From contig CBDCTJ010000007.1 of the NCBI GenBank assembly GCA_965222115.1, positions 2,720,001 through 2,784,000 on the forward strand: 64,000 nt of DNA, read 5' to 3'. Made by a program: the position numbers and the translations under genes. Under the pieces are notes generated by a model, which made no database searches, was not told where the DNA came from, and saw only the letters and a list, made by a program, of their open reading frames with translations. This stretch comes from Planctomycetota bacterium (GTDB lineage: Bacteria > Planctomycetota > PLA2 > JAEUHO01). Below are positions 1-64,000 of this stretch, piece after piece; position 1 is the stretch's first letter, and each line of letters opens with the position of its first letter.

Positions 1-587
1 TCCGGATCGTCCGCCACATGACTCTTGGTAAGTCGCACGCAGCGCAATGTGGCATCAAGGGGGTTGTTGAGCTCGTGAGCAACGCCCGCTGCCAACTTGC
101 CAATCATGGCCAGCTTGTCTTTGACACGAAGTTGTTGACGCAGATCCAAGTTGCTACGTAGCGCCATATGGTGCTCGCGTGCTTTCTCAACCGTTGCCAA
201 GATCTCGGTAGCGCGGCACGGCTTCGTGAGTACATCGAACGCCCCTGCGCGCATAAGCTCCACGGCTCGTTCCACGGTTCCGTAGCCGGTCAATACAATG
301 CACACCGAGGCCGGCGAAATCTCGGCAATCTGTGTCACCAATTCGCTCCCACCCATCGGCGACATCTGCAGATCCGTCAACACCACTTCCGGCGGCTCTT
401 CCCGCGCCGCATCCAACGCCGCCACGCCGTTGCTCACCGTCGTGACCGCATACCCCGCCATTTCGAGCACGCTTCGCAAGAAGTCGCGCACGATCTCCTT
501 GTCATCCACGACCAACACCCGCGCCCCGTCCACAGGACGAGCGTCGGGCAGGGAAGCGCTGGAATTGGCGGGTTTGGGGTGGTTCAT
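1..587 (-). CDS. Hybrid response regulator-histidine kinase, N-terminal part (runs off window start)
   Basis: Not in ORF track. My minus-strand translation from ATG 587 gives a REC domain (RVLVVDDKE...VLTDLQM...VLTGYGT...VLTKP) then an H-box LAMIGKLAAGVAHELNNPL. Alternative in-frame ATG at 605. Confidence 0.85.
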   Translation of the reverse strand, partial: MNHPKPANSSASLPDARPVDGARVLVVDDKEIVRDFLRSVLEMAGYAVTTVSNGVAALDAAREEPPEVVLTDLQMSPMGGSELVTQIAEISPASVCIVLTGYGTVERAVELMRAGAFDVLTKPCRATEILATVEKAREHHMALRSNLDLRQQLRVKDKLAMIGKLAAGVAHELNNPLDATLRCVRLTKSHVADDP

Positions 588-777
588 GATGAAAAAAGCG
601 AACATGAACCTTTCGACCCCCCGCGTCGTGATCTTGAGACATTCGCGTTTCGTCCGCCAAACATCTGGGGGGGACGGACGTAGTTGGGGCCGCGGCGGTG
701 TTCGCAGGATGGAAGGGCCCCGCGGTAGGCGAGCGTGAAGGCGGAGGTTGGCTAAATGGAGAGGTAGCCTCGACGAC

Positions 778-1050
778 ATGGCCACATTTCACTGCGAGCA
801 GACCTTTACGATCCTTCCGGACCGCTTTGTGTTCGCCGGTCAGGTTCGCGCTGGGGTGATCGATGCGGGCATGTCCGTGAACGTTCCGCTCAATGGCAGC
901 GTGGCCATTCGGTGCGAGGTCGTTGAGGTAGAGGTGATCAATGCGGTCGACTCTACAAAGATCGGCCTAGTTGTCCGGGTTACAGACAACGAAGAACTTG
1001 AGTTCATGCGTGCGCTGAACGTCTACGATGAATTCCTGGAAGTGGAGTAG
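778..1050 (+). CDS. Small hypothetical protein, possibly EF-Tu domain 2-like beta barrel
   Basis: ATG 778 preceded by GAGG; beta-rich pattern FTI..RFVFAGQVRAGVI..GMSV...IGLVV; fold assignment is inference. Confidence 0.55.
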   Translation: MATFHCEQTFTILPDRFVFAGQVRAGVIDAGMSVNVPLNGSVAIRCEVVEVEVINAVDSTKIGLVVRVTDNEELEFMRALNVYDEFLEVE

Positions 1051-1111
1051 CGCGAGGGCTTGAAGTCGCACTTGCACCCTTGGCGCGCAGTTCCAGGAGA
1101 CGCGTAAACTC

Positions 1112-1129
1112 GAACCCGATTGCGGGTTC
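1112..1129. terminator. Small hairpin between convergent genes, possible terminator
   Basis: GAACCCG-attg-CGGGTTC between stops at 1050 and 1135; no clear U-tract. Confidence 0.3.
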
Positions 1130-1134
1130 CATCA

Positions 1135-2511
1135 CTACCGCGCACGGCGCATCTTGATGTGTCGTCCGCCTGCAATCATCGTGACGTTGAACACGGTTGA
1201 CGTATCGGCCTCGTCCCAGCGTTCTAGTTGCTGGAGCGTGAGCACGCGTCGCATCCGCCGATGGCCTTCCTCGCGTATCTCGGCGAGCACATCTTTGTAG
1301 GTCGATGACGATCCTGGCATGCGCTGAGCCATCACGGCTTGCAACTCGCTTTCGAATTTCGTCCCTTTGTCACGGCCTTCGCGGGTAGTTGCCACCAAAT
1401 GATCTGCAACGTCTTGTTTGATTTCGTGTGGCGCCCGACCCGTGTGAGGTTCTGTCTTAAGTATCGCAAGAATCTCGTCCCGCACTTCATTCTGGATTCG
1501 TTGCATATCCTCGGCCTGATGCGGCTCCAACTTCAGGACTCTGACTGCATGGAGCACGTTCCAAATTCGTGTTTTGGTTTCCTTGGGTTCTTCTTCATCG
1601 ACAGTCTTTGGTTGCGATTCGGTCTCTGCTTCTTCATGCTCTTCTTTGTCTTCTTTAGCAGCGCTCGGTGCGGACTTGCCGGACGAGCGCAGCGCGGGAT
1701 TTGCCTGACTTGGCGTAAGCGGCTCGTTCCTCGGTGGTCCCAACATGGTGGGGGGCGACGCCTCGCGATCGGTATCCAGCGAAGCGTCCAGATGTTCAAG
1801 ATGAGATGCCTCGGTTGAGAGCGATTCTTGATAGTTGTCTTGGATCGCGTGCTCCGCGTCACGAGACGATATCTCTACATACGCGATGCTCCCGATGAGA
1901 AGGAGCAGAAGAGCGCCTCCGAGTGCTGCTGTCGACTTTGTCACTGCGATTCCTCCCGCGAGTTTTGGAAGTGCCCCCGTGAGTAGAGGTGCAATGGATG
2001 CCTGCCACGGCTTACGGTCCGCTTGGTGTTTGCGGTGCAATTCTGCGCGCACCAACGCGAGGCCCCGGTGCACATGCGATCGATGGGTGGCCCTGTTCAC
2101 GCCCAGCGCCTCGGCGGCCTGAGCGGGCTCGAGGCCGACGACGAACTGCAACACCAAGGCAGACCGATAGGGTTGGTCGATGGAGCGAACGACCTGAATC
2201 AGCGACTCAAGCGCATCCATCTGATCAAGTGCGATCTGGTCGGCTGACTTGCCTTCCGGTAGGGCGCAGTGCTCCTCGCGCTTCTTACGTCTTTGCTGAG
2301 ATCTGCGCCGCTCCCGAGCGACGTTGCGGGCAACCCCCGCCAGCCATGCGTCGCTGCGTTTGATCGTTTGTGGTGCATTCAAGACCCGGCACCAAGCATC
2401 CTGCGCCGCGTCGTCCGAGTCGTGCTCGTTCCCAAGCACAGCTCGCGCCAGGCATTTCATACGCAGGGTTGCAACCCGCAGGTCTCCGGCAGTGATCGCA
2501 TCGAGGTCCAT
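1135..2511 (-). CDS. ECF sigma-70 factor with transmembrane helix and long C-terminal extension
   Basis: Region 2 (DSDDAAQDAW...AWLAGVARN), region 4 (IDQPYRSALVL...AQAAEALGVNRATHRSHVHRGL), then TM AALGGALLLLLIGSIAYV and a hydrophilic tail. Start 2511 preferred over 2658. Confidence 0.85.
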   Translation of the reverse strand: MDLDAITAGDLRVATLRMKCLARAVLGNEHDSDDAAQDAWCRVLNAPQTIKRSDAWLAGVARNVARERRRSQQRRKKREEHCALPEGKSADQIALDQMDALESLIQVVRSIDQPYRSALVLQFVVGLEPAQAAEALGVNRATHRSHVHRGLALVRAELHRKHQADRKPWQASIAPLLTGALPKLAGGIAVTKSTAALGGALLLLLIGSIAYVEISSRDAEHAIQDNYQESLSTEASHLEHLDASLDTDREASPPTMLGPPRNEPLTPSQANPALRSSGKSAPSAAKEDKEEHEEAETESQPKTVDEEEPKETKTRIWNVLHAVRVLKLEPHQAEDMQRIQNEVRDEILAILKTEPHTGRAPHEIKQDVADHLVATTREGRDKGTKFESELQAVMAQRMPGSSSTYKDVLAEIREEGHRRMRRVLTLQQLERWDEADTSTVFNVTMIAGGRHIKMRRAR

Positions 2512-2650
2512 CTCTATAGAGTAGTGGCCGCTGGATGGGAGGCTGTTGCGTGCAGGTGAAGTCTGGTTGACAACATTCGCAGGTTCTTTGGAACCTTCTT
2601 GATTCCGGTGGCGTCCGTACTCCTTCCCCATTTTTGAAGAGGACCCACCC

Positions 2651-3247
2651 ATGAGCACACAATCAGACGAATCAACGCAACGAAACGCATCAAACGGGGC
2701 ATCCGAGCCTGGGCCCGCCCAGGAGCATGGCCGCTCCCCACAACACGATCAACCGCCCGAAACCGTCACCGAGGCACCGCCCGAGATCATCGCGCTGATC
2801 GAGCGTCTTCAAAATAGTGAATACGTAAAGTCCCTTGAGCCACTCCAGCACTTTGTGAAGGGCCGTACAGTGATCAGCTCACAGGCCGCACGAGCCGGCT
2901 TCGTCCTCTTCCTAGACAACGACACCTGGGTCGCTGCAATCGCGAACGGTACTCGTCTCGAGCACGCCATGGGCACGCACGCCCCCGGAGCCGACGTCCT
3001 TGCGAGCCTCGGTAGTCCAGCATTTGGCGACGGTACGGCACCACAGTCGAGCGATGGCCCCTATGCCAACGAACTAAACGACATAACGGCCGAACTCAAG
3101 CGTGCCCACAACAAGGCGCTAAACGGATTGGCGATCGGAGAATCGTTATTCAACTTTGCCTTCGAGAACGGCTACGAGCTCGATGTTCATTTGACAACCA
3201 ACCAAGATGGCAAGCCCACGGTTCGCGTCTTTTGGGAGAGGTGGTAG
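2651..3247 (+). CDS. Hypothetical protein
   Basis: 198-aa ORF with GAGGA RBS and protein-like composition; no motif recognised. Confidence 0.7.
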   Translation: MSTQSDESTQRNASNGASEPGPAQEHGRSPQHDQPPETVTEAPPEIIALIERLQNSEYVKSLEPLQHFVKGRTVISSQAARAGFVLFLDNDTWVAAIANGTRLEHAMGTHAPGADVLASLGSPAFGDGTAPQSSDGPYANELNDITAELKRAHNKALNGLAIGESLFNFAFENGYELDVHLTTNQDGKPTVRVFWERW

Positions 3248-3319
3248 GGGGTGTGACATGACTATCACGTCAACAGGCAGAGGATGGCATGCTGCATAGC
3301 GACCTTGATCGGAGCAGCT

Positions 3320-4321
3320 CTAGGTGAACACCGTGGGCTGATCCGTCTGGATGAATCGACCCAGATATACCAACGCGTCGTCCAATGTAACTTTCACGTC
3401 GTATTTATCGGCGGGCGGATTGAGCGTGATAACGTGAGGCGCAGCTTCTGCGTAGAATCCCTCAGTGCGTTTCACATCCTGATAACCACTTGCAAAACGT
3501 ACTTGAGTCTGCAACAAGAATGGCCCACGCCATTCGCGATCCTTCGTGTCTACGAAGAATCTTATGACAACATGGTCGGAAGCAAGATTGACCTGTTGAA
3601 CGAATGTCGCGCGCTTCCAAAACATGCGTGCCGGGCTCTCAAGACGCACTTTGGACATCCATCGATGCTCGGCAGGTCCATCCAAGAGATTCAGCAGCGT
3701 GTCTCGCTCTGCGGCCGAGCGGCACACGACCCAGCGTAAGTGCTTCAGATCGAGCTTGTCGGGAACGAGAACCTCCGAGTGCCTAGCATTCAGGATTTCG
3801 GCCCGATTGTGAGATCCAGGGCGCCCGACGCCAGAGTCGTGATACACCCATCGCCAGTTCATCGACTCCAGGAACGCGAGGCCAGATCCTCTCTCGGCAT
3901 ACTTCGTCATGCGCCCCTTCGTGAATACGACTCCACGCTGGCTCAAGATCTTCGGCGCCTGAAAGAGGAGATAGACGGGCACTGGCATATGCGCGCCACC
4001 CTGCACCATGGGACGCGGTCGAACACCTTCGTTCGCAAACTGAGTAGGCGCGCGCGGTCGAAAGTAGAGACGGACCCATCGGCGGTCCGCCTCATCTAGA
4101 TCTGCAACAAGACTTAGGTCGGCCGAGTCAACAGCGATGGTCCCAGCCAATTCCGCAGCTGCACGCGATAGAAGGCAGCCGGCGTTCAAAATTCTAGCGA
4201 TGTTTTCCACGTGGTCAGAGCGATAGACAAACATCGGCCACCAACGACGCGCCTTATCGAGAGATGCAATTGTTGGTAATCGGTCTACAAATGCTGCGGC
4301 TTCATCGGGCGTTAGGCTCAT
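3320..4321 (-). CDS. darT: DarT-family (DUF4433) ssDNA ADP-ribosyltransferase toxin
   Basis: Motifs YRSDHVENIARILNAGCLLSR, WVRLYFRPRAPTQF and the catalytic-Glu strand RHSEVLVP match DarT; adjacent to a macrodomain gene. Confidence 0.85.
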   Translation of the reverse strand: MSLTPDEAAAFVDRLPTIASLDKARRWWPMFVYRSDHVENIARILNAGCLLSRAAAELAGTIAVDSADLSLVADLDEADRRWVRLYFRPRAPTQFANEGVRPRPMVQGGAHMPVPVYLLFQAPKILSQRGVVFTKGRMTKYAERGSGLAFLESMNWRWVYHDSGVGRPGSHNRAEILNARHSEVLVPDKLDLKHLRWVVCRSAAERDTLLNLLDGPAEHRWMSKVRLESPARMFWKRATFVQQVNLASDHVVIRFFVDTKDREWRGPFLLQTQVRFASGYQDVKRTEGFYAEAAPHVITLNPPADKYDVKVTLDDALVYLGRFIQTDQPTVFT

Positions 4322-4330
4322 TGCGGTGGA

Positions 4331-5227
4331 TCATTGGGTAGAAAACAGATCGGAGGACTCGTGTTGAAGTTGCGGCGCCCGAAACTGTAGGGCCTTAGCA
4401 GCATTACGCGACAGGCCCTCGTCACTCTTCGATACATGAACAACGCGTACGTATTTCAGTAACGCGAATATTGGCATGAGATATGAGACTCGCATATGGG
4501 CGGGCGCAATGTTTCGATACACAAACCCATGTTGGCGCAATTGCTGCCAGAACTCTAGGAGATCGTCTTCGCTGAATGAGTAGGTACGTCCGTTTGCGGT
4601 CACGCGAAGTGACGAGTCAGAAAATGCTGCACGAAAGATCCCTCCATTGGTTGTCTTCAGCGTAGGGTGTTTCGCCAACGCTCGACGTAGATCTCGAGAT
4701 ACTTCTTCATAAGCAAGAGAGCGCGGTTCAGACCGAAGCCAAGCGTCAATCGCTTGCTGATCCAAATGCTCAGGCGCGGACTCCTGAGGAAGGGCAGAGT
4801 GAATGAATACTGCGATCGGTAACCGCTTCAGGTACCTGTGCATGAGCGGCTCAACCTGCTCTCGATAGTTTAACTGACCATTTCCGCATCCCAGCGCAGG
4901 GAACGCTACGGAGTGAATACCCGCTTCCGCATACGTATCTGTAAACGTCTTGAGGCCAGCCTCGATGTACTCAAGGCGCGATGCTTGACGCCAGTGCTTC
5001 TTCGTTGGAAAGTTCAGAATCCACTTGTGCGCCGTCTTGTAGAGATGTAGTCCGCCAATCGTCAGCACGCCGCGTTCGCAGAGATCTTGGTACTCGCGAA
5101 ACATCTTGGGATATATTGCCTTGAATCGCTTCGCGATGCCCTTTCCCATGACCCCGACCGTGTTCACGGTGTTGACCAGGACTTGTGCGGGTGACTCGAA
5201 CAAGTCGCCTCTGACGTGGATCAACAT
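4331..5227 (-). CDS. darG: DarG-like macrodomain antitoxin (ADP-ribosylglycohydrolase)
   Basis: Begins MLIHVRGDLFESPAQVLVNTVNTVGVMGKGIA, with ILNFPTKKHWR and SVAFPALGCGNG, typical of DarG macrodomains. ATG 5227 has an AAGGAAG RBS; the upstream part of ORF 4331..5701 looks spurious. Confidence 0.9.
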   Translation of the reverse strand: MLIHVRGDLFESPAQVLVNTVNTVGVMGKGIAKRFKAIYPKMFREYQDLCERGVLTIGGLHLYKTAHKWILNFPTKKHWRQASRLEYIEAGLKTFTDTYAEAGIHSVAFPALGCGNGQLNYREQVEPLMHRYLKRLPIAVFIHSALPQESAPEHLDQQAIDAWLRSEPRSLAYEEVSRDLRRALAKHPTLKTTNGGIFRAAFSDSSLRVTANGRTYSFSEDDLLEFWQQLRQHGFVYRNIAPAHMRVSYLMPIFALLKYVRVVHVSKSDEGLSRNAAKALQFRAPQLQHESSDLFSTQ

Positions 5228-5517
5228 CGGTGTCTTCCTTGGAGCGGTCGTCAATCTCAGGGCGGTCCATGCTAACATAAACCTACTCCGGGGCAAGCTC
5301 CCATTTACCTCGGCTCTCAACCCATCGGGCAAGCACGCGCCGCCAGAACGTATTATACGAGTCTCTCTGAATGGTCCATCGTTCCTGATTGACGTGTGGA
5401 AGGCATATGAGAATCCGCGCACGTCCCAGTAGTCACGAGTTGGCAGGGAGTTCTCGTGAACAACTTCTCCAAGAAGGTCGGCTTCGTTTGGGGCGTGGCC
5501 GACCAACTGCGGGGGCG

Positions 5518-6303
5518 TCAGGCGAGCCTTACCAAGCGCGGCTTCGGCGGCGACAGATCCCGCACTCCTTCCAGGTGATTCACGAGCCATGCCTCTTGAA
5601 AGATGCCGCCCATGAGACTTGTTGCTTCGGCCAAAGTAGCCTCGGCCGGAGTGAAGGCTTGGTAGGTGTTCCGCACAAGCAAGATCAACGGCCCGGACCA
5701 AGGATACTGAGGTGCGCTCTTCGCCTTGGCATGCAAGCGCTCCAAGACAAGGGCGTCAAGTTGCTCATTCTTGATCTTCGTGTGCAGCGGCGATCGATCA
5801 ACATTGGCGCGAGTAGTCCACTTCTCTTTGTCGTTTATTCCAAATCGGAAGCGTGTGACGTTCCATTCCCAAATGCCATCTCTCAATCTAGCAATGAACG
5901 GGCCTGCGCCTCCCGCACGCAAGATCTCAGCGTCCAGCGCGGCAAAAAGTTCTTCCTGCCCACTCCTGCTCAAGTCGGGGAATCGCCCCGTTTGCAATTC
6001 GATATAGCCGCCTGGAGAGGCCGATCTTAGCCTCTCGACGAATCTCTGCCCCATCTGGCGCGTAGCTCGTTGAGCCGCGGCGTCCTCCGACAAAACGACG
6101 CGGGTGATCTCAGCCCCAACTTCAGTATTGTCACGTATTCGGCGTAGAACGGCATCCGGGCGTTCGCGAAATCGAATTTCGTCGTAAACGGCCTGGCCCA
6201 CCTCGTCCTCCAAGAAACGAAGGAAGAGTGCGAGCGTCTGGGACTCGTTGGTCGCTTTGTGTTCGTCGGAGAATCGTGCCATCGGTTTAGATCTTTCGAT
6301 CAT
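5518..6303 (-). CDS. Hypothetical protein, possible PD-(D/E)xK-like nuclease
   Basis: 261-aa ORF with ERPDAVL...VGAEITRV, resembling a PD...E nuclease core; family is inference. Confidence 0.55.
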   Translation of the reverse strand: MIERSKPMARFSDEHKATNESQTLALFLRFLEDEVGQAVYDEIRFRERPDAVLRRIRDNTEVGAEITRVVLSEDAAAQRATRQMGQRFVERLRSASPGGYIELQTGRFPDLSRSGQEELFAALDAEILRAGGAGPFIARLRDGIWEWNVTRFRFGINDKEKWTTRANVDRSPLHTKIKNEQLDALVLERLHAKAKSAPQYPWSGPLILLVRNTYQAFTPAEATLAEATSLMGGIFQEAWLVNHLEGVRDLSPPKPRLVRLA

Positions 6304-6498
6304 AGGGTATCCTATCGGATTTCCGGTTTACGGACGGACGAGGTCGTCGCTGCAGGGACAGTGAGTCGGTCGCAGATGCGCGTTATCCATGTGTAAAGAC
6401 CGCAAGCCGGCCGTCGCAGTTTGCCGCACCTGGGGAACTCGCTAGTTACGATCCTCCCACCCCAGTTCTGTGCATCTGGGGAGCAACTCGTGAGGGAC

Positions 6499-6624
6499 AC
6501 ATTCGTTGGGCGAGGCGAAGAAGAACGTCTTTTCTTCGTTATTGAGACAAAGGGAGGGCTGTTTCCCAGTGCGCTTCGAGCAACAGAGACCGCAAAGATC
6601 AAGTGCGGAAAGGCATAATTCACA
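6499..6624 (+). pseudogene. Remnant of a type III restriction enzyme (Res) C-terminus
   Basis: Translates ERLFFVIETKGGLFPSALRATETAKIKCGKA*F, resembling the Res tail (LYFVVETKG...LR..E..KI.CG..HF) with TAA at the His position; no helicase part upstream. Confidence 0.7.
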
Positions 6625-6638
6625 TAGGGCCGCTCGAT

Positions 6639-6666
6639 TATTGTATTACGTGTATTGTATTACGTG
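6639..6666. repeat. Perfect 14-bp tandem duplication TATTGTATTACGTG x2
   Basis: Read directly at 6639-6652 and 6653-6666 in an AT-rich intergenic stretch. Confidence 0.85.
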
Positions 6667-6715
6667 CGGACGGGTTTGCGCGTGTTAGGGAAGGTAGAGC
6701 ACTTGTTGCGTGCGC

Positions 6716-7288
6716 TCACTTTGTGCTTTCATCGCTAGTTGCGTGCTTGAGAGGAGCGATCTTACTCCAACTCGACAACTCATCACGATGCACGAGAGCG
6801 GCAACTGCGAGCAGCACACACATCGAACCGATCAGGTAAAAGCTCCACGATACGAGGTTGCGCATGCTCGATCTGGTGAATGACGACGGCGAAGTGAGAT
6901 CATCGGCCTTTCTCGCCTTGGCTGCTTCATCTATGGCGGACTTGTGACGTTCAGAGGTCACGATGCTCTTCAACGCGGATAGGACGATTCGCTCAGTCGC
7001 TCGGCGTGCGACCATCGACAGTCCAATGAGTTGCGTGCCTTGTCGCCGCAGCACATCTCCTGCTAGGAGGCCGCAGAGCCCAGCAAGTAGTAAGAGTGCT
7101 GCCACCCCGACGGCTCTACTTTGACCCGGTATCTCGCCGATCGACATCACGCCGACCGCGCCTGAGATCAAAATCACTAGCGCGGCACCGAAGTTCCGAC
7201 TCAGCTGCCAGTACACAGAATTTCGGTGTCGGACCTCCTCGCAATACTCCTTCCAGATCGTCACTGCGTCGTTAACATTCAATCTCAT
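6716..7288 (-). CDS. Small multi-pass membrane protein
   Basis: ATG 7288 with GGAGG RBS; three hydrophobic segments after the N-terminal helix WKEYCEEVRHRNSVYWQ. Confidence 0.7.
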   Translation of the reverse strand: MRLNVNDAVTIWKEYCEEVRHRNSVYWQLSRNFGAALVILISGAVGVMSIGEIPGQSRAVGVAALLLLAGLCGLLAGDVLRRQGTQLIGLSMVARRATERIVLSALKSIVTSERHKSAIDEAAKARKADDLTSPSSFTRSSMRNLVSWSFYLIGSMCVLLAVAALVHRDELSSWSKIAPLKHATSDESTK

Positions 7289-7791
7289 TTGACAGGCCTC
7301 CGAGGAAATGCTGCGGAACACCAGAATATCGGCACCCCCTCGTCCTGCCGAATGCAGAGATACGGTGTATGAACAAATTCTACACACGAACGAGTGTTCG
7401 AGGCCTCACGTGCTGGGGTATCCGTGTGAACGTCGAGGTGATGCGAGGCCAGTACGCGCACTGGGTAGATCGATGGCCCTTGAACTGACGGAGACAATTC
7501 CGGTGCGACATACATGCTGGTTTCTGGAGTTGCCATACGACCGTTGATTCTGCACAACTCGACACGCTCACACCCGTTGACTTGCGTCGGATTTGGCCTG
7601 ATGAGGGCGTGCATTTACGCCTTGGTTGGCAGCGCATGGCCACCAGCGCTCGCGCTAGACGGGTTTCACGCAATGCTCATGACGCTTCGCCATCAGCGAT
7701 CTGCACTTTATACGATCACGTCTCAAATCGACGGGATGTAAACCGCACGCTGCATATGCGTGATTCCGCTTCCCGATGTTCGTGCGTTTCC

Positions 7792-7897
7792 ACCACCCCT
7801 GCGGGGTGGTCCCATGTTGGGGGTGTCTAAACCCAGCGTTCCGCGCCGCTGCGCTTGCGCTCCACACTGGGCTGTGATCCGTGGCCCCTTTGGGGCC
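7792..7897. repeat. REP-like triple-palindrome element
   Basis: ACCACCCC-tgc-GGGGTGGT (7792-7810), CCCAGCGT...ACACTGGG (7832-7871, one mismatch), GGCCCC-ttt-GGGGCC (7883-7897); intergenic. Confidence 0.55.
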
Positions 7898-7957
7898 GTT
7901 GATCTTGACGTGGAACGTTGCCCGCGAGTCGGCACGGAGTAAAGAGGAAGCTCGGAT

Positions 7958-8170
7958 CGTCCACCGTTCGATGCGCAACGCGCAGATCAAAGATCTGCTG
8001 GTGCTTACTCAGGGTCTTCGCGCAAATGGCAATGCCATTTGCTCTTGACGTCCACGTTAAAGCGGCGCGAGTCGTTCATCGAATGCTCAAACCTGAGTCA
8101 GGGTAACGGGCGACGGAAACTTGGGAAACACGCCGATTGGTCCAGCGCGATCGGTACGCGCGGACGCTGC
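7958..8170 (-). repeat. Gene-less (truncated) copy of the type-A four-helix-bundle cassette end, including composite repeat core
   Basis: Colinear with 23930-24165 (shared GGTGCTTACTCAGGGTCTTCGCGCAAATGGCAA and TCCAGCGCGATCGGTACGCGCG); 40-bp core at 8064-8103 on the minus strand; no four-helix ORF follows. Confidence 0.85.
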
Positions 8171-8360
8171 GATGGCGTCATTCGGGTGATGGCCTCCACG
8201 ACACGTTGCCGTGTCACTCCCGATCCACACGCGGGTGTGACATGAGCTTCTTACGGTAGAAAGCGAGGACGGCGTCGCCGCCCGCGGCGTCAGATACTCG
8301 ATGCGCAGGGCCCAGCCATGGATGTGGTGAAAAGAGGGTCTGCGGCGAGGAGTCACGTTC

Positions 8361-9914
8361 ATGAGGTTTGCATTTCGACTCACTGTAGTGCTTGTGTGCG
8401 GGGCAGCGTTCGCGCTGACGCCCGCCGCCGATGCGCGCGAGAAATCCAAGGACGAAACGATTGTCAAGGGCAAGCTCGGCGCGGAACTCGATGAACGAGT
8501 CAGCGACAAAGTGCCTGAGTTTTGGGGGTCGGTGCTCGTTGCCAAGAAGGGCAAGGTGTTGTTGGCCAAGGGCTATGGCATGGCCGACTACAAGAACAAG
8601 CCCAACACGGCACGGACGCTGCACGAGCTCGCGTCGGCAAGCAAGCAGGTCGCGGGTACGGCCATTTTGCATCTTCAGCAGCGACGCAAACTCAAGATTG
8701 GCGATTCGATCGGGAAATATTTCAAGAAGGTGCCCAAGGAGAAGAAGGCCATCACAATTCGTCATCTTCTGACCCACACCTCCGGAATTTCCAGAGAGGC
8801 TGGAGTCTCTTACGCATCGCCCATCGACCGAAAGAACTACGTCAAAAAAATGATGGCCGAGCCGCTTGATTCCAAACCGGGTGAGACCTACGCCTATAGC
8901 AATGTTGGCTATGCCTTACTGGCGGCCATTGTTGAGCAGGTCTCGAAGATGACGTATGAGGAATACGTTGAGAAATACTTGTTCAAACCTGCGGGACTGA
9001 AGGATACCGGGTTTATCGGTGACAAGGATCTACAAGAGACAGGACGTGCTTCCGTGCGCAAGGGGCGACTTCGCGGCAAGACGGCCGCCGACTGGCATTA
9101 TGGGTGGGGCTACCGCGGGATGGGCGGCGTGGTCACAAGTGTCTTGGATCTACTGAAGTGGGACCGGGCACTGCGCGACGACACGATTCTGAAAGAAGAG
9201 GCACGCGAGGCGCTCTACATGCCCTACAAGAACTTCTATGCCTGCGGATGGGAAGTCGAACATACCGACCGAGGCACGCGCTGCGTGCATCACTCAGGTG
9301 GTGTTGAGGGCTATGGCACAAACGTCATTCGCTATCTCGAAGACGACGTGTGTGTGTTCGTGCTCTCCAACAAAGGCGACTCGGCCCACAAGGTATCGGC
9401 CGCACTCGAAGCGGTTCTTTTCAAGCCCACTTCGATTCAGGTGAGCATCGACGTGACACCCTACGGCGGTGGGGGCCGCACGCTCAAGACACCAACCACC
9501 CTCACGTGGGGCGTCTCTCGCAAGGGGCGAGATTTGGTGATTGAGGTCCTCGACAAAAAGACCGTTGTACTGGGACTGCGCTTGCCCAAGAAAACGTATG
9601 GTAAGAAGCTCCTGTTCGAACTTGAGCATTCGATTCAGTCGCGCGAATCCGATGAGAAGGCGTCCACATCGCAGTGTCAGGCCGAGCTCCACCTAGGGGG
9701 TTACGGCCCGTCCGCCAAGATCGTTCATCCTTTTGGTCAAGTGCGCTTTGCCGCCGAACACCGCGGTCGAACAACTACCGGCGAGCCGAAGATTGACCGA
9801 CGCGTGACACTGGTTCTCACCGATACACGCTCCGGCGGCATGACGGGCGTCGTGCTCATGAACCTCATCAGCGCAAAGGCGTTGCTCGAAAAACTCTCCA
9901 AAGCGGTTCGATAG
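8361..9914 (+). CDS. Secreted serine hydrolase, beta-lactamase class C/AmpC-like family, with C-terminal extension
   Basis: Signal peptide; SxxK (LASASKQ), LLTHTSG, YSN and HSGG motifs; GAGGAG RBS. Confidence 0.9.
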   Translation: MRFAFRLTVVLVCGAAFALTPAADAREKSKDETIVKGKLGAELDERVSDKVPEFWGSVLVAKKGKVLLAKGYGMADYKNKPNTARTLHELASASKQVAGTAILHLQQRRKLKIGDSIGKYFKKVPKEKKAITIRHLLTHTSGISREAGVSYASPIDRKNYVKKMMAEPLDSKPGETYAYSNVGYALLAAIVEQVSKMTYEEYVEKYLFKPAGLKDTGFIGDKDLQETGRASVRKGRLRGKTAADWHYGWGYRGMGGVVTSVLDLLKWDRALRDDTILKEEAREALYMPYKNFYACGWEVEHTDRGTRCVHHSGGVEGYGTNVIRYLEDDVCVFVLSNKGDSAHKVSAALEAVLFKPTSIQVSIDVTPYGGGGRTLKTPTTLTWGVSRKGRDLVIEVLDKKTVVLGLRLPKKTYGKKLLFELEHSIQSRESDEKASTSQCQAELHLGGYGPSAKIVHPFGQVRFAAEHRGRTTTGEPKIDRRVTLVLTDTRSGGMTGVVLMNLISAKALLEKLSKAVR

Positions 9915-9946
9915 CGTTCAACGGATGATGCCGGCGCAATTCACGC

Positions 9947-10576
9947 CTACTCATCTTCCCCTCGATGCGCCGTCGCTTCTTCGTCCACCCAATCCTCTTC
10001 TTCGTAGGACATGCCGCGGCGGCCGGGGACCTTGCGGGTGGGGCCGGATTTGTAGAGCGGGCAAGATTTGGGGCCGTAGCAGAAGGTTTCGCGGCGGTAG
10101 CGGCGCTGCTTGGGATTCCAGTGGTCGATGATCACTTCGACCGCCATTTCACAAGCCCACATGCATGAGACGCACATATTTGCGAAAGTGCGCGCGGCCA
10201 ATCGTCGGTGGCCGCGTTCGCGGTAGGTGGGGAGTTCCGGGGGGACGCCGAGAAAGGGAGGAGGTTGTACGAGTTTCACGGTTGAGGGACGTTCTGCTTT
10301 GAGGCGACTAATCTTATAGAGATCGGCCACCTCGCGTCGCGGTTCGGCAACGAGCACGCCCAATCCGGAGACGGTGTCGTCCGCGCGGAAGAGATGTTTC
10401 GATTGTGCGGCCTTGCCGATTGCGACTGCGAACAGCCGCTCTTCTTCGCCACATGTTCCATCGATTCGAAGGACATAGCCGAGGTAGCTGTGACTGCGCT
10501 GGTCAAAGCTCCTCGTGAGTCGGATTCGGGGCTGGACGGAGACGACGAGCCCCTTCCAGGCGATTTTGAAGGTCAT
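9947..10576 (-). CDS. Hypothetical protein with C-terminal Cys cluster
   Basis: 209-aa ORF with RBS-like AGGGA; CVSCMWAC...FCYGPKSC. Confidence 0.75.
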   Translation of the reverse strand: MTFKIAWKGLVVSVQPRIRLTRSFDQRSHSYLGYVLRIDGTCGEEERLFAVAIGKAAQSKHLFRADDTVSGLGVLVAEPRREVADLYKISRLKAERPSTVKLVQPPPFLGVPPELPTYRERGHRRLAARTFANMCVSCMWACEMAVEVIIDHWNPKQRRYRRETFCYGPKSCPLYKSGPTRKVPGRRGMSYEEEDWVDEEATAHRGEDE

Positions 10577-10719
10577 GGTATCCCTACTCTACATCTCAGG
10601 GCGTTCAAGCGCCACGCCTTCAGCATGGTTGTGCGTTCGGGCACGATCTGATAGCAGAGCGCGGCTTGAGCGACTGTGCGTGGTGGAGCAGTTTGCGTTG
10701 ACGTCCGATGTCCCGCTTT

Positions 10720-10839
10720 CCCGTGACCCGTGACCCGATACCCGGACTCAAGTGTGAGCGTCCGAAATTCGATTCACGCCAGCTCGTGGACGTGGACGTG
10801 GACGTGGACGTGGACGTGGACGTGGACGTGGACGTGGAC
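10720..10839 (+). repeat. Composite repeat: 3 heptamers + 40-bp core + (GTGGAC)9
   Basis: CCCGTGA CCCGTGA CCCGATA; core CCCGGACTCAAGTGTGAGCGTCCGAAATTCGATTCACGCC at 10741-10780; GTGGAC x9 at 10786-10839. Confidence 0.95.
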
Positions 10840-10841
10840 GA

Positions 10842-11216
10842 TCAAGGCTCGTCGAACCTTCGTTGAAGCACGAACAACATAGCGGCGGATCGCTCTAGTA
10901 TGTTCATGACACCTGAGATTGCGGCCTCGCTGGCGAGTCCGAGTAGTAGAGCCTGATGTAGAGCGGCAATGGCCTCGGTGCATTCGGCGTGTGCGATGTC
11001 GTACGCTTTGCGTTTCTCGGCTGGCCGTCGTTTCGAGAGTCCTTCGGCGACGTTTAGGGCAACGCTGATACTTGCGCGCCTGAGTTGATCGGCGAGCTTT
11101 GCGTGGCCACGAGGCCATGCACCGCAGATTGCTACGCACTCGACCGACGCGGCCTGCGAAGCACGGTAGACATCGAAGCGTTTGAGGTATTCGAGCGTGG
11201 AAGATGCGCTTGTCAT
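10842..11216 (-). CDS. Four helix bundle protein (23S rRNA IVP/TIGR02436-like), type A copy 1
   Basis: FDVY...LADQLRRASISVALNVAEG...YDIAHAECTE is the signature of this family; GGAG RBS. Confidence 0.9.
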   Translation of the reverse strand: MTSASSTLEYLKRFDVYRASQAASVECVAICGAWPRGHAKLADQLRRASISVALNVAEGLSKRRPAEKRKAYDIAHAECTEAIAALHQALLLGLASEAAISGVMNILERSAAMLFVLQRRFDEP

Positions 11217-11374
11217 GATGGAACTCCAGCGTGAAGGGATCGCAAGCCGTTTGCTCGCGTGTGCCCTTCACAAAAGAGCCGAAGGCGAAGGAGGGCACAC
11301 GCGAGCGGGTCGTACAAAGGAAGCCCTGCGCAAATGCGACAACTTGTTCTCAAGCTGGAGTTCCATCACAAGCG
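11207..11374 (-). promoter_or_regulatory. Structured leader of type A gene sequestering RBS and start codon
   Basis: In gene sense CGCTTGT-GATGGAACTCCAGC can pair with GCTGGAGTTCCATC-[ATG]-ACAAGCG; inner 15-bp stem GCTCGCGTGTGCCCT/AGGGCACACGCGAGC. Confidence 0.7.
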
Positions 11375-11421
11375 GCGCCCGCGCGTACCGGTCCGGTCGC
11401 GCATGAGTTACCGATGGCCTG

Positions 11422-11530
11422 CCCGGAATCCGATACCCGTCAACCGTTACCCTTTACCCGAAACCCGTCACCCGGACTCAAGTGTGAGCGTTCGATGGTC
11501 AATTCGCGCCGGTCTAACGTGGACGTGGAC
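11422..11530 (+). repeat. Composite repeat: 7 degenerate heptamers + core + (GTGGAC)2
   Basis: Heptamers 11422-11470; core at 11471-11510; shared between the divergent type A and type B genes. Confidence 0.92.
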
Positions 11531-11573
11531 GTCAAGTAGCGCACTAGCCGCGTGCGGCCGATACCGGATAAAC

Positions 11574-11736
11574 ACCGAACTGTCTGCTGTGTGACGTGAA
11601 GGCGCACTGGGCAACACCCTTTGGGAAGTGCTACGTGCATGCCCCATTCGCCATGAGGGCGAGGGCACGCACTCGCATTCCCGCGGGTGTTTCCTCGTGG
11701 AGCTTCTCGTATGTCACACAGCAAACAGTTCTCGGT
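11574..11736 (+). promoter_or_regulatory. Rod-like structured leader of type B gene pairing over the start codon
   Basis: ACCGAACTGTCTGCTGTGTGACGT (11574-11597) is near-complementary to ATGTCACACAGCAAACAGTTCTCGGT (11711-11736); nested stems AACACCC/GGGTGTT, GGGAAGTGC/GCATTCCC, TGCCC/GGGCA, TCGCC/GGCGA. Confidence 0.7.
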
Positions 11737-12097
11737 TTCCTCCACAGCTAGTCGGCTTGAGCGATTCGACGTGTATCGAATCGCGCGGCGTGCCGCTGCC
11801 AGTATTCACCAGCTTTGTGGATCGCTACCGCGAGGCAACGCCGAGCTTGCAAGCCAAGCTCGACGCGCCTCGACCGCCGTCGTTCTCAACATCGCTGAAG
11901 GCATCGGGCGCGCTGGCGCAGGCGCCAAGCACCGTTCGTTCTCCATCGCTCGCGGCGAGTGTGTCGAAGCCGCTGCGGCACTCGACCTCATGGATGCAAT
12001 GGGCATCCTCGCCAGCGCCCACGCCGCACCGACGCTTCGCGACCTTGACCGCGTTCGCGCGATGCTGAATGCGCTCATCCGCCGTTGGAGGGAGTGA
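11711..12097 (+). CDS. Four helix bundle protein, type B copy 1
   Basis: FDVY...LASQARRASTAVVLNIAEG...FSIARGECVE; ATG 11711 with GGAG RBS. Confidence 0.9.
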   Translation: MSHSKQFSVSSTASRLERFDVYRIARRAAASIHQLCGSLPRGNAELASQARRASTAVVLNIAEGIGRAGAGAKHRSFSIARGECVEAAAALDLMDAMGILASAHAAPTLRDLDRVRAMLNALIRRWRE

Positions 12098-12128
12098 AGC
12101 GTTCCCATTTATGCACAGCGTCGCGCAC

Positions 12129-12257
12129 TCCGTCACCCATTGTCCGTCACCCGTTACCTGTCACCCGTTACCCGGACTCCAGTGTGAGCGTCCGATAGTC
12201 GATTCACGCCTGCTCGTGGACGTGGACGTGGACGTGGACGTGGACGTGGACGTGAAC
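12129..12257 (+). repeat. Composite repeat: 6 heptamers + core + (GTGGAC)6
   Basis: Core at 12171-12210; GTGGAC x6 at 12216-12251, then GTGAAC. Confidence 0.93.
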
Positions 12258-12304
12258 GCGCAAATCCGTGCCGGGATCACACGTGCGATCTGCAATATCC
12301 GAAA

Positions 12305-12365
12305 GCCGTTACCCGACACCCGTCCCCCGGACACCCAACTGAGCATCCGACGAACGATTCGCGCC
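12305..12365 (+). repeat. Degenerate composite repeat: 3 heptamers + diverged core, no GTGGAC
   Basis: GCCGTTA CCCGACA CCCGTCC, then CCCGGACACCCAACTGAGCATCCGACGAACGATTCGCGCC (12326-12365), which aligns gap-free to the core. Confidence 0.75.
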
Positions 12366-12421
12366 GCACGCATCGATGGGTGACGGGGACTGTCCCCCCG
12401 CGCGGGGAGGCTAGGAGCCTC

Positions 12422-13354
12422 ATGATTGATCGCCGCCCTTCCGAATCCAGTACGCGCGCGCGTGTTGCGCAGCTCGATATGCGACTTGCCCTTGAGGGCA
12501 GTCAACTTGTGCACGGTGATTGTCTGGAAGTCATGCAGCGCCTGCCGGATGCGTGTTTGGATCTGATTTACATCGACCCGCCGTTTTTTACCGGCAGCAA
12601 AAAGTTGGGACCGCGGGACCTTGATGGCGAAACGCACGCGGCTCAATTCGATGATCACTGGCCCGGGGGATTGACGGCCTATTTGAGCTGGCTCATGCCA
12701 CGCATTGCAGATATGCATCGCCTGCTAAAAGACACCGGGTCCATGTATATCCATCTCGACTGGCATGCAGTGCATTACGTCAAGGTCGAGGCCGATCGCA
12801 TCTTTGGTTACGACAACTTTCTCAATGAGATTGTGTGGCTCTATGGACTGGGGGGGAGTTCCCCGCGCTACTGGCCGCGCAAGCACGACACGATTTTGTG
12901 GTACGCCAAAAATGCCAAACAACACTACTTCGTGGCCGATCGGATACCGGCCACATCGCAGCGTCTCAAGGGGCAGACCAAGAAGGCGCCCGACACGTGG
13001 GATATTCCAGCACTCAACAATATGTCTCGCGAGCGCTCGGGGTATCCCACACAGAAGCCGGAAGCATTGCTTGAACGCATTGTTCGAAGCTCGTGTCCCG
13101 AGGACGGACTGTTTGCTGACTTCTTCTGTGGCTCCGGTACGTCGTGCGTGGCCGCCGAGCGATTGGGACGCAAGTGGATCGCATCGGACACATCGAGTGA
13201 TGCGATTCAAACCACCGAGTCGCGACTGCATGCCTACCTTGCCGAACAAATTGCCAAGCGCCATCCCGGCCATTTGACGCGCGCCAAGGGGGCGACTTCG
13301 TCACGTCGAAAACGGCGCGTTCCGCTTCCGAGTTTCGTTGTCTTACGGGCGTAG
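12422..13354 (+). CDS. Orphan N6-A/N4-C DNA methyltransferase (beta class)
   Basis: HGDCL, LIYIDPPF (motif IV), YPTQKPEALLERI, DFFCGSGT (motif I); AGGAG RBS before ATG 12422. Confidence 0.9.
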   Translation: MIDRRPSESSTRARVAQLDMRLALEGSQLVHGDCLEVMQRLPDACLDLIYIDPPFFTGSKKLGPRDLDGETHAAQFDDHWPGGLTAYLSWLMPRIADMHRLLKDTGSMYIHLDWHAVHYVKVEADRIFGYDNFLNEIVWLYGLGGSSPRYWPRKHDTILWYAKNAKQHYFVADRIPATSQRLKGQTKKAPDTWDIPALNNMSRERSGYPTQKPEALLERIVRSSCPEDGLFADFFCGSGTSCVAAERLGRKWIASDTSSDAIQTTESRLHAYLAEQIAKRHPGHLTRAKGATSSRRKRRVPLPSFVVLRA

Positions 13355-13379
13355 AACCGTAGAACCAACGACCCCATTG

Positions 13380-15212
13380 CTACGGTTTCTTGGTTCGGGA
13401 CAAGTTGGTTGGCCGCACGTCGATCAAACGCAACTCGGCGGTGGTCATCCCGCGCCAGTGGTTTAGGTAGGGGACCACCGCCACATCGAGCGGCTGGCCT
13501 TGACCGACCACGTCAAAGAGGGCTGCTTGGCGCCACCCAACCACCCGAATGGCGCCACCGGTCTGCTTGAGCGCAAAGGAGAGGTGCGTTGCGTTCTTGC
13601 CCATGAGTTTGGGCTTGCCCGCTAGCTCTGCACCCTTGAGTACAAACACGGGCTCTGGGTTGCCCTGGCCAAAGGGCGCAAGTCTGTGCAATGCTTCAAC
13701 CGTATCGACGTGCCAATGATCCACCGACGATTCGGCATCGAAATACAGCGCGCCCGAGGCTTCGGTCTGTTCTGCCTGCCGGGTGACCGCGCGTTCGAAT
13801 GCAGCGCGGAACGCATCGAGCTGACTGCGAGCAACCTCGAGCCCCGCCGCCATGGCATGGCCACCATGGGCCGCAAGAACGTCATGACAAGCAGCAAGCG
13901 CGTGATGGAGGTCGTATCCCGGTGGGGTGCGGCATGAGCCACGACCTTCGTCACCTTGCATACCGACGACGGCCGTGGGCAGACCAAAGCGATCCACAAG
14001 TCGCGCGGCCACGATACCGATCACGCCAACATGCCAATCGTCACCCCAAAGCACCAAACTCTTACGCGGGCTTCCCAGCGATTCATGCTCAGCGAGCAAC
14101 GTCTGTGCAGCATGTTCGGCCTGCTTGAGTACGCCCTGCTCGATCTCACGACGTTTCGTGTTGGCCTGATCCAGGGCCTGGGCTTTTCGTTCACATACAT
14201 CCGGATCATCGGAGACCAGGAGCTCAATAACCAACTCGGGTTGGCTCAACCGCCCCGCCGCGTTTAGCCGGGGACCCAACCGAAATCCAATGTCCTCTGC
14301 CGTAATGGGCAACTCACCCACATCCGATACGCGTAGTAGCGCCTGAACGCCCGCATGCGGCGATTCGCGCAGTGCCTTGAGACCATTGGCCACGAGCACA
14401 CGATTCTCTCCATGAAGCGGCACGACATCGGCCACCGTGGCAATCGCCACGAGCCCAACGGCATGTTTCATAAAGCGCTTAAACTCGGCGGCCCTCGAAC
14501 GCAGAACACCGCCTCGCAACCGATCGGCGATTCCCCAGGCGAGTTTGAAGGCCACGCCACAACCGCAGAGAGGCGGTGCGTCGTTACTCGAATCCGAAGT
14601 CTGTATGGATCCATCGGCCGCAAGATGCGGATTCACAATCGCGCACGCGGTCGGCAATCGATTCCCTGGGGGATGATGGTCTGTGATGACGACGTCGATG
14701 CCATGCTGCGTAGCGGCATCCACCGCGTCGTGGGCAGAGATGCCGTTGTCCACCGTGACGGCGACATTGACCTCGCGCGCCTTGAGTTCATCGATGGTTT
14801 CGCGTCGGAGGCCGTAGCCATCGGCGTCACGTAACGGAATCGACCAACTCACATTGGCGCCGAGCAAGTTGAAAAATCGAACCAGGAGTGCCGTTGCCGT
14901 CATGCCATCGACATCGTAGTCACCGCAGATTGCGATGTGTTCATCGTCGGTGATGGCGCGCGCGAGCCGATCGGCGGCGTTGTCCATCCCTGGCAACTCG
15001 AACGGAGAGCTCAAGTGGGCCAGCTTCGGCTCTAGGAATCGCTGAGCCTCATGGCGGGTGCGAACACCTCGCTCCCAAAGCAAATTGGCCACCAAACCAT
15101 CAACATCGAGCGCTGCACAAAATGCGTCACGACCTTCTTCCCGTGCCTCAGAGGCGGGCTCCGCGGCGCGCGCGTCCCGTGCTCGTCGCAAGCGCCATGG
15201 GCGGCGAGACAT
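13380..15212 (-). CDS. recJ: Single-stranded-DNA-specific exonuclease RecJ
   Basis: GDYDVDG, TVDNG, ITDHH, GPRLNAAGRL, GGHAMAAG, APFGQGNPEP. Start MSRRPW at 15212 preferred. Confidence 0.95.
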   Translation of the reverse strand: MSRRPWRLRRARDARAAEPASEAREEGRDAFCAALDVDGLVANLLWERGVRTRHEAQRFLEPKLAHLSSPFELPGMDNAADRLARAITDDEHIAICGDYDVDGMTATALLVRFFNLLGANVSWSIPLRDADGYGLRRETIDELKAREVNVAVTVDNGISAHDAVDAATQHGIDVVITDHHPPGNRLPTACAIVNPHLAADGSIQTSDSSNDAPPLCGCGVAFKLAWGIADRLRGGVLRSRAAEFKRFMKHAVGLVAIATVADVVPLHGENRVLVANGLKALRESPHAGVQALLRVSDVGELPITAEDIGFRLGPRLNAAGRLSQPELVIELLVSDDPDVCERKAQALDQANTKRREIEQGVLKQAEHAAQTLLAEHESLGSPRKSLVLWGDDWHVGVIGIVAARLVDRFGLPTAVVGMQGDEGRGSCRTPPGYDLHHALAACHDVLAAHGGHAMAAGLEVARSQLDAFRAAFERAVTRQAEQTEASGALYFDAESSVDHWHVDTVEALHRLAPFGQGNPEPVFVLKGAELAGKPKLMGKNATHLSFALKQTGGAIRVVGWRQAALFDVVGQGQPLDVAVVPYLNHWRGMTTAELRLIDVRPTNLSRTKKP

Positions 15213-15385
15213 CGCCGTGGGGTTGGATCCCGATGAAATAGCCGACCTCCCTCCGAAGCGGTCACGGAGTGGACTCGTTGTACACGCCCAAAGCCCCAGT
15301 TCCGCGCGTGTTTGATCGGGGCCGCCAAATAGGCGGGGTTCATTCGTTTTCAGTAGCATGACCGCCCGCACCTTCGGAGACCCCC

Positions 15386-17317
15386 ATGGCGGCAGCCGCC
15401 GTTCGACGCATCATTTTGGGAACTGCCGGGCACATCGACCACGGCAAGACCTCGCTCGTCAAGCGTCTCACCGCCAGTGAGGAGGCCGATCGCCTGCCCG
15501 AAGAGCGCACGCGTGGCATGACGATCGATATCGGCTATGCCACATTCATGTTGCCCGACGGCACGGAAGCCGGGTTGCTCGACGTGCCGGGTCACGAGAG
15601 TTTCGTCCACACGATGGTGGCGGGCGCCACGGCGATGGACGTTGCCCTACTCGTCGTGGCGGCCGACGACGGTCCCATGCCCCAAACCCGCGAACACATT
15701 GAGATTCTGGATGTGCTCGGCGTGAACCGGTTGGTCGTTGCGCTGACCAAGATCGACCTCGTGGATGCGGACATGGTCGAACTCGCCACCGAAGCGGTCA
15801 ACGAACTGGTCGAGACCACCTCATTGAAGGGCGCGCCCGTCGTTCCCGTCAGTTCGGAAACGGGCGAGGGTTTTGACGCACTCAAGAAGGCCATCGTCGG
15901 AGCAATTCCGAAGAGCCGGAAGGCCAAGGAGAGTCGCTTCGCCTTCCGCATGCCGATTCTGCGACGCTTCGATGTGGCGGGCCGGGGCGTCGTGGTGACC
16001 GGTATTCCGTTGTCCGGACACATCGCGGTGGGGGACGGGATTGAGATTCAGCCCATTGGCGCGCCGTGCCGGGTGCGGAGCATTCAAGTCCATCATCGCG
16101 AAGCCGAGGAGGCGCGCGCGGGTCATCGCACGGCCATGGCGATCAGCGACGTGAAAGCGAGTGCCATTCGTCGCGGCATGGTGGTGAGTCAAGCGGGACT
16201 TGTAGCGCCCACCACACGACTCGTCGCTCGCCTAGATTTGCTGGAGAGCGCCCGCAAGCCCATCCAACATCGTGATCGCGTTCGTCTTCACCTGGGGGCG
16301 TCGCAAACCGTCGCGCAAGTCCACTTGCCCTTGCGCAAAGCGGTTCCACCGGGGTCGAGTGAAATCGTGGAGCTTCAGGCAGTAGCCCCTGTGATCGCCC
16401 TTCCGGGGGACGCCATGGTGCTGCGCGAAGAGAATGCGGCATCAACACTGGGTGGTGGCGTGGTGATTGAGCCTCTAGCGCGTCGGCTCCCCAGTAAACG
16501 GCAGGGGCTAATCGATCGTTTGCGCGACCGCACAAATCACTTGGACTCTCCCAAACATCTCGTGGAGGCCATAGTCGAGGCCGCGGGGATGGATGGCTTG
16601 CTTGAGAGCGAGATCACGAAAACCACCTCGATTGTGCCCAAAGCGCTTTCCGGACTCATGCAGGGGCTTGCGGGCAAAAACACGTTGCGGCCCATCGGTC
16701 GCTCCGGTCGTTGGATCGCCCCCGGCCACTTTGGTTCGGTTCGGGATCGCATTGTCGAAGTCGTCAAGCGCCTGCACACCAAAGACGAAGCGGTGGATAG
16801 CTTGCCCATTGCACAGATTCGAAGTTCGCTTGGGCGCATTCACGAAGCCGTCTTCGATGAGGCCCTGCGTTCACTCACCGATGATGGGGAGTTGGTGCGC
16901 ACAGCGGGCGGCACCATCTACCACCATGAACACAGCTCCGAGCTACCTCCCAAGGACAAAGCCGTTTGCGAGCGCGTAATCAATGTGTTGGCGAAAGCCG
17001 AAGGGCGACCGCCAAGCGAAGAAGATCTTGCGGGTTTGGCGGGAATCTCCTCGTCGGACTTGAAGCGTGCGCTGCGGCTACTTGCGGCGCGAAATCTCAT
17101 TCTTCGAGCCGAACCCTATTGGTTTGAAGGCGCGTGGGTCGAGCAGTCCAAGTTGAAACTGGCCGAGATTGCCAAAGCACAAGGTGGATTTTCGCCGGCG
17201 GATGCCCGCAGCGCGCTTGACACAACGCGCAAGTGGATCATTCCGCTGCTTGAAGCGCTCGACAAAACGGGCTTCTCACGTCGGGCGGGCTCGAAGCGCG
17301 TCCTCCGCTCGAACTAA
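15386..17317 (+). CDS. selB: Selenocysteine-specific elongation factor SelB
   Basis: [29 protein letters not shown], plus C-terminal winged-helix [14 protein letters not shown]...RRAGSKR. Confidence 0.93.
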
Positions 17318-17336
17318 CGAGTTCGAGCTAGCGGCT

Positions 17337-18323
17337 CTACTTCTTGCGCGTGGCCGAATTGCTTGAGGACGATTTGCGTGCTGCTGGTGGCGAGAAGGTC
17401 TTTGGCTTGAGCTGTGCATTGACGCGAATCACATTGGGAAACGCAAGCAAGAAACGCTTCATCTGCGCACCGGGACGTGCCTGCGTGTAGGCCTCGATAC
17501 GGCCGGGGTAGCGGAACTGGGGTCCCTGTTTCCACTCTTGCAAGAGGTAATACTCAGTCGGCTCCCCGCGTTCGGGACGGCCCACAACGGTCACGATGCC
17601 CGGATGATTGACGCGGCGAATGCGCCCGTACTGATCTTCTTCATGGGCGAAGAAAAACACGATCGTGGCGCCACCGGGCACCTCGCGCGTGATTTGAACC
17701 CACTTGCCGGCAAAGGTGGACGAGCCCTTCTTCTTTCCATCAAAGGAGAACTTTACGCCGGGTCCCTTGAGACCCTGAAGCGTGACGAACTTGCTGAGGT
17801 CGGCGAGGCGCGTGCGGTCCTTCCGAAGTTGGTTGATGGCTTTGGCGCCACCTTCCTTGCCGTGCATGCGCGTGACACGCCCATTGGACGAGACGACCCA
17901 CATCTTGTCGCCATTGAGAATCTTGGTGGTGGTGTTGCGCAGAGGCTTGCGGGGGCGAATTTCGAAGCGGTACTTATCGGGATCCTGAAACCAAAGCCGC
18001 ACGAAGCCCTCTTGGTGCTGGGCGTCCACCTTCATCTGCACGTCTTCAAGGTCGCAGTAGAAATTGTTGACATCGGGTATTCGTCCGCGTCCTGCACTGA
18101 CCCATGCAATGGCTTGATCGAAGTATTGCGCGCCGAGTTTGTAGTCGGGTTTACGTGGTGCCGTGCTTGCGGGCTTTGCCTTGACGGGTGCCGATGCGCC
18201 GCCACGGGCCTCAACGCTGGATGGTGCACCTATGAATACGCTCAAGGCAAGAATGGCTGCGGCGCTTCCGAGCACGAGCCCGCGTCTCATGGATGCGCTG
18301 AAAAACGTTGTCTTCTTGCTCAT
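17337..18323 (-). CDS. Secreted protein, LolA-like fold (paralog 1)
   Basis: Signal peptide; LWFQDPDKYRFE...KILNGDKMWVV resembles LolA/DUF2092-type strands. Confidence 0.65.
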   Translation of the reverse strand: MSKKTTFFSASMRRGLVLGSAAAILALSVFIGAPSSVEARGGASAPVKAKPASTAPRKPDYKLGAQYFDQAIAWVSAGRGRIPDVNNFYCDLEDVQMKVDAQHQEGFVRLWFQDPDKYRFEIRPRKPLRNTTTKILNGDKMWVVSSNGRVTRMHGKEGGAKAINQLRKDRTRLADLSKFVTLQGLKGPGVKFSFDGKKKGSSTFAGKWVQITREVPGGATIVFFFAHEEDQYGRIRRVNHPGIVTVVGRPERGEPTEYYLLQEWKQGPQFRYPGRIEAYTQARPGAQMKRFLLAFPNVIRVNAQLKPKTFSPPAARKSSSSNSATRKK

Positions 18324-18573
18324 GGCACTTCCTCGTTTTGGCCGCTTCAACCGCGCCCACCTGATATGAGATTCACGTCCCTGCACGTGTGTATCGGCGT
18401 CATCTTAGCCCGTTGGCACGCAGGGTCCTCGTCTGGTTCAGGCAAAATGAACGACAGGCAAAATGAACGAACCGAGCGCGACGGTCTGGTGGGCGTTGCC
18501 TTCGATTCGCAAAAACGAAGTAAACGCCCGAATACGCCGATGAACGTTCCGAGTCCCAAGTCCTTTCGCCGCG

Positions 18574-19608
18574 TTACCGGCGCGGGCGCTGAAAACGTGT
18601 CGGGTCGATGCCGGCGTTGATTTTGATATCGCGCACGGTGGCCTGAAGGAATCGCGCGGGCGAACCTCCCGGCCTCAGGGAATAGGCCTCAATCTGACGG
18701 GGATAGCGAAACGTTCTGGGCTGACGGGGGTCCGAATCGCGCCAATCGCGGAGGATGTAATCCTCGGTGGGGATGCGTTGGCGTGGATCGCCGTCGATGC
18801 GAACGATGCCCGGATAGCGCACGACGTACTGCCCTTGCTGATTACGAGAGTAGGCGAGCCAGAAGTGCATCGTGGCAGCGCCGGGTGCGCGACGCGTGAT
18901 CTTAAGCCAGTTACCTGCGTAGCTGCCGGTGCCGCGCTTTTCGCCTTTGAAGATGAATGAAGCGCCCGGCTTCTTAAGTGCGCCCAACGTCATGAACTTG
19001 GCGAGGTCGCCCAAGCGATCTCGGTCATTTTTCAACTGCGTAATCGTGCGCCGCGCGCCTTCCTTGCCATGCACGCGCGAGACGCGCCCACGCGGATCGA
19101 CAATCCACATGAAATCGGCATTGAGGATCTTTGTAGTTCGGGCGCCCTGAAGCGTGAGTTCTTGACGGAACTTATCGGGCTGTTGCCACCAAATGCGCAT
19201 GGGTCCCGTGTGGCTTGAGCCTGGCAGGACGATGTGGGCGTCCAGGTTGATGTAAAAATCGGATGTGTGTTGAATGCCCGTGGAACCCTTGGAAACCCAA
19301 CGAACGCATTGATCAAAGAGCGCGGGACCCCAGCTTGCGCGACTTGCAGGTCGGGGCGCCGCGGTTCCGCCCCGTGCCTCGGCATCGCGTGGTGCCTTGA
19401 CGCCATCGCATACGAACGCCGCCGATGCGATGCATACGATGGCCATGCCCTTTGCCAAAGGACCGAGGCATCGACGTGGATCGCGCCATCCATCGCGGCA
19501 CATGCTCGTACGCCTGTTCACATTGCTATTCGAATCGTTCTCGCGGCTCGAATGTTTCCTGCTCGAATGGTTCTTGCTCGAATGGTTCATCGTGCGACCT
19601 GTCTCCAT
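18574..19608 (-). CDS. Secreted protein, LolA-like fold (paralog 2)
   Basis: IWWQQPDKFRQE...TTKILNADFMWIV; clearly paralogous to 17337-18323; exact start uncertain. Confidence 0.65.
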   Translation of the reverse strand: METGRTMNHSSKNHSSRKHSSRENDSNSNVNRRTSMCRDGWRDPRRCLGPLAKGMAIVCIASAAFVCDGVKAPRDAEARGGTAAPRPASRASWGPALFDQCVRWVSKGSTGIQHTSDFYINLDAHIVLPGSSHTGPMRIWWQQPDKFRQELTLQGARTTKILNADFMWIVDPRGRVSRVHGKEGARRTITQLKNDRDRLGDLAKFMTLGALKKPGASFIFKGEKRGTGSYAGNWLKITRRAPGAATMHFWLAYSRNQQGQYVVRYPGIVRIDGDPRQRIPTEDYILRDWRDSDPRQPRTFRYPRQIEAYSLRPGGSPARFLQATVRDIKINAGIDPTRFQRPRR

Positions 19609-19701
19609 CGGTGCAAATCTCCGGTCGTGTGTGCCTCGAACATGCGTCGGTACTTCTGATTGGAACTAGGGTCCGAAAAAAACGCCCAGATCCTCGTTCA
19701 A

Positions 19702-19736
19702 CCAAAAACTCACGGAAGCCAAAAAACTCACGGAAG
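19702..19736. repeat. Direct repeat CCAAAAA(A)CTCACGGAAG x2 in divergent intergenic region
   Basis: 19702-19718 and 19719-19736, differing by one A. Confidence 0.75.
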
Positions 19737-20012
19737 CGGGCGTGCCCGGAATCGACGCGCGAGCCGCGGCCCAGCATCGTCCAAACCCGTATGGGGTGCG
19801 TGCCAAGAATCCAGCGTCACTCTACGCGATATTGGGGTCAAACCATCATCTCTCTGTTGCTACCGACGAGATTCCCTCATTCCGACGCCGGGACGAACGA
19901 TCGGTGGGCGCCTCATTCACCAATGTGTCACACAAGTTCGGCCCAATTTCAGCCAAGATGCCGCCCGCGGCGCGGCTTTGTCCGTGAACGCTCACCGCGT
20001 AGACTCGCATCA

Positions 20013-21185
20013 ATGTCATCCATCGCGCGTGATCGCATTCGCCGTTGCCTCGCCATGATTCCCCTCATTCGCGCGCGTCCCGGGATTCGTATTCCCGATT
20101 TGGCGAGCATCTTCGGTGTGCGCGAGGACGAGATTTGGGAGGACATTACCGAAGTCCTCACCATGTGCGGCATTCCACCGTACCTGCCGCACAACTACCT
20201 CGTGTTTTCGATTCTTGGCGATCGCGTGAGCATTCGCTTTGCCGAGCATTTGAGCCGTCCGGTTCACTTGACGCTCCAAGAGGCGTTGGCGATTGACTTG
20301 GCATTACGCAGCGTGTCGGGCGGGCGTGTGCCCACGTTTGGCGATGCGGCGCCACGGCTGCGGAAAACCGTGCGGGGATTGATTCGCGGCAAGGACCGCA
20401 CAGCCCTCGATGTTTTGGATCGCGCTGTAGGCGGCACGGCGCCCACCGATCATGTGACCGGTACGATCGGCGTTCTCAAAGCGGCCATGGCTAGAAACGT
20501 CGCAGTGTCGATTTCCTACTACACCGCCAGCCGTGATGCAGTCAGTGAACGGGTTCTTGAACCCTATGGCCTTATTGATCACAGCGGCCATTGGTACGTC
20601 ATTGGCCGAGACCCCGCACGGAATCGTGAAGCACCGTTTCGCGTGGATCGCATCAATACGGCTGCATTGGTTGAGGGGCATGAATACGAGGTGCCGGACT
20701 CGTTTACGACCGAGTCGTATCGACGTGACGAAATGTGGATTCCGGGCCCCGATGATGTGTTGGTGCGCGTTCGATTCTCAAAACGCGCCGCACCGCGAAT
20801 TCGAGAAGGTGTGCCGAAGAAGTTGATCGAAGAATTGCCAGGCGGTGAAGTGATTCGCACGTTCCGCATCAATGCCGATCGTCCGCGGTGGCTTTACACC
20901 CACATTGCTCGCTACGGATCGCATGCCGAAGTGATGACGCCTGAGCATGTACGTTCGGGAATGGCCGCGTTCCTTGATGAAGTTCTCGGGACGTATGGTG
21001 TTGATGCTCAAGACATGAGTACTAACGGCAAGCGTGGCCAAACACCGGATGATGAAGGGCTAAAGCCCATGACGCCGACCACGCGCAAGGCCGCGGCTTC
21101 GTCTCCGCCACGCCGCTCCGCGTCGGCGCGCCGAGCAACGCGAAAAGCCCCTAAGCGGTCTTCGAGGAAGCGCCCGTCCGAATAA
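20013..21185 (+). CDS. WYL-domain transcriptional regulator (PafC-like)
   Basis: N-terminal HTH (RIRRCLAMIPLI...DLASIFGV), LTLQEALA, ISYY...ERVLEPYGL...GHWYVIG...FRVDRI, WCX-like tail. Start 20013 rather than 19425. Confidence 0.9.
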   Translation: MSSIARDRIRRCLAMIPLIRARPGIRIPDLASIFGVREDEIWEDITEVLTMCGIPPYLPHNYLVFSILGDRVSIRFAEHLSRPVHLTLQEALAIDLALRSVSGGRVPTFGDAAPRLRKTVRGLIRGKDRTALDVLDRAVGGTAPTDHVTGTIGVLKAAMARNVAVSISYYTASRDAVSERVLEPYGLIDHSGHWYVIGRDPARNREAPFRVDRINTAALVEGHEYEVPDSFTTESYRRDEMWIPGPDDVLVRVRFSKRAAPRIREGVPKKLIEELPGGEVIRTFRINADRPRWLYTHIARYGSHAEVMTPEHVRSGMAAFLDEVLGTYGVDAQDMSTNGKRGQTPDDEGLKPMTPTTRKAAASSPPRRSASARRATRKAPKRSSRKRPSE

Positions 21186-21348
21186 GCGGGGTGATTCGTC
21201 GTAATTCCCGTTCCCGGTGGCACTTCCGTTTGCGCGTTGCTATCATTTGCGGCTGAAGGTGCTCACTGATTCCGGAGCGTCCGGGCACGTGTGCGCTTCC
21301 CTGGTACCTGCCGGCCATGCTCAGCACTCCGGCATTTGGGGCTCGGCT

Positions 21349-23916
21349 ATGGACTTTGGCTCGCAGACTCGCGCGCAACGCAGAACGAGAATGGTGCTCA
21401 CGCGTTTCGCACTCTTGATCATGGCACTCACGCTCCTGATGGGCGGCGAGGCACGCGCCAAGTCGACCCAAGTGGAGTATCCGGTTCGCGATGGGTTCGA
21501 GTGGCATGAGGCGGGTGAGGGACTCGTGGCCCGCGGAATCAGTTCGCTGCAGATGCACCCCAAGGCCACCGACGAGCTGTGGGCTCACGTGCATGGCGTA
21601 GGTCCGTGTGTCAGCAAGAATGGCGGCGCGTCGTGGACACTGCGCGCCAAAGGCATCCGCGAAGCATTCGACGGACCGTGCTCCATTCAGATTAGTTTCG
21701 ATCACGGCAAGCCCAAGATCATGTATTTGGTGATCGACGGCCATGTGTATCGTTCGACAGATGGCGGTGAGAGCTGGGAAGACTCGTCGAGCGGCGCGCT
21801 CGCATCGCAGCGCTGGGACAAAAAGGAGAGTCGCTCGATGATCCACTCCGTGAGCGTGGATCCCAAGAAGGGCGTTTACCTCATGGCGGGCACCCGCCCG
21901 TCGGCGCGTTTTTACGGCGGATTCTACGTATCACGCGATGCGGGGAAGAGCTGGGAGCAGGTTGCCGGAAGCAACGTGGAAGACTCCGGCCTCGGGTCGC
22001 AAACACGATTCGTGCGCCGAGATCCGCGCACGGAAAAGAACATCTGCATCGCCGGTGATCAGGGACTTTGGTACAGCGATGATCGTGGGAAGACATTCAA
22101 GCGTAACGACCCCGGGCAAGGCAAAGGCTCATCCGAGCCGCACCGCGTCTATTCCCTGAGTCGCTTTGCCAATACGCGTGACCTGTTCGCGGGCACGCCA
22201 TCCGGTGTTTGGCATTCCAAAGATGCGGGAAAGGGATGGGGCAAAAAGCCGGTTGCGCAGGGCACCGTAGTCGCCGCCGAACTCGACCCGTTTGCTCGCT
22301 CGCGCCTCATTATCGTGACGCTTGAACGCGGCATCGAGGTTAGTCAGGACGCGCGTTATAAGCAGTGGAAGCTGATCAAGGGGTCGTATCCGCCTTCGAA
22401 TCTTGGCGCACCGCCGTCCGCTGCGCAAGACGACGCGTCATCAACGGATGATGGCGAGGACAAGCCCGCTGACGATTCGGGTGACAAGAAAGGCAATAAC
22501 AAAAAGGACAGTGACGAAAAGGACCGCGACAAGAAGGGTGGCGACAAAAAAGACGATGCGGGCGATGGCTATGTCCACGCGGGCATTCGCGAGATTCTCT
22601 TTCATCCGCGCGACCGTAAGACGGTGTATTTCGCCTCACCCACCACCGGCCTACACATTAGCCGCGATAGCGGCGAGACCATTAGGCCCGTACTGCCCGG
22701 GACCATCGGGAAGGACAACGCCAACGATCGGCTGATGCCTTCCATCGCCATGCCGCTAACGCTTGTGTCCACCCATCCCGCCACCGGGTGTCGATTGGCG
22801 TTTGACACCGTCGGCGGGGCCTATCACCGCGCCACGGGTGCCGATACATGGTCGCCGCGGGGCACGATGACGACGATGGTTACGGAAATTCGCCCACTGC
22901 GCGCTGCCGGCGAGTGGCTGGCTTTGGGCGACGCGTTGCTGAAGACCGCCGACAATGGAGGCACATGGTCCGTCTTGTATGAGCCGGAGAGCATCGGCGA
23001 CCGCGTTGTGGATGTGAACATTGGCACTGACGGAGCCATGCGTATTCTGCTTGAGCGTCGCGGCAATGTTCTAACGACCACGGATGGCAAGGAGTGGACG
23101 GCCACGAAGAAGGAACCGTTCAATGGAGATACCTTTGCGCGTTCCCTTGCCGTGGATCCTGCAAACAGCGATCACATCGTCATCGCCGCAACCACCCTCA
23201 AGCCCATGTGGATGCGCAGGGATAGGGCGGGCGGTGTGTTCGAGACATGGGACGGCGGCAAGTCGTGGCAATCCATCGCGGAAGGGCTTGCACCCGAAAA
23301 GGATGACAAAGGCGCCGCGAGACTCGCGAAACACGGCTGGAATCGTGGCGTTCTAGCGCGATTTGATTTGGCCAGTGGTCTGCTGCTCTATGGCACCGCC
23401 GACGGACGAATGTATGCGCGCAAGCGTCTGCCCCCGTCAACCCCAAAGAAGGAACTCGATGCGGCCTGGTTGGATTGGGCCGAGGTGAGTCCCAATGTGG
23501 ATGGGATCGGACCGGGGACCTACATCACGGCTTCAACGTATGGAACAAGCGCTGATGGCAGCAAGAGTCACTGCGTAGTTCAGATTGCCGATGATGAGAA
23601 TGGCGCTACGCAACTGCGTGAGATCTCCGGAGCGGGCATCGCAGCACTGTGGAAGCGCGCAAAGGCGTCGGCCACGTCCGACGAAGATGAAGAAAGCGAA
23701 TCGGAAACCGCCGCCGTCTGGGGCACGATTCCCGATGTTGGGACACCACTTTCGTCAATCTCGATTCAAGTAGACAACGCTGCCAAGATCACGGCCACGG
23801 ATGCAAAGCATGCCAAGTCCGTGTTGACCTACGGTGTGCCGCCAAAGAAGCCCGACAAGGAAGATGGTGGCGACGGAGACGACAAAGACGGCGGTGAAGG
23901 GGATTCTGAAGAATAG
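21349..23916 (+). CDS. Secreted BNR/Asp-box beta-propeller protein (VPS10/YCF48-like)
   Basis: Many S-x-D-x-G-x-[ST]-W repeats (STDGGESW, SRDAGKSW, TADNGGTW, TWDGGKSW); signal peptide; D/K-rich linker. Confidence 0.85.
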   Translation: MDFGSQTRAQRRTRMVLTRFALLIMALTLLMGGEARAKSTQVEYPVRDGFEWHEAGEGLVARGISSLQMHPKATDELWAHVHGVGPCVSKNGGASWTLRAKGIREAFDGPCSIQISFDHGKPKIMYLVIDGHVYRSTDGGESWEDSSSGALASQRWDKKESRSMIHSVSVDPKKGVYLMAGTRPSARFYGGFYVSRDAGKSWEQVAGSNVEDSGLGSQTRFVRRDPRTEKNICIAGDQGLWYSDDRGKTFKRNDPGQGKGSSEPHRVYSLSRFANTRDLFAGTPSGVWHSKDAGKGWGKKPVAQGTVVAAELDPFARSRLIIVTLERGIEVSQDARYKQWKLIKGSYPPSNLGAPPSAAQDDASSTDDGEDKPADDSGDKKGNNKKDSDEKDRDKKGGDKKDDAGDGYVHAGIREILFHPRDRKTVYFASPTTGLHISRDSGETIRPVLPGTIGKDNANDRLMPSIAMPLTLVSTHPATGCRLAFDTVGGAYHRATGADTWSPRGTMTTMVTEIRPLRAAGEWLALGDALLKTADNGGTWSVLYEPESIGDRVVDVNIGTDGAMRILLERRGNVLTTTDGKEWTATKKEPFNGDTFARSLAVDPANSDHIVIAATTLKPMWMRRDRAGGVFETWDGGKSWQSIAEGLAPEKDDKGAARLAKHGWNRGVLARFDLASGLLLYGTADGRMYARKRLPPSTPKKELDAAWLDWAEVSPNVDGIGPGTYITASTYGTSADGSKSHCVVQIADDENGATQLREISGAGIAALWKRAKASATSDEDEESESETAAVWGTIPDVGTPLSSISIQVDNAAKITATDAKHAKSVLTYGVPPKKPDKEDGGDGDDKDGGEGDSEE

Positions 23917-24021
23917 AAGGGCGGTTGCTCGTCCACCCTTCGGTGCGCACTGCGCGGATCAAAGATCCGCCGGTGCTTACTCAGGGTCTTCGCGCAAATG
24001 GCAAAGCCATTTGCTCTTGAC

Positions 24022-24113
24022 GTCCACGTCCACGAACCGGCGTGAATCGAATATCGGACGCTCACACTTGAGTCCGGGTGACGGATTTCGGGTAACGGGT
24101 GATGGGTGACGGG
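24022..24113 (-). repeat. Composite repeat (minus): (GTGGAC)2 + core + 5 heptamers
   Basis: Core reverse complement at 24039-24078; TGACGGA TTTCGGG TAACGGG TGATGGG TGACGGG at 24079-24113. Confidence 0.93.
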
Positions 24114-24163
24114 AGCTTGGAATGCGCGACCGGTTGCTCCAGCGCGATCGGTACGCGCGAACG

Positions 24164-24333
24164 GCGCTTGTAATGGAACTCCAGCTTGAGAACGGGGTGT
24201 CGCGATCACGCGGACTTCTGTTTGAGCGACCCGCTCGCGTGTGCCCTCCCTCGCCTTCGGCTTCTTTGTGAAGGGCACACGCGAGCAAACGGCTTGCGAT
24301 CCCTTCACGCTGGAGTTCCATCATGACAAGCGC
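24164..24333 (+). promoter_or_regulatory. Structured leader of type A gene, copy 2
   Basis: ATGGAACTCCAGC (24173-24185) pairs with GCTGGAGTTCCAT (24309-24321), covering the RBS; 15-bp stem 24233-24247/24272-24286. Confidence 0.7.
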
Positions 24334-24697
24334 ATCTTCCACGCTCGAATACCTCAAACGCTTCGATGTCTATCGTGTGTCGCAAGCCGCGGCGGTCGAG
24401 TGCGTCGCAGTCTGCGCCGCATGGCCTCGGGGCCACGCAAAGCTTGCCGACCAACTCCGGCGCGCAAGCGCCAGCGTTGCACTCAACGTTGCAGAAGGAC
24501 TAGCGAAACGCCGCCCCGCCGAGAAGCGCAAGGCATACGACATCGCCCACGCCGAGTGCACCGAAGCGATCGCTGCGCTACATCACGCCCTTCTCCTCTG
24601 GATCGCGAGCGAGCACGCGACCTCTCGAGCCATGAATAACCTAGAGCGCGCCGCCGCCATGCTATTCGTGCTGCAACGCAAGTTTGGCGATCCTTGA
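24323..24697 (+). CDS. Four helix bundle protein, type A copy 2
   Basis: 106 of 124 aa identical to 10842-11216 by manual count; same family motifs. Confidence 0.9.
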   Translation: MTSASSTLEYLKRFDVYRVSQAAAVECVAVCAAWPRGHAKLADQLRRASASVALNVAEGLAKRRPAEKRKAYDIAHAECTEAIAALHHALLLWIASEHATSRAMNNLERAAAMLFVLQRKFGDP

Positions 24698-24699
24698 CG

Positions 24700-24809
24700 G
24701 TCCACGTCCACGTCCACGTCCACGTCCACGAACCGGCGCGCATCGAATATCGGACGCTCACACTTGAGCCCGGGTATCGGGGTACGGGTAACGGGTAACG
24801 GGTGACGGG
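24700..24809 (-). repeat. Composite repeat (minus): (GTGGAC)5 + core + 5 heptamers
   Basis: GTCCAC x5 at 24700-24729; core reverse complement at 24735-24774; TATCGGG GTACGGG TAACGGG TAACGGG TGACGGG. Confidence 0.93.
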
Positions 24810-24880
24810 CAACCGAGGCGCGCTGCTTTAGTGCGCGCGCGATTTGCACCCGGCACTATTTTGCGGGTACGGAGGCAAGA

Positions 24881-27409
24881 CTACGTCGCAACCAGCACAA
24901 CCAAGTTGCCGGAGACGACCATCGCCTTCCGAATGATTTTGCCATCCAAGTGCGAAACGACGTTGTCAATGGCCTGAGCGGCGGCAATGACCTCTTGCTC
25001 GGGCAGCTCCGCCGCGAGTTCGATCTTGCCACGCACTTTGCCGTTGATTTGTACGGCGTACTCAATGGTGTCGGCTGCCAATGCTGCGGGGTCATGGGTC
25101 GGCCATTCGCTTGTGGACGCAAGGCCCTCATAGCCCATCCGCGTCCACAACTCATCGGCGATGTGTGGCGCCATGGGGCTGAGCATGGTCAGGAATGTGC
25201 GCGCAACTTCATTGGGGATGCACGTTGATGCGCCCATGGCGTTCAGCAGGACCATCAATTTGCTCACTGCGGTGTTGTATGCGATAGCATCCATGTCGCG
25301 CGTGATTTCCGCTATCGCCGTGTGCATGGCACGTCTCAAATCGCCCTCGGCGGAACCGTCGGTACGTGGCAGTGCGTCGTGTCGCTCCGTGCCTGCCAAC
25401 AAGCGCCAGGCCCTCTGCAAGAAACGGTCGATGCCGGTGATGCCTGCGTCGGTCCAAATGACATCGGCTTCGGGCGGGCCCACGAACATGATGTAGAGCC
25501 GCAGTGCGTCGGCGCCGTGCTCCCGAACGATATTGTCGGGATTCACGACGTTGTGCTTGGACTTGCTCATCTTTTCAACCATGGCAATGGTTGGTTTTCC
25601 TGTGGCCTTGACAACGACCATGCCGTCGCGCGTCTCAAGTTGTGTCGCGGGAACGTACTTCCCCGTGTCCGGATCGCGGTGTGACGTGCACACGATCATG
25701 CCCTGGTTCACCAGGCGTTGGAAGGGCTCTTGGGTTGAGACCAATCCCAGGTCGAACAAGACCTTGTGCCAAAAGCGTGCGTAGAGCAAATGCAACACTG
25801 CGTGTTCGACACCACCCACGTAAATGTCGACGGGCATCCATTCCTTCTCAATGCTTGCATCGACAAATCGTTCGCTGTTGGTCGGATCCAAGAAGCGCAA
25901 GTAGTACCAACAACTGCCGGCCCATTGAGGCATGGTGTCGGTTTCACGCATCGCCGGTGTGCTGTCGCGCGGATCCGTGGTTTCCACCCATGCTGAAATA
26001 GCTGCCAACGGACTTTGGCCATCGCCGGTGGGCTTGTAGCTGTCCACATCGGGCAGTTGCACCGGCAGTGCGTCGTCGGGCAGGGGAACGGTGGTGCCGT
26101 CCTTACGGTGAATTACGGGAAACGGTTCGCCCCAGTAGCGTTGGCGCGAAAACAACCAGTCGCGCAGGCGGTACTGCACACGCGCACGTCCCAAGCCTTG
26201 CTCGCCCAGCCACGTGGTAATGCCCGCCTTTGCATCGGCGACCGACTTGCCGTCCCAATCACCGGAATTCACCAACGCGCCGTCACCGGCGTGGGCCTCC
26301 TTGGACAGATCGCCGCCTGAGATCACTTCCACGATTGGCAAGTCAAAGGCCTTGGCAAACTCGTAGTCTCGCTGATCGTGTCCGGGTACGGCCATCACCG
26401 CCCCGGTGCCATACGTGGCCAAGACATAGTCGGCAATCCAAATGGGCACGCGTTGTCCATTGACCGGATTGATCGCGAACGCACCGGTTGCCACGCCCGT
26501 CTTCTCTTTGACGTCGGCGATGCGATCTCGCTCCGATCGGGTCGAGGCACGCTGGACGTACTGCTCAACGTCGTCCCGCTGGGCGTCACTCACAATGTCA
26601 TCGACCAATGCGTGTTCCGGTGCCAAGACGCAAAACGTGGCGCCGAACAAGGTGTCGGGCCGTGTTGTGAACACCGTAAACGACTTGTCGTTGTGGCCTT
26701 CGACGCGAAATGTGACTTCGGCCCCTTCGCTCCGCCCGATCCACTCGCGTTGCATGCGCTTGAGCGAGTCAGGCCAATCCAAGCTGTCCAAGTCATCCAG
26801 CAGTCGATCCGCATAGGCCGTAATCTTTAGGACCCATTGGCGCATGGGGCGACGCACAACGGGATAGCCGCCCACTTCACTCTTGCCGTCAATAACCTCT
26901 TCGTTGGCCAGGACGGTGCCGAGCGCCTCGCACCAGTTGACGGGGATCTCCTGTTGATAGGCCAGGCCGCGCTCGTAGAGCTTCAAAAAGATCCACTGCG
27001 TCCAGCGGTAGTAGTTGGGATCGGTGGTGTTGATCTCGCGCGACCAGTCGTAGCTATAGCCCATACGCTTGAGCTGTTTACGAAAGGTCGCCACGTTGCG
27101 TTCGACGGCTACACGAGGATGGACTTCGTTCTTAATCGCATATTGCTCAGCGGGCAAACCAAACGCATCCCAACCCATAGGATGCAAGACGCGAAAGCCT
27201 TTGAGCCGGTAGTAGCGGCTCATGATGTCGGAAATGGTGTAGTTCTCGACGTGACCGACGTGGAGTCCCTTGCCCGACGGGTAGGGAAACATGTCGAGAA
27301 TGTACTTCTTCGGCTTCGAAGAATCTTCCTCGACACGAAACGCATCGTCGTCTTCCCATCGCTGCTGCCAAGTTGGCTCCACGATGGACGGGTCATAGGA
27401 CTGGCTCAC
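24881..27409 (-). CDS. leuS: Leucine--tRNA ligase
   Basis: MFPYPSG, HVGH (HIGH motif), TTRPDT editing domain, GGVEHA, KMSKS; GTG start with AAGGAG RBS. Confidence 0.98.
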   Translation of the reverse strand: MSQSYDPSIVEPTWQQRWEDDDAFRVEEDSSKPKKYILDMFPYPSGKGLHVGHVENYTISDIMSRYYRLKGFRVLHPMGWDAFGLPAEQYAIKNEVHPRVAVERNVATFRKQLKRMGYSYDWSREINTTDPNYYRWTQWIFLKLYERGLAYQQEIPVNWCEALGTVLANEEVIDGKSEVGGYPVVRRPMRQWVLKITAYADRLLDDLDSLDWPDSLKRMQREWIGRSEGAEVTFRVEGHNDKSFTVFTTRPDTLFGATFCVLAPEHALVDDIVSDAQRDDVEQYVQRASTRSERDRIADVKEKTGVATGAFAINPVNGQRVPIWIADYVLATYGTGAVMAVPGHDQRDYEFAKAFDLPIVEVISGGDLSKEAHAGDGALVNSGDWDGKSVADAKAGITTWLGEQGLGRARVQYRLRDWLFSRQRYWGEPFPVIHRKDGTTVPLPDDALPVQLPDVDSYKPTGDGQSPLAAISAWVETTDPRDSTPAMRETDTMPQWAGSCWYYLRFLDPTNSERFVDASIEKEWMPVDIYVGGVEHAVLHLLYARFWHKVLFDLGLVSTQEPFQRLVNQGMIVCTSHRDPDTGKYVPATQLETRDGMVVVKATGKPTIAMVEKMSKSKHNVVNPDNIVREHGADALRLYIMFVGPPEADVIWTDAGITGIDRFLQRAWRLLAGTERHDALPRTDGSAEGDLRRAMHTAIAEITRDMDAIAYNTAVSKLMVLLNAMGASTCIPNEVARTFLTMLSPMAPHIADELWTRMGYEGLASTSEWPTHDPAALAADTIEYAVQINGKVRGKIELAAELPEQEVIAAAQAIDNVVSHLDGKIIRKAMVVSGNLVVLVAT

Positions 27410-27595
27410 GGGGGCTCCTTCCGCCGGTTTGGGGGTTGGGATGGTACCCCCCGACCAAAACAGATACGACGCAATCCGATTCCACGAGGTTCCCCGGCGT
27501 GCGAAATGTCGTGTGTGTGCTGCACTTGCGTTGAGATGGCGGTGGTGCGGAGGCGTCGAATGAAGCGATGCTTCGCCCAGGGAGTTCAGCGTTTT

Positions 27596-29401
27596 ATGAA
27601 GGTTTCGTCCGGCAATCGGGGCTGGCTACTGGCACTTGGTGTGTCACTGCTCGTACTCCTTCCATTTGCCGGGACGCGTGCGCTTTTTGACGCCGATGAA
27701 GGACGCTATGCAGCGGTGGCGCAAAACATGGTTGCGCGTGGCGACTATGTTGTTCCCCATTTGAACGGCATGCCGTTCATGGATAAGCCGCCGCTCGTGT
27801 ACTGGATCCAAGTGATTGGCATTCACATCGCCGGCGCGTCACCCTTTGTTGCACGGCTACCCACCCTGCTTGCCGGTGCGCTTTGGATGGTGGCCATTTT
27901 TGTATTCTCCCTGCGTCTTACAAGAAGGCGAGAGGTCGCATGGTGTGCACTTGGCATCGCCGCTACGTCCGTGGCGGGCATTGTGGGATCTCGCGTGGGA
28001 CCGCAAATGGATATGCCGTTGGCCGCCGCGGTCGCGTGGGCGCTCTATGCCGGTCTACGCAAACTTGAGGGTGGCGGGCGTCGATTCGATGTTCTCATGG
28101 GGGTGGCGATTGGTTGCGGGCTATTGATCAAGGGGCCGTTGGTCGTCGCCGTAACGGCCCTGGTTGGTTGCATGTGGTGTTTGGCCGGCGCGCCGTGGCG
28201 GCGCTACGTACGGATCCTCTTCTCGCCACTGGCATGGGGCGTGGCGCTCGCGATTGCTGCACCGTGGTACGTGCTGGTTGAACGCGCGATGCCCGGATGG
28301 ATTCAACACTTCATCGTGTACGAGCACTTCGGTCGATTCTCGCGTGGGGATCATCGTAGCTTCCACCCGTTTTGGTTCTACGTGCCCATTGCATTGATCT
28401 ATGCATTTCCATGGACGCCCTTGCTTTGGCGCAAAGCACGTGGACAACGAGCCGTGCTGCACTCGTTTCTTGGTCCGTTTTCTCCACGGACCTGGCGCAC
28501 CACGCTTCGCGAATCGACCGAAATCGAATCCCGTGTCCCCAGTCGTCATCTGCAGGCCAGCACCGTTTGTCTTTGGTGGTTCGTTGCCGCGTTCTGTCTC
28601 TACAGCACGGCAACGCGAAAATTGCTCAACTATCTTCTGCCAGCAGCGGCGCCTTTGTTCGTGCTTGCTGGGGCGCGCCTTGCTGAACTACGAGGCTGTC
28701 TTCGCTGGACCTACCGCACAGGACTGTTCGCCTTTGGTGGTGGGCTGGTTGCCGCCGCGGCCTTGATTGGGACGGCGGTGCTTTTGCCGCTTCAAACCGG
28801 TGGCATTGACAAGGCGCTCGATGCGCCGCGTTGGCAGGGCCTCGTCATGCCTCTGAGCGTCGCTGGCGGCGTATTGCTACTTGGTCTGTGGTTCGCGAGC
28901 CGCATGCGCACGCAACGATCGTTGGTGTTCACCTTCGCTTTGGTCGCGTTTGCTTGGTGGTCGATCGACGTCGGATTGGCGCGCACATCACGGGTGGGAT
29001 CGGCGCAAGCCTTGGCGCGCGCGGTTGACAAGCACGTTTCAGAAGACGAGGCCCTCGTTTGCTTCAAGCGGTATCCGCAGGGGCTTGACTTCTACAGCAA
29101 GACACCGGCGTATCTGGCTGGTGGCAACTCGGGTGCATGGTTGCAGCGAGAAATTGTGGAACCGTATGCATCCATGGCAAGGAGTACACAGCATGCGCAT
29201 TCCAGGTTTCGGGGCGGTTTGCTAACGACGAAAGAGTTTGAGGCGTGGTGGCGCGGCGACGACATACCGGGCGTGCATGCCACTGTACTCTTGTGCCGCG
29301 CAGGTGAGTTGGTCATCTTCAATGGCGAGGTGATCGACGGTCCGTTCGCCGGTGCCGGGCGCACCGATTTGTGGTTGATTCGGCGGCGCACAAAGAAATA
29401 G
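27596..29401 (+). CDS. ArnT-like (GT83/PMT-family) membrane glycosyltransferase
   Basis: DADEGRYA, PHLNG..FMDKPPL.YW, LIKGP, APWY, HPFWFY, KLLNYLLP; many TM helices. The 5' extension to 26837 is spurious overlap with leuS. Confidence 0.88.
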   Translation: MKVSSGNRGWLLALGVSLLVLLPFAGTRALFDADEGRYAAVAQNMVARGDYVVPHLNGMPFMDKPPLVYWIQVIGIHIAGASPFVARLPTLLAGALWMVAIFVFSLRLTRRREVAWCALGIAATSVAGIVGSRVGPQMDMPLAAAVAWALYAGLRKLEGGGRRFDVLMGVAIGCGLLIKGPLVVAVTALVGCMWCLAGAPWRRYVRILFSPLAWGVALAIAAPWYVLVERAMPGWIQHFIVYEHFGRFSRGDHRSFHPFWFYVPIALIYAFPWTPLLWRKARGQRAVLHSFLGPFSPRTWRTTLRESTEIESRVPSRHLQASTVCLWWFVAAFCLYSTATRKLLNYLLPAAAPLFVLAGARLAELRGCLRWTYRTGLFAFGGGLVAAAALIGTAVLLPLQTGGIDKALDAPRWQGLVMPLSVAGGVLLLGLWFASRMRTQRSLVFTFALVAFAWWSIDVGLARTSRVGSAQALARAVDKHVSEDEALVCFKRYPQGLDFYSKTPAYLAGGNSGAWLQREIVEPYASMARSTQHAHSRFRGGLLTTKEFEAWWRGDDIPGVHATVLLCRAGELVIFNGEVIDGPFAGAGRTDLWLIRRRTKK

Positions 29402-29476
29402 ATGCGTCGCTCGCGCGTTCGCATTCATACAGTGTCGAGCGGTGTGACGAAAGCGCGGTCGCCAGCCACGGGCACG

Positions 29477-29526
29477 TACGTCGCACCACTTACGTCGCAC
29501 CACTTACGGCGCACCACTTACGGCAC
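29477..29526. repeat. 14-bp tandem repeat TACG(T/G)CGCACCACT x3.5
   Basis: Units start at 29477, 29491, 29505 and a partial one at 29519; immediately upstream of a GGAGG RBS. Confidence 0.85.
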
Positions 29527-29542
29527 ACAGGGAGGAATTGGC

Positions 29543-30082
29543 GTGAATCAGCGAGAGCCTCAGTCTGCATTGCCTCGCCCCGACAAATCCATGGCGTTCG
29601 TCGCATGGCTGCTACTCACTGCGGCAGTGATTGGTTTCGTCGCCTGGACAAGCAACCGGCCCACCTCGAATGTTCGCTCCTCCGAGGCCGGTCTACTCGC
29701 CGATGTTCGTGTGCGGCCCGAAGCCGACGGCGTCGCGCATGTTGGATTCACCTTGGGAGCGCCTTCACGCATTGCTATTCAAATCGATGGCCCGCCCGGC
29801 ACGATTGACGTTTCCGTAGGACTCGCCAAACCCGCTTCACCGGATGAAGGAGAATCGAAACGAGCACTGGCGCCTGCGTCTCTACAACGCGTTCGGGTGG
29901 AGCTACCCACGAGCGAACCCGTCTTGAAGCAAGTTCTGTTCCGGGTTGGCACCTACCTCACCGAGATTCGCTTTACGCCTTCTCCGTCTGTCACCCAATC
30001 GGCGAACGGGGCATCGAAACCGATCCGCGTGCGTGTGATTGCCACGCCGGAACGAACCCTAAGAGATCATCACTCCCAATAG
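29543..30082 (+). CDS. Hypothetical membrane-anchored protein
   Basis: GTG 29543 after GGGAGGA; N-terminal TM (AFVAWLLLTAAVIGFVAW) then a beta-rich domain. Confidence 0.65.
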   Translation: MNQREPQSALPRPDKSMAFVAWLLLTAAVIGFVAWTSNRPTSNVRSSEAGLLADVRVRPEADGVAHVGFTLGAPSRIAIQIDGPPGTIDVSVGLAKPASPDEGESKRALAPASLQRVRVELPTSEPVLKQVLFRVGTYLTEIRFTPSPSVTQSANGASKPIRVRVIATPERTLRDHHSQ

Positions 30083-30184
30083 ACCATAGGTAGAATGGCG
30101 GCACCGTCAGGAGGCTCCGCCTTGCTTCGACCCTATCTCTTGCGTCGACCCTGTCTTTTGCGCCGACCATGTGACTCTCGGAAT

Positions 30185-30727
30185 ATGTTGCGTGCGTTCT
30201 GCACACTGACGATGGGACTCTTGTTGCTCGCGGCGTGCGGTGAGGGCGAGTCGTCGTCAAACTCCAGCACACGTGCAGGCGGCAACGTCGAGGGAACGTG
30301 GGTTCCCGATGTGGACGAGACCATCCATCACGCGCGATTTCACGCATTCATGATCGCACGCCCCGATTCGCCCCCGCTCAAGGAGTTGATTCGCGCGTCG
30401 GAGGGGTTGGCCGAGGACATCAAGAACCGCTACGCAAAATCGAGCCTTCGACTCGTGCTGCGGAACAATTCGGATGCAGAGTGGACCATGGTCTCCAAAG
30501 ACGACGAAACCAGCAAAGAGACACGCCAGTTGTGGCGGGGCCGATGGAAGACGTTTGACGGGTATGTGGCGGCCGGCCTTTACTCGTCGGAAGATCCCAA
30601 TGCGGAACGGCCGTGGTGGATCATGTTTATACCCGTGGGTGATCGTCTGATGACGTATTGGCAAGTGCAGAGCGACCAAAATGGCATACGCTCTATGCCG
30701 TATTTCTTCCTGAAGCGCGCGAACTAG
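30185..30727 (+). CDS. Putative lipoprotein
   Basis: Lipobox LLLAAC, Ser-rich linker, VEGTW (lipocalin-like GxW). Confidence 0.7.
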   Translation: MLRAFCTLTMGLLLLAACGEGESSSNSSTRAGGNVEGTWVPDVDETIHHARFHAFMIARPDSPPLKELIRASEGLAEDIKNRYAKSSLRLVLRNNSDAEWTMVSKDDETSKETRQLWRGRWKTFDGYVAAGLYSSEDPNAERPWWIMFIPVGDRLMTYWQVQSDQNGIRSMPYFFLKRAN

Positions 30728-31011
30728 CGATCGCATGGAAGTCTGCTCGACATGCGCTCGCCATGATTACCGGCCCCGTTGAACTGCAAGCCGTTCGACC
30801 CGATGGCACCGATTACCGCACGTTGCTCGACGACGGACAGGTCAATACGGTTCCTCGTTGGTCCAGCGACTCAAAGAGCTTGTTCTTTCATCGCCTCGAC
30901 TTCGCCGATCTTCTCAGTGGTTGGAAAGCGTGTGAAATGGACTTCGATACTGGCGAGTTCGTAGCGATTGAGAATCTGGCGCACACGATTGATGTGTATC
31001 GGGCGAATTAG
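30728..31011 (+). pseudogene. Fragment resembling the C-terminus of a TolB/PD40 beta-propeller protein
   Basis: AVRPDGTDYRTL...VPRWSSDSKSLFF is a PD40-like repeat; under 100 aa, no signal peptide, no convincing start. Confidence 0.5.
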
Positions 31012-31066
31012 TGCTGAGTCTTTGCTGATAGGCTGAGCATAAAAATCTACTACTTGCAACGCCTTT

Positions 31067-31155
31067 GCCGATATTCGTCACCCGGACTCAAGAGTGAGCG
31101 ATCGGTGATCGATTCACGCCACAACATCAAGAGCAAATGGCTTCGACATTTGCGC
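31067..31155 (+). repeat. Solo composite repeat (core plus flank hairpin), no gene
   Basis: Core CCCGGACTCAAGAGTGAGCGATCGGTGATCGATTCACGCC at 31081-31120, followed by TCAAGAGCAAATGGC..CATTTGCGC as in the 8 kb and 24 kb flanks. Confidence 0.88.
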
Positions 31156-31184
31156 ATCGACGGGTGCGCAGTCAGTCCTCGTTC

Positions 31185-32429
31185 TTAGTACATTCGCCGA
31201 AATGCGACGCCTGGATAGTAAAACGACAGAATCTCGGTGTCGGTCATGCCCTTCTTACCCATTTCCATGGCGCCCCATTGGCACATGCCAACCCCGTGTC
31301 CCCAACCGCGACCCTGAATCGACCAGCCGTCTTTGGTGCGCTTGATGGCGCGAATGTTGTGAGACAACAGGCGTGCCACGGTGCGAAAGGTCGTGCCGGG
31401 CACGAGTTTGGTTCGCTTGGAGGGGCCGTAGACGATGTGAAGCTCCGCGGCCCAGTCACCGCGACCGCGTTTGGTCACTTGGATGGCGTGAATGGGCTTG
31501 CTCACGGGGCGGCCATCGGCCTTCATACCCGCGATGAGATCTTCATTGCTGACCTCTTTGGTCCACGAAAACTTGGGGCTCGTGCGGCAGTGGGGGCAGC
31601 GTACGCCTTGGAGTGCGCCCTCACCGTCGCCCGGATCAAGTCGTGACGTTTTCGCGTCGGTCGTATGTCCGCCACACGTGGACGCATAGTAAGCACTAAA
31701 CGGGCGCCCGTTGTAGGTCATGATCACGCCTGCCGTACTCTGCGCGGCGGCCACCATCTGAGGATAGGTCACGCCAGCGTAGTCGGGGATTGAATGCCCG
31801 CGATAGACCTGGCTGTGGGTGCTATCGAAAAGATGAAAGAACTTGGAACGCGCATCGGGTGTCGAGACGTGAATGTAGGCATAGGTGCGTGCCGTTACTG
31901 CCTGAGCGCGATAAGTAGCCGGTGCGGAATTGGGCGCCGCTTCGTTGGCAATCACGCCCGCGATGTAGTCCTCCATGGGGAGTTCATTCACAAATTCCAG
32001 CTGATTGCCGCGACGACGAACGAGGAGATTGCCTTCATAGCGAGTCGAATCGAGCGTGAACGTGCGTGACGTATTGAGTCGCAAAATGTCGGTGGCGTGC
32101 TCTTGACCGCGAAACGTGATGCCGCGCCGAGACGCGCTGACAGTGGTTCGAAACGAGGTGCGGCCCTTGGTGATACTGCGATTGCTCCGATCCTTCAGTT
32201 CCCATGATTGCGCGCCCACGACAAGTGCAGACTTTGCGCGTACGCTGCCAAGCCGAACACGAATGACCGGAGCTCGTGTGCCTGCAAGTAGCGGCGGGGG
32301 ATAGCGATCACCACATGCACTAAGCAGCAGGAGCAGTGCCGCACCCAGCAGCGTACCGAGGCCACGCCTCGACACGTGCCCACTCAACCGTGCCTTCACA
32401 TGGGTTGCTTTCGGACTATCCGAGCGCAT
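31185..32429 (-). CDS. SpoIID/LytB domain lipoprotein (lytic transglycosylase-like)
   Basis: VNELPMEDYIAGVIANE, AQAVTARTY, SQVY, YASTCGG, GRGWGHGVGMCQWGA, ILSFYYPG; lipobox LSAC. Confidence 0.92.
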   Translation of the reverse strand: MRSDSPKATHVKARLSGHVSRRGLGTLLGAALLLLLSACGDRYPPPLLAGTRAPVIRVRLGSVRAKSALVVGAQSWELKDRSNRSITKGRTSFRTTVSASRRGITFRGQEHATDILRLNTSRTFTLDSTRYEGNLLVRRRGNQLEFVNELPMEDYIAGVIANEAAPNSAPATYRAQAVTARTYAYIHVSTPDARSKFFHLFDSTHSQVYRGHSIPDYAGVTYPQMVAAAQSTAGVIMTYNGRPFSAYYASTCGGHTTDAKTSRLDPGDGEGALQGVRCPHCRTSPKFSWTKEVSNEDLIAGMKADGRPVSKPIHAIQVTKRGRGDWAAELHIVYGPSKRTKLVPGTTFRTVARLLSHNIRAIKRTKDGWSIQGRGWGHGVGMCQWGAMEMGKKGMTDTEILSFYYPGVAFRRMY

Positions 32430-32567
32430 GGCGTTCCCTCATCCGAGCCTTGCACACGACCTCTATGGGCTTTCGTAGATTCGTGGGCTCTCGTAGATAG
32501 GTCGGATACGGCACGGCATATATTCTGCAAAACCATCGACTCAATTGAGAGGAGAAGCCTTCGGGTC

Positions 32568-33668
32568 TCATGCCGGCTCGACCTGCGTGAAGGGAAAGAG
32601 GTCCGGATCACTTGAACCGGTGCCACCCGAACGGGGTCTTGGGGCGTCGGGAAACAACTCCATGCCCGCGGCGGAGAGCGCGCGTCCTCGGGGTGTCTTA
32701 ACAATCAGCCCTTGGCGAAGTAGATGGGGTTCGTAGACCTCTTCGAGCGTGCGTTCGTCTTCACCCACGGTGGCGGCCAACGTCTTGAGGCCCACGGGCA
32801 CACCGCCAGCACGTGCAAGGGCTTCCAAGAATAGGCGATCTACACGATTGAGGCCACGGTCGTCTACGCCCATGCGCGCCAAGCCGGCACGTGCGACTTC
32901 GACCGAAATATGATTGTTCGACTCGATTTGTGCCAAATCGCGAACACGGCGAACGAAGCGATTTACGACTCGGGGCGTGCCGCGCGCACGACCCGCTAGG
33001 TACGCGGCGGCCTCCGAATCGAGGCCAACGTTGAGAATGGTGGCGGTGCGCTTAGCAATTTTGCTAAGTACGTCGGGCGCGTACGGTTCCAGTCGCTCAT
33101 GAATCGGAAAGCGCGCACGCAAGGGCGCCGACAGCAGGCCTTCGCGTGTGGTGGCGCCAACCAATGTAAACTTGGGCAAGTCGATGCGAACACTGCGCGC
33201 ACTGGGGCCTTGGTCAATCATGATGTCGATGAAATAATCTTCCATCGCGGAGTAGAGGTATTCCTCGACGGCTGCCGGTAGTCGATGAATCTCATCGATG
33301 AACAGAATGTCACCCTCTTCGAGACGCGTGAGCAGTCCTGCGAGGTCGGCGGCGCGTTGGAGCACGGGCGCGGATGCCTCGCGCAGGCGTGTTCCGCGTT
33401 CGTGGGCCACGAGATGCGCAAGCGTTGTTTTCCCCAAACCCGGGAGACCGGATAGCAACAGGTGATCCAATACATCACCGCGTTCGGCGGCGGCGCGGAG
33501 TGCCAATGCGAGATTGTCGGCGACTACACGCTGACCAAGAAATTCGTCCAAACTGCGGGGGCGAAGATGTTGCTCCAGCGCTCGTTCTGCTGCACCCACA
33601 CTGGTGGCGCCCGTGACATTCGCCTCGGTATCGGCGGCATCTTGCTCGGATCGCGGCTGCTTGGACAT
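32568..33668 (-). CDS. ruvB: Holliday junction branch migration helicase RuvB
   Basis: LRPRSLDEFLGQ, GLPGLGKTT, FIDEIHRL, YSAMED, GATTR, RGTPR, YEPHL, TPRGR. Confidence 0.97.
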   Translation of the reverse strand: MSKQPRSEQDAADTEANVTGATSVGAAERALEQHLRPRSLDEFLGQRVVADNLALALRAAAERGDVLDHLLLSGLPGLGKTTLAHLVAHERGTRLREASAPVLQRAADLAGLLTRLEEGDILFIDEIHRLPAAVEEYLYSAMEDYFIDIMIDQGPSARSVRIDLPKFTLVGATTREGLLSAPLRARFPIHERLEPYAPDVLSKIAKRTATILNVGLDSEAAAYLAGRARGTPRVVNRFVRRVRDLAQIESNNHISVEVARAGLARMGVDDRGLNRVDRLFLEALARAGGVPVGLKTLAATVGEDERTLEEVYEPHLLRQGLIVKTPRGRALSAAGMELFPDAPRPRSGGTGSSDPDLFPFTQVEPA

Positions 33669-33967
33669 CGGTTCCTCAGATAGCTTGAATGGCTTAGATC
33701 GTGGGCGCGCCCCGATCCGGGTTTTAGAGGGCTGGCTTTCGAGGGATTGGATTTCCAGGGATTGAATTTCGAGAGCGGGAAAGGCACCTTCCCCCGGTAG
33801 GGCGACAGGATGGGCTCATGCTAGCACGGCCCTCTAAAGGGCCCCAAGGGGTTGGGGATTTATTGAGGATTGCCCCCAAGACATGGGCGTGTGCCTCCGT
33901 GGGGCCATGCATACGCTGCACCCGGTTCCATTGCGCCGTGCGGTGGGGGTGTTCGTAGCATCCCGCC

Positions 33968-34684
33968 ATGACAACGGCCCGGCGATTTGATGACGAGCAC
34001 GCCCGCAAGCGAGGGCGTCGCATCTCAAGGATGTTTGATCGCATTGCGCCCACCTACGACCTCCTCAATCACCTGCTGAGTCTCAATATCGACACGCGGT
34101 GGCGCAAGCAGGCCGTCAAGATGTTGAATCTCACCGGCAGCGAGCGCGTGCTCGACGCGTGTTGTGGTACCGGTGACTTGGCCGTTGCGCTTATGCAGGG
34201 TGGCGCGGGAACCGTTGCGGGTACCGATTTCAGTCCGGAGATGATTCGTCTGGCCAATGAGAAGGCTGGAGAGACGATTTCATTTCAAGTGGCCGACACC
34301 CTCGAACTACCGTTTGACGATCAGACCTTTGACGTGGCAACCGTTGGATTCGGCGCGCGCAATCTCGAAGATCTTGACGCTGGCTTTCGCTCGCTCCACC
34401 GCGTACTCAAACCGGGTGGTCGCATGTTGATTCTTGAGTTCAATCGACCCAAGAACCCCATTGTACGCACCGTCTACGGACTTTATTTCATGTTGGTGTT
34501 GCCCATGATTGGCAACATCGTCAGCGGCGGCGCCGACAACGCCTATGCCTACTTACCGCGTAGCGTGATGGCGTTCCCGAGCCCGGAGGTGTTGGCGGAG
34601 CGCATGAAAGCAGCTGGGTTTTCATCGGTAAACATTAAGCCGTTGACGTTTGGAATTGCGTATGTGCATCTTGCGATCCGCTAG
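33968..34684 (+). CDS. ubiE: Ubiquinone/menaquinone biosynthesis C-methyltransferase UbiE/MenG
   Basis: MFDRIAPTYDLLNHLLS, LDACCGTGD, GFGARN, RVLKPGG, AYAYLPRSV. Confidence 0.93.
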   Translation: MTTARRFDDEHARKRGRRISRMFDRIAPTYDLLNHLLSLNIDTRWRKQAVKMLNLTGSERVLDACCGTGDLAVALMQGGAGTVAGTDFSPEMIRLANEKAGETISFQVADTLELPFDDQTFDVATVGFGARNLEDLDAGFRSLHRVLKPGGRMLILEFNRPKNPIVRTVYGLYFMLVLPMIGNIVSGGADNAYAYLPRSVMAFPSPEVLAERMKAAGFSSVNIKPLTFGIAYVHLAIR

Positions 34685-34777
34685 GATCTCTCAAGCGTAA
34701 TCCATCCCTCGACATCTTCTCCCCAATCTGAATTTTAATCCCTTTCCTGACTCTGTTTCCGTATTCCGTTCTCTACT

Positions 34778-34858
34778 CCCGTCACCGTTACCCGAAACCC
34801 GTCACCCGCGACCCGATACCCGGACTCAAGTGTGGGCGCTCGATGATCGATTCGCGCC
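34778..34858 (+). repeat. Composite repeat: about 6 heptamers + core, no GTGGAC
   Basis: CCCGAAA CCCGTCA CCCGCGA CCCGATA then core at 34819-34858. Confidence 0.9.
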
Positions 34859-34912
34859 GGGACGTCGGCTTCAAGTAGCGCAATAACCGCACGCGTTCGA
34901 CGTCGATAAAAC

Positions 34913-35076
34913 ACCGAACTGATTTGCTGCGTGACGTGAATGCTCACTGGGCAACACCCTTTGGGAAGTGCTACGTGCATGCCCCATTCGCCACGAGGGC
35001 GAGGGCACGCACTCGCACTCCCACGGGTGTTTCCTCGTGGAGTTTCTCGTATGTCACACAGCAAACAGTTCTCGGT
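34913..35076 (+). promoter_or_regulatory. Structured leader of type B gene, copy 2
   Basis: Near-identical to 11574-11736; ACCGAACTGATTTGCTGCGTGACGT can pair with the first codons. Confidence 0.68.
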
Positions 35077-35437
35077 TACTTCCACGGCGGCTCGGCTTGA
35101 TCGATTCGATGTGTATCGAATCGCACGGCGTGCCGCGGCCAGCGTTCACAGACTTTGTGGATCGTTGCCGCGAGGCAACGCCGAGCTTGCAAGCCAAGCT
35201 CGACGAGCCTCGACCGCCGTCGTCCTAAACATCGCAGAAGGCATCGGGCGCGCTGGCGCAGGCGCCAAGCACCGTTCGTTCTCGATCGCTCGCGGTGAGT
35301 GCGTCGAGGCCGCGGCGGCTCTCGACCTCATGGATGCGATGGGCATTCTCGCGGGCGTCCACGCCGCACCAAGGCTTCGCGATCTGGACCGCGTTCGCGC
35401 GATGTTGAATGCTCTGATTCGCCGCTGGAGGGAGTGA
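35051..35437 (+). CDS. Four helix bundle protein, type B copy 2
   Basis: 120 of 128 aa identical to 11711-12097 by manual count. Confidence 0.9.
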   Translation: MSHSKQFSVTSTAARLDRFDVYRIARRAAASVHRLCGSLPRGNAELASQARRASTAVVLNIAEGIGRAGAGAKHRSFSIARGECVEAAAALDLMDAMGILAGVHAAPRLRDLDRVRAMLNALIRRWRE

Positions 35438-35446
35438 GGGGGATTC

Positions 35447-35561
35447 CCCGCCACCCGTCACCCGTTCCCCGAATCCCGTCACCCGGACTCAAGTTTGGGA
35501 CTCCGAAGGCGACTCACGCCAGTTCGTGGACGTGGACGTGGACGTGGACGTGGACGTTGAC
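35447..35561 (+). repeat. Composite repeat: 5 heptamers + 39-bp core + (GTGGAC)5
   Basis: Core at 35482-35520; GTGGAC x5 at 35526-35555, then GTTGAC. Confidence 0.9.
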
Positions 35562-35601
35562 GTGAAAATCGCATCCCTCTGCGAGAGACGCAACCCTTCC
35601 G

Positions 35602-37398
35602 CTACCTCCGATGAAAGTGCTTCTCCAACTCGAATCGGCTGAGCGTCAAACGGGTGGGGCGGCCATGCGGACACGTGTGGCTGTGGTTCAATTGCTCGGC
35701 TTGTTCCAGGAGGGCAAGCACTTCATCGTGTGCCAATACATCGCCTGCCATTACTGCGGAGCGGCAGGCCAAGCGATCCACCGCTTCGCTAACGAATGCC
35801 GTTCGGTCCAGTTCGGCTGTGCCCGATTCGGGTAACAGGTCCAAGATCTCGCGCAGTGCCTCTTCTGGTTTTGGGGCTTTCAAAATGGCCGGTACCGCTT
35901 GGACGGCAATCGTGCCTTCGCCAAAAGGCTCCAGTAGCCACCCCAATCGTGCAAGTTCTTCTGTTGCTTCCAATAGACGGGCGCGTCGCGCGCTGCTTAG
36001 CTCCACCAGCATGGGTACAAGCAGTTGTTGGACTTCAAGTTTGCCTTCGGTTCCGAGCCGTCGGTTGATCTGATCAAAGAGCACGCGTTCATGAAGCGCG
36101 TGTTGATCGACCAATACGATGGAGTCTTTCGCTTCTAGTACAAGATAGGTGCCGAGTGCTTGTCCCAAGGGACGCAAAGGCGGTGGTTGAACGAGTGCTA
36201 CGGGTTCATCGGAAAGCGTAAATTCCGTTGCCGCGGTATGGGACGGCGAGTCGTGGTAGTGCGTGCGTTCGGCAACGGTGCTCGTTGGGCGAGCGGTGAG
36301 CGGGCGAACCGCGTGTCGCTGAGCGTGTTGTGTGTTTGCATACGGGCGGCTCGTGCTATCGGGAAATGCGCCGCCCGGCGCGCCCGTTTTGATGGGTACA
36401 CCTTCGGGTGCATCCTCAAGTACACGTCGAATCGAACGACGCACGAGGCGATGTACGCGATCACTCTCCTGCCAGCGAACTTCCGACTTGGCCGGATGCA
36501 CATTGACATCCACACCATCGGGGTCACAGGCAAGAAAGAGAAACGCAATGGGTCGCTGACCGCCGGGTGGCAAGAGATCGCGATAGGCCTGTCGAAGCGC
36601 GTGGGCCGTTGTTCGATCCGATATGTGACGCCCATTGAGGAACACCAGCTCCCAGCGACTATCACGGCGTGTTTTTGACGGGGGACCGACCCAACCCTCC
36701 AGCGTGAGGTCGTCGTCTACCGCCTCTACCTGGAGCAACGCGTCTGCCGTCTCCCGTCCGTAGAGCCGCTCGATGCGTTTGCGACGATCCTGTTCCGGCG
36801 GAACGTCAAGTATGACTCGCGTGCCCTGTTCCAAGCGAAAGCCGATTTCAGGATAAGCAAGCGCGAAGCGACCCATGGCGTCGCGAATGTGTCCAAGCTC
36901 CGTTGCGGCGGTGCGCATGAACTTGCGCCGTGCCGGAACACTTCGAAATAGATGTTCGACGCGTACCGTCGTGCCGGGCGGCCCTGCGGCCGGTTTCGGT
37001 GTCTCGATCGAACCACGATCATTCACGAGTCGCATAGCACCGCTATCGCTCGTTCGTCGCGTCGTGATGACGACACGGGCCACGCTTCCAATGCTCGCGA
37101 GTGCCTCGCCGCGAAATCCCATGGACGCAATGTGTCGCAAGTCTTCCACATCGGCGATCTTGCTCGTGGCGTGCGGAGTAAACGCGAGCGCCAAGTCGTC
37201 CGGTGACATACCGCCGCCATTGTCACGCACCTCAATCAGCGTGCGCCCGCCATCATCGGTCACGACGGTAATGGTTGTTGCGTCAGCATCGATGGCGTTC
37301 TCGACGAGTTCTTTGACGACACTTGACGGTCGTTCCACCACCTCCCCGGCCGCGATTTGATTCACTACATGCGGATTGAGTACGCGAATGCGTGCCAT
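35602..37398 (-). CDS. mutL: DNA mismatch repair endonuclease MutL
   Basis: IAAGEVVERP..VVKELVENAIDA, HATSKI, GFRGEAL, DVNVHPAK, DQHALHER, ACR, CPHGRP. Confidence 0.97.
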   Translation of the reverse strand: MARIRVLNPHVVNQIAAGEVVERPSSVVKELVENAIDADATTITVVTDDGGRTLIEVRDNGGGMSPDDLALAFTPHATSKIADVEDLRHIASMGFRGEALASIGSVARVVITTRRTSDSGAMRLVNDRGSIETPKPAAGPPGTTVRVEHLFRSVPARRKFMRTAATELGHIRDAMGRFALAYPEIGFRLEQGTRVILDVPPEQDRRKRIERLYGRETADALLQVEAVDDDLTLEGWVGPPSKTRRDSRWELVFLNGRHISDRTTAHALRQAYRDLLPPGGQRPIAFLFLACDPDGVDVNVHPAKSEVRWQESDRVHRLVRRSIRRVLEDAPEGVPIKTGAPGGAFPDSTSRPYANTQHAQRHAVRPLTARPTSTVAERTHYHDSPSHTAATEFTLSDEPVALVQPPPLRPLGQALGTYLVLEAKDSIVLVDQHALHERVLFDQINRRLGTEGKLEVQQLLVPMLVELSSARRARLLEATEELARLGWLLEPFGEGTIAVQAVPAILKAPKPEEALREILDLLPESGTAELDRTAFVSEAVDRLACRSAVMAGDVLAHDEVLALLEQAEQLNHSHTCPHGRPTRLTLSRFELEKHFHRR

Positions 37399-37400
37399 AC

Positions 37401-38591
37401 CTAGCTGCTCACTTTCGTTGGTTGCACCCAGCCGCCGGCGACAGAGGTCGCCAGTCGTTCGAGCGCAATCTGTGCTGGGACGCGTCCCGATTTCACACCG
37501 CGATCTGCCTCAAAAAAGGCGCTGTGGCATGCCCGCCACTGCGCGGCGGAGCGTTTACGAACGCGGGCGAGGAAGGGGCCGACCAAGAATGGCGCTACGC
37601 CGGCACGCTTCGCGACCTCTGCATCGTCTGCGCCCGACGCCAGCAACTCTGCGGCGAGCGCGTGCTGTCGATAGTTGCGATATAGCGTCGCCAAGACGAG
37701 GGGGAACATGGACTCATGCCGCCGTTCTACGCGACCGTCTTGTGCGGTGAGCCCATTGGTGGCGAGCATCTCGATGTGGCGACGGGTTTCGTTTCTGTCG
37801 CCACCGAGTATGGCCTCGAGGAAGGGCCACACCGCGTCACTTCGTCTGTCGCTAAAGGCCGTGAGCACCTGTTCACTTGTAATGGTCTGTCCCGCCGATG
37901 CCGCAGAGAGGGACGCCAGGGCATCGTCCAACTCACTCAGCGCGGTACCCACCCGTGAAACCAATGTGTGGGCTGCCTGCAGATTCATGCGCCCGCCATG
38001 GTTACGTTTCATGCGGAGCGACAAAAAGCGTGTGAGTTCGGTGTCGTGCGGCGCGGCATGTCGCTCCCAGGGCGCGGGTGCAGCATAAAGCGCGCGACAG
38101 TCCACCAACACAACACCGGCATCGATCAGTTTCTTTGCCGAAACACTCCCGCGTCCTTTGACGGGCTTGCTCGTACACAACACAAGCAACCGGTGCTCTA
38201 CCGGACACGCTGCCGCCTCAAGGGCGAGCTTAGTAAACGGTGCGAGCTTTCCCGGTCGTCCTGACGGCATCAGTTCGGCGCGATCCACGATGACGATCTG
38301 CTGATCGGCGAATAGTGAGGCGCCTCGCATGGATTCGGCGGACGCAAGCACGGCATCCTTGTCCTCGGAACGCCCAGCGTCGAGTCGCGAAATGACCCCG
38401 CCCGGATCGCCGCCCGGAAGAACTGTGGCAAGGAGTGTCTGGAGCGCCTCACGCTGAAACCAAGGCTCACTTCCCGCGAAAACGACGCACGAAGGCACGG
38501 TGTCCTTTTTCGCTAGGGCGTCGAGCCGGTCCGCGAATACGGAGGCGGGAATCGCGGCGGGACCTCGGGATGGGGATCGACGGCGGGGCAC
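37401..38591 (-). CDS. holA: DNA polymerase III delta subunit-like protein
   Basis: VVFAGSEPW, SLFADQQIVIVD and C-terminal EADRGVKSG..AQIALERL fit HolA; divergent. Confidence 0.7.
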   Translation of the reverse strand: MPRRRSPSRGPAAIPASVFADRLDALAKKDTVPSCVVFAGSEPWFQREALQTLLATVLPGGDPGGVISRLDAGRSEDKDAVLASAESMRGASLFADQQIVIVDRAELMPSGRPGKLAPFTKLALEAAACPVEHRLLVLCTSKPVKGRGSVSAKKLIDAGVVLVDCRALYAAPAPWERHAAPHDTELTRFLSLRMKRNHGGRMNLQAAHTLVSRVGTALSELDDALASLSAASAGQTITSEQVLTAFSDRRSDAVWPFLEAILGGDRNETRRHIEMLATNGLTAQDGRVERRHESMFPLVLATLYRNYRQHALAAELLASGADDAEVAKRAGVAPFLVGPFLARVRKRSAAQWRACHSAFFEADRGVKSGRVPAQIALERLATSVAGGWVQPTKVSS

Positions 38592-38644
38592 GCCCCCAGT
38601 ATCGCGGCGCCGTCGGACCCTCCAGCGCCCGATTCGGGGGGCCG

Positions 38645-39421
38645 ATGTACCGGAATATGCCGAGGACCGGTCCGCCCCCAGAGAGCCTCTTTGAGTACGA
38701 CTACGTGTCGCGTACCCGGAACCTGCCCGTCAACCTCATGGTGCTGGTGCCCTGGATCGTGTTCTACGAGTTTTCACTGATTGGTACGCGCAGCCCGGTC
38801 GAGAACGCCGCCGCGTCGTGGATTCGCTCGTTGGTCGCCGCGATGGGCCACCGCTACTTCGTGCTCACATCCCTTTTGACGGCGCTCGTACTCATGCTCG
38901 TGGTGTTGCTTCGACACCGAGAAGCCACGCGCGACCCCGGCATTTTCGCTGGCATGTATATCGAGTCCGCGTGTTACGCCGCCCTGTTGGGCGTGGTCTC
39001 TAGCGTGCTGGCCAGTGCACTTCCCATGGGCCGCCTCGTACCGTTATCCGGTACGGCGGGGTTTTATGAACCGCTGCACGGCATGAAGTTGGGCTTGCGC
39101 GATTTGGGCTTGGCCGTGGGCGCGGGCGTGTTTGAGGAACTCGTCTTTCGCGGACTGTGTGTGGTTGCCCTGGTGTGGATCTTGCGCCACGCCTTCGGAC
39201 TCGATCGCATTAGCAGTTCGTTCCTCGCCATCTTGGCAGCTGCCTATCTGTTTAGCGACTATCACCACTGGGGTCGCTTTGGGGAGCCCTACACTCAAGG
39301 CGTCTTTGCGTTCCGCTTCTATGCCGGCGTCTTGCTCGGCGTGATCTTCCTTACGCGTGGATTGGGCATTGCCGCGTTGACTCACGCATTCTACGACATG
39401 GTGTTGATTCTACGCGCGTGA
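38645..39421 (+). CDS. CPBP (CAAX/Abi) family intramembrane glutamic endopeptidase
   Basis: AGVFEELVFRG, FSDYHH, THAFYD; multiple TM helices. Confidence 0.88.
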   Translation: MYRNMPRTGPPPESLFEYDYVSRTRNLPVNLMVLVPWIVFYEFSLIGTRSPVENAAASWIRSLVAAMGHRYFVLTSLLTALVLMLVVLLRHREATRDPGIFAGMYIESACYAALLGVVSSVLASALPMGRLVPLSGTAGFYEPLHGMKLGLRDLGLAVGAGVFEELVFRGLCVVALVWILRHAFGLDRISSSFLAILAAAYLFSDYHHWGRFGEPYTQGVFAFRFYAGVLLGVIFLTRGLGIAALTHAFYDMVLILRA

Positions 39422-39460
39422 CACGTGCGGCGTGCCGGCAGACAGGGAATACGCAATGGC

Positions 39461-40042
39461 TTACTCCGAGCCGGCGTCGACTCTGACCCATCGCTTCATG
39501 GCGATGGCATTGGCCGTGTCGCGCTGAATGGCGAATGGTGGCAAGCGATTGGCCAATAATGCCCCCTCGTCAACAACGCCCTCGTGAACAAAGAACGTGC
39601 CGTGCTGGTCCACGTAATAGGTGCGGTAGCCACTATTCGACGGGCGGAGCGGTCTCGCGACCAACGCGACATACGTCGTAGCCAGTTCGTCGCTGGGTAC
39701 GTCCTTCCCGAATGGGGTAATCGCGATGGCTCCTTTGGATGCCGCGCGGTAGGGAAGCAGAACATCAATGCGGTAGACATCATCGACCAAGATCGCCTGC
39801 TCGTCGTTTAGTACGAAACCCTCCAGCAGGTTCTCTTTCACTAGCTCACTTGCCCACGCATACGTGTTGTGTCGCTCGTGATAGCGGCGCTCCGCGTCCA
39901 ACACCACACGCAGCACCTTTTGTGCCGCATCCTCCTGCGTCACAATCTTGGACGCCGCTACAAGCTCGCGATTCAACCACCCGTACGTCGCCGCAATGGC
40001 AAGGGCGATGACCAAAAGGGGTAGGCCGATGCGACTCTTCAT
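39461..40042 (-). CDS. Hypothetical membrane-anchored, pilin-like protein
   Basis: N-terminal TM, helix AQKVLRVVLDAERRYH, and ALVARP...SGYRTYYVDQHG as in pseudopilin-like proteins (inference). Confidence 0.6.
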   Translation of the reverse strand: MKSRIGLPLLVIALAIAATYGWLNRELVAASKIVTQEDAAQKVLRVVLDAERRYHERHNTYAWASELVKENLLEGFVLNDEQAILVDDVYRIDVLLPYRAASKGAIAITPFGKDVPSDELATTYVALVARPLRPSNSGYRTYYVDQHGTFFVHEGVVDEGALLANRLPPFAIQRDTANAIAMKRWVRVDAGSE

Positions 40043-40145
40043 GGGTGGGCAGCGTACCAGCGGGCGGTGAACCGAAGTGCATGGGGGTTGGCGGCCATCC
40101 TGGTATGGTGCCCGTCGGACCCTAATTTCTGATGAGGAGTCGTTC

Positions 40146-41537
40146 GTGACATCCGCAGTCGCTGCCGCCAAGCGCCGTGAAGCCGTCGCCATTGCGCGAA
40201 CGCTCCGCGATGGGGGACACGAAGCGTTGCTGTGCGGCGGCGCCGTCCGCGATCACCTCATGGGCCGTGAGCCCAACGATTTCGACGTGGCCACGTCGGC
40301 GCCGCCGGAAGTGGGGCAGAGGCTCTTTCCGGAAGCGGTATTGGTGGGCGCGCAGTTTGGCGTCTTGATCTTGCCGCGGCCATCGGGGCCCGTGGAACTT
40401 GCTACGTTTCGCGCAGATGGTCTCTATGTGGATGGCCGACGTCCCGAGACCGTGACGTATTCGGACGCACCCACCGATGCCTCCCGTCGCGACTTTACGG
40501 TCAATGGGCTGTTTCAAGATCCACTCACGGGTGAGATCCTTGACTACGTTGAGGGCCGGCGCGACCTCGAGGCGCGCTTGGTTCGTGCGATCGGCGACCC
40601 ATGGGCGCGTTTTGAAGAAGATCATCTGCGGATCCTGCGCGCCGTACGCTTCGCCGTGCAGCTCAACTTTGCCTTGGCGCCCGATACGCGTGCAGCGGTC
40701 GATGATATGGCCGAGGCAGTCCAGACCGTTTCGGGTGAACGCATACGCGTGGAGTTGCTAAAGATTTTGCGACACGGTCGGGGCGCGGGCTTACGCCTCT
40801 TACGCGACACGGGCCTCCTGCGCGTTGTTTTGCCGGAAGTGGAACGTATGGTGGACGTCCCGCAGCCGCCGCAGTTTCACCCTGAAGGTGACGTGTTCGT
40901 GCACACGTGTCTTGTACTTGACGGGCTGGAGACTCCCGCAATTGAAGCGTCGATGTCAGCAGAAGAACGAAAAGCTGTCGAAGCAAAAACCGACGACCTC
41001 ATCATGTCGTGTCTCTTGCACGATGTGGCAAAGCCGACGACGTACACGCGCGATCCCGATGGTCGTATTCGATTCAATGGACACGATGCCGACGGCGTGC
41101 GCATGAGCGAGACCATACTCGAGCGCTACCGTTTTCCCCACCGTGCCAAAGAACGCGTGGGCGCGCTGATCGGCAATCACATGAAGATTGCGGCCGTCCC
41201 CAACATGCGCAAAGCGAAAATGCGGCGGTTCTTGGGCCAAGACGACATCGACCTGCACCTTGCTCTGCATGCCGCCGATTGCGGTGCCAGCCATGGGGGC
41301 TCGGAGATTCTTGATTTCTGTCGTTCGAAACTCGCCGAGTACGCGGATGAACCGGTGATTCCACCACCTCTCTTGACGGGCAAGGACTTGCTTGCGCTTG
41401 GGTACGAACAGGGACCTCGATTCGGAACGATCTTGCGTTGGGTGGTTGATGAACAGTTGGAAGGTCGCCTGGACGACCGTGAAAGCGCGGTACGGCGCGT
41501 GCAGGAGGAGTTTCCAACGCATGACGCTTCCGACTAA
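40146..41537 (+). CDS. cca: CCA tRNA nucleotidyltransferase / poly(A) polymerase family with HD domain
   Basis: GGAVRD, DFDVAT, RRDFTVN, EDHLRILRAVRF, SGERI, FHPEGDVFVHT, LLHDVAK; GTG with GAGGAG RBS. Confidence 0.92.
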   Translation: MTSAVAAAKRREAVAIARTLRDGGHEALLCGGAVRDHLMGREPNDFDVATSAPPEVGQRLFPEAVLVGAQFGVLILPRPSGPVELATFRADGLYVDGRRPETVTYSDAPTDASRRDFTVNGLFQDPLTGEILDYVEGRRDLEARLVRAIGDPWARFEEDHLRILRAVRFAVQLNFALAPDTRAAVDDMAEAVQTVSGERIRVELLKILRHGRGAGLRLLRDTGLLRVVLPEVERMVDVPQPPQFHPEGDVFVHTCLVLDGLETPAIEASMSAEERKAVEAKTDDLIMSCLLHDVAKPTTYTRDPDGRIRFNGHDADGVRMSETILERYRFPHRAKERVGALIGNHMKIAAVPNMRKAKMRRFLGQDDIDLHLALHAADCGASHGGSEILDFCRSKLAEYADEPVIPPPLLTGKDLLALGYEQGPRFGTILRWVVDEQLEGRLDDRESAVRRVQEEFPTHDASD

Positions 41538-43680
41538 TCGCGCGCTACGCCCAGACAGGTCACCGTCCGCACAGGTGATGAGGGCGAAGTGTGTCAACGT
41601 CGTTACGTTGCGTTGCGATGACACCACATCATCCTTACGAAAAAGCAACAGGCGGTGTGTGCGGTTGAGCGCCCTCGTCATGTTGGCGGCACTCTTGATT
41701 GGGCTGTGCACCCCTCGAGGCGGCCTCGAAGCCAAGGAACCTCCCGCGGGGGAGGAAGGGACGAACCCAAGCGAGGACGCGTCAAGTGAAACGACGCTCG
41801 ATGATGCCGAGTTGCGCCGTCTCCTCAGTGTTGTTCGCGGAAGCAATCGGGAGCTTCCCGAACGCGTAAGCGCCGCCAAGCGTGCGCTGGCGGGTGGTGC
41901 GAAACGTGTGGGCCGCGCCGCACTCTATGCGGGGCGGGCGTTGTTGCCAGCTTCCCCTGCTCATGGCGTTCCCCTCATTCGTGCCGGGCTATCCAAGCTA
42001 GCCCAAGACGAACGCGCGGAGCTGCGCGAAACGGTGCTCGCCTTTGCCGCACGTCATACGTCTGCCAATAGACATGGAGACGCAAAACAAGATCTGGGTC
42101 CGGTATGGGCATTGGCCATGGACCTCGGAGCGCTCGATGATGGTGTTGTCACGGGGCTGTTGGCAACGTGGCCAGCGTCAAAGGAAACGCTTGCGGCCAT
42201 TGAGCATACATTTGCATTGCAGGATGCCGCCGCAAGTAAGGGCGAACTGCTAAAACAGCTTCAAGAACGTCTCCCCGTTCTACGCACACTCGAGCAAGCC
42301 AACGCCGACGACCCCAAAGTCGCGGGTCCCGCGCTCGATGCGTTGGTCAGCATGGGAAAGAATGCGCTGCCACTACTTCACGACGTCGCGCTCCAGGCAG
42401 CGGGCGCAACGCCCGAGCGTACGCACGAGCGCGCGTTGCGGGCCGTACTCGTGTTGGGCTTCATCGGTGATCCATCAAGCATTTCCGTCTTGGGCACGTG
42501 CCTGGCATCAAAGACCAACGGTTGGTTGCGTGCACGCGCAGCGGTTGCTCTGGGCGACACGGGCTTACCTGCAGCCGCACCGGCGCTGGCGTGGCATCTA
42601 TGTGTTCTCAGTGATCTCTTTCGCAGCCGCGATCAATGGGATTATCCGGGCCCGAAAGAGACCACATTGACTGCCGAGGAATGGCCTAGCGCGCACTACT
42701 TTTCTGTGGATGCCCACGCGGCAGACGCGCTACTCCGTCTCGGAATCCCCGGTGCGGCGGGTTATTTGATTGAGGAGAAGCTAAACCCCGACAAGGCCAA
42801 CTTTCGCGTGCGGGTCTTACAAGACGCGATTGACGCACTGCGGCGCAATGTCAAGGGACTCGACACAACCATTTACAACGTCGATCAGGGCACGCCCCAG
42901 CGCACGAAGGCGTATAGAGCATTGCGTGCATGGTGGCGATCAACCGGTCCCGCTTCGGTCAAACTCCACGCGTCATTCGATGAGAACGATCCCCAGTTTG
43001 CAGACGTGTCTGACCAATTGTCGGCGCGCCTGCTGCGCAAGGATGCACGCGAGTTTATTATCACAAAAGCCGCGTGTGAGCTATTGGGCACTGTCATGAC
43101 ACCGAGCCTGCTGCGGACGCTCGCGAAGACAGACAAACTTCGCGCACGTTGTGAGTTGGCGGTGGCCTTGGGACGCGTGGGGGATCCGCGCGCGATCGAT
43201 CCGCTCCTTCAGTTGGCGCGCGACAAACGCGAGACGGTGCGTGCCAAGGCGTTAGAAGCACTCAGCGCGTATGTCGCTAAGCATGAACGCGTGCAGGCGA
43301 GGCTCTTGGAGGCACTCAAGGAGGCCGGCGAAGCGGGTCGTGTGGCGGCCATGAAAGCACTTGTGATGGCCCCGCGCAGTGCATCCATCAAGGCGTCGAT
43401 CCAGGCAGCAAACGGAGACGACCCCGACTTTCAGCGCGCCAAAGACGTAACTCTATTTATTCAGGGCGATGATTCGCGTTGGCAGGCAATCGATGTCGGC
43501 CTCAAGCACAAGCAACGTGTCGTTCGACGATCGTGGTGGGAGCTCCTCAAACGCGGTCTGGCGATTCCAGCGACCGTTTTCAATGCAACCGCTGTCCCGG
43601 GGAGTATTCCGGACAATCAAGTTACGCTCGATGTTCTCAAAGAGTATCGCGATGGATCAACCGACGAGGGGACCAAGTAA
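41521..43680 (+). CDS. Secreted HEAT-repeat protein
   Basis: LRARAAVALGDTG, LAVALGRVGDPRAIDPLL, VRAKALEAL repeats; hydrophobic N-terminal segment; start uncertain. Confidence 0.75.
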   Translation: MTLPTNRALRPDRSPSAQVMRAKCVNVVTLRCDDTTSSLRKSNRRCVRLSALVMLAALLIGLCTPRGGLEAKEPPAGEEGTNPSEDASSETTLDDAELRRLLSVVRGSNRELPERVSAAKRALAGGAKRVGRAALYAGRALLPASPAHGVPLIRAGLSKLAQDERAELRETVLAFAARHTSANRHGDAKQDLGPVWALAMDLGALDDGVVTGLLATWPASKETLAAIEHTFALQDAAASKGELLKQLQERLPVLRTLEQANADDPKVAGPALDALVSMGKNALPLLHDVALQAAGATPERTHERALRAVLVLGFIGDPSSISVLGTCLASKTNGWLRARAAVALGDTGLPAAAPALAWHLCVLSDLFRSRDQWDYPGPKETTLTAEEWPSAHYFSVDAHAADALLRLGIPGAAGYLIEEKLNPDKANFRVRVLQDAIDALRRNVKGLDTTIYNVDQGTPQRTKAYRALRAWWRSTGPASVKLHASFDENDPQFADVSDQLSARLLRKDAREFIITKAACELLGTVMTPSLLRTLAKTDKLRARCELAVALGRVGDPRAIDPLLQLARDKRETVRAKALEALSAYVAKHERVQARLLEALKEAGEAGRVAAMKALVMAPRSASIKASIQAANGDDPDFQRAKDVTLFIQGDDSRWQAIDVGLKHKQRVVRRSWWELLKRGLAIPATVFNATAVPGSIPDNQVTLDVLKEYRDGSTDEGTK

Positions 43681-43681
43681 C

Positions 43682-44863
43682 GTGAAGCTGGACCTCGACC
43701 TCGTTGGCATTTCCAAGCGCGTGGGCGGTCGCAGCGGACCGCGTGTGCTTGATGGACTCGATCTTCGTGTCGAGGGCGCCACGGCGATGGTGCTGCTGGG
43801 TGAGAGTGGAGCGGGCAAGACCACGTTGTTGCGAATTATTGCCGGCCTCACGCACGCCGATGCCGGACGGGTGGAATTGGGTGGGCAGGTACTTAGCAAT
43901 CCGGGTGTGGTCGTTCCCCCGCGCGAGCGTGGTGTGGGTATGGTGTTTCAGGAGCTTGAGCTCTGGCCACATATGACCGTGGCCGAGCATCTGGGTTTTG
44001 CTTTGCCTAGCCGACCGAAGAAGCGCGCTGCTCTTGAGAGTCCCGCTGTATGCACACTCGCCGAATCCGTGGGACTCGACTCACGGCTGCTCGCACGCAG
44101 GCCCGAGGCATTGTCAGGGGGTGAACGGCAACGTGTAGCGATTGGCCGTTCGTTGGCCGCGAAGCCACGTGTGTTGCTATTTGATGAGCCCCTCGCCAGC
44201 CTTGACCCACGCCGCCGCAGTGCATTGCGACTGCTCATTCGGCAGGTTGTTGAGAATCACCAGACCACCGTGGTGTATGTGACGCACGATGCTGAAGACG
44301 CGCTTGAGCTGGGGGATCGTGTTGCGATTCTCGCCGACGGCAACGTCGCTGCTGTGGACACGCCTCATGCGCTGTATCGAAATCCGACCTCGCTTCGCGT
44401 TGCTCGTGCTTTGGGGCCCGTTACGGCACTTCGCGCAAGTGTCCAGGGTGATCGGATTCACACCGCGTTGGGCACATTTGACGGCACAGGCTCCGCCACG
44501 ACCAGATGGGGGCAAACGCATGGGCAGCCGCTCTTGGCACTCGTGCGACCGGAACACATCGAACTCGTGCACACGCCGAACCGTGATGATCGCACGGCAA
44601 CCGTATATCCCATTCGCTCAACGCCAGCGCGTCATGGTTGGCGCGTCACGGCGTTGAGTCACGTTGTCGATGGTGCAGCCGAGCGATGCACATTCTTCAC
44701 GGAGGACAATCTGCCTGCGGACGGCTCTTCGGTGGCCGTACGACTTACGACACGGCCAACGCTCGTACTTGCACAACCTGGCGACGGGCCGGTTGCTTTG
44801 GACCACGCGACCCGCGATACGAAGAACGACGTTCGCGACGAGGAGCTAACCGTTGGGCGCTAA
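43682..44863 (+). CDS. ABC transporter ATP-binding protein (FbpC/PotA-like)
   Basis: GESGAGKTT, VFQ, LSGGERQR, LLFDEP, VTHD, and a TOBE-like C-terminus. Confidence 0.92.
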   Translation: MKLDLDLVGISKRVGGRSGPRVLDGLDLRVEGATAMVLLGESGAGKTTLLRIIAGLTHADAGRVELGGQVLSNPGVVVPPRERGVGMVFQELELWPHMTVAEHLGFALPSRPKKRAALESPAVCTLAESVGLDSRLLARRPEALSGGERQRVAIGRSLAAKPRVLLFDEPLASLDPRRRSALRLLIRQVVENHQTTVVYVTHDAEDALELGDRVAILADGNVAAVDTPHALYRNPTSLRVARALGPVTALRASVQGDRIHTALGTFDGTGSATTRWGQTHGQPLLALVRPEHIELVHTPNRDDRTATVYPIRSTPARHGWRVTALSHVVDGAAERCTFFTEDNLPADGSSVAVRLTTRPTLVLAQPGDGPVALDHATRDTKNDVRDEELTVGR

Positions 44864-46211
44864 CCGCAACAACCAAGTAGCAACACAATCCAGTTGGGCG
44901 AGCCGATTCAGCTGGGCAACCCGATGGTGGCTTCCGCTCGCAACGGCAATCCTCGTGGCCGCTGTGCTCGTGGCGTGTGGCGATGAGAAATCGCCAGTCG
45001 AATCGCCGGATAGGGGCAAGCGGAAATCCAGTAGCCACAACTCGTCAAATTCGGCGGATATCAGTTCAGATGAGGCCGGTAAGAACGATGGCGACCCACA
45101 GGTCGATGGAAGGAACGCAGAGACGGACACAGATCTGCCTAAGCCTGGTGACGACCCCAATGAACCTGCGTTTCGAAGCGCCGCCCAGTGCGGAAAGTGT
45201 CACGTAGCGATCTACAACGAGTGGAAGGCATCGTTTCACGGGCGCGCGATGTCGGATCCGTTGTTTCTTGAAATGGCGGATGACGCCAACAATCCGGAAG
45301 AGTGCATTCGTTGTCACGCACCGATTCCACTGCGGGAAGCCGACTTTGACACACCGATAGCGCGTACCGCCCGTCGAGCGGATGCGGTGTCGTGTCTCAC
45401 GTGTCATCAGAGTGGTGGAAATGTCGCGGGGCCTTTCGGTGGCTTGTCCGGCGCGTGCCGTCCGGTTGGGGACGAAGCCCAGCGCAACGTCGTAAAGATG
45501 TGTTTTCCTTGCCACAACCAACATGACACCGGCAACGAGTGGATTGGGGGTCCTTGGTCACCCGAGGCCGCCGATCCGCGAAAAGCACCTAGCAAATCGT
45601 GCCTCGACTGCCACATGCCCGAAGTCGAGCGACCCCTCGTCAAAGGCGGACCGGTTCGCAAAGGACGGCGGCATACGTGGTTGGGGGGACACAGTTTTTC
45701 TCAACTCAAACGCGCCGCAACGCTCGACGTAGAAGTCGCGAGTTTTGTGAGCAAAACGACGGGCGAGAAAGACTGGGACTTCCGGGTATTCGTTACCAAC
45801 GTTGGCGCCGGTCACTCCATTCCCACCGATGCACGGCATCGATCGTTTGATACGTACATCAAGTTGTGGGACGACAAAGGCACGGTGCTGCTTGATCCCC
45901 TCAATCCCAGGCAACAGGCCAAGGCACATCTGGCCACATTTCGTAAGTACTATCGCAACTCCGGCAAAAAGGATACGCAGATTGCGCCGCTGGCGCGCGT
46001 TAGCACCAATGGCGATGGCCCTGGAAGGTACACATTGAAAGGCGTGAAGAAGGGGCGTGGCGAAGCGTGGCTTGTGTATCGCTTGACACCGCGTGATTGG
46101 CTTACCGAAGACAGTCTCAAGGCGGAAAGCGGTCCCGACGACATTCAGGACGTGCAGACCGCGCGAGTCGTTCATCGTGTGACGTTTACCTTTGGTGAGG
46201 AGTCAAAGTAA
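44853..46211 (+). CDS. Pentaheme c-type cytochrome lipoprotein (c554-like)
   Basis: Five CxxCH (CGKCH, CIRCH, CLTCH, CFPCH, CLDCH); IYNEWKASFH; lipobox LVAC; NVGAGHSIPT. Confidence 0.9.
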   Translation: MGANRNNQVATQSSWASRFSWATRWWLPLATAILVAAVLVACGDEKSPVESPDRGKRKSSSHNSSNSADISSDEAGKNDGDPQVDGRNAETDTDLPKPGDDPNEPAFRSAAQCGKCHVAIYNEWKASFHGRAMSDPLFLEMADDANNPEECIRCHAPIPLREADFDTPIARTARRADAVSCLTCHQSGGNVAGPFGGLSGACRPVGDEAQRNVVKMCFPCHNQHDTGNEWIGGPWSPEAADPRKAPSKSCLDCHMPEVERPLVKGGPVRKGRRHTWLGGHSFSQLKRAATLDVEVASFVSKTTGEKDWDFRVFVTNVGAGHSIPTDARHRSFDTYIKLWDDKGTVLLDPLNPRQQAKAHLATFRKYYRNSGKKDTQIAPLARVSTNGDGPGRYTLKGVKKGRGEAWLVYRLTPRDWLTEDSLKAESGPDDIQDVQTARVVHRVTFTFGEESK

Positions 46212-46216
46212 GTATC

Positions 46217-47182
46217 GTGATGCGCCGCACTACCCCAATCCGTTCTTTGCCACGCCTTGCGGTATTGGTGCTGGGCGTGGGGTGCCTATCGAACACCGGG
46301 TGCGCGAGTACGCCGCTGGATGGAATCAGAGGCGAGAACACCTCGGTCCGTGGAAAGACGCGCCCGTTTTCTTCGAAGGATGACGCGGGCCTTCGAGATG
46401 AAATACAAGCGCTTCTCTCCAGTGACACGCGCCGCAGCCAGCAAGCGGAGCGCAATCTGCGTGGTCTCAATGAAGACGAACGCACGCGATTGTTGCAAAT
46501 TGCACGTGAACGGCCCGCGGAACGTGATCCGCGCTGGTTGAGTCTCATGGAAGACTTACACGGACCCGTGTTGTTGTCGCCGGACGAAGAATGGCGCTAT
46601 TTGAGTTGGCGTGTGGCGCAGCCCGATCGGGTGCGTGCCATGCGCGCACAAAGTCGATTGGCAGATCTCGCACACACACACCCCGAACCCTTGCTGCGCG
46701 CCGCCTTGCAACGTGAACCGGGCTACGAAGCTGCGGTCCTGGCACTGGCTTCCGCGCGCCATCCTCACGCGGCGCAAGAGTTTGTACGTCGCTATCGATC
46801 GCCACTCACCCACGACGAACGAAGGCTTATGGCGGAAGCGCTGGCGGTCTGGACTGGGGATCGTCTGATTCCGCGTACGGTTGGCGAGCCGTGGGAGATC
46901 GAAGCCGATGCGTCGCGCATAACCACCATGGTGGCGTCGCTTACGCCCCATCCGACGCCCTCCATGCCGGGAAACGCCTCGCTCCCCGCGACGTCGCTCC
47001 CACCAATCTCACCGTTCCCACCAATCCAGCCCAATGCGAATGCAAATGGAGGTGCAGGTGATCCGTGGGCGGGCACGCTCGTCCCTGCACCACCACGTGG
47101 AACGTCTGATGTCGAGTTTCCGACGAAAGGACCCGAGCCTGGACCGACGACCGGCAACGAAGGAGGGGGCCATGACCGCTAG
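46217..47182 (+). CDS. Hypothetical lipoprotein with Pro-rich tail
   Basis: Signal peptide ending TGC, helical core, Pro-rich C-terminus; tight operon spacing. Confidence 0.7.
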   Translation: MMRRTTPIRSLPRLAVLVLGVGCLSNTGCASTPLDGIRGENTSVRGKTRPFSSKDDAGLRDEIQALLSSDTRRSQQAERNLRGLNEDERTRLLQIARERPAERDPRWLSLMEDLHGPVLLSPDEEWRYLSWRVAQPDRVRAMRAQSRLADLAHTHPEPLLRAALQREPGYEAAVLALASARHPHAAQEFVRRYRSPLTHDERRLMAEALAVWTGDRLIPRTVGEPWEIEADASRITTMVASLTPHPTPSMPGNASLPATSLPPISPFPPIQPNANANGGAGDPWAGTLVPAPPRGTSDVEFPTKGPEPGPTTGNEGGGHDR

Positions 47183-48863
47183 GCACGTACGCGTCTCGTT
47201 AATCAGCGCCGCGGTTGGATCTTGCGCGCTACTCATCGCTGTGATGGCGTTGTACAGCCACGATGTCCACGCCGAAGAGTCTGACGGTGTCGCCCGTCTT
47301 GTCGATTCACTTAAAGACGCCAGTCACGAGGAAGCCATTTCGAAATTGGAAGAGGCGTTGGCCGAAGCGCACGACACGAAACGCGTAACGCAATTGCGAC
47401 GAGCGTTGGCGCAGCGGTTGGTTGCCGCTGACAAACTCGGGGACGCGGTGGCCATGTACGAAGCCCTCACGCGCGGTAGTGACTCCCATGAAGCCACAGC
47501 GAGCGATCTGATCGAGCTCGGTGCAGCACGTTTCGCGCTCGCACGGCATGAGGCCGGGCGGGGCGGTGTGAACGCTGTTGTCACGCCGCTTTTGATTGAC
47601 GCTGTGGACGCAACCAACGGCCTTTCCGTCAAGCCCGATTCGTCATTGAGTTCCGCGTTGCGGCGATCCCTTCTGACGTCGCGTGCTGGCGCCCTTCGTT
47701 GGCAGGGCAAACATAAAGAAGCGGCCAACTTGTTCCAAGCCGCCAATCCAAACTCCTTTGACGAGACGCATCGCAAGAGCTTGTGGGATCAGTGTGCGCG
47801 CGCCCACTACGGCGCCAAGAACTACAAAGAGGCCGCCAAGGCCTTTGCGCATGCTGGAAATCCACGGGGTGCCGCTGCCGCGTGGTCCGCCGCAAAGAAC
47901 CGCGAAGAGGCGCTGAAGGTCTACCGTTCACTGATGCAAGACGCCTTGTCGAGCCCGGACAACAAGGGTGCAGCGTCGTTTGCCACTGTCTCGGCCGAAG
48001 CATTTCGATCGTCCCGCTTCTTTCATGGATTCGCCGAACTGGATGCCATTGCCGAGGCCCTCAAGCCGGCAACCGAAACGCAGCGTGCACACGTTCTTGC
48101 ATTTCGCGCGTCCATTCGCGAGGCGCGGGGTGACGAGGCCTCCGCTATTGCCTTGTTACGAAAGTCACTGGCTGTGATTGAGAAGCGCGGTACGCCCGCC
48201 GAAGTTGCGCGCACGCGTGTCAATCTCGGTCGGTTGCTCGTCGCAGTCACCGGCGACGGTGCAGACGAGGCGCGTAAGCAAGCCGTGGATCATTTTCTTG
48301 CGGCCATTGACGAGCCGAGCACCAAGGCGGATGCCGTATACATTCTGGGGCAACTTGCCGGCATCTATGACCGTCGCATGTGGATGGATCCCGATGCGGT
48401 GGAGGCCTGTCTTCGCATTCAGCGTGCGTTGACAAAGGCCGCGCCTGAGAACGCGACGGTGTGGAGTAATCTTGGCAACTCACTGCGTCGCGCCGGACTT
48501 ACGAAGGACTCGCTGGAGGCCTACGAAAAGGCAGCGGCACTTGATGACGAAGATCCCGTACTGCGTAGTGACCATGGCCTCGCGCTGGCCGCGGCAGGCC
48601 AATTCGATGAAGCGTTACGCGCATTTGAAGCGTCGGTCGCCATCGACGAGAGCTACTTGGCTGGGTATCAGAACGCCGCCCGGCAACTCGTCTTACTGGG
48701 CAACGCGAACAATGCCCCCGTCAACAGTGCTCCCGTCAAAAGGGCCAGCGCCCACTTGGGCAGGGCGGTGCAGCTGGCGCGTCGCGAAGACCGCCGCCCC
48801 GGAACCTATCGCTTCCTTTGGGAGCAAGCCTGGAGAATTCAACGTCGTTCGGCGCTTCGCTAG
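47172..48863 (+). CDS. Secreted TPR-repeat protein
   Basis: VWSNLGNSLRRAG..DSLEAYEKAA and HGLALAAAGQFDEALRAFE; ATG 47172 with GGAGG RBS. Confidence 0.85.
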   Translation: MTARHVRVSLISAAVGSCALLIAVMALYSHDVHAEESDGVARLVDSLKDASHEEAISKLEEALAEAHDTKRVTQLRRALAQRLVAADKLGDAVAMYEALTRGSDSHEATASDLIELGAARFALARHEAGRGGVNAVVTPLLIDAVDATNGLSVKPDSSLSSALRRSLLTSRAGALRWQGKHKEAANLFQAANPNSFDETHRKSLWDQCARAHYGAKNYKEAAKAFAHAGNPRGAAAAWSAAKNREEALKVYRSLMQDALSSPDNKGAASFATVSAEAFRSSRFFHGFAELDAIAEALKPATETQRAHVLAFRASIREARGDEASAIALLRKSLAVIEKRGTPAEVARTRVNLGRLLVAVTGDGADEARKQAVDHFLAAIDEPSTKADAVYILGQLAGIYDRRMWMDPDAVEACLRIQRALTKAAPENATVWSNLGNSLRRAGLTKDSLEAYEKAAALDDEDPVLRSDHGLALAAAGQFDEALRAFEASVAIDESYLAGYQNAARQLVLLGNANNAPVNSAPVKRASAHLGRAVQLARREDRRPGTYRFLWEQAWRIQRRSALR

Positions 48864-49161
48864 AGACGCCGTGCGCACGCAACGTACGCCATAGAAACAT
48901 GTTAGGATGAATCGATGGACTGAGACGCGCCACCCGGCGTGCGCTGGTGAGGCATGGCGGCGCTCCCCGCCGTACACTCCTCGGCCTGCGCCTTCCGGCG
49001 TAGTCGTCCTGGTGAGGTCTTCTCGACGAGCGAGGCCTTCGCTAGGAGTTTCGGCTCGACGAGTCATTCCGGCACGCGATGCCGGCAGATGGCGCGGTCC
49101 TAGACAGCGAGCGAGATTGTTGGGTGTTCGTGCCCTGCAATCCCCAAGAGACGGAGACGCG

Positions 49162-50865
49162 ATGAAACTCGTTCCGATGAACAACAACCGCCATGGATAT
49201 GTGAGGGCTACAGGCGCGGCGCCGCGGGCCACGTTAATGATTGCCCTTGTCGCGCTTGGGATCGTGATGGTTGCGCCAATTGGTGCGCTCAACATCGCTG
49301 CCGCGAAGGGCGAAGACAAAAAGAAGACCGAACCCGCCTTTGTGAATGACCCCAGCGTCGATCTCATGAAGGACGTCGAGGCCAATCCAAAGCTGTACAA
49401 GAAACTCATAGAAGCGGCGCGAGACTACTTCGACGTCGATGAAGAAAAGTGGAAGTCGCGTCTGGCATTTATCGGCGCCTTGGAAATGCTCCAGGCACAA
49501 AAGAAGCGCGATCCACTATCGGACACCAAGTTCTTAAGCTGGCTCTGTGCTCAGTCGCGCGCATTCCACCCGCAAATGGCGGAAACCAAGTGGCGCAAGG
49601 GCCAAAATATTACGTCGTTCAAGAAACACTCGGGCACATCGTTTACCATCAAAACGCCCTCGTACTGGATGCACGTATCGCCGCCGAAGAACTACCCCAA
49701 GAAAAACAAAGAATTTGACGCCTTTCCGCGTGCGAAGCCATGGCCCACGTTGATTTCACTTCACGACAAGTCGGACTATTCGGGCAAAGAGTATCCGGGC
49801 ATGACGATGTTGAAAAAGCGCTGGCCCAAGGGCGAATTTGGGGAACTCTATCAGAAGTGGCTCGTGTGCGCCCCCATCACCGCGGCAGGTCAATTTGTTC
49901 GTTCGGGTCAGGTGGATCGAGGAAGTTTCGATAGTCCTTGGGCGATGGTGTTTCGCCACTATCACGTCGATTTCGACCATGTTGTTCTCGACGGTGTTGC
50001 GCCCATCGTTACGACCATTGCCGCGTCACGTGCGGTTTACTTGTCGGGCATCATTGTGCGTTCGGGCTTTCTCACGGACGACGACAAGGCAATTGTTCAA
50101 AACTATGCCCACACACCGGTTTATGTCGTGGACGACAAGAAGCTCGCAAAAACCATGCGTGAGGCGGGTCACAAGAACGTGACGGATGGCGATGGTAAGG
50201 ATCTGATGACATGGATGAGTGCGCTGCGTCGCAAACGGCCCACCACATTCACGTGGAACGCAAATACCGACGACAAGGTGCTGGCGCATTGGATCAGTAT
50301 CGCCAGCCTGGATCACCGCGCATCGGAAAAGACACTCGACGTTAAGGTAGACAACAACGACATCGACATTCGGGCGCGCGGCGTTACCGAAATTGCCCTC
50401 TTTCTTGACGATACACTTGTTGACTTGGACAAGCCGGTCAAAGTCACAATCAATGGGCATCTGGCTTACAAGAGTGCCGTCGTGGGCAAGCCCGACGACG
50501 ACCAGACCAAGCTAACCCGTCCCTTCGATCTTATCTTTGACCGCAAGCCGATTGAGTTGCGACAGAGTATGTATTTCGGATGGCTCATGCCCGGACGCAT
50601 CGTCGGTTTGGAAGTGCGTCCACCTGCGGATGCCACCACGGATAAGAAGAAGCCCGACGATAACGCCTCGTCCGTTGAACCCAAGAAGTTCGAAGCGTCC
50701 GAGAAAGAAGAGAATGACGCGAAGCGTTACTTCACCAAGGCGCAAGAAGCGCACAAATCGGGCGACAAGGGGAAGGCGTCGCGACTGCTCAAGAAGGTCT
50801 TGGGGCTGCCCCACAACCGTCAGAGCGTAGCGGCAAAGAAATTGTTGGCCGAGATCGAGGGATAA
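49162..50865 (+). CDS. Secreted protein with degenerate alpha/beta-hydrolase-like core
   Basis: WPTLISLH, LVCAP, YHVDFDHVVLDG and FLDDTLVDLDKPVKVTING resemble esterase/peptidase-like proteins, but there is no GxSxG. Confidence 0.6.
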   Translation: MKLVPMNNNRHGYVRATGAAPRATLMIALVALGIVMVAPIGALNIAAAKGEDKKKTEPAFVNDPSVDLMKDVEANPKLYKKLIEAARDYFDVDEEKWKSRLAFIGALEMLQAQKKRDPLSDTKFLSWLCAQSRAFHPQMAETKWRKGQNITSFKKHSGTSFTIKTPSYWMHVSPPKNYPKKNKEFDAFPRAKPWPTLISLHDKSDYSGKEYPGMTMLKKRWPKGEFGELYQKWLVCAPITAAGQFVRSGQVDRGSFDSPWAMVFRHYHVDFDHVVLDGVAPIVTTIAASRAVYLSGIIVRSGFLTDDDKAIVQNYAHTPVYVVDDKKLAKTMREAGHKNVTDGDGKDLMTWMSALRRKRPTTFTWNANTDDKVLAHWISIASLDHRASEKTLDVKVDNNDIDIRARGVTEIALFLDDTLVDLDKPVKVTINGHLAYKSAVVGKPDDDQTKLTRPFDLIFDRKPIELRQSMYFGWLMPGRIVGLEVRPPADATTDKKKPDDNASSVEPKKFEASEKEENDAKRYFTKAQEAHKSGDKGKASRLLKKVLGLPHNRQSVAAKKLLAEIEG

Positions 50866-50919
50866 GTCGGTCTCGGTTCTCTCGTAGTTGCTCGTGTCTC
50901 ACATTGAGGAATAGAACAC

Positions 50920-53211
50920 ATGAGGCTTTTCCGCGGCGCTGTCGCGTTCGTCGCGGGATTTGTCATTGTCGCGCTTGAGTTCGCCGCGATCCGTCTCATG
51001 GCACCTCAATTTGGCCAATCCACATGGATATGGGCCAATGTGATCGGTGTCATTTTGGCGGCGTTGGTTGTGGGGTATCGGCTCGGGGGACGAACGGGTC
51101 TCTCGAGTTCAAGTTTCAAGCCTCTTACGCTGTATTACGTTGTGGCGTCGTGCTGGATTGTTGGCGCGGTGCTCTGGGGTCCCTCGTTCATGGCGGGCAT
51201 GATGCCGTCGGGCGTGTTTCCCGATCGCACCCTTCCACTAGCATTCTGGCCAAGCCTTGCGACCACCGTCTTGCTATTTGCACCTCCTGTGGTGTTGGCC
51301 GCGACGACAAGCCCCATTCTCGTGCAACGCGACGCACGTCGTGGCGCCGAGGGATCGAGTGCGGGCTGGATCTATGCCATCGGTACATTGGGAAGTCTTG
51401 CGGGGTGTTACGCGGCGCCCATCTACATGTTGCCTTGGTGGGGGACGCGCCTCACGTGTTTTGTGTTGGCCGGCTTGCTATTCGTCCTCGGCCTCGTGCT
51501 CTATTTCGTACCGACGAAATCGACTGATGCGTCGTCCCGCGCAACACCGGTTTCCGGATCCCAGAAGGCACCTAGACGATTGTTCTTGGTGGCGCTCGCC
51601 ATGGGACTCGCCATTACCGTGATCGAGTTTGCGGCAATCCGCATGATGTCGCCCTGGGTCGGTCAATCCAACCTTGTGTGGGCAAATGTGATTGGTGTGT
51701 GCTTGCTCTCGATTGCCATTGGGAGTCACTTGGGGGGTCGCTTCATCGACGCCCGTCCTCAATCGCTGCCGTTTGCACGTATTCTCGCGATAGCCGCTGG
51801 TTGGCTTCTCTTGGCATTGGCACTCACGCCTATCGTTATGGAGTGGTTGGTTCCCGTAACGCTGTCCAATGCCTACGTGCTTGGTGTGTCCTTGTGGGGA
51901 AGTCTTGCGGCCACCCTCTTGCTCTTTGCTCCGCCATTGACCGTGGCGGGCATGGCGGTTCCAGTGGTGATTCGTTTGGCCTCTCCGCAGGGACGCGCGG
52001 GCGCGGTAGCGGGTCGCGTATTCGCGTGGAATACCGTGGGGGGGCTGATCGGATGCGTCATCTCGGCATCGCTCTTGGTTCCGGCCATTGGCTCGCGTGC
52101 GACCATCGCGCTCTCGGCCGTATTGCTGACACTGTGTGCATGGTCGCTTGGTACGCGACCCATCGGGGAGACGACGGCAAAGCAGACACCGCGTGGAAAA
52201 GCCATGACGTTTGGCGGCGCCCTCGCGCTATCGGTGGCGGCATTGTTGACCCTCGCCATCTGGCGCCCGGCCCTACTCCACGACAAAGGACAACTCGCGG
52301 AAGTGGAATCCGCGTACCAAACGATTCGTGCTGCGGAACAAATGCAGGTGGCCGTGTATCCCGCCAAGCCGCCGTCGGAGTGGCAACCCACGAATCAGAT
52401 TCCCATGCGCTTCTTACGCCACGACGAGGATCATGAGACGTATCAGAGTGCATGGCTCAAAGACAAGCACGCCACACAACTCACCGGAGGGCGGTACTTC
52501 GAACATATGGCGATTGGCGCCCAGTTCTATCGCGCGCAGCGTAAAGACAAGCGGCTTGACGTATTGATCATCGGCCACGCGGGCGGCACTGTGTACCGCG
52601 TGCTGCGAGACACAGTGCCCAAGGAACGCGACTTGCACTGCATCGCCGTGGAGCTTGATCCGGAAGTCGTGAACGTCGCGCGTGCATACTTGGATCACAA
52701 AACCCTTGAAGACGAACGACTTACGCTCATTACGGGGGAAGATGGGCGCACCGTGGTCAACGCGCTTCCCGACGACCGGCGTTTTGATTTGATTCTGGTG
52801 GATGCCTATACCCGAACCAACTACGTTCCTTTTCAACTGGCCAGCCGTGAGTTTTTCGCACACGTTCAGGGCCATCTCAAACCGGGTGGTTGGCTGGGAC
52901 TCAATGTGCTGGGTGGGGGAGCGAAGAGTCCGGTAGCGCGCGCGGTGTCGGCTACGGCCAATGATGTCTTGGGCAGTGCGTTTCTGACGCCCAATCCCTC
53001 GTTTCCAGGCAATGTCATTATCTGGGCATCACCCAACGCGCCACGTGGGCCGCGCGTGGACGGCGGCGCCACACTTCATCCCCAACTTCGCACCGCGGTA
53101 TTTGCCCTTGAACGTCTCACGTGGCGCTTTCGGTCACGCGAAAACGAACTCCTATTGACTGACGATCGTTCGCCCGCCGAACAGATCGCCGACGAGGAGT
53201 TTGGACTGTGA
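50920..53211 (+). CDS. Fused MFS-like/spermidine synthase protein
   Basis: Two similar multi-TM modules then a SAM-binding domain (LIIGHAGG, AVELDPEV, EDGR, LILVDAY, LKPGG, LLTDDRSP). Confidence 0.88.
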   Translation: MRLFRGAVAFVAGFVIVALEFAAIRLMAPQFGQSTWIWANVIGVILAALVVGYRLGGRTGLSSSSFKPLTLYYVVASCWIVGAVLWGPSFMAGMMPSGVFPDRTLPLAFWPSLATTVLLFAPPVVLAATTSPILVQRDARRGAEGSSAGWIYAIGTLGSLAGCYAAPIYMLPWWGTRLTCFVLAGLLFVLGLVLYFVPTKSTDASSRATPVSGSQKAPRRLFLVALAMGLAITVIEFAAIRMMSPWVGQSNLVWANVIGVCLLSIAIGSHLGGRFIDARPQSLPFARILAIAAGWLLLALALTPIVMEWLVPVTLSNAYVLGVSLWGSLAATLLLFAPPLTVAGMAVPVVIRLASPQGRAGAVAGRVFAWNTVGGLIGCVISASLLVPAIGSRATIALSAVLLTLCAWSLGTRPIGETTAKQTPRGKAMTFGGALALSVAALLTLAIWRPALLHDKGQLAEVESAYQTIRAAEQMQVAVYPAKPPSEWQPTNQIPMRFLRHDEDHETYQSAWLKDKHATQLTGGRYFEHMAIGAQFYRAQRKDKRLDVLIIGHAGGTVYRVLRDTVPKERDLHCIAVELDPEVVNVARAYLDHKTLEDERLTLITGEDGRTVVNALPDDRRFDLILVDAYTRTNYVPFQLASREFFAHVQGHLKPGGWLGLNVLGGGAKSPVARAVSATANDVLGSAFLTPNPSFPGNVIIWASPNAPRGPRVDGGATLHPQLRTAVFALERLTWRFRSRENELLLTDDRSPAEQIADEEFGL

Positions 53212-53870
53212 TCCGTTTCGGACGAATGCTTGCATGGATCTGTGCCGTGGGGGCCTGTCTACTTGGTTCCTTGCCCGCGGCAAATGCCAATGAAGCCACC
53301 GAGGCGATCGAAATCGCGTACGTTGAGGGGCGCTTTGACGACGTCGATTTCGCGTCGGCTTCATTACCGCCGAAAACGCTTCGCTATCTCAGGGCCTTGC
53401 GCGACTTTGCGTGGCGACCCTCCCATCAGCGTGCGATCGATGTCCAAGCGCTGGATTCTTCGCTGCAGGTGGAGGCGTGGTTGAGCGATTCCACGCGAAT
53501 CGATTCGCCCTTCACTGAGGATGAACCCGATCCGGCGCCCACAGCCACGATCTTGCTTCAGGACCGGCGCGTTCGCGAGAGCGCTAGCGAAACTCCCCAG
53601 AAGCGAAGCGCATCGTTGCTCCACAGTTGGCGGGTGAACGCGCCTCGGCTCGGCCGGGCAATCGATATGAGTCTGATCAAGTACGACGCCATTTACGGGC
53701 CCCAGCCAACCATCGAAAGCGTGGAGCAGGCCAAGGCCCACGCACATGCCGCGCGAAACAAGGCGCGCTGGGTGGCACTGATTGCTCTGGCTGCCCTGAT
53801 TCTCACTGTGCTACTGATTTCGAGGCGCTTGCTCAAACCGGGCGATGAATGTGCCTCGGCTGCCCTCTAA
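53208..53870 (+). CDS. Hypothetical protein with signal peptide and C-terminal TM
   Basis: GTGA overlap with the previous gene; hydrophobic ends. Confidence 0.65.
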   Translation: MIRFGRMLAWICAVGACLLGSLPAANANEATEAIEIAYVEGRFDDVDFASASLPPKTLRYLRALRDFAWRPSHQRAIDVQALDSSLQVEAWLSDSTRIDSPFTEDEPDPAPTATILLQDRRVRESASETPQKRSASLLHSWRVNAPRLGRAIDMSLIKYDAIYGPQPTIESVEQAKAHAHAARNKARWVALIALAALILTVLLISRRLLKPGDECASAAL

Positions 53871-54080
53871 GCCCTAGAAACTCGGCCAGCGAGCTTAAGT
53901 ACGTGGACGGGCGCCTCTATGACCCCCACACCAACAACACAACATAATATAGATTATCAGACGTTAGAAATGTGGTGAGAAGACCCCGAATCGTCGGCTT
54001 CCCGTACCCTCTCTAGGTTGCACGTTTCCTGTTTGAATCGAGCTGTCAATGATGAGTAGTCGAGTGGAGAGTATTCGTTC

Positions 54081-54572
54081 GTGACGTCAACTGAACCCAG
54101 CCGCAGCGACGCAGGTGTGCGTCTTGACCGGATTCGTGCCATTGTGCTCGATGGCGCTATGAATCAGGCCGAAGCCACCATGACCGCTTTACGCAAGCGA
54201 TTGGATGCGGTTGATGACGACGCCAACTCGCGGCTAGAGCAACTCAGGGCGACACTCGATCGGCATAGAGAACTCGGTATGGCCGAGGCTCGACAGCACG
54301 CTCGCGAGGCGGCCGACGCGGTGACGGAGGAAGTTCGCGCGCTCCGGGGCGACATGATTCGAAAGCAGACCATCCTTGAAGAGGAAATTGCAGAACTCAA
54401 GAATGCCGTGGAACACCTGCGGATGCGCACCGAAGGGTTGGATGACTTTGAGGCACTGATGACCCGTCGCATTCGTGAACTTGCGGCTGCCGACGGGGCA
54501 TTCATGACGAGCGCTGATGTTCAAGCGCTCATTGCTGAGCTGATGGCACGGCGCAAGAAGCGGCGGTGGTAA
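54081..54572 (+). CDS. Coiled-coil hypothetical protein
   Basis: GGAG RBS; LDRIRAIVL then heptad-like helical sequence; first gene of the GTPase operon. Confidence 0.7.
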   Translation: MTSTEPSRSDAGVRLDRIRAIVLDGAMNQAEATMTALRKRLDAVDDDANSRLEQLRATLDRHRELGMAEARQHAREAADAVTEEVRALRGDMIRKQTILEEEIAELKNAVEHLRMRTEGLDDFEALMTRRIRELAAADGAFMTSADVQALIAELMARRKKRRW

Positions 54573-56549
54573 TTGGTTCCCGACAAACACACCACCGCAG
54601 AAGTTCCCACGGAGTTGCCCGCGGACGCTTCGCGGCATGCATCGAATCGTGAACTCGACGACGCCGCAAGGGACGTCGCGACGCCGAGACGCTCCACGCC
54701 CCCACTACGTGTTGAAGTCCATCAACTCGAAGCCTTACGAGAACTGTTGCTCGAAGAAGAACAGTTGGATATTGAAGCGCTTCAACGGCGACTCGACGAC
54801 GTGACGGTGCGTGCCGAAGAGATGGCCACCGCGCTCCCTGCGGCTTTTTCGTTGGGCGCCAAGGAACGCTTGGCGGCAGCCATGATGCCCACGGTTGAGT
54901 CCGCGCTGCATGAGTCTGCCAACCGCAATCCACACGCATTGGCCGACGCCATTTTCCCGGTCATGGGTCCCGCTATTCGTCGCGCCATTCGGGATGCCAT
55001 TGGCTCACTGGTGGAGAATGTCAATACCACGATTGAGTCACGCTTTACGGCCCGTGGACTCAGGTGGCGCCTCGAAGCCAAGCGAAGTGGCCGCACCTAT
55101 GCCGAGGTCGCACTCGCCCACAGCCTGCTCTATCACGTGGAGGAGGTCTACCTCATTCACAAGGAGACCGGACTGCTTCTGTTGCACGTTCAAGAGGGAT
55201 CGGCCACTCAAAACGATGCCGATCTTGTCTCCGGTATGCTCACGGCTATTCAGGATTTCGTGCGCGATAGCTTTCATATGGACGACGGGGATGTACTGGA
55301 ACAGTTTCAGGTCGGTGACGTGACGGTCTTGGTCGAACAAGGGCCGTCAGCCGTGTTGGCCGCCGTGGTACGTGGGACGGCACCGCCCACCGTGAGGCCG
55401 TTGATGCAGAAAGCGCTTGAGGACATTCACGGACGGCACGCGCGTGTGCTGAAGTCCTTTGATGGCGACGCCTCCATCTTGATGGGTGAACGGAAGACCC
55501 TTGAGGCCTGCCTCGTTCGTCGCGACAAGGCCGACAGGCGCAAGCGCACACAGCGCTTTGGACCTTTTGGATTCCTGGCTTCTATTTTGCTCTTGTCGCT
55601 GCTGATCTATGGCGGCTATGCGCTGATTGGCAATCACATTCGAACGCGGGATTTGCGACAGCGTTTCTCCGCGCTCACGGAGCGCATCGAGTCCGAGCCG
55701 GGATTGTCGGTTGCGTGGGAACGGGAGTACGACGGTCGTTTTACGCTTCTTGGCCTCAGGGACCCCAACGCACGGGATCCCGCAACGCTCATCCAAGAGA
55801 CGCTTCACGAGGGCGATCCCGTGGCCATTCGATGGATTCCAACAACGGCCAGCGAACCTGCGATCCTTGAGCGGCGCTGGCGGAGGCACCTGTCGCCCCC
55901 ACCCACTGTCACCTTCGATATGCAGTCAGATGGCCCCCGCCTGCACGGCGTGGCGCCGCGCACGTGGCTTCGCCGCGCTCGACTTGTTTCCTCGGTGGTA
56001 CCGGGGCTGTCACAGATTGAAATGCGCGACGTGCTGGCGAGTGAGGATGCGTATTGTCACGACACCATCCGATCGATTCAAGCGGTGCGGTTGCGTCTTG
56101 ATCCAGCACCGGGTAGCGCTGTTTCGGATGCCGCCCTTGACCGACTTCGCAATCAGGTAATGAAACCCATTCAGCGCATCCTCGACCATCCGTCCAAGAA
56201 GCGCCGTGTAACAGTCATCGTGCGGTCAGCGGGCCAATCGTCCGAAGCGCTTTCTTTGGCCGGTTCCGGCATCGGGCGCATCGTGACGTATCTGCGGAAG
56301 TCGTTTTCCGATAGGTCGGCGACGATTCACATTGAAGCGAAACAACCCCAACGTTTTGCGCGCGGAGACGTTGGGCTTGCCGATGCCCCCACCTCGTCAG
56401 ACAATACGCGTGTGCGCTTGGCTCCGGTCGAGCCCGAAGATGCTGCGCCTGCGGTGATGTTTGACATTGAGATGTCACCCGCGACGTCACCCGCGACGTC
56501 ACCCGCGACGTCACCCACAATGCGCGAGCGCGACTCGACCGGAGATTGA
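54573..56549 (+). CDS. Membrane protein of small-GTPase operon (cytoplasmic longin/roadblock-like region, TM, degenerate OmpA-like region)
   Basis: LADAIFPVMGPAIR, VEEVYLIHKETGLLL, DLVSGMLTAIQDFVRDSF, TM at FGFLASILLLSLLIYGG, GLRDP; no intact OmpA motif seen. Confidence 0.75.
   Translation: MVPDKHTTAEVPTELPADASRHASNRELDDAARDVATPRRSTPPLRVEVHQLEALRELLLEEEQLDIEALQRRLDDVTVRAEEMATALPAAFSLGAKERLAAAMMPTVESALHESANRNPHALADAIFPVMGPAIRRAIRDAIGSLVENVNTTIESRFTARGLRWRLEAKRSGRTYAEVALAHSLLYHVEEVYLIHKETGLLLLHVQEGSATQNDADLVSGMLTAIQDFVRDSFHMDDGDVLEQFQVGDVTVLVEQGPSAVLAAVVRGTAPPTVRPLMQKALEDIHGRHARVLKSFDGDASILMGERKTLEACLVRRDKADRRKRTQRFGPFGFLASILLLSLLIYGGYALIGNHIRTRDLRQRFSALTERIESEPGLSVAWEREYDGRFTLLGLRDPNARDPATLIQETLHEGDPVAIRWIPTTASEPAILERRWRRHLSPPPTVTFDMQSDGPRLHGVAPRTWLRRARLVSSVVPGLSQIEMRDVLASEDAYCHDTIRSIQAVRLRLDPAPGSAVSDAALDRLRNQVMKPIQRILDHPSKKRRVTVIVRSAGQSSEALSLAGSGIGRIVTYLRKSFSDRSATIHIEAKQPQRFARGDVGLADAPTSSDNTRVRLAPVEPEDAAPAVMFDIEMSPATSPATSPATSPTMRERDSTGD
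56474..56516 (+). repeat. 12-bp coding tandem repeat GTCACCCGCGAC x3.5 (SPAT)
   Basis: Read directly; encodes SPATSPATSPATSP. Confidence 0.85.
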
Positions 56550-57046
56550 GAACCGTGATTCAAAAGAAAATTTGCATGGTCGGCTCCTTCGCCGTGGGCA
56601 AGTCGAGTCTGGTGGCTCGATATGTTCAAAATAAGTTTTCCGAGAAGTACCAAACCACCGTGGGCGTGAAGATCGATCGCAAAGAGATTGATATTGACGG
56701 CGTCCCGGTACGACTGATTTTGTGGGACCTTCACGGCGAAGATGATTTTCAAAAGGTGCGCGCCACGTACCTGCGAGGCTCATCCGGCATTCTGCTGGTC
56801 GCCGACGGAACGCGCCCCGAAACCATGGCAGTGGCCCGTCGCCTAAAAGACACCGCCACGGAGGCCGTCGGAGAAATTCCTTTCGTTCTACTTGTCAATA
56901 AGTGTGATCTCACCACCGAATGGGCCGTGGACGATGCCGCCGCGAGCACCGAGTTCGCCTGCCCCGTGCTTCGCACAAGCGCCAAGACCGGCGAGAGCGT
57001 CGAAGATGCCTTCATGATGCTCACACGAGAAATGGTGCAACGTTGA
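56546..57046 (+). CDS. Rab-like small GTPase (Ras superfamily, Rup-like)
   Basis: G1 GSFAVGKS, G2 TTVG, G3 WDLHGE, G4 NKCD, G5 TSAK. Confidence 0.93.
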   Translation: MRTVIQKKICMVGSFAVGKSSLVARYVQNKFSEKYQTTVGVKIDRKEIDIDGVPVRLILWDLHGEDDFQKVRATYLRGSSGILLVADGTRPETMAVARRLKDTATEAVGEIPFVLLVNKCDLTTEWAVDDAAASTEFACPVLRTSAKTGESVEDAFMMLTREMVQR

Positions 57047-58161
57047 ACTTGGCCACCTCACGGTTTCCGGCGCCCGTGCAGTCGTATCTGGCGCATCAAC
57101 TTGATCTCGCGCGCCACGTCGCGTGGTTTGAGGTGGATGAGAATCGCATCGTTCGCGCAGTGGGCGGTCGGTCCACGTTCTATCGCTTTGATGCCGCGGT
57201 CATCGGCCAACATGCGGAGGTGGCCTTTCCCTACCTCACCGGCATGTTCGAAGATGTTGCGCCCCGGTATGTGTTTCCGTTCGTTCAAATGCCCAGCGGT
57301 GGACTGGCCGATATTCACGTGGTGTCGGTCCGCGGCGAGCACGGCGGTATCGAGAGCACGTTCGCCATCATTTTGGACACGAGTTCCGAAGCCTATCGAC
57401 TGGAAGCCGTTCAACAGTCGCGCAATGAACACGCGCTACGTGGCATTTCACCCATGCACGCGAGCCTCCTCACGCTCCTGGGGGCGCGCGACGCGCTCTT
57501 GTTAGAGCCGGCACGCGACACGCAACAGGAGGCATCACCTGCTTTTGCTTGGCTGCGCGTCCTGTCGCCGCTCCCAACGTGGGCCGATGCATTGACGCAG
57601 AGCAAGCACGTCGATTCCGCCGCGGCTACGCGCACGGCTGCGGATGGCAAGATGCTACTCCATGTAGACACGTTTCCATTTTTGGAAGCGTTTCTTCCCG
57701 AAGCGGTGGAATTCTGGCGTTCCAAGTCACGAGGCCTCTTGCAGAGTACGCCGTGGGTGCAAACCGACGGCAACGGCAATGAGATCTCCCTACAAGTTTC
57801 CGCCGTTCATCTCGAAAATCATGGCGGCCTCTTGATCGTGGAAGTCCTCGGCTCGACCTATCACGAAAAGCGTTCCCTGCTCCAACGGGCGCGCGAACGC
57901 AGCCTGGAACAAGAGCGACTCAGTCGTGCCCTGGCCCACCAGCAGTACATGCTGGATTATATTTCTCGCGATCTTGCCGAACCCGTGCAGCGTTCCTTGA
58001 TTCGCATCGAAGAGCTTCTCGCCGAACGCAACGTGCAAGGGCCGGTCGAAGAGATCCTTGAAGCCGTGCGTCGCGAGTGCCATGAACATGTGGACGGCGT
58101 TCGGAAAATTTTGGCCGTCTTCGGCCGCCACACATCGATTGATGAGAACTACAACGCCTAG
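57043..58161 (+). CDS. PAS-like sensor protein with degenerate HisKA-like tail
   Basis: TTGA overlap with the GTPase gene; LQRARERSL coiled coil then ISRDLAEP (H-box-like, Arg for His); no HATPase domain. Confidence 0.65.
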   Translation: MNLATSRFPAPVQSYLAHQLDLARHVAWFEVDENRIVRAVGGRSTFYRFDAAVIGQHAEVAFPYLTGMFEDVAPRYVFPFVQMPSGGLADIHVVSVRGEHGGIESTFAIILDTSSEAYRLEAVQQSRNEHALRGISPMHASLLTLLGARDALLLEPARDTQQEASPAFAWLRVLSPLPTWADALTQSKHVDSAAATRTAADGKMLLHVDTFPFLEAFLPEAVEFWRSKSRGLLQSTPWVQTDGNGNEISLQVSAVHLENHGGLLIVEVLGSTYHEKRSLLQRARERSLEQERLSRALAHQQYMLDYISRDLAEPVQRSLIRIEELLAERNVQGPVEEILEAVRRECHEHVDGVRKILAVFGRHTSIDENYNA

Positions 58162-58290
58162 TCCTTCCCTAATTCTTCTCCCTTCCCTCATCTGAATCTC
58201 AATCTGTCCTGATCTGATGCTTGTGTCGCTCTGCGCCTCTACAACGTTGCGTCTCTGCGTGAGGTGCAAGGGTGTTGCACGCGTGACGCC

Positions 58291-59937
58291 TCAATTCTTT
58301 CGGACGCGATATTCCCCGCCACCAATTTGGGCAAGTTCGCGCATGAAGTCGGCGTCGTGGTCCTCGCCAATGCCTACGGCGTGAATGCGCAACTTCAATG
58401 AGTCATTCCACTCGCGCACCGCATCAAGAATGCGTTTGCTATCGAGCAGGCGACCCGCGGTAGGACGGCCGTCGGTGAGAAAGAAGATGGTGTCAACGAC
58501 GGGGCGACCCGTTACGGTGGAAGCGAAACGAAATCCCGCTTCCAGCGCGTCGTGGATGTTGGTGCCCCCCACGGGCTTCTGTTTCGTGACCCAGCCTTGA
58601 ATGACCTTCTTGGTGCCTTCGCTGGCAGTCTTGGCCTTGGATTGCCAGGGAATCACCGAATGATTGAAGAAGATCACGCCGAACTGATCGGTTGGATTGA
58701 GTCCATGGATAGCACCCATCAGCTCACGCTTGGCCACGTCCATTTTCGTTTGACGCTTGGCGGCTTCCTTTCGGGGGACGCGGTCCATCGAACCTGAAAT
58801 GTCGATGATGTAGAGGACGCGATCACTGAATGTTGGAATGCCGTAGAACGTGCCGCCCTTTTTGCTTTGATCACTCACTGTGTGGGGCACGGGGTTTTTT
58901 GGCAGGATGAACTGCTCACCATGCTCATCCCACCACGTCTTCCAAGGCCCGGGGTAGGGACCGTGCTTCAATCCGGTGAGCGACGTGAGCGCGCGCTGCG
59001 CATCCTCGCGAAGTCGGGCGATATCTTCGCGTCCCAAAAATGTGATCAGCGGCATGATGCAACGCTTGTCGTGCATACGCGCCAGGGCCTCGATGCCATC
59101 GAGCGTCAAATTGCTCTGGTCGGGCGGCAATTTCAGCGTGGCGATGGCGCGTGGGAAGGTGCGCCCATCGCCATGCGCAGCAAGCACACGCAGGGCGAGG
59201 CGGCGGATCGATGGCGGCGTCTCGCTGTTGTCATAGACGGCGACCAGACGTTCATCCACTTCGGGCTTTCGTACATCCCACACCGCATGGAGCCAACGAA
59301 CACGGTCCGGAGGTTTCTTAGACAAGAGCCACGCGTTTTCGATTTGCGTGAGCGACTGAATGAGCGCGTCCCCGTCCAGCGTGCGCAACATCGCCGTTGT
59401 GACGAGCGTGGCGGACTGCATCAGCGCGTCGTTCTGAGCGTATTGATTTTCTAGATCTTTGAGTGTTTTGAGAATGGTCTCCTGTTGTTTGCCAACCTTC
59501 TTCGACTTCTTGTTGAACCGGTCAATGTCGTGCCCCGACTTCGTGCTCATATCGAACTGCTCTTGGAGACTTTGCAGTTTGTCAATGCAGTTTTCGTACT
59601 TCTCTTCGCACGATCGCTGAAGCTTCACCAGTTTCTGTCGTTGCCCCGCAACCCGCTTCACGCCGCCAAGAAGCAACTCGATGGCCCGAGGACCTGCCAT
59701 GGGGCGGAGCAACTCAAAGGCACGTGCGCGCACTGCGGGATCTTTGTCGCTCAGGGTGCTCTTGAACTGTTTTTCAATGCGGTTTTGCTCTTCCTTGGAG
59801 AGCGGGCTCGATGTGGCGGGTGCGTCGTCCTTGGCCCACGCGATATCCGGCGCACATCCAAGCAGCACAAGTCCCGCGAGGAGCGCTATCGCGCCGAGCG
59901 TGCGTGCGACCCGACGATCTTCGAAGAAAGCCATCAT
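58291..59937 (-). CDS. Secreted HEAT + VWA domain protein
   Basis: TFYGIP...YIIDISGSM (MIDAS), GGTNIHDAL, IFFLTDG, IHAVGIG; HEAT repeats; signal peptide. Confidence 0.9.
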   Translation of the reverse strand: MMAFFEDRRVARTLGAIALLAGLVLLGCAPDIAWAKDDAPATSSPLSKEEQNRIEKQFKSTLSDKDPAVRARAFELLRPMAGPRAIELLLGGVKRVAGQRQKLVKLQRSCEEKYENCIDKLQSLQEQFDMSTKSGHDIDRFNKKSKKVGKQQETILKTLKDLENQYAQNDALMQSATLVTTAMLRTLDGDALIQSLTQIENAWLLSKKPPDRVRWLHAVWDVRKPEVDERLVAVYDNSETPPSIRRLALRVLAAHGDGRTFPRAIATLKLPPDQSNLTLDGIEALARMHDKRCIMPLITFLGREDIARLREDAQRALTSLTGLKHGPYPGPWKTWWDEHGEQFILPKNPVPHTVSDQSKKGGTFYGIPTFSDRVLYIIDISGSMDRVPRKEAAKRQTKMDVAKRELMGAIHGLNPTDQFGVIFFNHSVIPWQSKAKTASEGTKKVIQGWVTKQKPVGGTNIHDALEAGFRFASTVTGRPVVDTIFFLTDGRPTAGRLLDSKRILDAVREWNDSLKLRIHAVGIGEDHDADFMRELAQIGGGEYRVRKN

Positions 59938-59944
59938 GTGCCTG

Positions 59945-61147
59945 CTAACCACCCTTTGCGTTCACGGTCTCGGGGTCCGTCGGTTCCGTTGTGGATGGCG
60001 CGTTCGACGCCTCACCATTCTCGCTACCGTCATAGCCGTCGGTTGCGTCGTAGCCATCGAACGTGGGTAGACAGAGCTGGCGCGTGAGCGACTTTTTGGC
60101 GCGCACCATCTTCAGAAACGTCTCGCGCAATTCATCAAACCGCGCTTCGGCTTCGGCGCTGTCGCCCACGATGGGTACCTGGGCCGCAGCAAACGTGTCG
60201 TGCCCCCCACCATGGCCGTCGCTGATCGCACGGGCGACGGCCCCCGCGGCCAAGTCGGGATCGTTGCTCTTCACGCTGCGGAGTGAGCAGTACAGCACCG
60301 GCGATTCACCTTCTGGCGGAACATGGTAGCCCGCCGCAAGTGCCCACTTCACCCCCTCGAGTCGGAAGAGCAAGTCGGCAACTTCTGCTACCAGGTCGGC
60401 GTGGGCAATGGTGCCCAAGTAGGTAGACACGGTGAAGTCGGTCACCAGCGCTTGCTGAAGCGCGCGGGCCATCGTGACAAAATAGGTTTGGGGTACGCGG
60501 GCACGTTCGATGCGCGCCAGGATCTGTTTATCGGAAAGCTTGTAGACCTGTTCATACACCCGTTCGTCTTCCGAACTCACACCGCGCGACAAGTCCATGG
60601 TATCGGTGCGGATGCCGTACGTGAGGGCGGTAGCGAGTACCCGATCCATTGGAATGTTGTGATCGACAAACAGCGCCCCCACCATGGTGCTGGTGCTACC
60701 AAACGTTGGATCGCAGTATGGAAACGGGATGCCTACTAGCGAACTTACGCCAGGGTGGTGGTCAATCACAATGTCGGGCGTTACACCCTGAGGCAGCCGA
60801 CAGGTTCCCGCGCCGGGATGCGTGTCCACCACAATGATCAAGTCAAAGTCGTCGTAGTTCAGGCGGTAGGATGGTCGTATGGAAATGGCGAGATGACGAA
60901 GCATGGCACGGTTTTCAACCCGTCCGACGCGGCCCGTGTAAGCCAGCACCGCATCCACTTCAAACAGCCGGCGCAACAATACCCGGAGCGCCTCGGCCGA
61001 CGCGAGCGCATCGGGATCGGGGTTGTGCTGCAAATGAATGAGCGGGCTCTGCTTGCCGCGGGCGATCTCGATGAGCCGCAGCAGCGGCGAACCGCTGGGC
61101 GGGGCGGTCGCCGACGGCGCCTGGGTGGTGTTACTGGCTTCAGCCAC
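59945..61147 (-). CDS. DHH/DHHA1 phosphoesterase (NrnA-like)
   Basis: HNPDPDALAS, VVDT, IDHH, GIRTDT, GGGHDTFAA. Confidence 0.9.
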   Translation of the reverse strand: MAEASNTTQAPSATAPPSGSPLLRLIEIARGKQSPLIHLQHNPDPDALASAEALRVLLRRLFEVDAVLAYTGRVGRVENRAMLRHLAISIRPSYRLNYDDFDLIIVVDTHPGAGTCRLPQGVTPDIVIDHHPGVSSLVGIPFPYCDPTFGSTSTMVGALFVDHNIPMDRVLATALTYGIRTDTMDLSRGVSSEDERVYEQVYKLSDKQILARIERARVPQTYFVTMARALQQALVTDFTVSTYLGTIAHADLVAEVADLLFRLEGVKWALAAGYHVPPEGESPVLYCSLRSVKSNDPDLAAGAVARAISDGHGGGHDTFAAAQVPIVGDSAEAEARFDELRETFLKMVRAKKSLTRQLCLPTFDGYDATDGYDGSENGEASNAPSTTEPTDPETVNAKGG

Positions 61148-61234
61148 ACGTCGAAGTCTACCCCGAGGCCCTCGGCCCTTCTCGCTCGCGACGGGGCTGC
61201 CTCAGATTGTCGTAAGCCATTATGGTGAAAAGTC

Positions 61235-61630
61235 TTAGCCTCGATCGGCCCTTCGTTCATAGCCGAGCTCTTTTAGGATTCCCAATACCTCGGACCACGT
61301 AGGGAAGGATCGCCCACTGCGCTCCTTGAAGCGATTGATGGCGCGGATGAACTCGAGCGTCTCTTCTTCCATGTCGTATTGATTGATGCTGCGCGGCCGC
61401 CGGCGAGGTCCGGCGCGTCGATCCGCCGTCTTGCGCCGATCGGGATCCACCTTGATGTTTTTCTGGCGACGTTCGCCCTTTCGGCGTTCCCTGCGCACCC
61501 GACGGTCCATCTCGGGAGTCGGCACATCGGAATTAGAGGGCGACGTTTGGTCCGGTACTGCACGAGGGGCGGCGGACTCATCGTGTCCGGGCGGCTCATC
61601 GTTGACTTCGCTCATGACGTCAGGGTACAC
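61235..61630 (-). CDS. Small conserved hypothetical protein with (D/E)RR repeats
   Basis: DRR/ERR repeats then EFIRAINRFK...FPTWSEVL..LKELGY, a motif I associate with planctomycete proteins. Confidence 0.75.
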   Translation of the reverse strand: MYPDVMSEVNDEPPGHDESAAPRAVPDQTSPSNSDVPTPEMDRRVRRERRKGERRQKNIKVDPDRRKTADRRAGPRRRPRSINQYDMEEETLEFIRAINRFKERSGRSFPTWSEVLGILKELGYERRADRG

Positions 61631-61702
61631 GGGCGCACCATGGAATTGTGCGTTGATTGTGTGAGGAGGTAGGGCCTGCGCCCACGGAGCCTTTGCACGG
61701 CG

Positions 61703-63793
61703 TTATCCGCCTTCCTTGAAGACGATTTGGATGGCTTTGACTTCGCCGCTATTTACACGCTCTTTGTCGGCTGCCTTCCAGTTGGTGCCGACAACATAGG
61801 CACGAACCTCAATGGGACCCGGTGGTACCTCAATCTCTCCATCACGTGAGAGACCTTGCACGCGCTTGAACTCGCCCGTGCCAACCTTCATTTCCAAGAT
61901 CACCATGCCTTTGGGCCGTCGTCCATCGGCCGTCACAAAGCCGGCAAACCGGAGCTTTGCAAAGCGCTTCAATATGAGCGCACTCAACTCAGTGTGTTCG
62001 CCCGCTTCGACAACAAACGGCGGCGACTCGGCGGTTACGAAACCTACTGCCGAGACGCGCAACTTGTAGCGCCCGGGTGCTACGCCGCGGGCGTCGATCA
62101 TCCCTTCGCGCGATAAAAAGTTACCGAGCTCCGATTCCGGGCCTGGTGGCGTGGCATTGCCCGTCTTGGCGGGCGCCAAGCGAATCAGTTTGGCCATCGC
62201 GGGATCCACGACATGGGCGCCGTCGCCATCGAGGGGCAAGATGAAGCTTCCGCCGCCCTCCATATCGAACTCGACCGCCGCGGTACCCATTGGCTTTACG
62301 TCGAACGTAACGGGTTGCGAAGATTCAGATTCCACCGTGCACCAAGCCTCGTACGATCCAGGTGAGATCTCAGACAAGGCAAATGTCTGATCGGCGCGCA
62401 GCACGGCGCGACGAAGCGAGCGAGCGAGTACGTGGCCATTCTCGTCCCGCTGCGTCATATGGACGCGAACGGGCCCCCCCGCGTGTCGTCGTGCGCCACC
62501 TTTGAGTCGCGCGACCAACGCACTCTTGCGCTCCGCAACCATCACCAGATCATCGGTCCCAGGTTTCACGGCGTATTCATGCAAAATGCCAATCGCCGGG
62601 TGCCGCGCTTCCAGATTGTGGACCTCGGTTGCGAGACCCGCGACGCGAAAGCTGCCGTCGCTGCCCGTGATGGCCTTTCGGGGCCGGCCATTGACGTAAT
62701 ACGTATGGCGCGGCGTGGCGACGATGCTGCGCGCGTGGATTTCGACACCGGCCACGCCGCGGCCGTCCCCGTCAATGACTTTGCCCGAGATCTCGCCGCC
62801 CTTCTTGAGCCGCAATTCGCGATGGGCGGTTTTACCCGGTGTAACAATCAGGCGCCGCGGCGCTTTGGAGCCGCCATCGGGACGATCCATATCGGTCCAG
62901 GCGTATTCGGGATGGGTGACGACAAACTCGAGTTGCACCTCATCGCCGAGTGGACCGATTTCGAAACGGCCCTGTTTGTCAGTATACAGACGTAACGAAC
63001 TGCCTCCCTCGTAGCGAATACCCCACACGCGCTCGCCCAAATGCTTTGCAATGAACTGTACCAACTGCGGAATCTGCGAAAATCGCGGTCGCATTTCGGG
63101 CGTCCACGTGCGGGTTCCGACGTGTTCGCCTTCCTCTGGCGTATCGATCGGGGGCACGGTGATGGATTGAAGATTGACTTCCACAAGCGCGTCGGCAACA
63201 GGGGCGCCGCTCTCGTCGTCTACGACGCGGCCCTTGACGCGCCCCCCCTCCTGCAAATGAAACAGGAGATCGTCGCGACCGTGCTTGGACGTTTCGTCGC
63301 CACGGACATCGAGCACTTGAAGAAAGTACCCATCGTGAAATGCCACCACATGGCTAATCATCTGGCCGGCATCGGCTGCCAACGTGAAATGTCCATCACC
63401 GTCGCTACGGGTTTCCGCGGCGATGCCATTGTTTCCTACCAAGGCTACGCCGTACGGGTTGATGGAGTCGTCCGATTCTTCATCCGGATCGAGTCCCGCG
63501 GGCCCACCCTTCAAAAGCCCGGTTGAATATTCAACCAACAACACGGTGGCGCCTTCAATCGGGGTGTCGGATCGAGTCAGCACCCTGCCTGCATACACGC
63601 CGCCCGCTTGCGGGCGGAGCGCGCGAGCCCCCTTCATGTATTCAGGCATAGGCGCTGGATCGGGCGTGTGTTCTTTGGAAGGGGTAGGCAGCGCCTCATA
63701 GTCAGGCGGCGTCGCATTGCCCCCAAAGAGGATGAATGTGACGAGGGCCGCAGCTAGGGCGATCAACACAGCGAGGATTGCAACGGTTCGCAT
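61703..63793 (-). CDS. Membrane-anchored protein with carboxypeptidase-regulatory-like (CarboxypepD_reg) domains
   Basis: Repeated GRV.D..G.PV..A.V...TD..G.F beta-sandwich motifs; N-terminal TM. Confidence 0.85.
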   Translation of the reverse strand: MRTVAILAVLIALAAALVTFILFGGNATPPDYEALPTPSKEHTPDPAPMPEYMKGARALRPQAGGVYAGRVLTRSDTPIEGATVLLVEYSTGLLKGGPAGLDPDEESDDSINPYGVALVGNNGIAAETRSDGDGHFTLAADAGQMISHVVAFHDGYFLQVLDVRGDETSKHGRDDLLFHLQEGGRVKGRVVDDESGAPVADALVEVNLQSITVPPIDTPEEGEHVGTRTWTPEMRPRFSQIPQLVQFIAKHLGERVWGIRYEGGSSLRLYTDKQGRFEIGPLGDEVQLEFVVTHPEYAWTDMDRPDGGSKAPRRLIVTPGKTAHRELRLKKGGEISGKVIDGDGRGVAGVEIHARSIVATPRHTYYVNGRPRKAITGSDGSFRVAGLATEVHNLEARHPAIGILHEYAVKPGTDDLVMVAERKSALVARLKGGARRHAGGPVRVHMTQRDENGHVLARSLRRAVLRADQTFALSEISPGSYEAWCTVESESSQPVTFDVKPMGTAAVEFDMEGGGSFILPLDGDGAHVVDPAMAKLIRLAPAKTGNATPPGPESELGNFLSREGMIDARGVAPGRYKLRVSAVGFVTAESPPFVVEAGEHTELSALILKRFAKLRFAGFVTADGRRPKGMVILEMKVGTGEFKRVQGLSRDGEIEVPPGPIEVRAYVVGTNWKAADKERVNSGEVKAIQIVFKEGG

Positions 63794-64000
63794 GGGATTT
63801 CATCCGAGAGACTGGCACTTCCAAGAAAGCGACGTAGAGCGGACTCGGTACATCGCGGATGCCTATAGGTCACGGCGGCAAGTGACGTGCCGCGCGGAGT
63901 CGTACCGTAACGCCAATCGGAGGGCACCGACATGCCGATGCCGTGCGATGCCGCACGGCGGACACGCGGGTGCGTCGCACTGAATTGCGTGAATGCTAAC

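Follow-up and report, generated by a model that had tools for sequence, protein, structure and literature searches.

Four-helix-bundle gene cassettes embedded in modular direct repeats around the inferred replication terminus of a Planctomycetota bacterium

The 64,000 nucleotide stretch of DNA analyzed here (hereafter, the window), which lies on contig C7 of a 4.55 Mb genome, contains ten copies of a composite intergenic repeat and four small genes for four-helix-bundle proteins. The best explanation, which we consider a close call that leans in its favor, is that these belong to a family of gene cassettes which is specific to the lineage and non-autonomous, and whose members come and go through repeat-by-repeat recombination, with a bias that depends on replication. 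Each cassette comprises one PF05635 gene of the type known from intervening sequences (IVSs), either type A or type B, together with its own hairpin leader of ~170 nt, embedded in the modular repeat. As the repeats flanking a gene are direct, the gene plus one repeat forms a unit able to enter or leave a resident repeat, and repeat-by-repeat recombination would yield precisely the arrangements observed: solo cores, core-A-core, core-B-core and core-A-core-B-core. The recombination itself might be carried out by the host's homologous recombination, or by a putative site-specific activity acting in trans. The clustering of the family at the terminus and its replication polarity hint that the cassettes spread or survive in a manner not described before.

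Anatomy of the repeat and its cassettes

The features are listed below in window coordinates, with cores placed by nhmmer.

7640–8166, minus strand: locus 1, a gene-less unit (repeat search and nhmmer), with a distal A-leader remnant (8133–8166), a short C3-tract array, core (8060–8107), one or two GTGGAC units, two-hairpin tail T (7957–8052) and a further repeat block U (7640–7956)
10712–10839, plus strand: left repeat of the A-B double cassette, with heptamer array (~10712–10736), core (10737–10785) and (GTGGAC)9 (10786–10839)
10842–11216, minus strand: type A four-helix-bundle gene (PF05635, 124 aa), antisense to the cores
11190–11372, minus strand: A leader, an extended hairpin (predicted fold −81.8 kcal/mol, z −6.0) closing over the Shine-Dalgarno sequence, AUG and first codons
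11373–11530, plus strand: middle repeat between the divergent genes, with distal leader block, heptamer array, core (11467–11514) and (GTGGAC)2 (11519–11530)
11570–11745, plus strand: B leader, an extended hairpin (predicted fold −92.2 kcal/mol, z −8.6) closing over the Shine-Dalgarno sequence, AUG and codons 2–8
11711–12097, plus strand: type B four-helix-bundle gene (PF05635, 128 aa), sense to the cores
12133–12367, plus strand: right repeat of the double cassette, with heptamer array, core (12167–12215), (GTGGAC)6–7 (12216–12257), a spacer, and a second, more diverged array and core (12322–12367)
23929–24817, minus strand: locus 3, a single A cassette between a BNR propeller gene and putative leuS, in the order array, core (24730–24778), (GTGGAC)5, A gene (24323–24697, plus strand), leader hairpin (24173–24344), distal block, array, core (24034–24082), (GTGGAC)2 and tail T (23929–24024)
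31047–31155, plus strand: locus 4, a solo core (31077–31123) with the first tail hairpin (31124–31155) and no clear heptamer array, in a convergent gap beside a SpoIID gene
34785–35565, plus strand: locus 5, a single B cassette between ubiE and mutL, in the order array, core (34815–34862), leader (34905–35050), B gene (35051–35437), array, core (35478–35525) and (GTGGAC)5–6
50000–56000: cumulative GC-skew maximum, the inferred replication terminus (~2.770–2.775 Mb of C7)

The first-pass annotation had described ten copies of a 40 bp core set between (CCCGTNA-type)n and (GTGGAC)0–9 arrays. An nhmmer profile built from the ten window copies recovered all ten at the same places and on the same strands (E = 2e-8 to 4.6e-16), and an independent repeat search of the window returned the same repeat families. 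The core is real, but its length is ~47 nt rather than 40. Both arrays are likewise present. The heptamers upstream of the core consist of a constant CCCG followed by three variable bases, and the GTGGAC array downstream of it varies from 0 to 12 units. Only the C3/G3 tract of the heptamers is constant, whilst the spacers vary; at least four such tracts occur in 32 of 50 array copies, and the array is capable of forming a putative G-quadruplex or i-motif.

The repeat is a larger mosaic of C3-tract heptamer array, core, GTGGAC array and hairpin tail. The tail is an optional module of ~95 nt, and its two hairpins are conserved, with compensatory changes. This tail, together with the distal leader block, the hairpin leaders and the cassette remnants (e.g., that at 8133–8166), was missed in the first reading. 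Neither a consensus secondary structure on either strand nor a palindrome was found in 49 aligned cores (RNAalifold), and inspection of the five window loci by eye revealed neither target-site duplications nor terminal inverted repeats. Nothing therefore marks the core as a recombination site, and a MITE, which would carry both of the latter features, was rejected for these five loci on that visual inspection.

As originally noted, the units sit between unrelated genes, here identified as housekeeping ones (β-lactamase-like, N6/N4 methyltransferase, RecJ, BNR propeller, SpoIID, RuvB, UbiE and MutL); putative leuS, so named in the first reading, is a conserved 842 aa ORF. Searching the whole genome for the core, as had been proposed, gave 47 copies. 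Contig C7 holds 44, of which 28 flank a four-helix-bundle gene and 16 are gene-less. Given this association, and given that every PF05635 gene is close to a core, a randomly placed REP is ruled out. Solo repeats and truncated cassettes are also present in the genome, and remnants include a leader fragment (C7:2443871) and a 3′ fragment of a B gene (C7:2359626). The core and arrays are confined to the organism's own genus-level lineage, and the core pattern had no match among metagenome contigs.

The four-helix-bundle genes and their leaders

The genome encodes 18 intact PF05635 proteins, all above the cut-off (10 type A and 8 type B). Those of the window belong to the family, as first proposed, with scores of 57.7–68.3 bits (cut-off 33.8), and TIGR02436 gave 54.9 and 70.1 bits (cut-off 24). 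Each of the 18 genes has a core within 450 nt, and each has one upstream; cores lie on both sides of 14 genes at E ≤ 0.01 and of 16 at E ≤ 0.2, including, in direct orientation as reported, all four in the window. The orientation rule noted there also holds throughout the genome, with all 10 A genes antisense and all 8 B genes sense to the cores, and all four double cassettes have the order core-A-core-B-core.

The proteins are under purifying selection (dN/dS of 0.11 for A and 0.08 for B). Values of dS are 0.69 (A) and 0.58 (B), i.e., ~0.6, and the copies must therefore be old, with no recent burst and with a turnover that is slow or has ceased. Every gene has its own conserved leader, predicted to fold into a hairpin over the ribosome-binding site and start codon. 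Leaders are 86–89% identical, compared with 67–68% at third codon positions, and they contain compensatory changes, one of which alters codon 5 of B. In all 18 copies the antisense strand of the hairpin folds slightly better, which leaves open the strand and the molecule in which the leader acts.

The sole sequence match in the PDB for both A (E = 0.0026) and B (E = 4.5e-7) was 2GSC (XCC0516), a pentameric structure whose entry has five chains of the matched sequence. Another relative is Avd, a PF05635-family accessory protein of diversity-generating retroelements (DGRs) that works with a reverse transcriptase (RT) on structured RNA (PMC10053308, in extract). By analogy with Avd on DGR RNA, the A and B proteins may act on the element's own nucleic acid, either the arrays or the leader hairpin.

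Many of these observations could also be accommodated by an ordinary multigene family without mobility of its own, which arose by segmental duplication and in which the repeats serve the members as common promoters, operators or terminators. Conservation of the leaders and flanks resembles that of regulatory DNA, a core lies upstream of every gene, and purifying selection acts on copies that are old. In addition, B copies that lie closer together are more alike (Spearman 0.60, permutation p = 0.007); the A copies show no such isolation by distance (Spearman −0.28, p = 0.95). The pattern in B counts in favor of the cassette reading as well, and its absence in A counts against that reading. However, the duplicated block stops at most a few tens of bases from the repeats, with no flanking host DNA co-duplicated, 16 of the C7 cores have no gene, and between carA and purA (see below) a cassette has cleanly interrupted a conserved spacer. 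A further, weak, argument is that a consensus scan of 10600–12450 found no sigma-70-like promoter, although that consensus may not be the organism's. We consider a multigene family of this kind improbable.

Gain, loss and replication polarity

Thirty relatives, none of the same genus, were compared. PF05635 matches occurred in 12 of them, at 0–21 copies per genome across the set, whilst 18 lacked the family at E ≤ 0.001. The clearest case of gain is the carA-purA spacer, which is occupied by an A cassette here and measures 1118 nt; among the 16 relatives in which carA and purA are adjacent, 14 have a spacer of 15–233 nt, and the other two have unrelated ORFs at this position. The cassette is thus a clear ~1.1 kb insertion. 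The reverse is seen in relative G003, where a four-helix-bundle cassette lies inside a permease operon at a site that spans 110 nt here. In relative G020 the divergent pairs are flanked by repeats of analogous build whose core and arrays differ from those here, and arrays of at least four units were found near 21 of 35 metagenomic relatives; in control windows they were found in 13 of 228 and 8 of 300 cases. Between neighboring loci of the genome lie ordinary core genes, including carA, purA, cdsA, phoH, an Iso_dh gene (Pfam; isocitrate/isopropylmalate dehydrogenase family) and one for an NADH:quinone oxidoreductase/Mrp antiporter-type subunit.

The proposal of a mobile or recombining cassette therefore stands as far as gain and loss are concerned, with the carA-purA insertion, G003, the variable copy number and the solo and truncated forms all in its favor. 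Active movement was not seen, and the copies are old. The first-pass annotation had suggested looking for an empty ubiE-mutL allele and for repeat-junction (circle) reads. In the nearest relative that shares this arrangement of genes, a different gene occupies the place between ubiE and mutL, and contigs from four sequencing runs, which break at the repeats, contained no empty allele and no circle junction.

Of the 29 loci, 26 fall inside a 0.66 Mb interval (C7:2.275–2.936 Mb) that encloses the skew maximum (2.77 Mb), and the family is restricted to 15% of the chromosome. The orientation of the repeats switches around this maximum, with 24 of 29 loci co-oriented with replication and five pointing the opposite way. 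Convergent gaps, in which neighboring genes cannot set orientation, hold 16 loci as computed (17 with one ORF call corrected), and 14 of the 16 are co-oriented with replication. The polarity could stem from an insertion step that depends on the replication strand, or from an orientation-dependent survival of the arrays.

One might instead ascribe this distribution to a host function. Here, the arrays would be polar, terminus-centered binding sites for ring-forming four-helix-bundle proteins, the genes would be a local source of that protein, and possible roles would include chromosome-end organization, fork pausing and segregation. Besides the orientation switch at the skew maximum, the 18 paralogues under purifying selection and the constant, repeated C3/G3 tracts are consistent with such a role. 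Against it, the core and arrays are limited to one genus-level lineage, five loci are oriented the wrong way, and the sites are insertions into conserved spacers; moreover, with 18 of 30 relatives lacking the gene family, the function cannot be a conserved one. We regard a host function as quite improbable.

Fork-coupled transposition of single-stranded DNA has a small but appreciable chance of being correct. It holds that the repeat unit, with or without a gene, is a non-autonomous IS200/IS605 (PATE) or REP/RAYT-like element, which an HUH (Y1) transposase acting in trans cuts from and pastes into the lagging-strand template. Insertions of IS200/IS605 are reportedly biased relative to replication, and the co-oriented loci, including those in convergent gaps, the lack of visible target duplications and terminal inverted repeats, and the conserved tail hairpins all point the same way. 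The genome does encode one intact Y1 transposase (153 aa; C7:1411691); however, the cassette locus closest to this gene is 0.9 Mb away, and none of the element's modules recurs in the flanks of the gene. The core also lacks a conserved hairpin, and the copies are of considerable age; PATEs and REPs do not feature internal direct repeats, tandem arrays or a restriction to the terminus.

The RT genes of the genome raise the further idea of spread through RNA, whereby a cassette transcript would be bound by the Avd-like protein, copied by an RT and integrated at forks, by analogy to DGR retrohoming or group II intron retrotransposition. Intron retrotransposition has a strand bias into the lagging-strand template, which the polarity seen here matches. 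Also in its favor are the long, structured leader, the membership of Avd in PF05635, and the presence of seven RT genes, six of which belong to two multi-copy sets. Yet no RT gene adjoins a cassette. The nearest (C7:2631845), 1.2 kb from a core, is one of three identical copies, and the other two are remote from every core. The composite repeats are the sole ones around the genes, with no template/variable pair present, and as A and B lie on opposite strands of one unit, a single transcript cannot be sense for both. Spread of this kind is very unlikely.

A recombinase, Y1/HUH or RT gene flanked by the core, for which a search had been advised, was not found, and any enzyme would have to act in trans, as first suggested. 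An enzyme is not needed for the layout, though, which host recombination between direct repeats would explain without one. A point against the favored reading is that repeat-by-repeat recombination leaves unexplained how a first repeat arrives at a new intergenic site.

Comparison with known systems

Small genes of the PF05635 type were first found within rRNA intervening sequences. The 23S rRNA IVS of Coxiella burnetii, for example, is 428 nt long and carries an S23p ORF (Warrier et al., 2016, PMC4990558, in extract). Such ORF-bearing IVSs share with the cassettes the PF05635/TIGR02436 protein, a compact design of one small ORF with structured flanks, and a patchy occurrence interpreted as horizontal or selfish spread, and no movement enzyme is encoded in either. 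In contrast, IVSs reside in an rRNA helix (9, 25 or 45) and enclose the ORF in a stem of terminal inverted repeats, whereas the cassettes lie between protein-coding genes, have direct composite repeats as flanks, and carry a long hairpin upstream only, closing over the start codon. For 8 type A genes of the 18 genes, upstream-downstream duplex energies were no better than those of shuffles. The cassettes also amount to 18 copies of two subfamilies in fixed opposite orientation, with replication polarity. An IVS was rejected for the window copies given their location and direct flanks; Rfam detected no rRNA, nor any other family, in window 7000–37000.

The homologous four-helix bundles of DGR Avd and of 2GSC provide a second parallel, but the cassettes have no adjacent RT, no template/variable repeats and no target gene, and a DGR was rejected on the first two counts.

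Integron cassettes and CALINs (attC clusters that lack an integrase) alternate genes, mostly promoter-poor single ORFs, with repeats of uniform orientation, and rely on an enzyme in trans. The family described here has the same gene-repeat alternation in one orientation, the same kind of cargo and the same single-repeat "empty" sites, and any enzyme would likewise act in trans; it differs in that the core does not resemble an attC hairpin, its loci are scattered instead of forming one array, and a single protein family makes up the cargo. The genome has seven PF00589 matches, and the two in the cassette-bearing part of C7 (2.41 and 2.445 Mb), to which the TIGR02249 (NCBIfam) scan was confined, scored at most 24.7 bits (cut-off 265), so that neither of these two is an integron integrase.

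With IS200/IS605 and their non-autonomous derivatives, the cassettes share a replication-biased orientation and the lack of target duplications and terminal inverted repeats. They differ in having internal tandem arrays and direct repeats and no linked TnpA, and probably also in lacking a subterminal guide/hairpin architecture: two conserved hairpins mark the tail, the left end is a tandem array without a hairpin, and no cognate TnpA was identified.

Finally, the BIMEs/REPs of enterobacteria and the BOX elements of pneumococci are modular extragenic repeats that vary in internal unit number and prefer convergent gaps, all of which resembles the cassette repeats. A REP/BIME with its RAYT was nevertheless rejected, as the core is not palindromic and the Y1 gene flanks share no module with the element. 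Unlike BIMEs and BOX elements, the cassette repeats have no cognate RAYT, regularly enclose a protein gene, are confined to 15% of the chromosome, and follow the direction of replication.

The composite repeat and the genes it flanks

A profile built on the ten cores of the window was run against the whole genome (4.55 Mb, 59% G+C, seven contigs) with a counting threshold of E ≤ 0.01. All ten cores claimed in the first-pass annotation were refound in their places, with E values from 2e-8 to 4.6e-16, and the genome-wide tabulation that it had proposed came to 47 cores, 44 on the contig that holds the window at positions 2720001-2784000 (CBDCTJ010000007.1, hereafter C7) and three on another contig, C3. 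A repeat search of the whole window also recovered the composite repeat, as seven plus-strand copies of a 76-nt family with three minus-strand copies as their inverted partners, together with long matches between the two type A genes (585 nt, 84%) and the two type B genes (300 nt, 91%). The genes of the window are:

window 10842, minus strand, type A gene
window 11711, plus strand, type B gene
window 24323, plus strand, type A gene
window 35051, plus strand, type B gene

The proteins encoded by all four match PF05635, as expected from their earlier assignment to the four-helix-bundle family. The genome holds 18 such matches, all above the cut-off, all on C7 at 2.274-2.848 Mb and all in intact ORFs. 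The type A ORFs number ten, nine with 124 aa and one with 129 aa, and there are eight type B ORFs with 128 aa. Each of the 18 has a core within 450 nt. A copy on each side, as first noted for the four genes of the window, is present for 14 of them at E ≤ 0.01 and for 16 at E ≤ 0.2; two genes are one-sided even at the latter threshold, since no core was found to the right of the B gene at 2346018 or to the left of the A gene at 2671836. The arms are direct, the same arrays are common to both subfamilies, which disagrees with a repeat word specific to one subfamily, and the orientation rule first noted in the window is kept genome-wide, with all A genes antisense and all B genes sense to the cores. 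Four double cassettes occur, always in the order core-A-core-B-core and with A and B divergent. In the window, the neighbours are housekeeping genes and are unrelated, as had been reported. The alternative that the core is a REP randomly placed with respect to the four-helix-bundle genes is ruled out by this linkage, which involves all 18 genes and 28 of the 44 cores on C7, the other 16 being without a gene.

The array-core-array build originally described was retained, but the unit is larger and more modular, and its core measures ~47 nt rather than 40. Within the heptamer array CCCG alone is constant and the three bases that follow are variable (146 units counted). At least four C3 tracts with loops of ≤7 nt, the canonical G-quadruplex/i-motif pattern, are present in 32 of 50 array copies; the whole genome has just 195 such motifs. 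No consensus secondary structure was found for the core on either strand (RNAalifold, 49 core copies). The (GTGGAC) array comprises 0 to 12 units, and many copies continue into a ~95-nt tail with two hairpins, in which pairing is kept through base changes. Parts of the tail, and parts of a further block, also stand alone elsewhere in the genome, and decayed cassettes were recognized at three places:

C7:2443871, leader fragment beside a solo unit
C7:2359626, 3′ fragment of a B gene
window 8133-8166, distal-leader remnant

At three loci, the tail is followed by a repeat block, U (window 7640-7956; also at C7:2276124, 2280868, 2284051 and 2299409 and at about eight other places). This block looks like a separate small repeat family, because its central ~75 nt are found alone on C3, on a further contig (C1) and across C7. 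Just past the end of a PMT-type glycosyltransferase ORF, a 14-nt unit occurs four times in tandem (window 29473-29528); it has no relation to the composite repeat. No Rfam family was matched in window 7000-37000 at E ≤ 1. A sigma-70 promoter scan of window 10600-12450 returned no sites, and the two terminator-like sites there are both inside the A gene. Pairing between the upstream and downstream flanks was rejected, as RNAduplex performed no better than on shuffles (first eight of the 18 genes, all type A).

Leaders and age of the copies

An extended hairpin occupies the ~170 nt upstream of each PF05635 gene. In the predicted fold it is closed by a far-upstream segment that pairs with the Shine-Dalgarno sequence, the start codon and the first codons, with stabilities of -81.8 kcal/mol (z -6.0) for type A and -92.2 kcal/mol (z -8.6) for type B; none of 200 shuffles was as good. 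Consensus folds keep the structure, with three doubly changed pairs among ten A leaders and one among eight B leaders, and a longer B alignment adds a further compensatory A/U exchange, which turns codon 5 from Lys into Asn. Between copies, the leaders are 86-89% identical, as compared with 67-68% at third codon positions and 92-95% at first and second positions, which argues that the leader is constrained about as strongly as the protein. A wobble-pair argument for a role of the leader at the mRNA level fails, because the antisense strand folds slightly better in 18 of 18 copies, by 0.7-13 kcal/mol. The hairpin may act in mRNA, in antisense RNA or in DNA. Judged by eye, a comparably structured leader is present in two relatives (G003 and G020), and a leader z below -3 was obtained for 13 of 44 metagenomic relatives vs 2 of 34 downstream control windows.

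Pairwise comparison gave a dN/dS of 0.11 at a dS of 0.69 for type A (36 pairs) and of 0.08 at a dS of 0.58 for type B (28 pairs). The copies are old, and every one of them is maintained in functional form. Similarity among B copies rises with chromosomal proximity (Spearman 0.60, permutation p 0.007), while that among A copies is not tied to it (Spearman -0.28, p 0.95). In a tree of 30 proteins, which are short and give long branches, the A and B proteins of this genome group together against the copies of relatives, so the A/B split looks lineage-specific.

Insertion sites and replication polarity

Thirty relatives were compared, of which 18 belong to the same family, 11 to the same order, one to the same phylum and none to the same genus. 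They carry 0 to 21 PF05635 copies, with a match in 12 of the 30. One clear case of insertion is the spacer between carA and purA. Of 20 relatives examined for the pair, 16 have the two genes side by side and in the same strand (in the remaining four they are on different contigs, non-adjacent or not found). In 14 of these 16, the matches are 15-233 nt apart. Here the distance is 1118 nt, taken up by an A cassette with its repeats, and the conserved purA 5′ region restarts directly past the cassette. In the two other relatives, G006 and G005, the distance is 859 and 1073 nt, and the spacers hold extra ORFs (G006:C6:476970-477820 and G005:C45:6900-7960) that are unrelated to the four-helix-bundle genes and have no match to their profile. 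Given these ORFs, the spacer may be a recurrent landing place. Conversely, G003 has an antisense four-helix-bundle gene with a hairpin leader between two permease-operon genes, whose orthologues in our genome (60-64% identity) are 110 nt apart. The ubiE-mutL site of the window, which holds a single B cassette, gave no such comparison, since the only relative with the same convergent arrangement, again G003, has a 258-aa ORF there in place of an empty site.

In the densest stretch, C7:2.666-2.695 Mb with six loci, the DNA between loci encodes ordinary core functions. The cassettes are scattered over normal chromosomal DNA and are not part of an island. A leuS search of the genome contigs gave a best match of 57% identity. 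PF07596, used as a check on the planctomycete assignment, had no match, and the controls gave none either. A SelB-type selenocysteine elongation factor gene adjoins recJ (window 15386-17317), and the organism therefore probably uses selenocysteine. The 48-kb contig C6 has a G+C content of 39.7%, vs 55-59% in the other six contigs, and could represent plasmid or phage DNA or a contaminant from binning.

The core pattern had no match in metagenome contigs. The type A protein matched at 63 metagenomic loci, but as the longer matches are at most 48% identical, no orthologous sites were found among them. Among sequencing runs, the sequence turned up in four of DNA type, all from one study, and in no listed RNA run. 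The low-depth contigs of the four runs were compared over window 17001-37000; these contigs end at the arrays, and none bridges an empty site. Circle junctions were sought in the same runs, and the joints of the "opposite strand" and "goes back" kinds are accounted for by other copies of the repeat in the genome and do not mark circles.

Similar builds were found in relatives. G020, from another family of the same order, has 21 PF05635 copies, including divergent pairs flanked by a composite repeat of their own, in which a different core, unmatched by our core profile, is enclosed by hexamer arrays, and here too one array is built of C3 tracts. In G001 the gene stands between hexamer arrays that are complementary to each other, and in G013 long arrays of C3 tracts lie to one side of it. 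Of the 63 metagenomic loci with relatives of protein A, 35 had ≥250 nt on both sides and were kept, the flanks of the other 28 being too short. An array of at least four units with a period of 5-10 was present no more than 450 nt away at 21 of the 35, vs 13 of 228 and 8 of 300 control windows. Both arm layouts occur among these loci, with 88-nt complementary arms at one (L152) and direct arrays, with genes in both orientations, at two (L113 and L122).

Cumulative GC skew reaches its minimum at C7 ~0.58 Mb and its maximum at C7 2.770-2.775 Mb (window ~50-55 kb), and is negative throughout C1, C3 and a third contig, C5. From the maximum, the replication terminus would lie inside the window at ~50000-56000 (C7:2.770-2.776 Mb). 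For counts of position and orientation, the cores were grouped into 29 loci, 26 of which fall in C7:2.275-2.936 Mb, or 15% of the genome. To the left of the skew maximum, 17 of 21 loci are on the plus strand; to its right, all five loci on C7, and two of the three on C3, are on the minus strand. Co-orientation with replication thus holds for 24 of 29 loci (one-sided binomial ~3e-4, the loci not being independent), a layout that puts the C-rich heptamers on the lagging-strand template. Sixteen loci (17 after one ORF-call correction at leuS) lie between convergent genes. Since 14 of the 16 are co-oriented with replication, the polarity cannot be put down to the way in which adjacent genes run.

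Candidate enzymes, a recombination model and known systems

A recombinase, HUH/RAYT or RT gene with the same core in its flanks, a search target named in the first-pass annotation, was sought genome-wide and none was found. Y1 was matched twice, at 1.07 and 1.41 Mb, and the flanks of the intact gene share no module with the element. There are seven tyrosine-recombinase matches, two of them in the cassette region, and these two score far under the cut-off for integron integrases. One of the two lies 1.1 kb from the solo core at C7:2443746; it is no integron integrase but the tyrosine integrase of a small island (C7:2444242-2450000) that also has an excisionase-type HTH gene and two IS transposases of the rve type. 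The island adjoins a truncated A cassette, of which only a leader fragment is left, so the loss of the A gene may be due to the island or to its insertion. Six of the seven RT matches form two groups, each of three nearly identical ORFs, with lengths of 445 aa and 515 aa:

C7:881482, C7:2631845 and C7:3037923, one RT set
C3:81659, C7:1004494 and C7:1984989, the other RT set

Judging from their multi-copy identity, both sets are probably group II introns. One RT copy is 1.2 kb from a cassette locus.

The simplest model that gives every observed form, which we infer rather than observe directly, is that a unit of gene plus one repeat would enter or leave a resident repeat by repeat-repeat recombination. 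It would cover the direct repeats on both sides, the fixed orientation of each subfamily, the A-then-B order, the solo cores and the truncated copies. The recombination model does not explain how the first repeat arrives in a new gap, nor the polarity. Two causes were considered for these: a fork-coupled single-strand step, and orientation-dependent stability of the structure-forming arrays. We think it quite unlikely that the cassettes are a new class of mobile element without a nuclease or recombinase of its own, in which the ring-forming protein would act on the G-quadruplex/i-motif-capable arrays and long hairpin of the element itself at replication forks, with insertion or retention in only one orientation to the fork and best near the terminus. 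If this were true, the very large PF05635 family, with its members in rRNA intervening sequences, stand-alone genes and Avd, would have one shared function built around the structure of nucleic acids.

PF05635/TIGR02436 proteins are very common, and the spread of rRNA intervening sequences is an old open question. Where they treat these proteins, PMC3936711, PMC11270868 and PMC4990558 describe them as functionally uncharacterised outside DGRs. The present genome offers an unusually clean natural experiment, in which 18 intact paralogues of two subfamilies are all tied to one modular repeat. An insertion can be demonstrated, some copies are solo or decayed, a hairpin over the start codon is conserved, and there is a strong tie to replication direction and terminus. 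"Function unknown" can thereby be turned into concrete questions, namely whether the protein binds to the C3/G3 arrays, the core or the hairpin, whether core-by-core deletions and circles form, and whether orientation to the fork plays a part.

Our full-text search of the literature, which covered main texts, returned no report in which stand-alone four-helix-bundle cassettes have tandem arrays as flanks or show a replication polarity. PF05635 genes are found inside cas operons (PMC3936711) and in rRNA insertions of CPR bacteria (bioRxiv 10.1101/2024.02.27.582315), and their proteins are homologues of Avd (PMC10053308). The closest documented system is the ORF-bearing 23S rRNA intervening sequence, which PMC4990558 describes as a selfish element that has a terminal stem at its borders and that RNase III excises.
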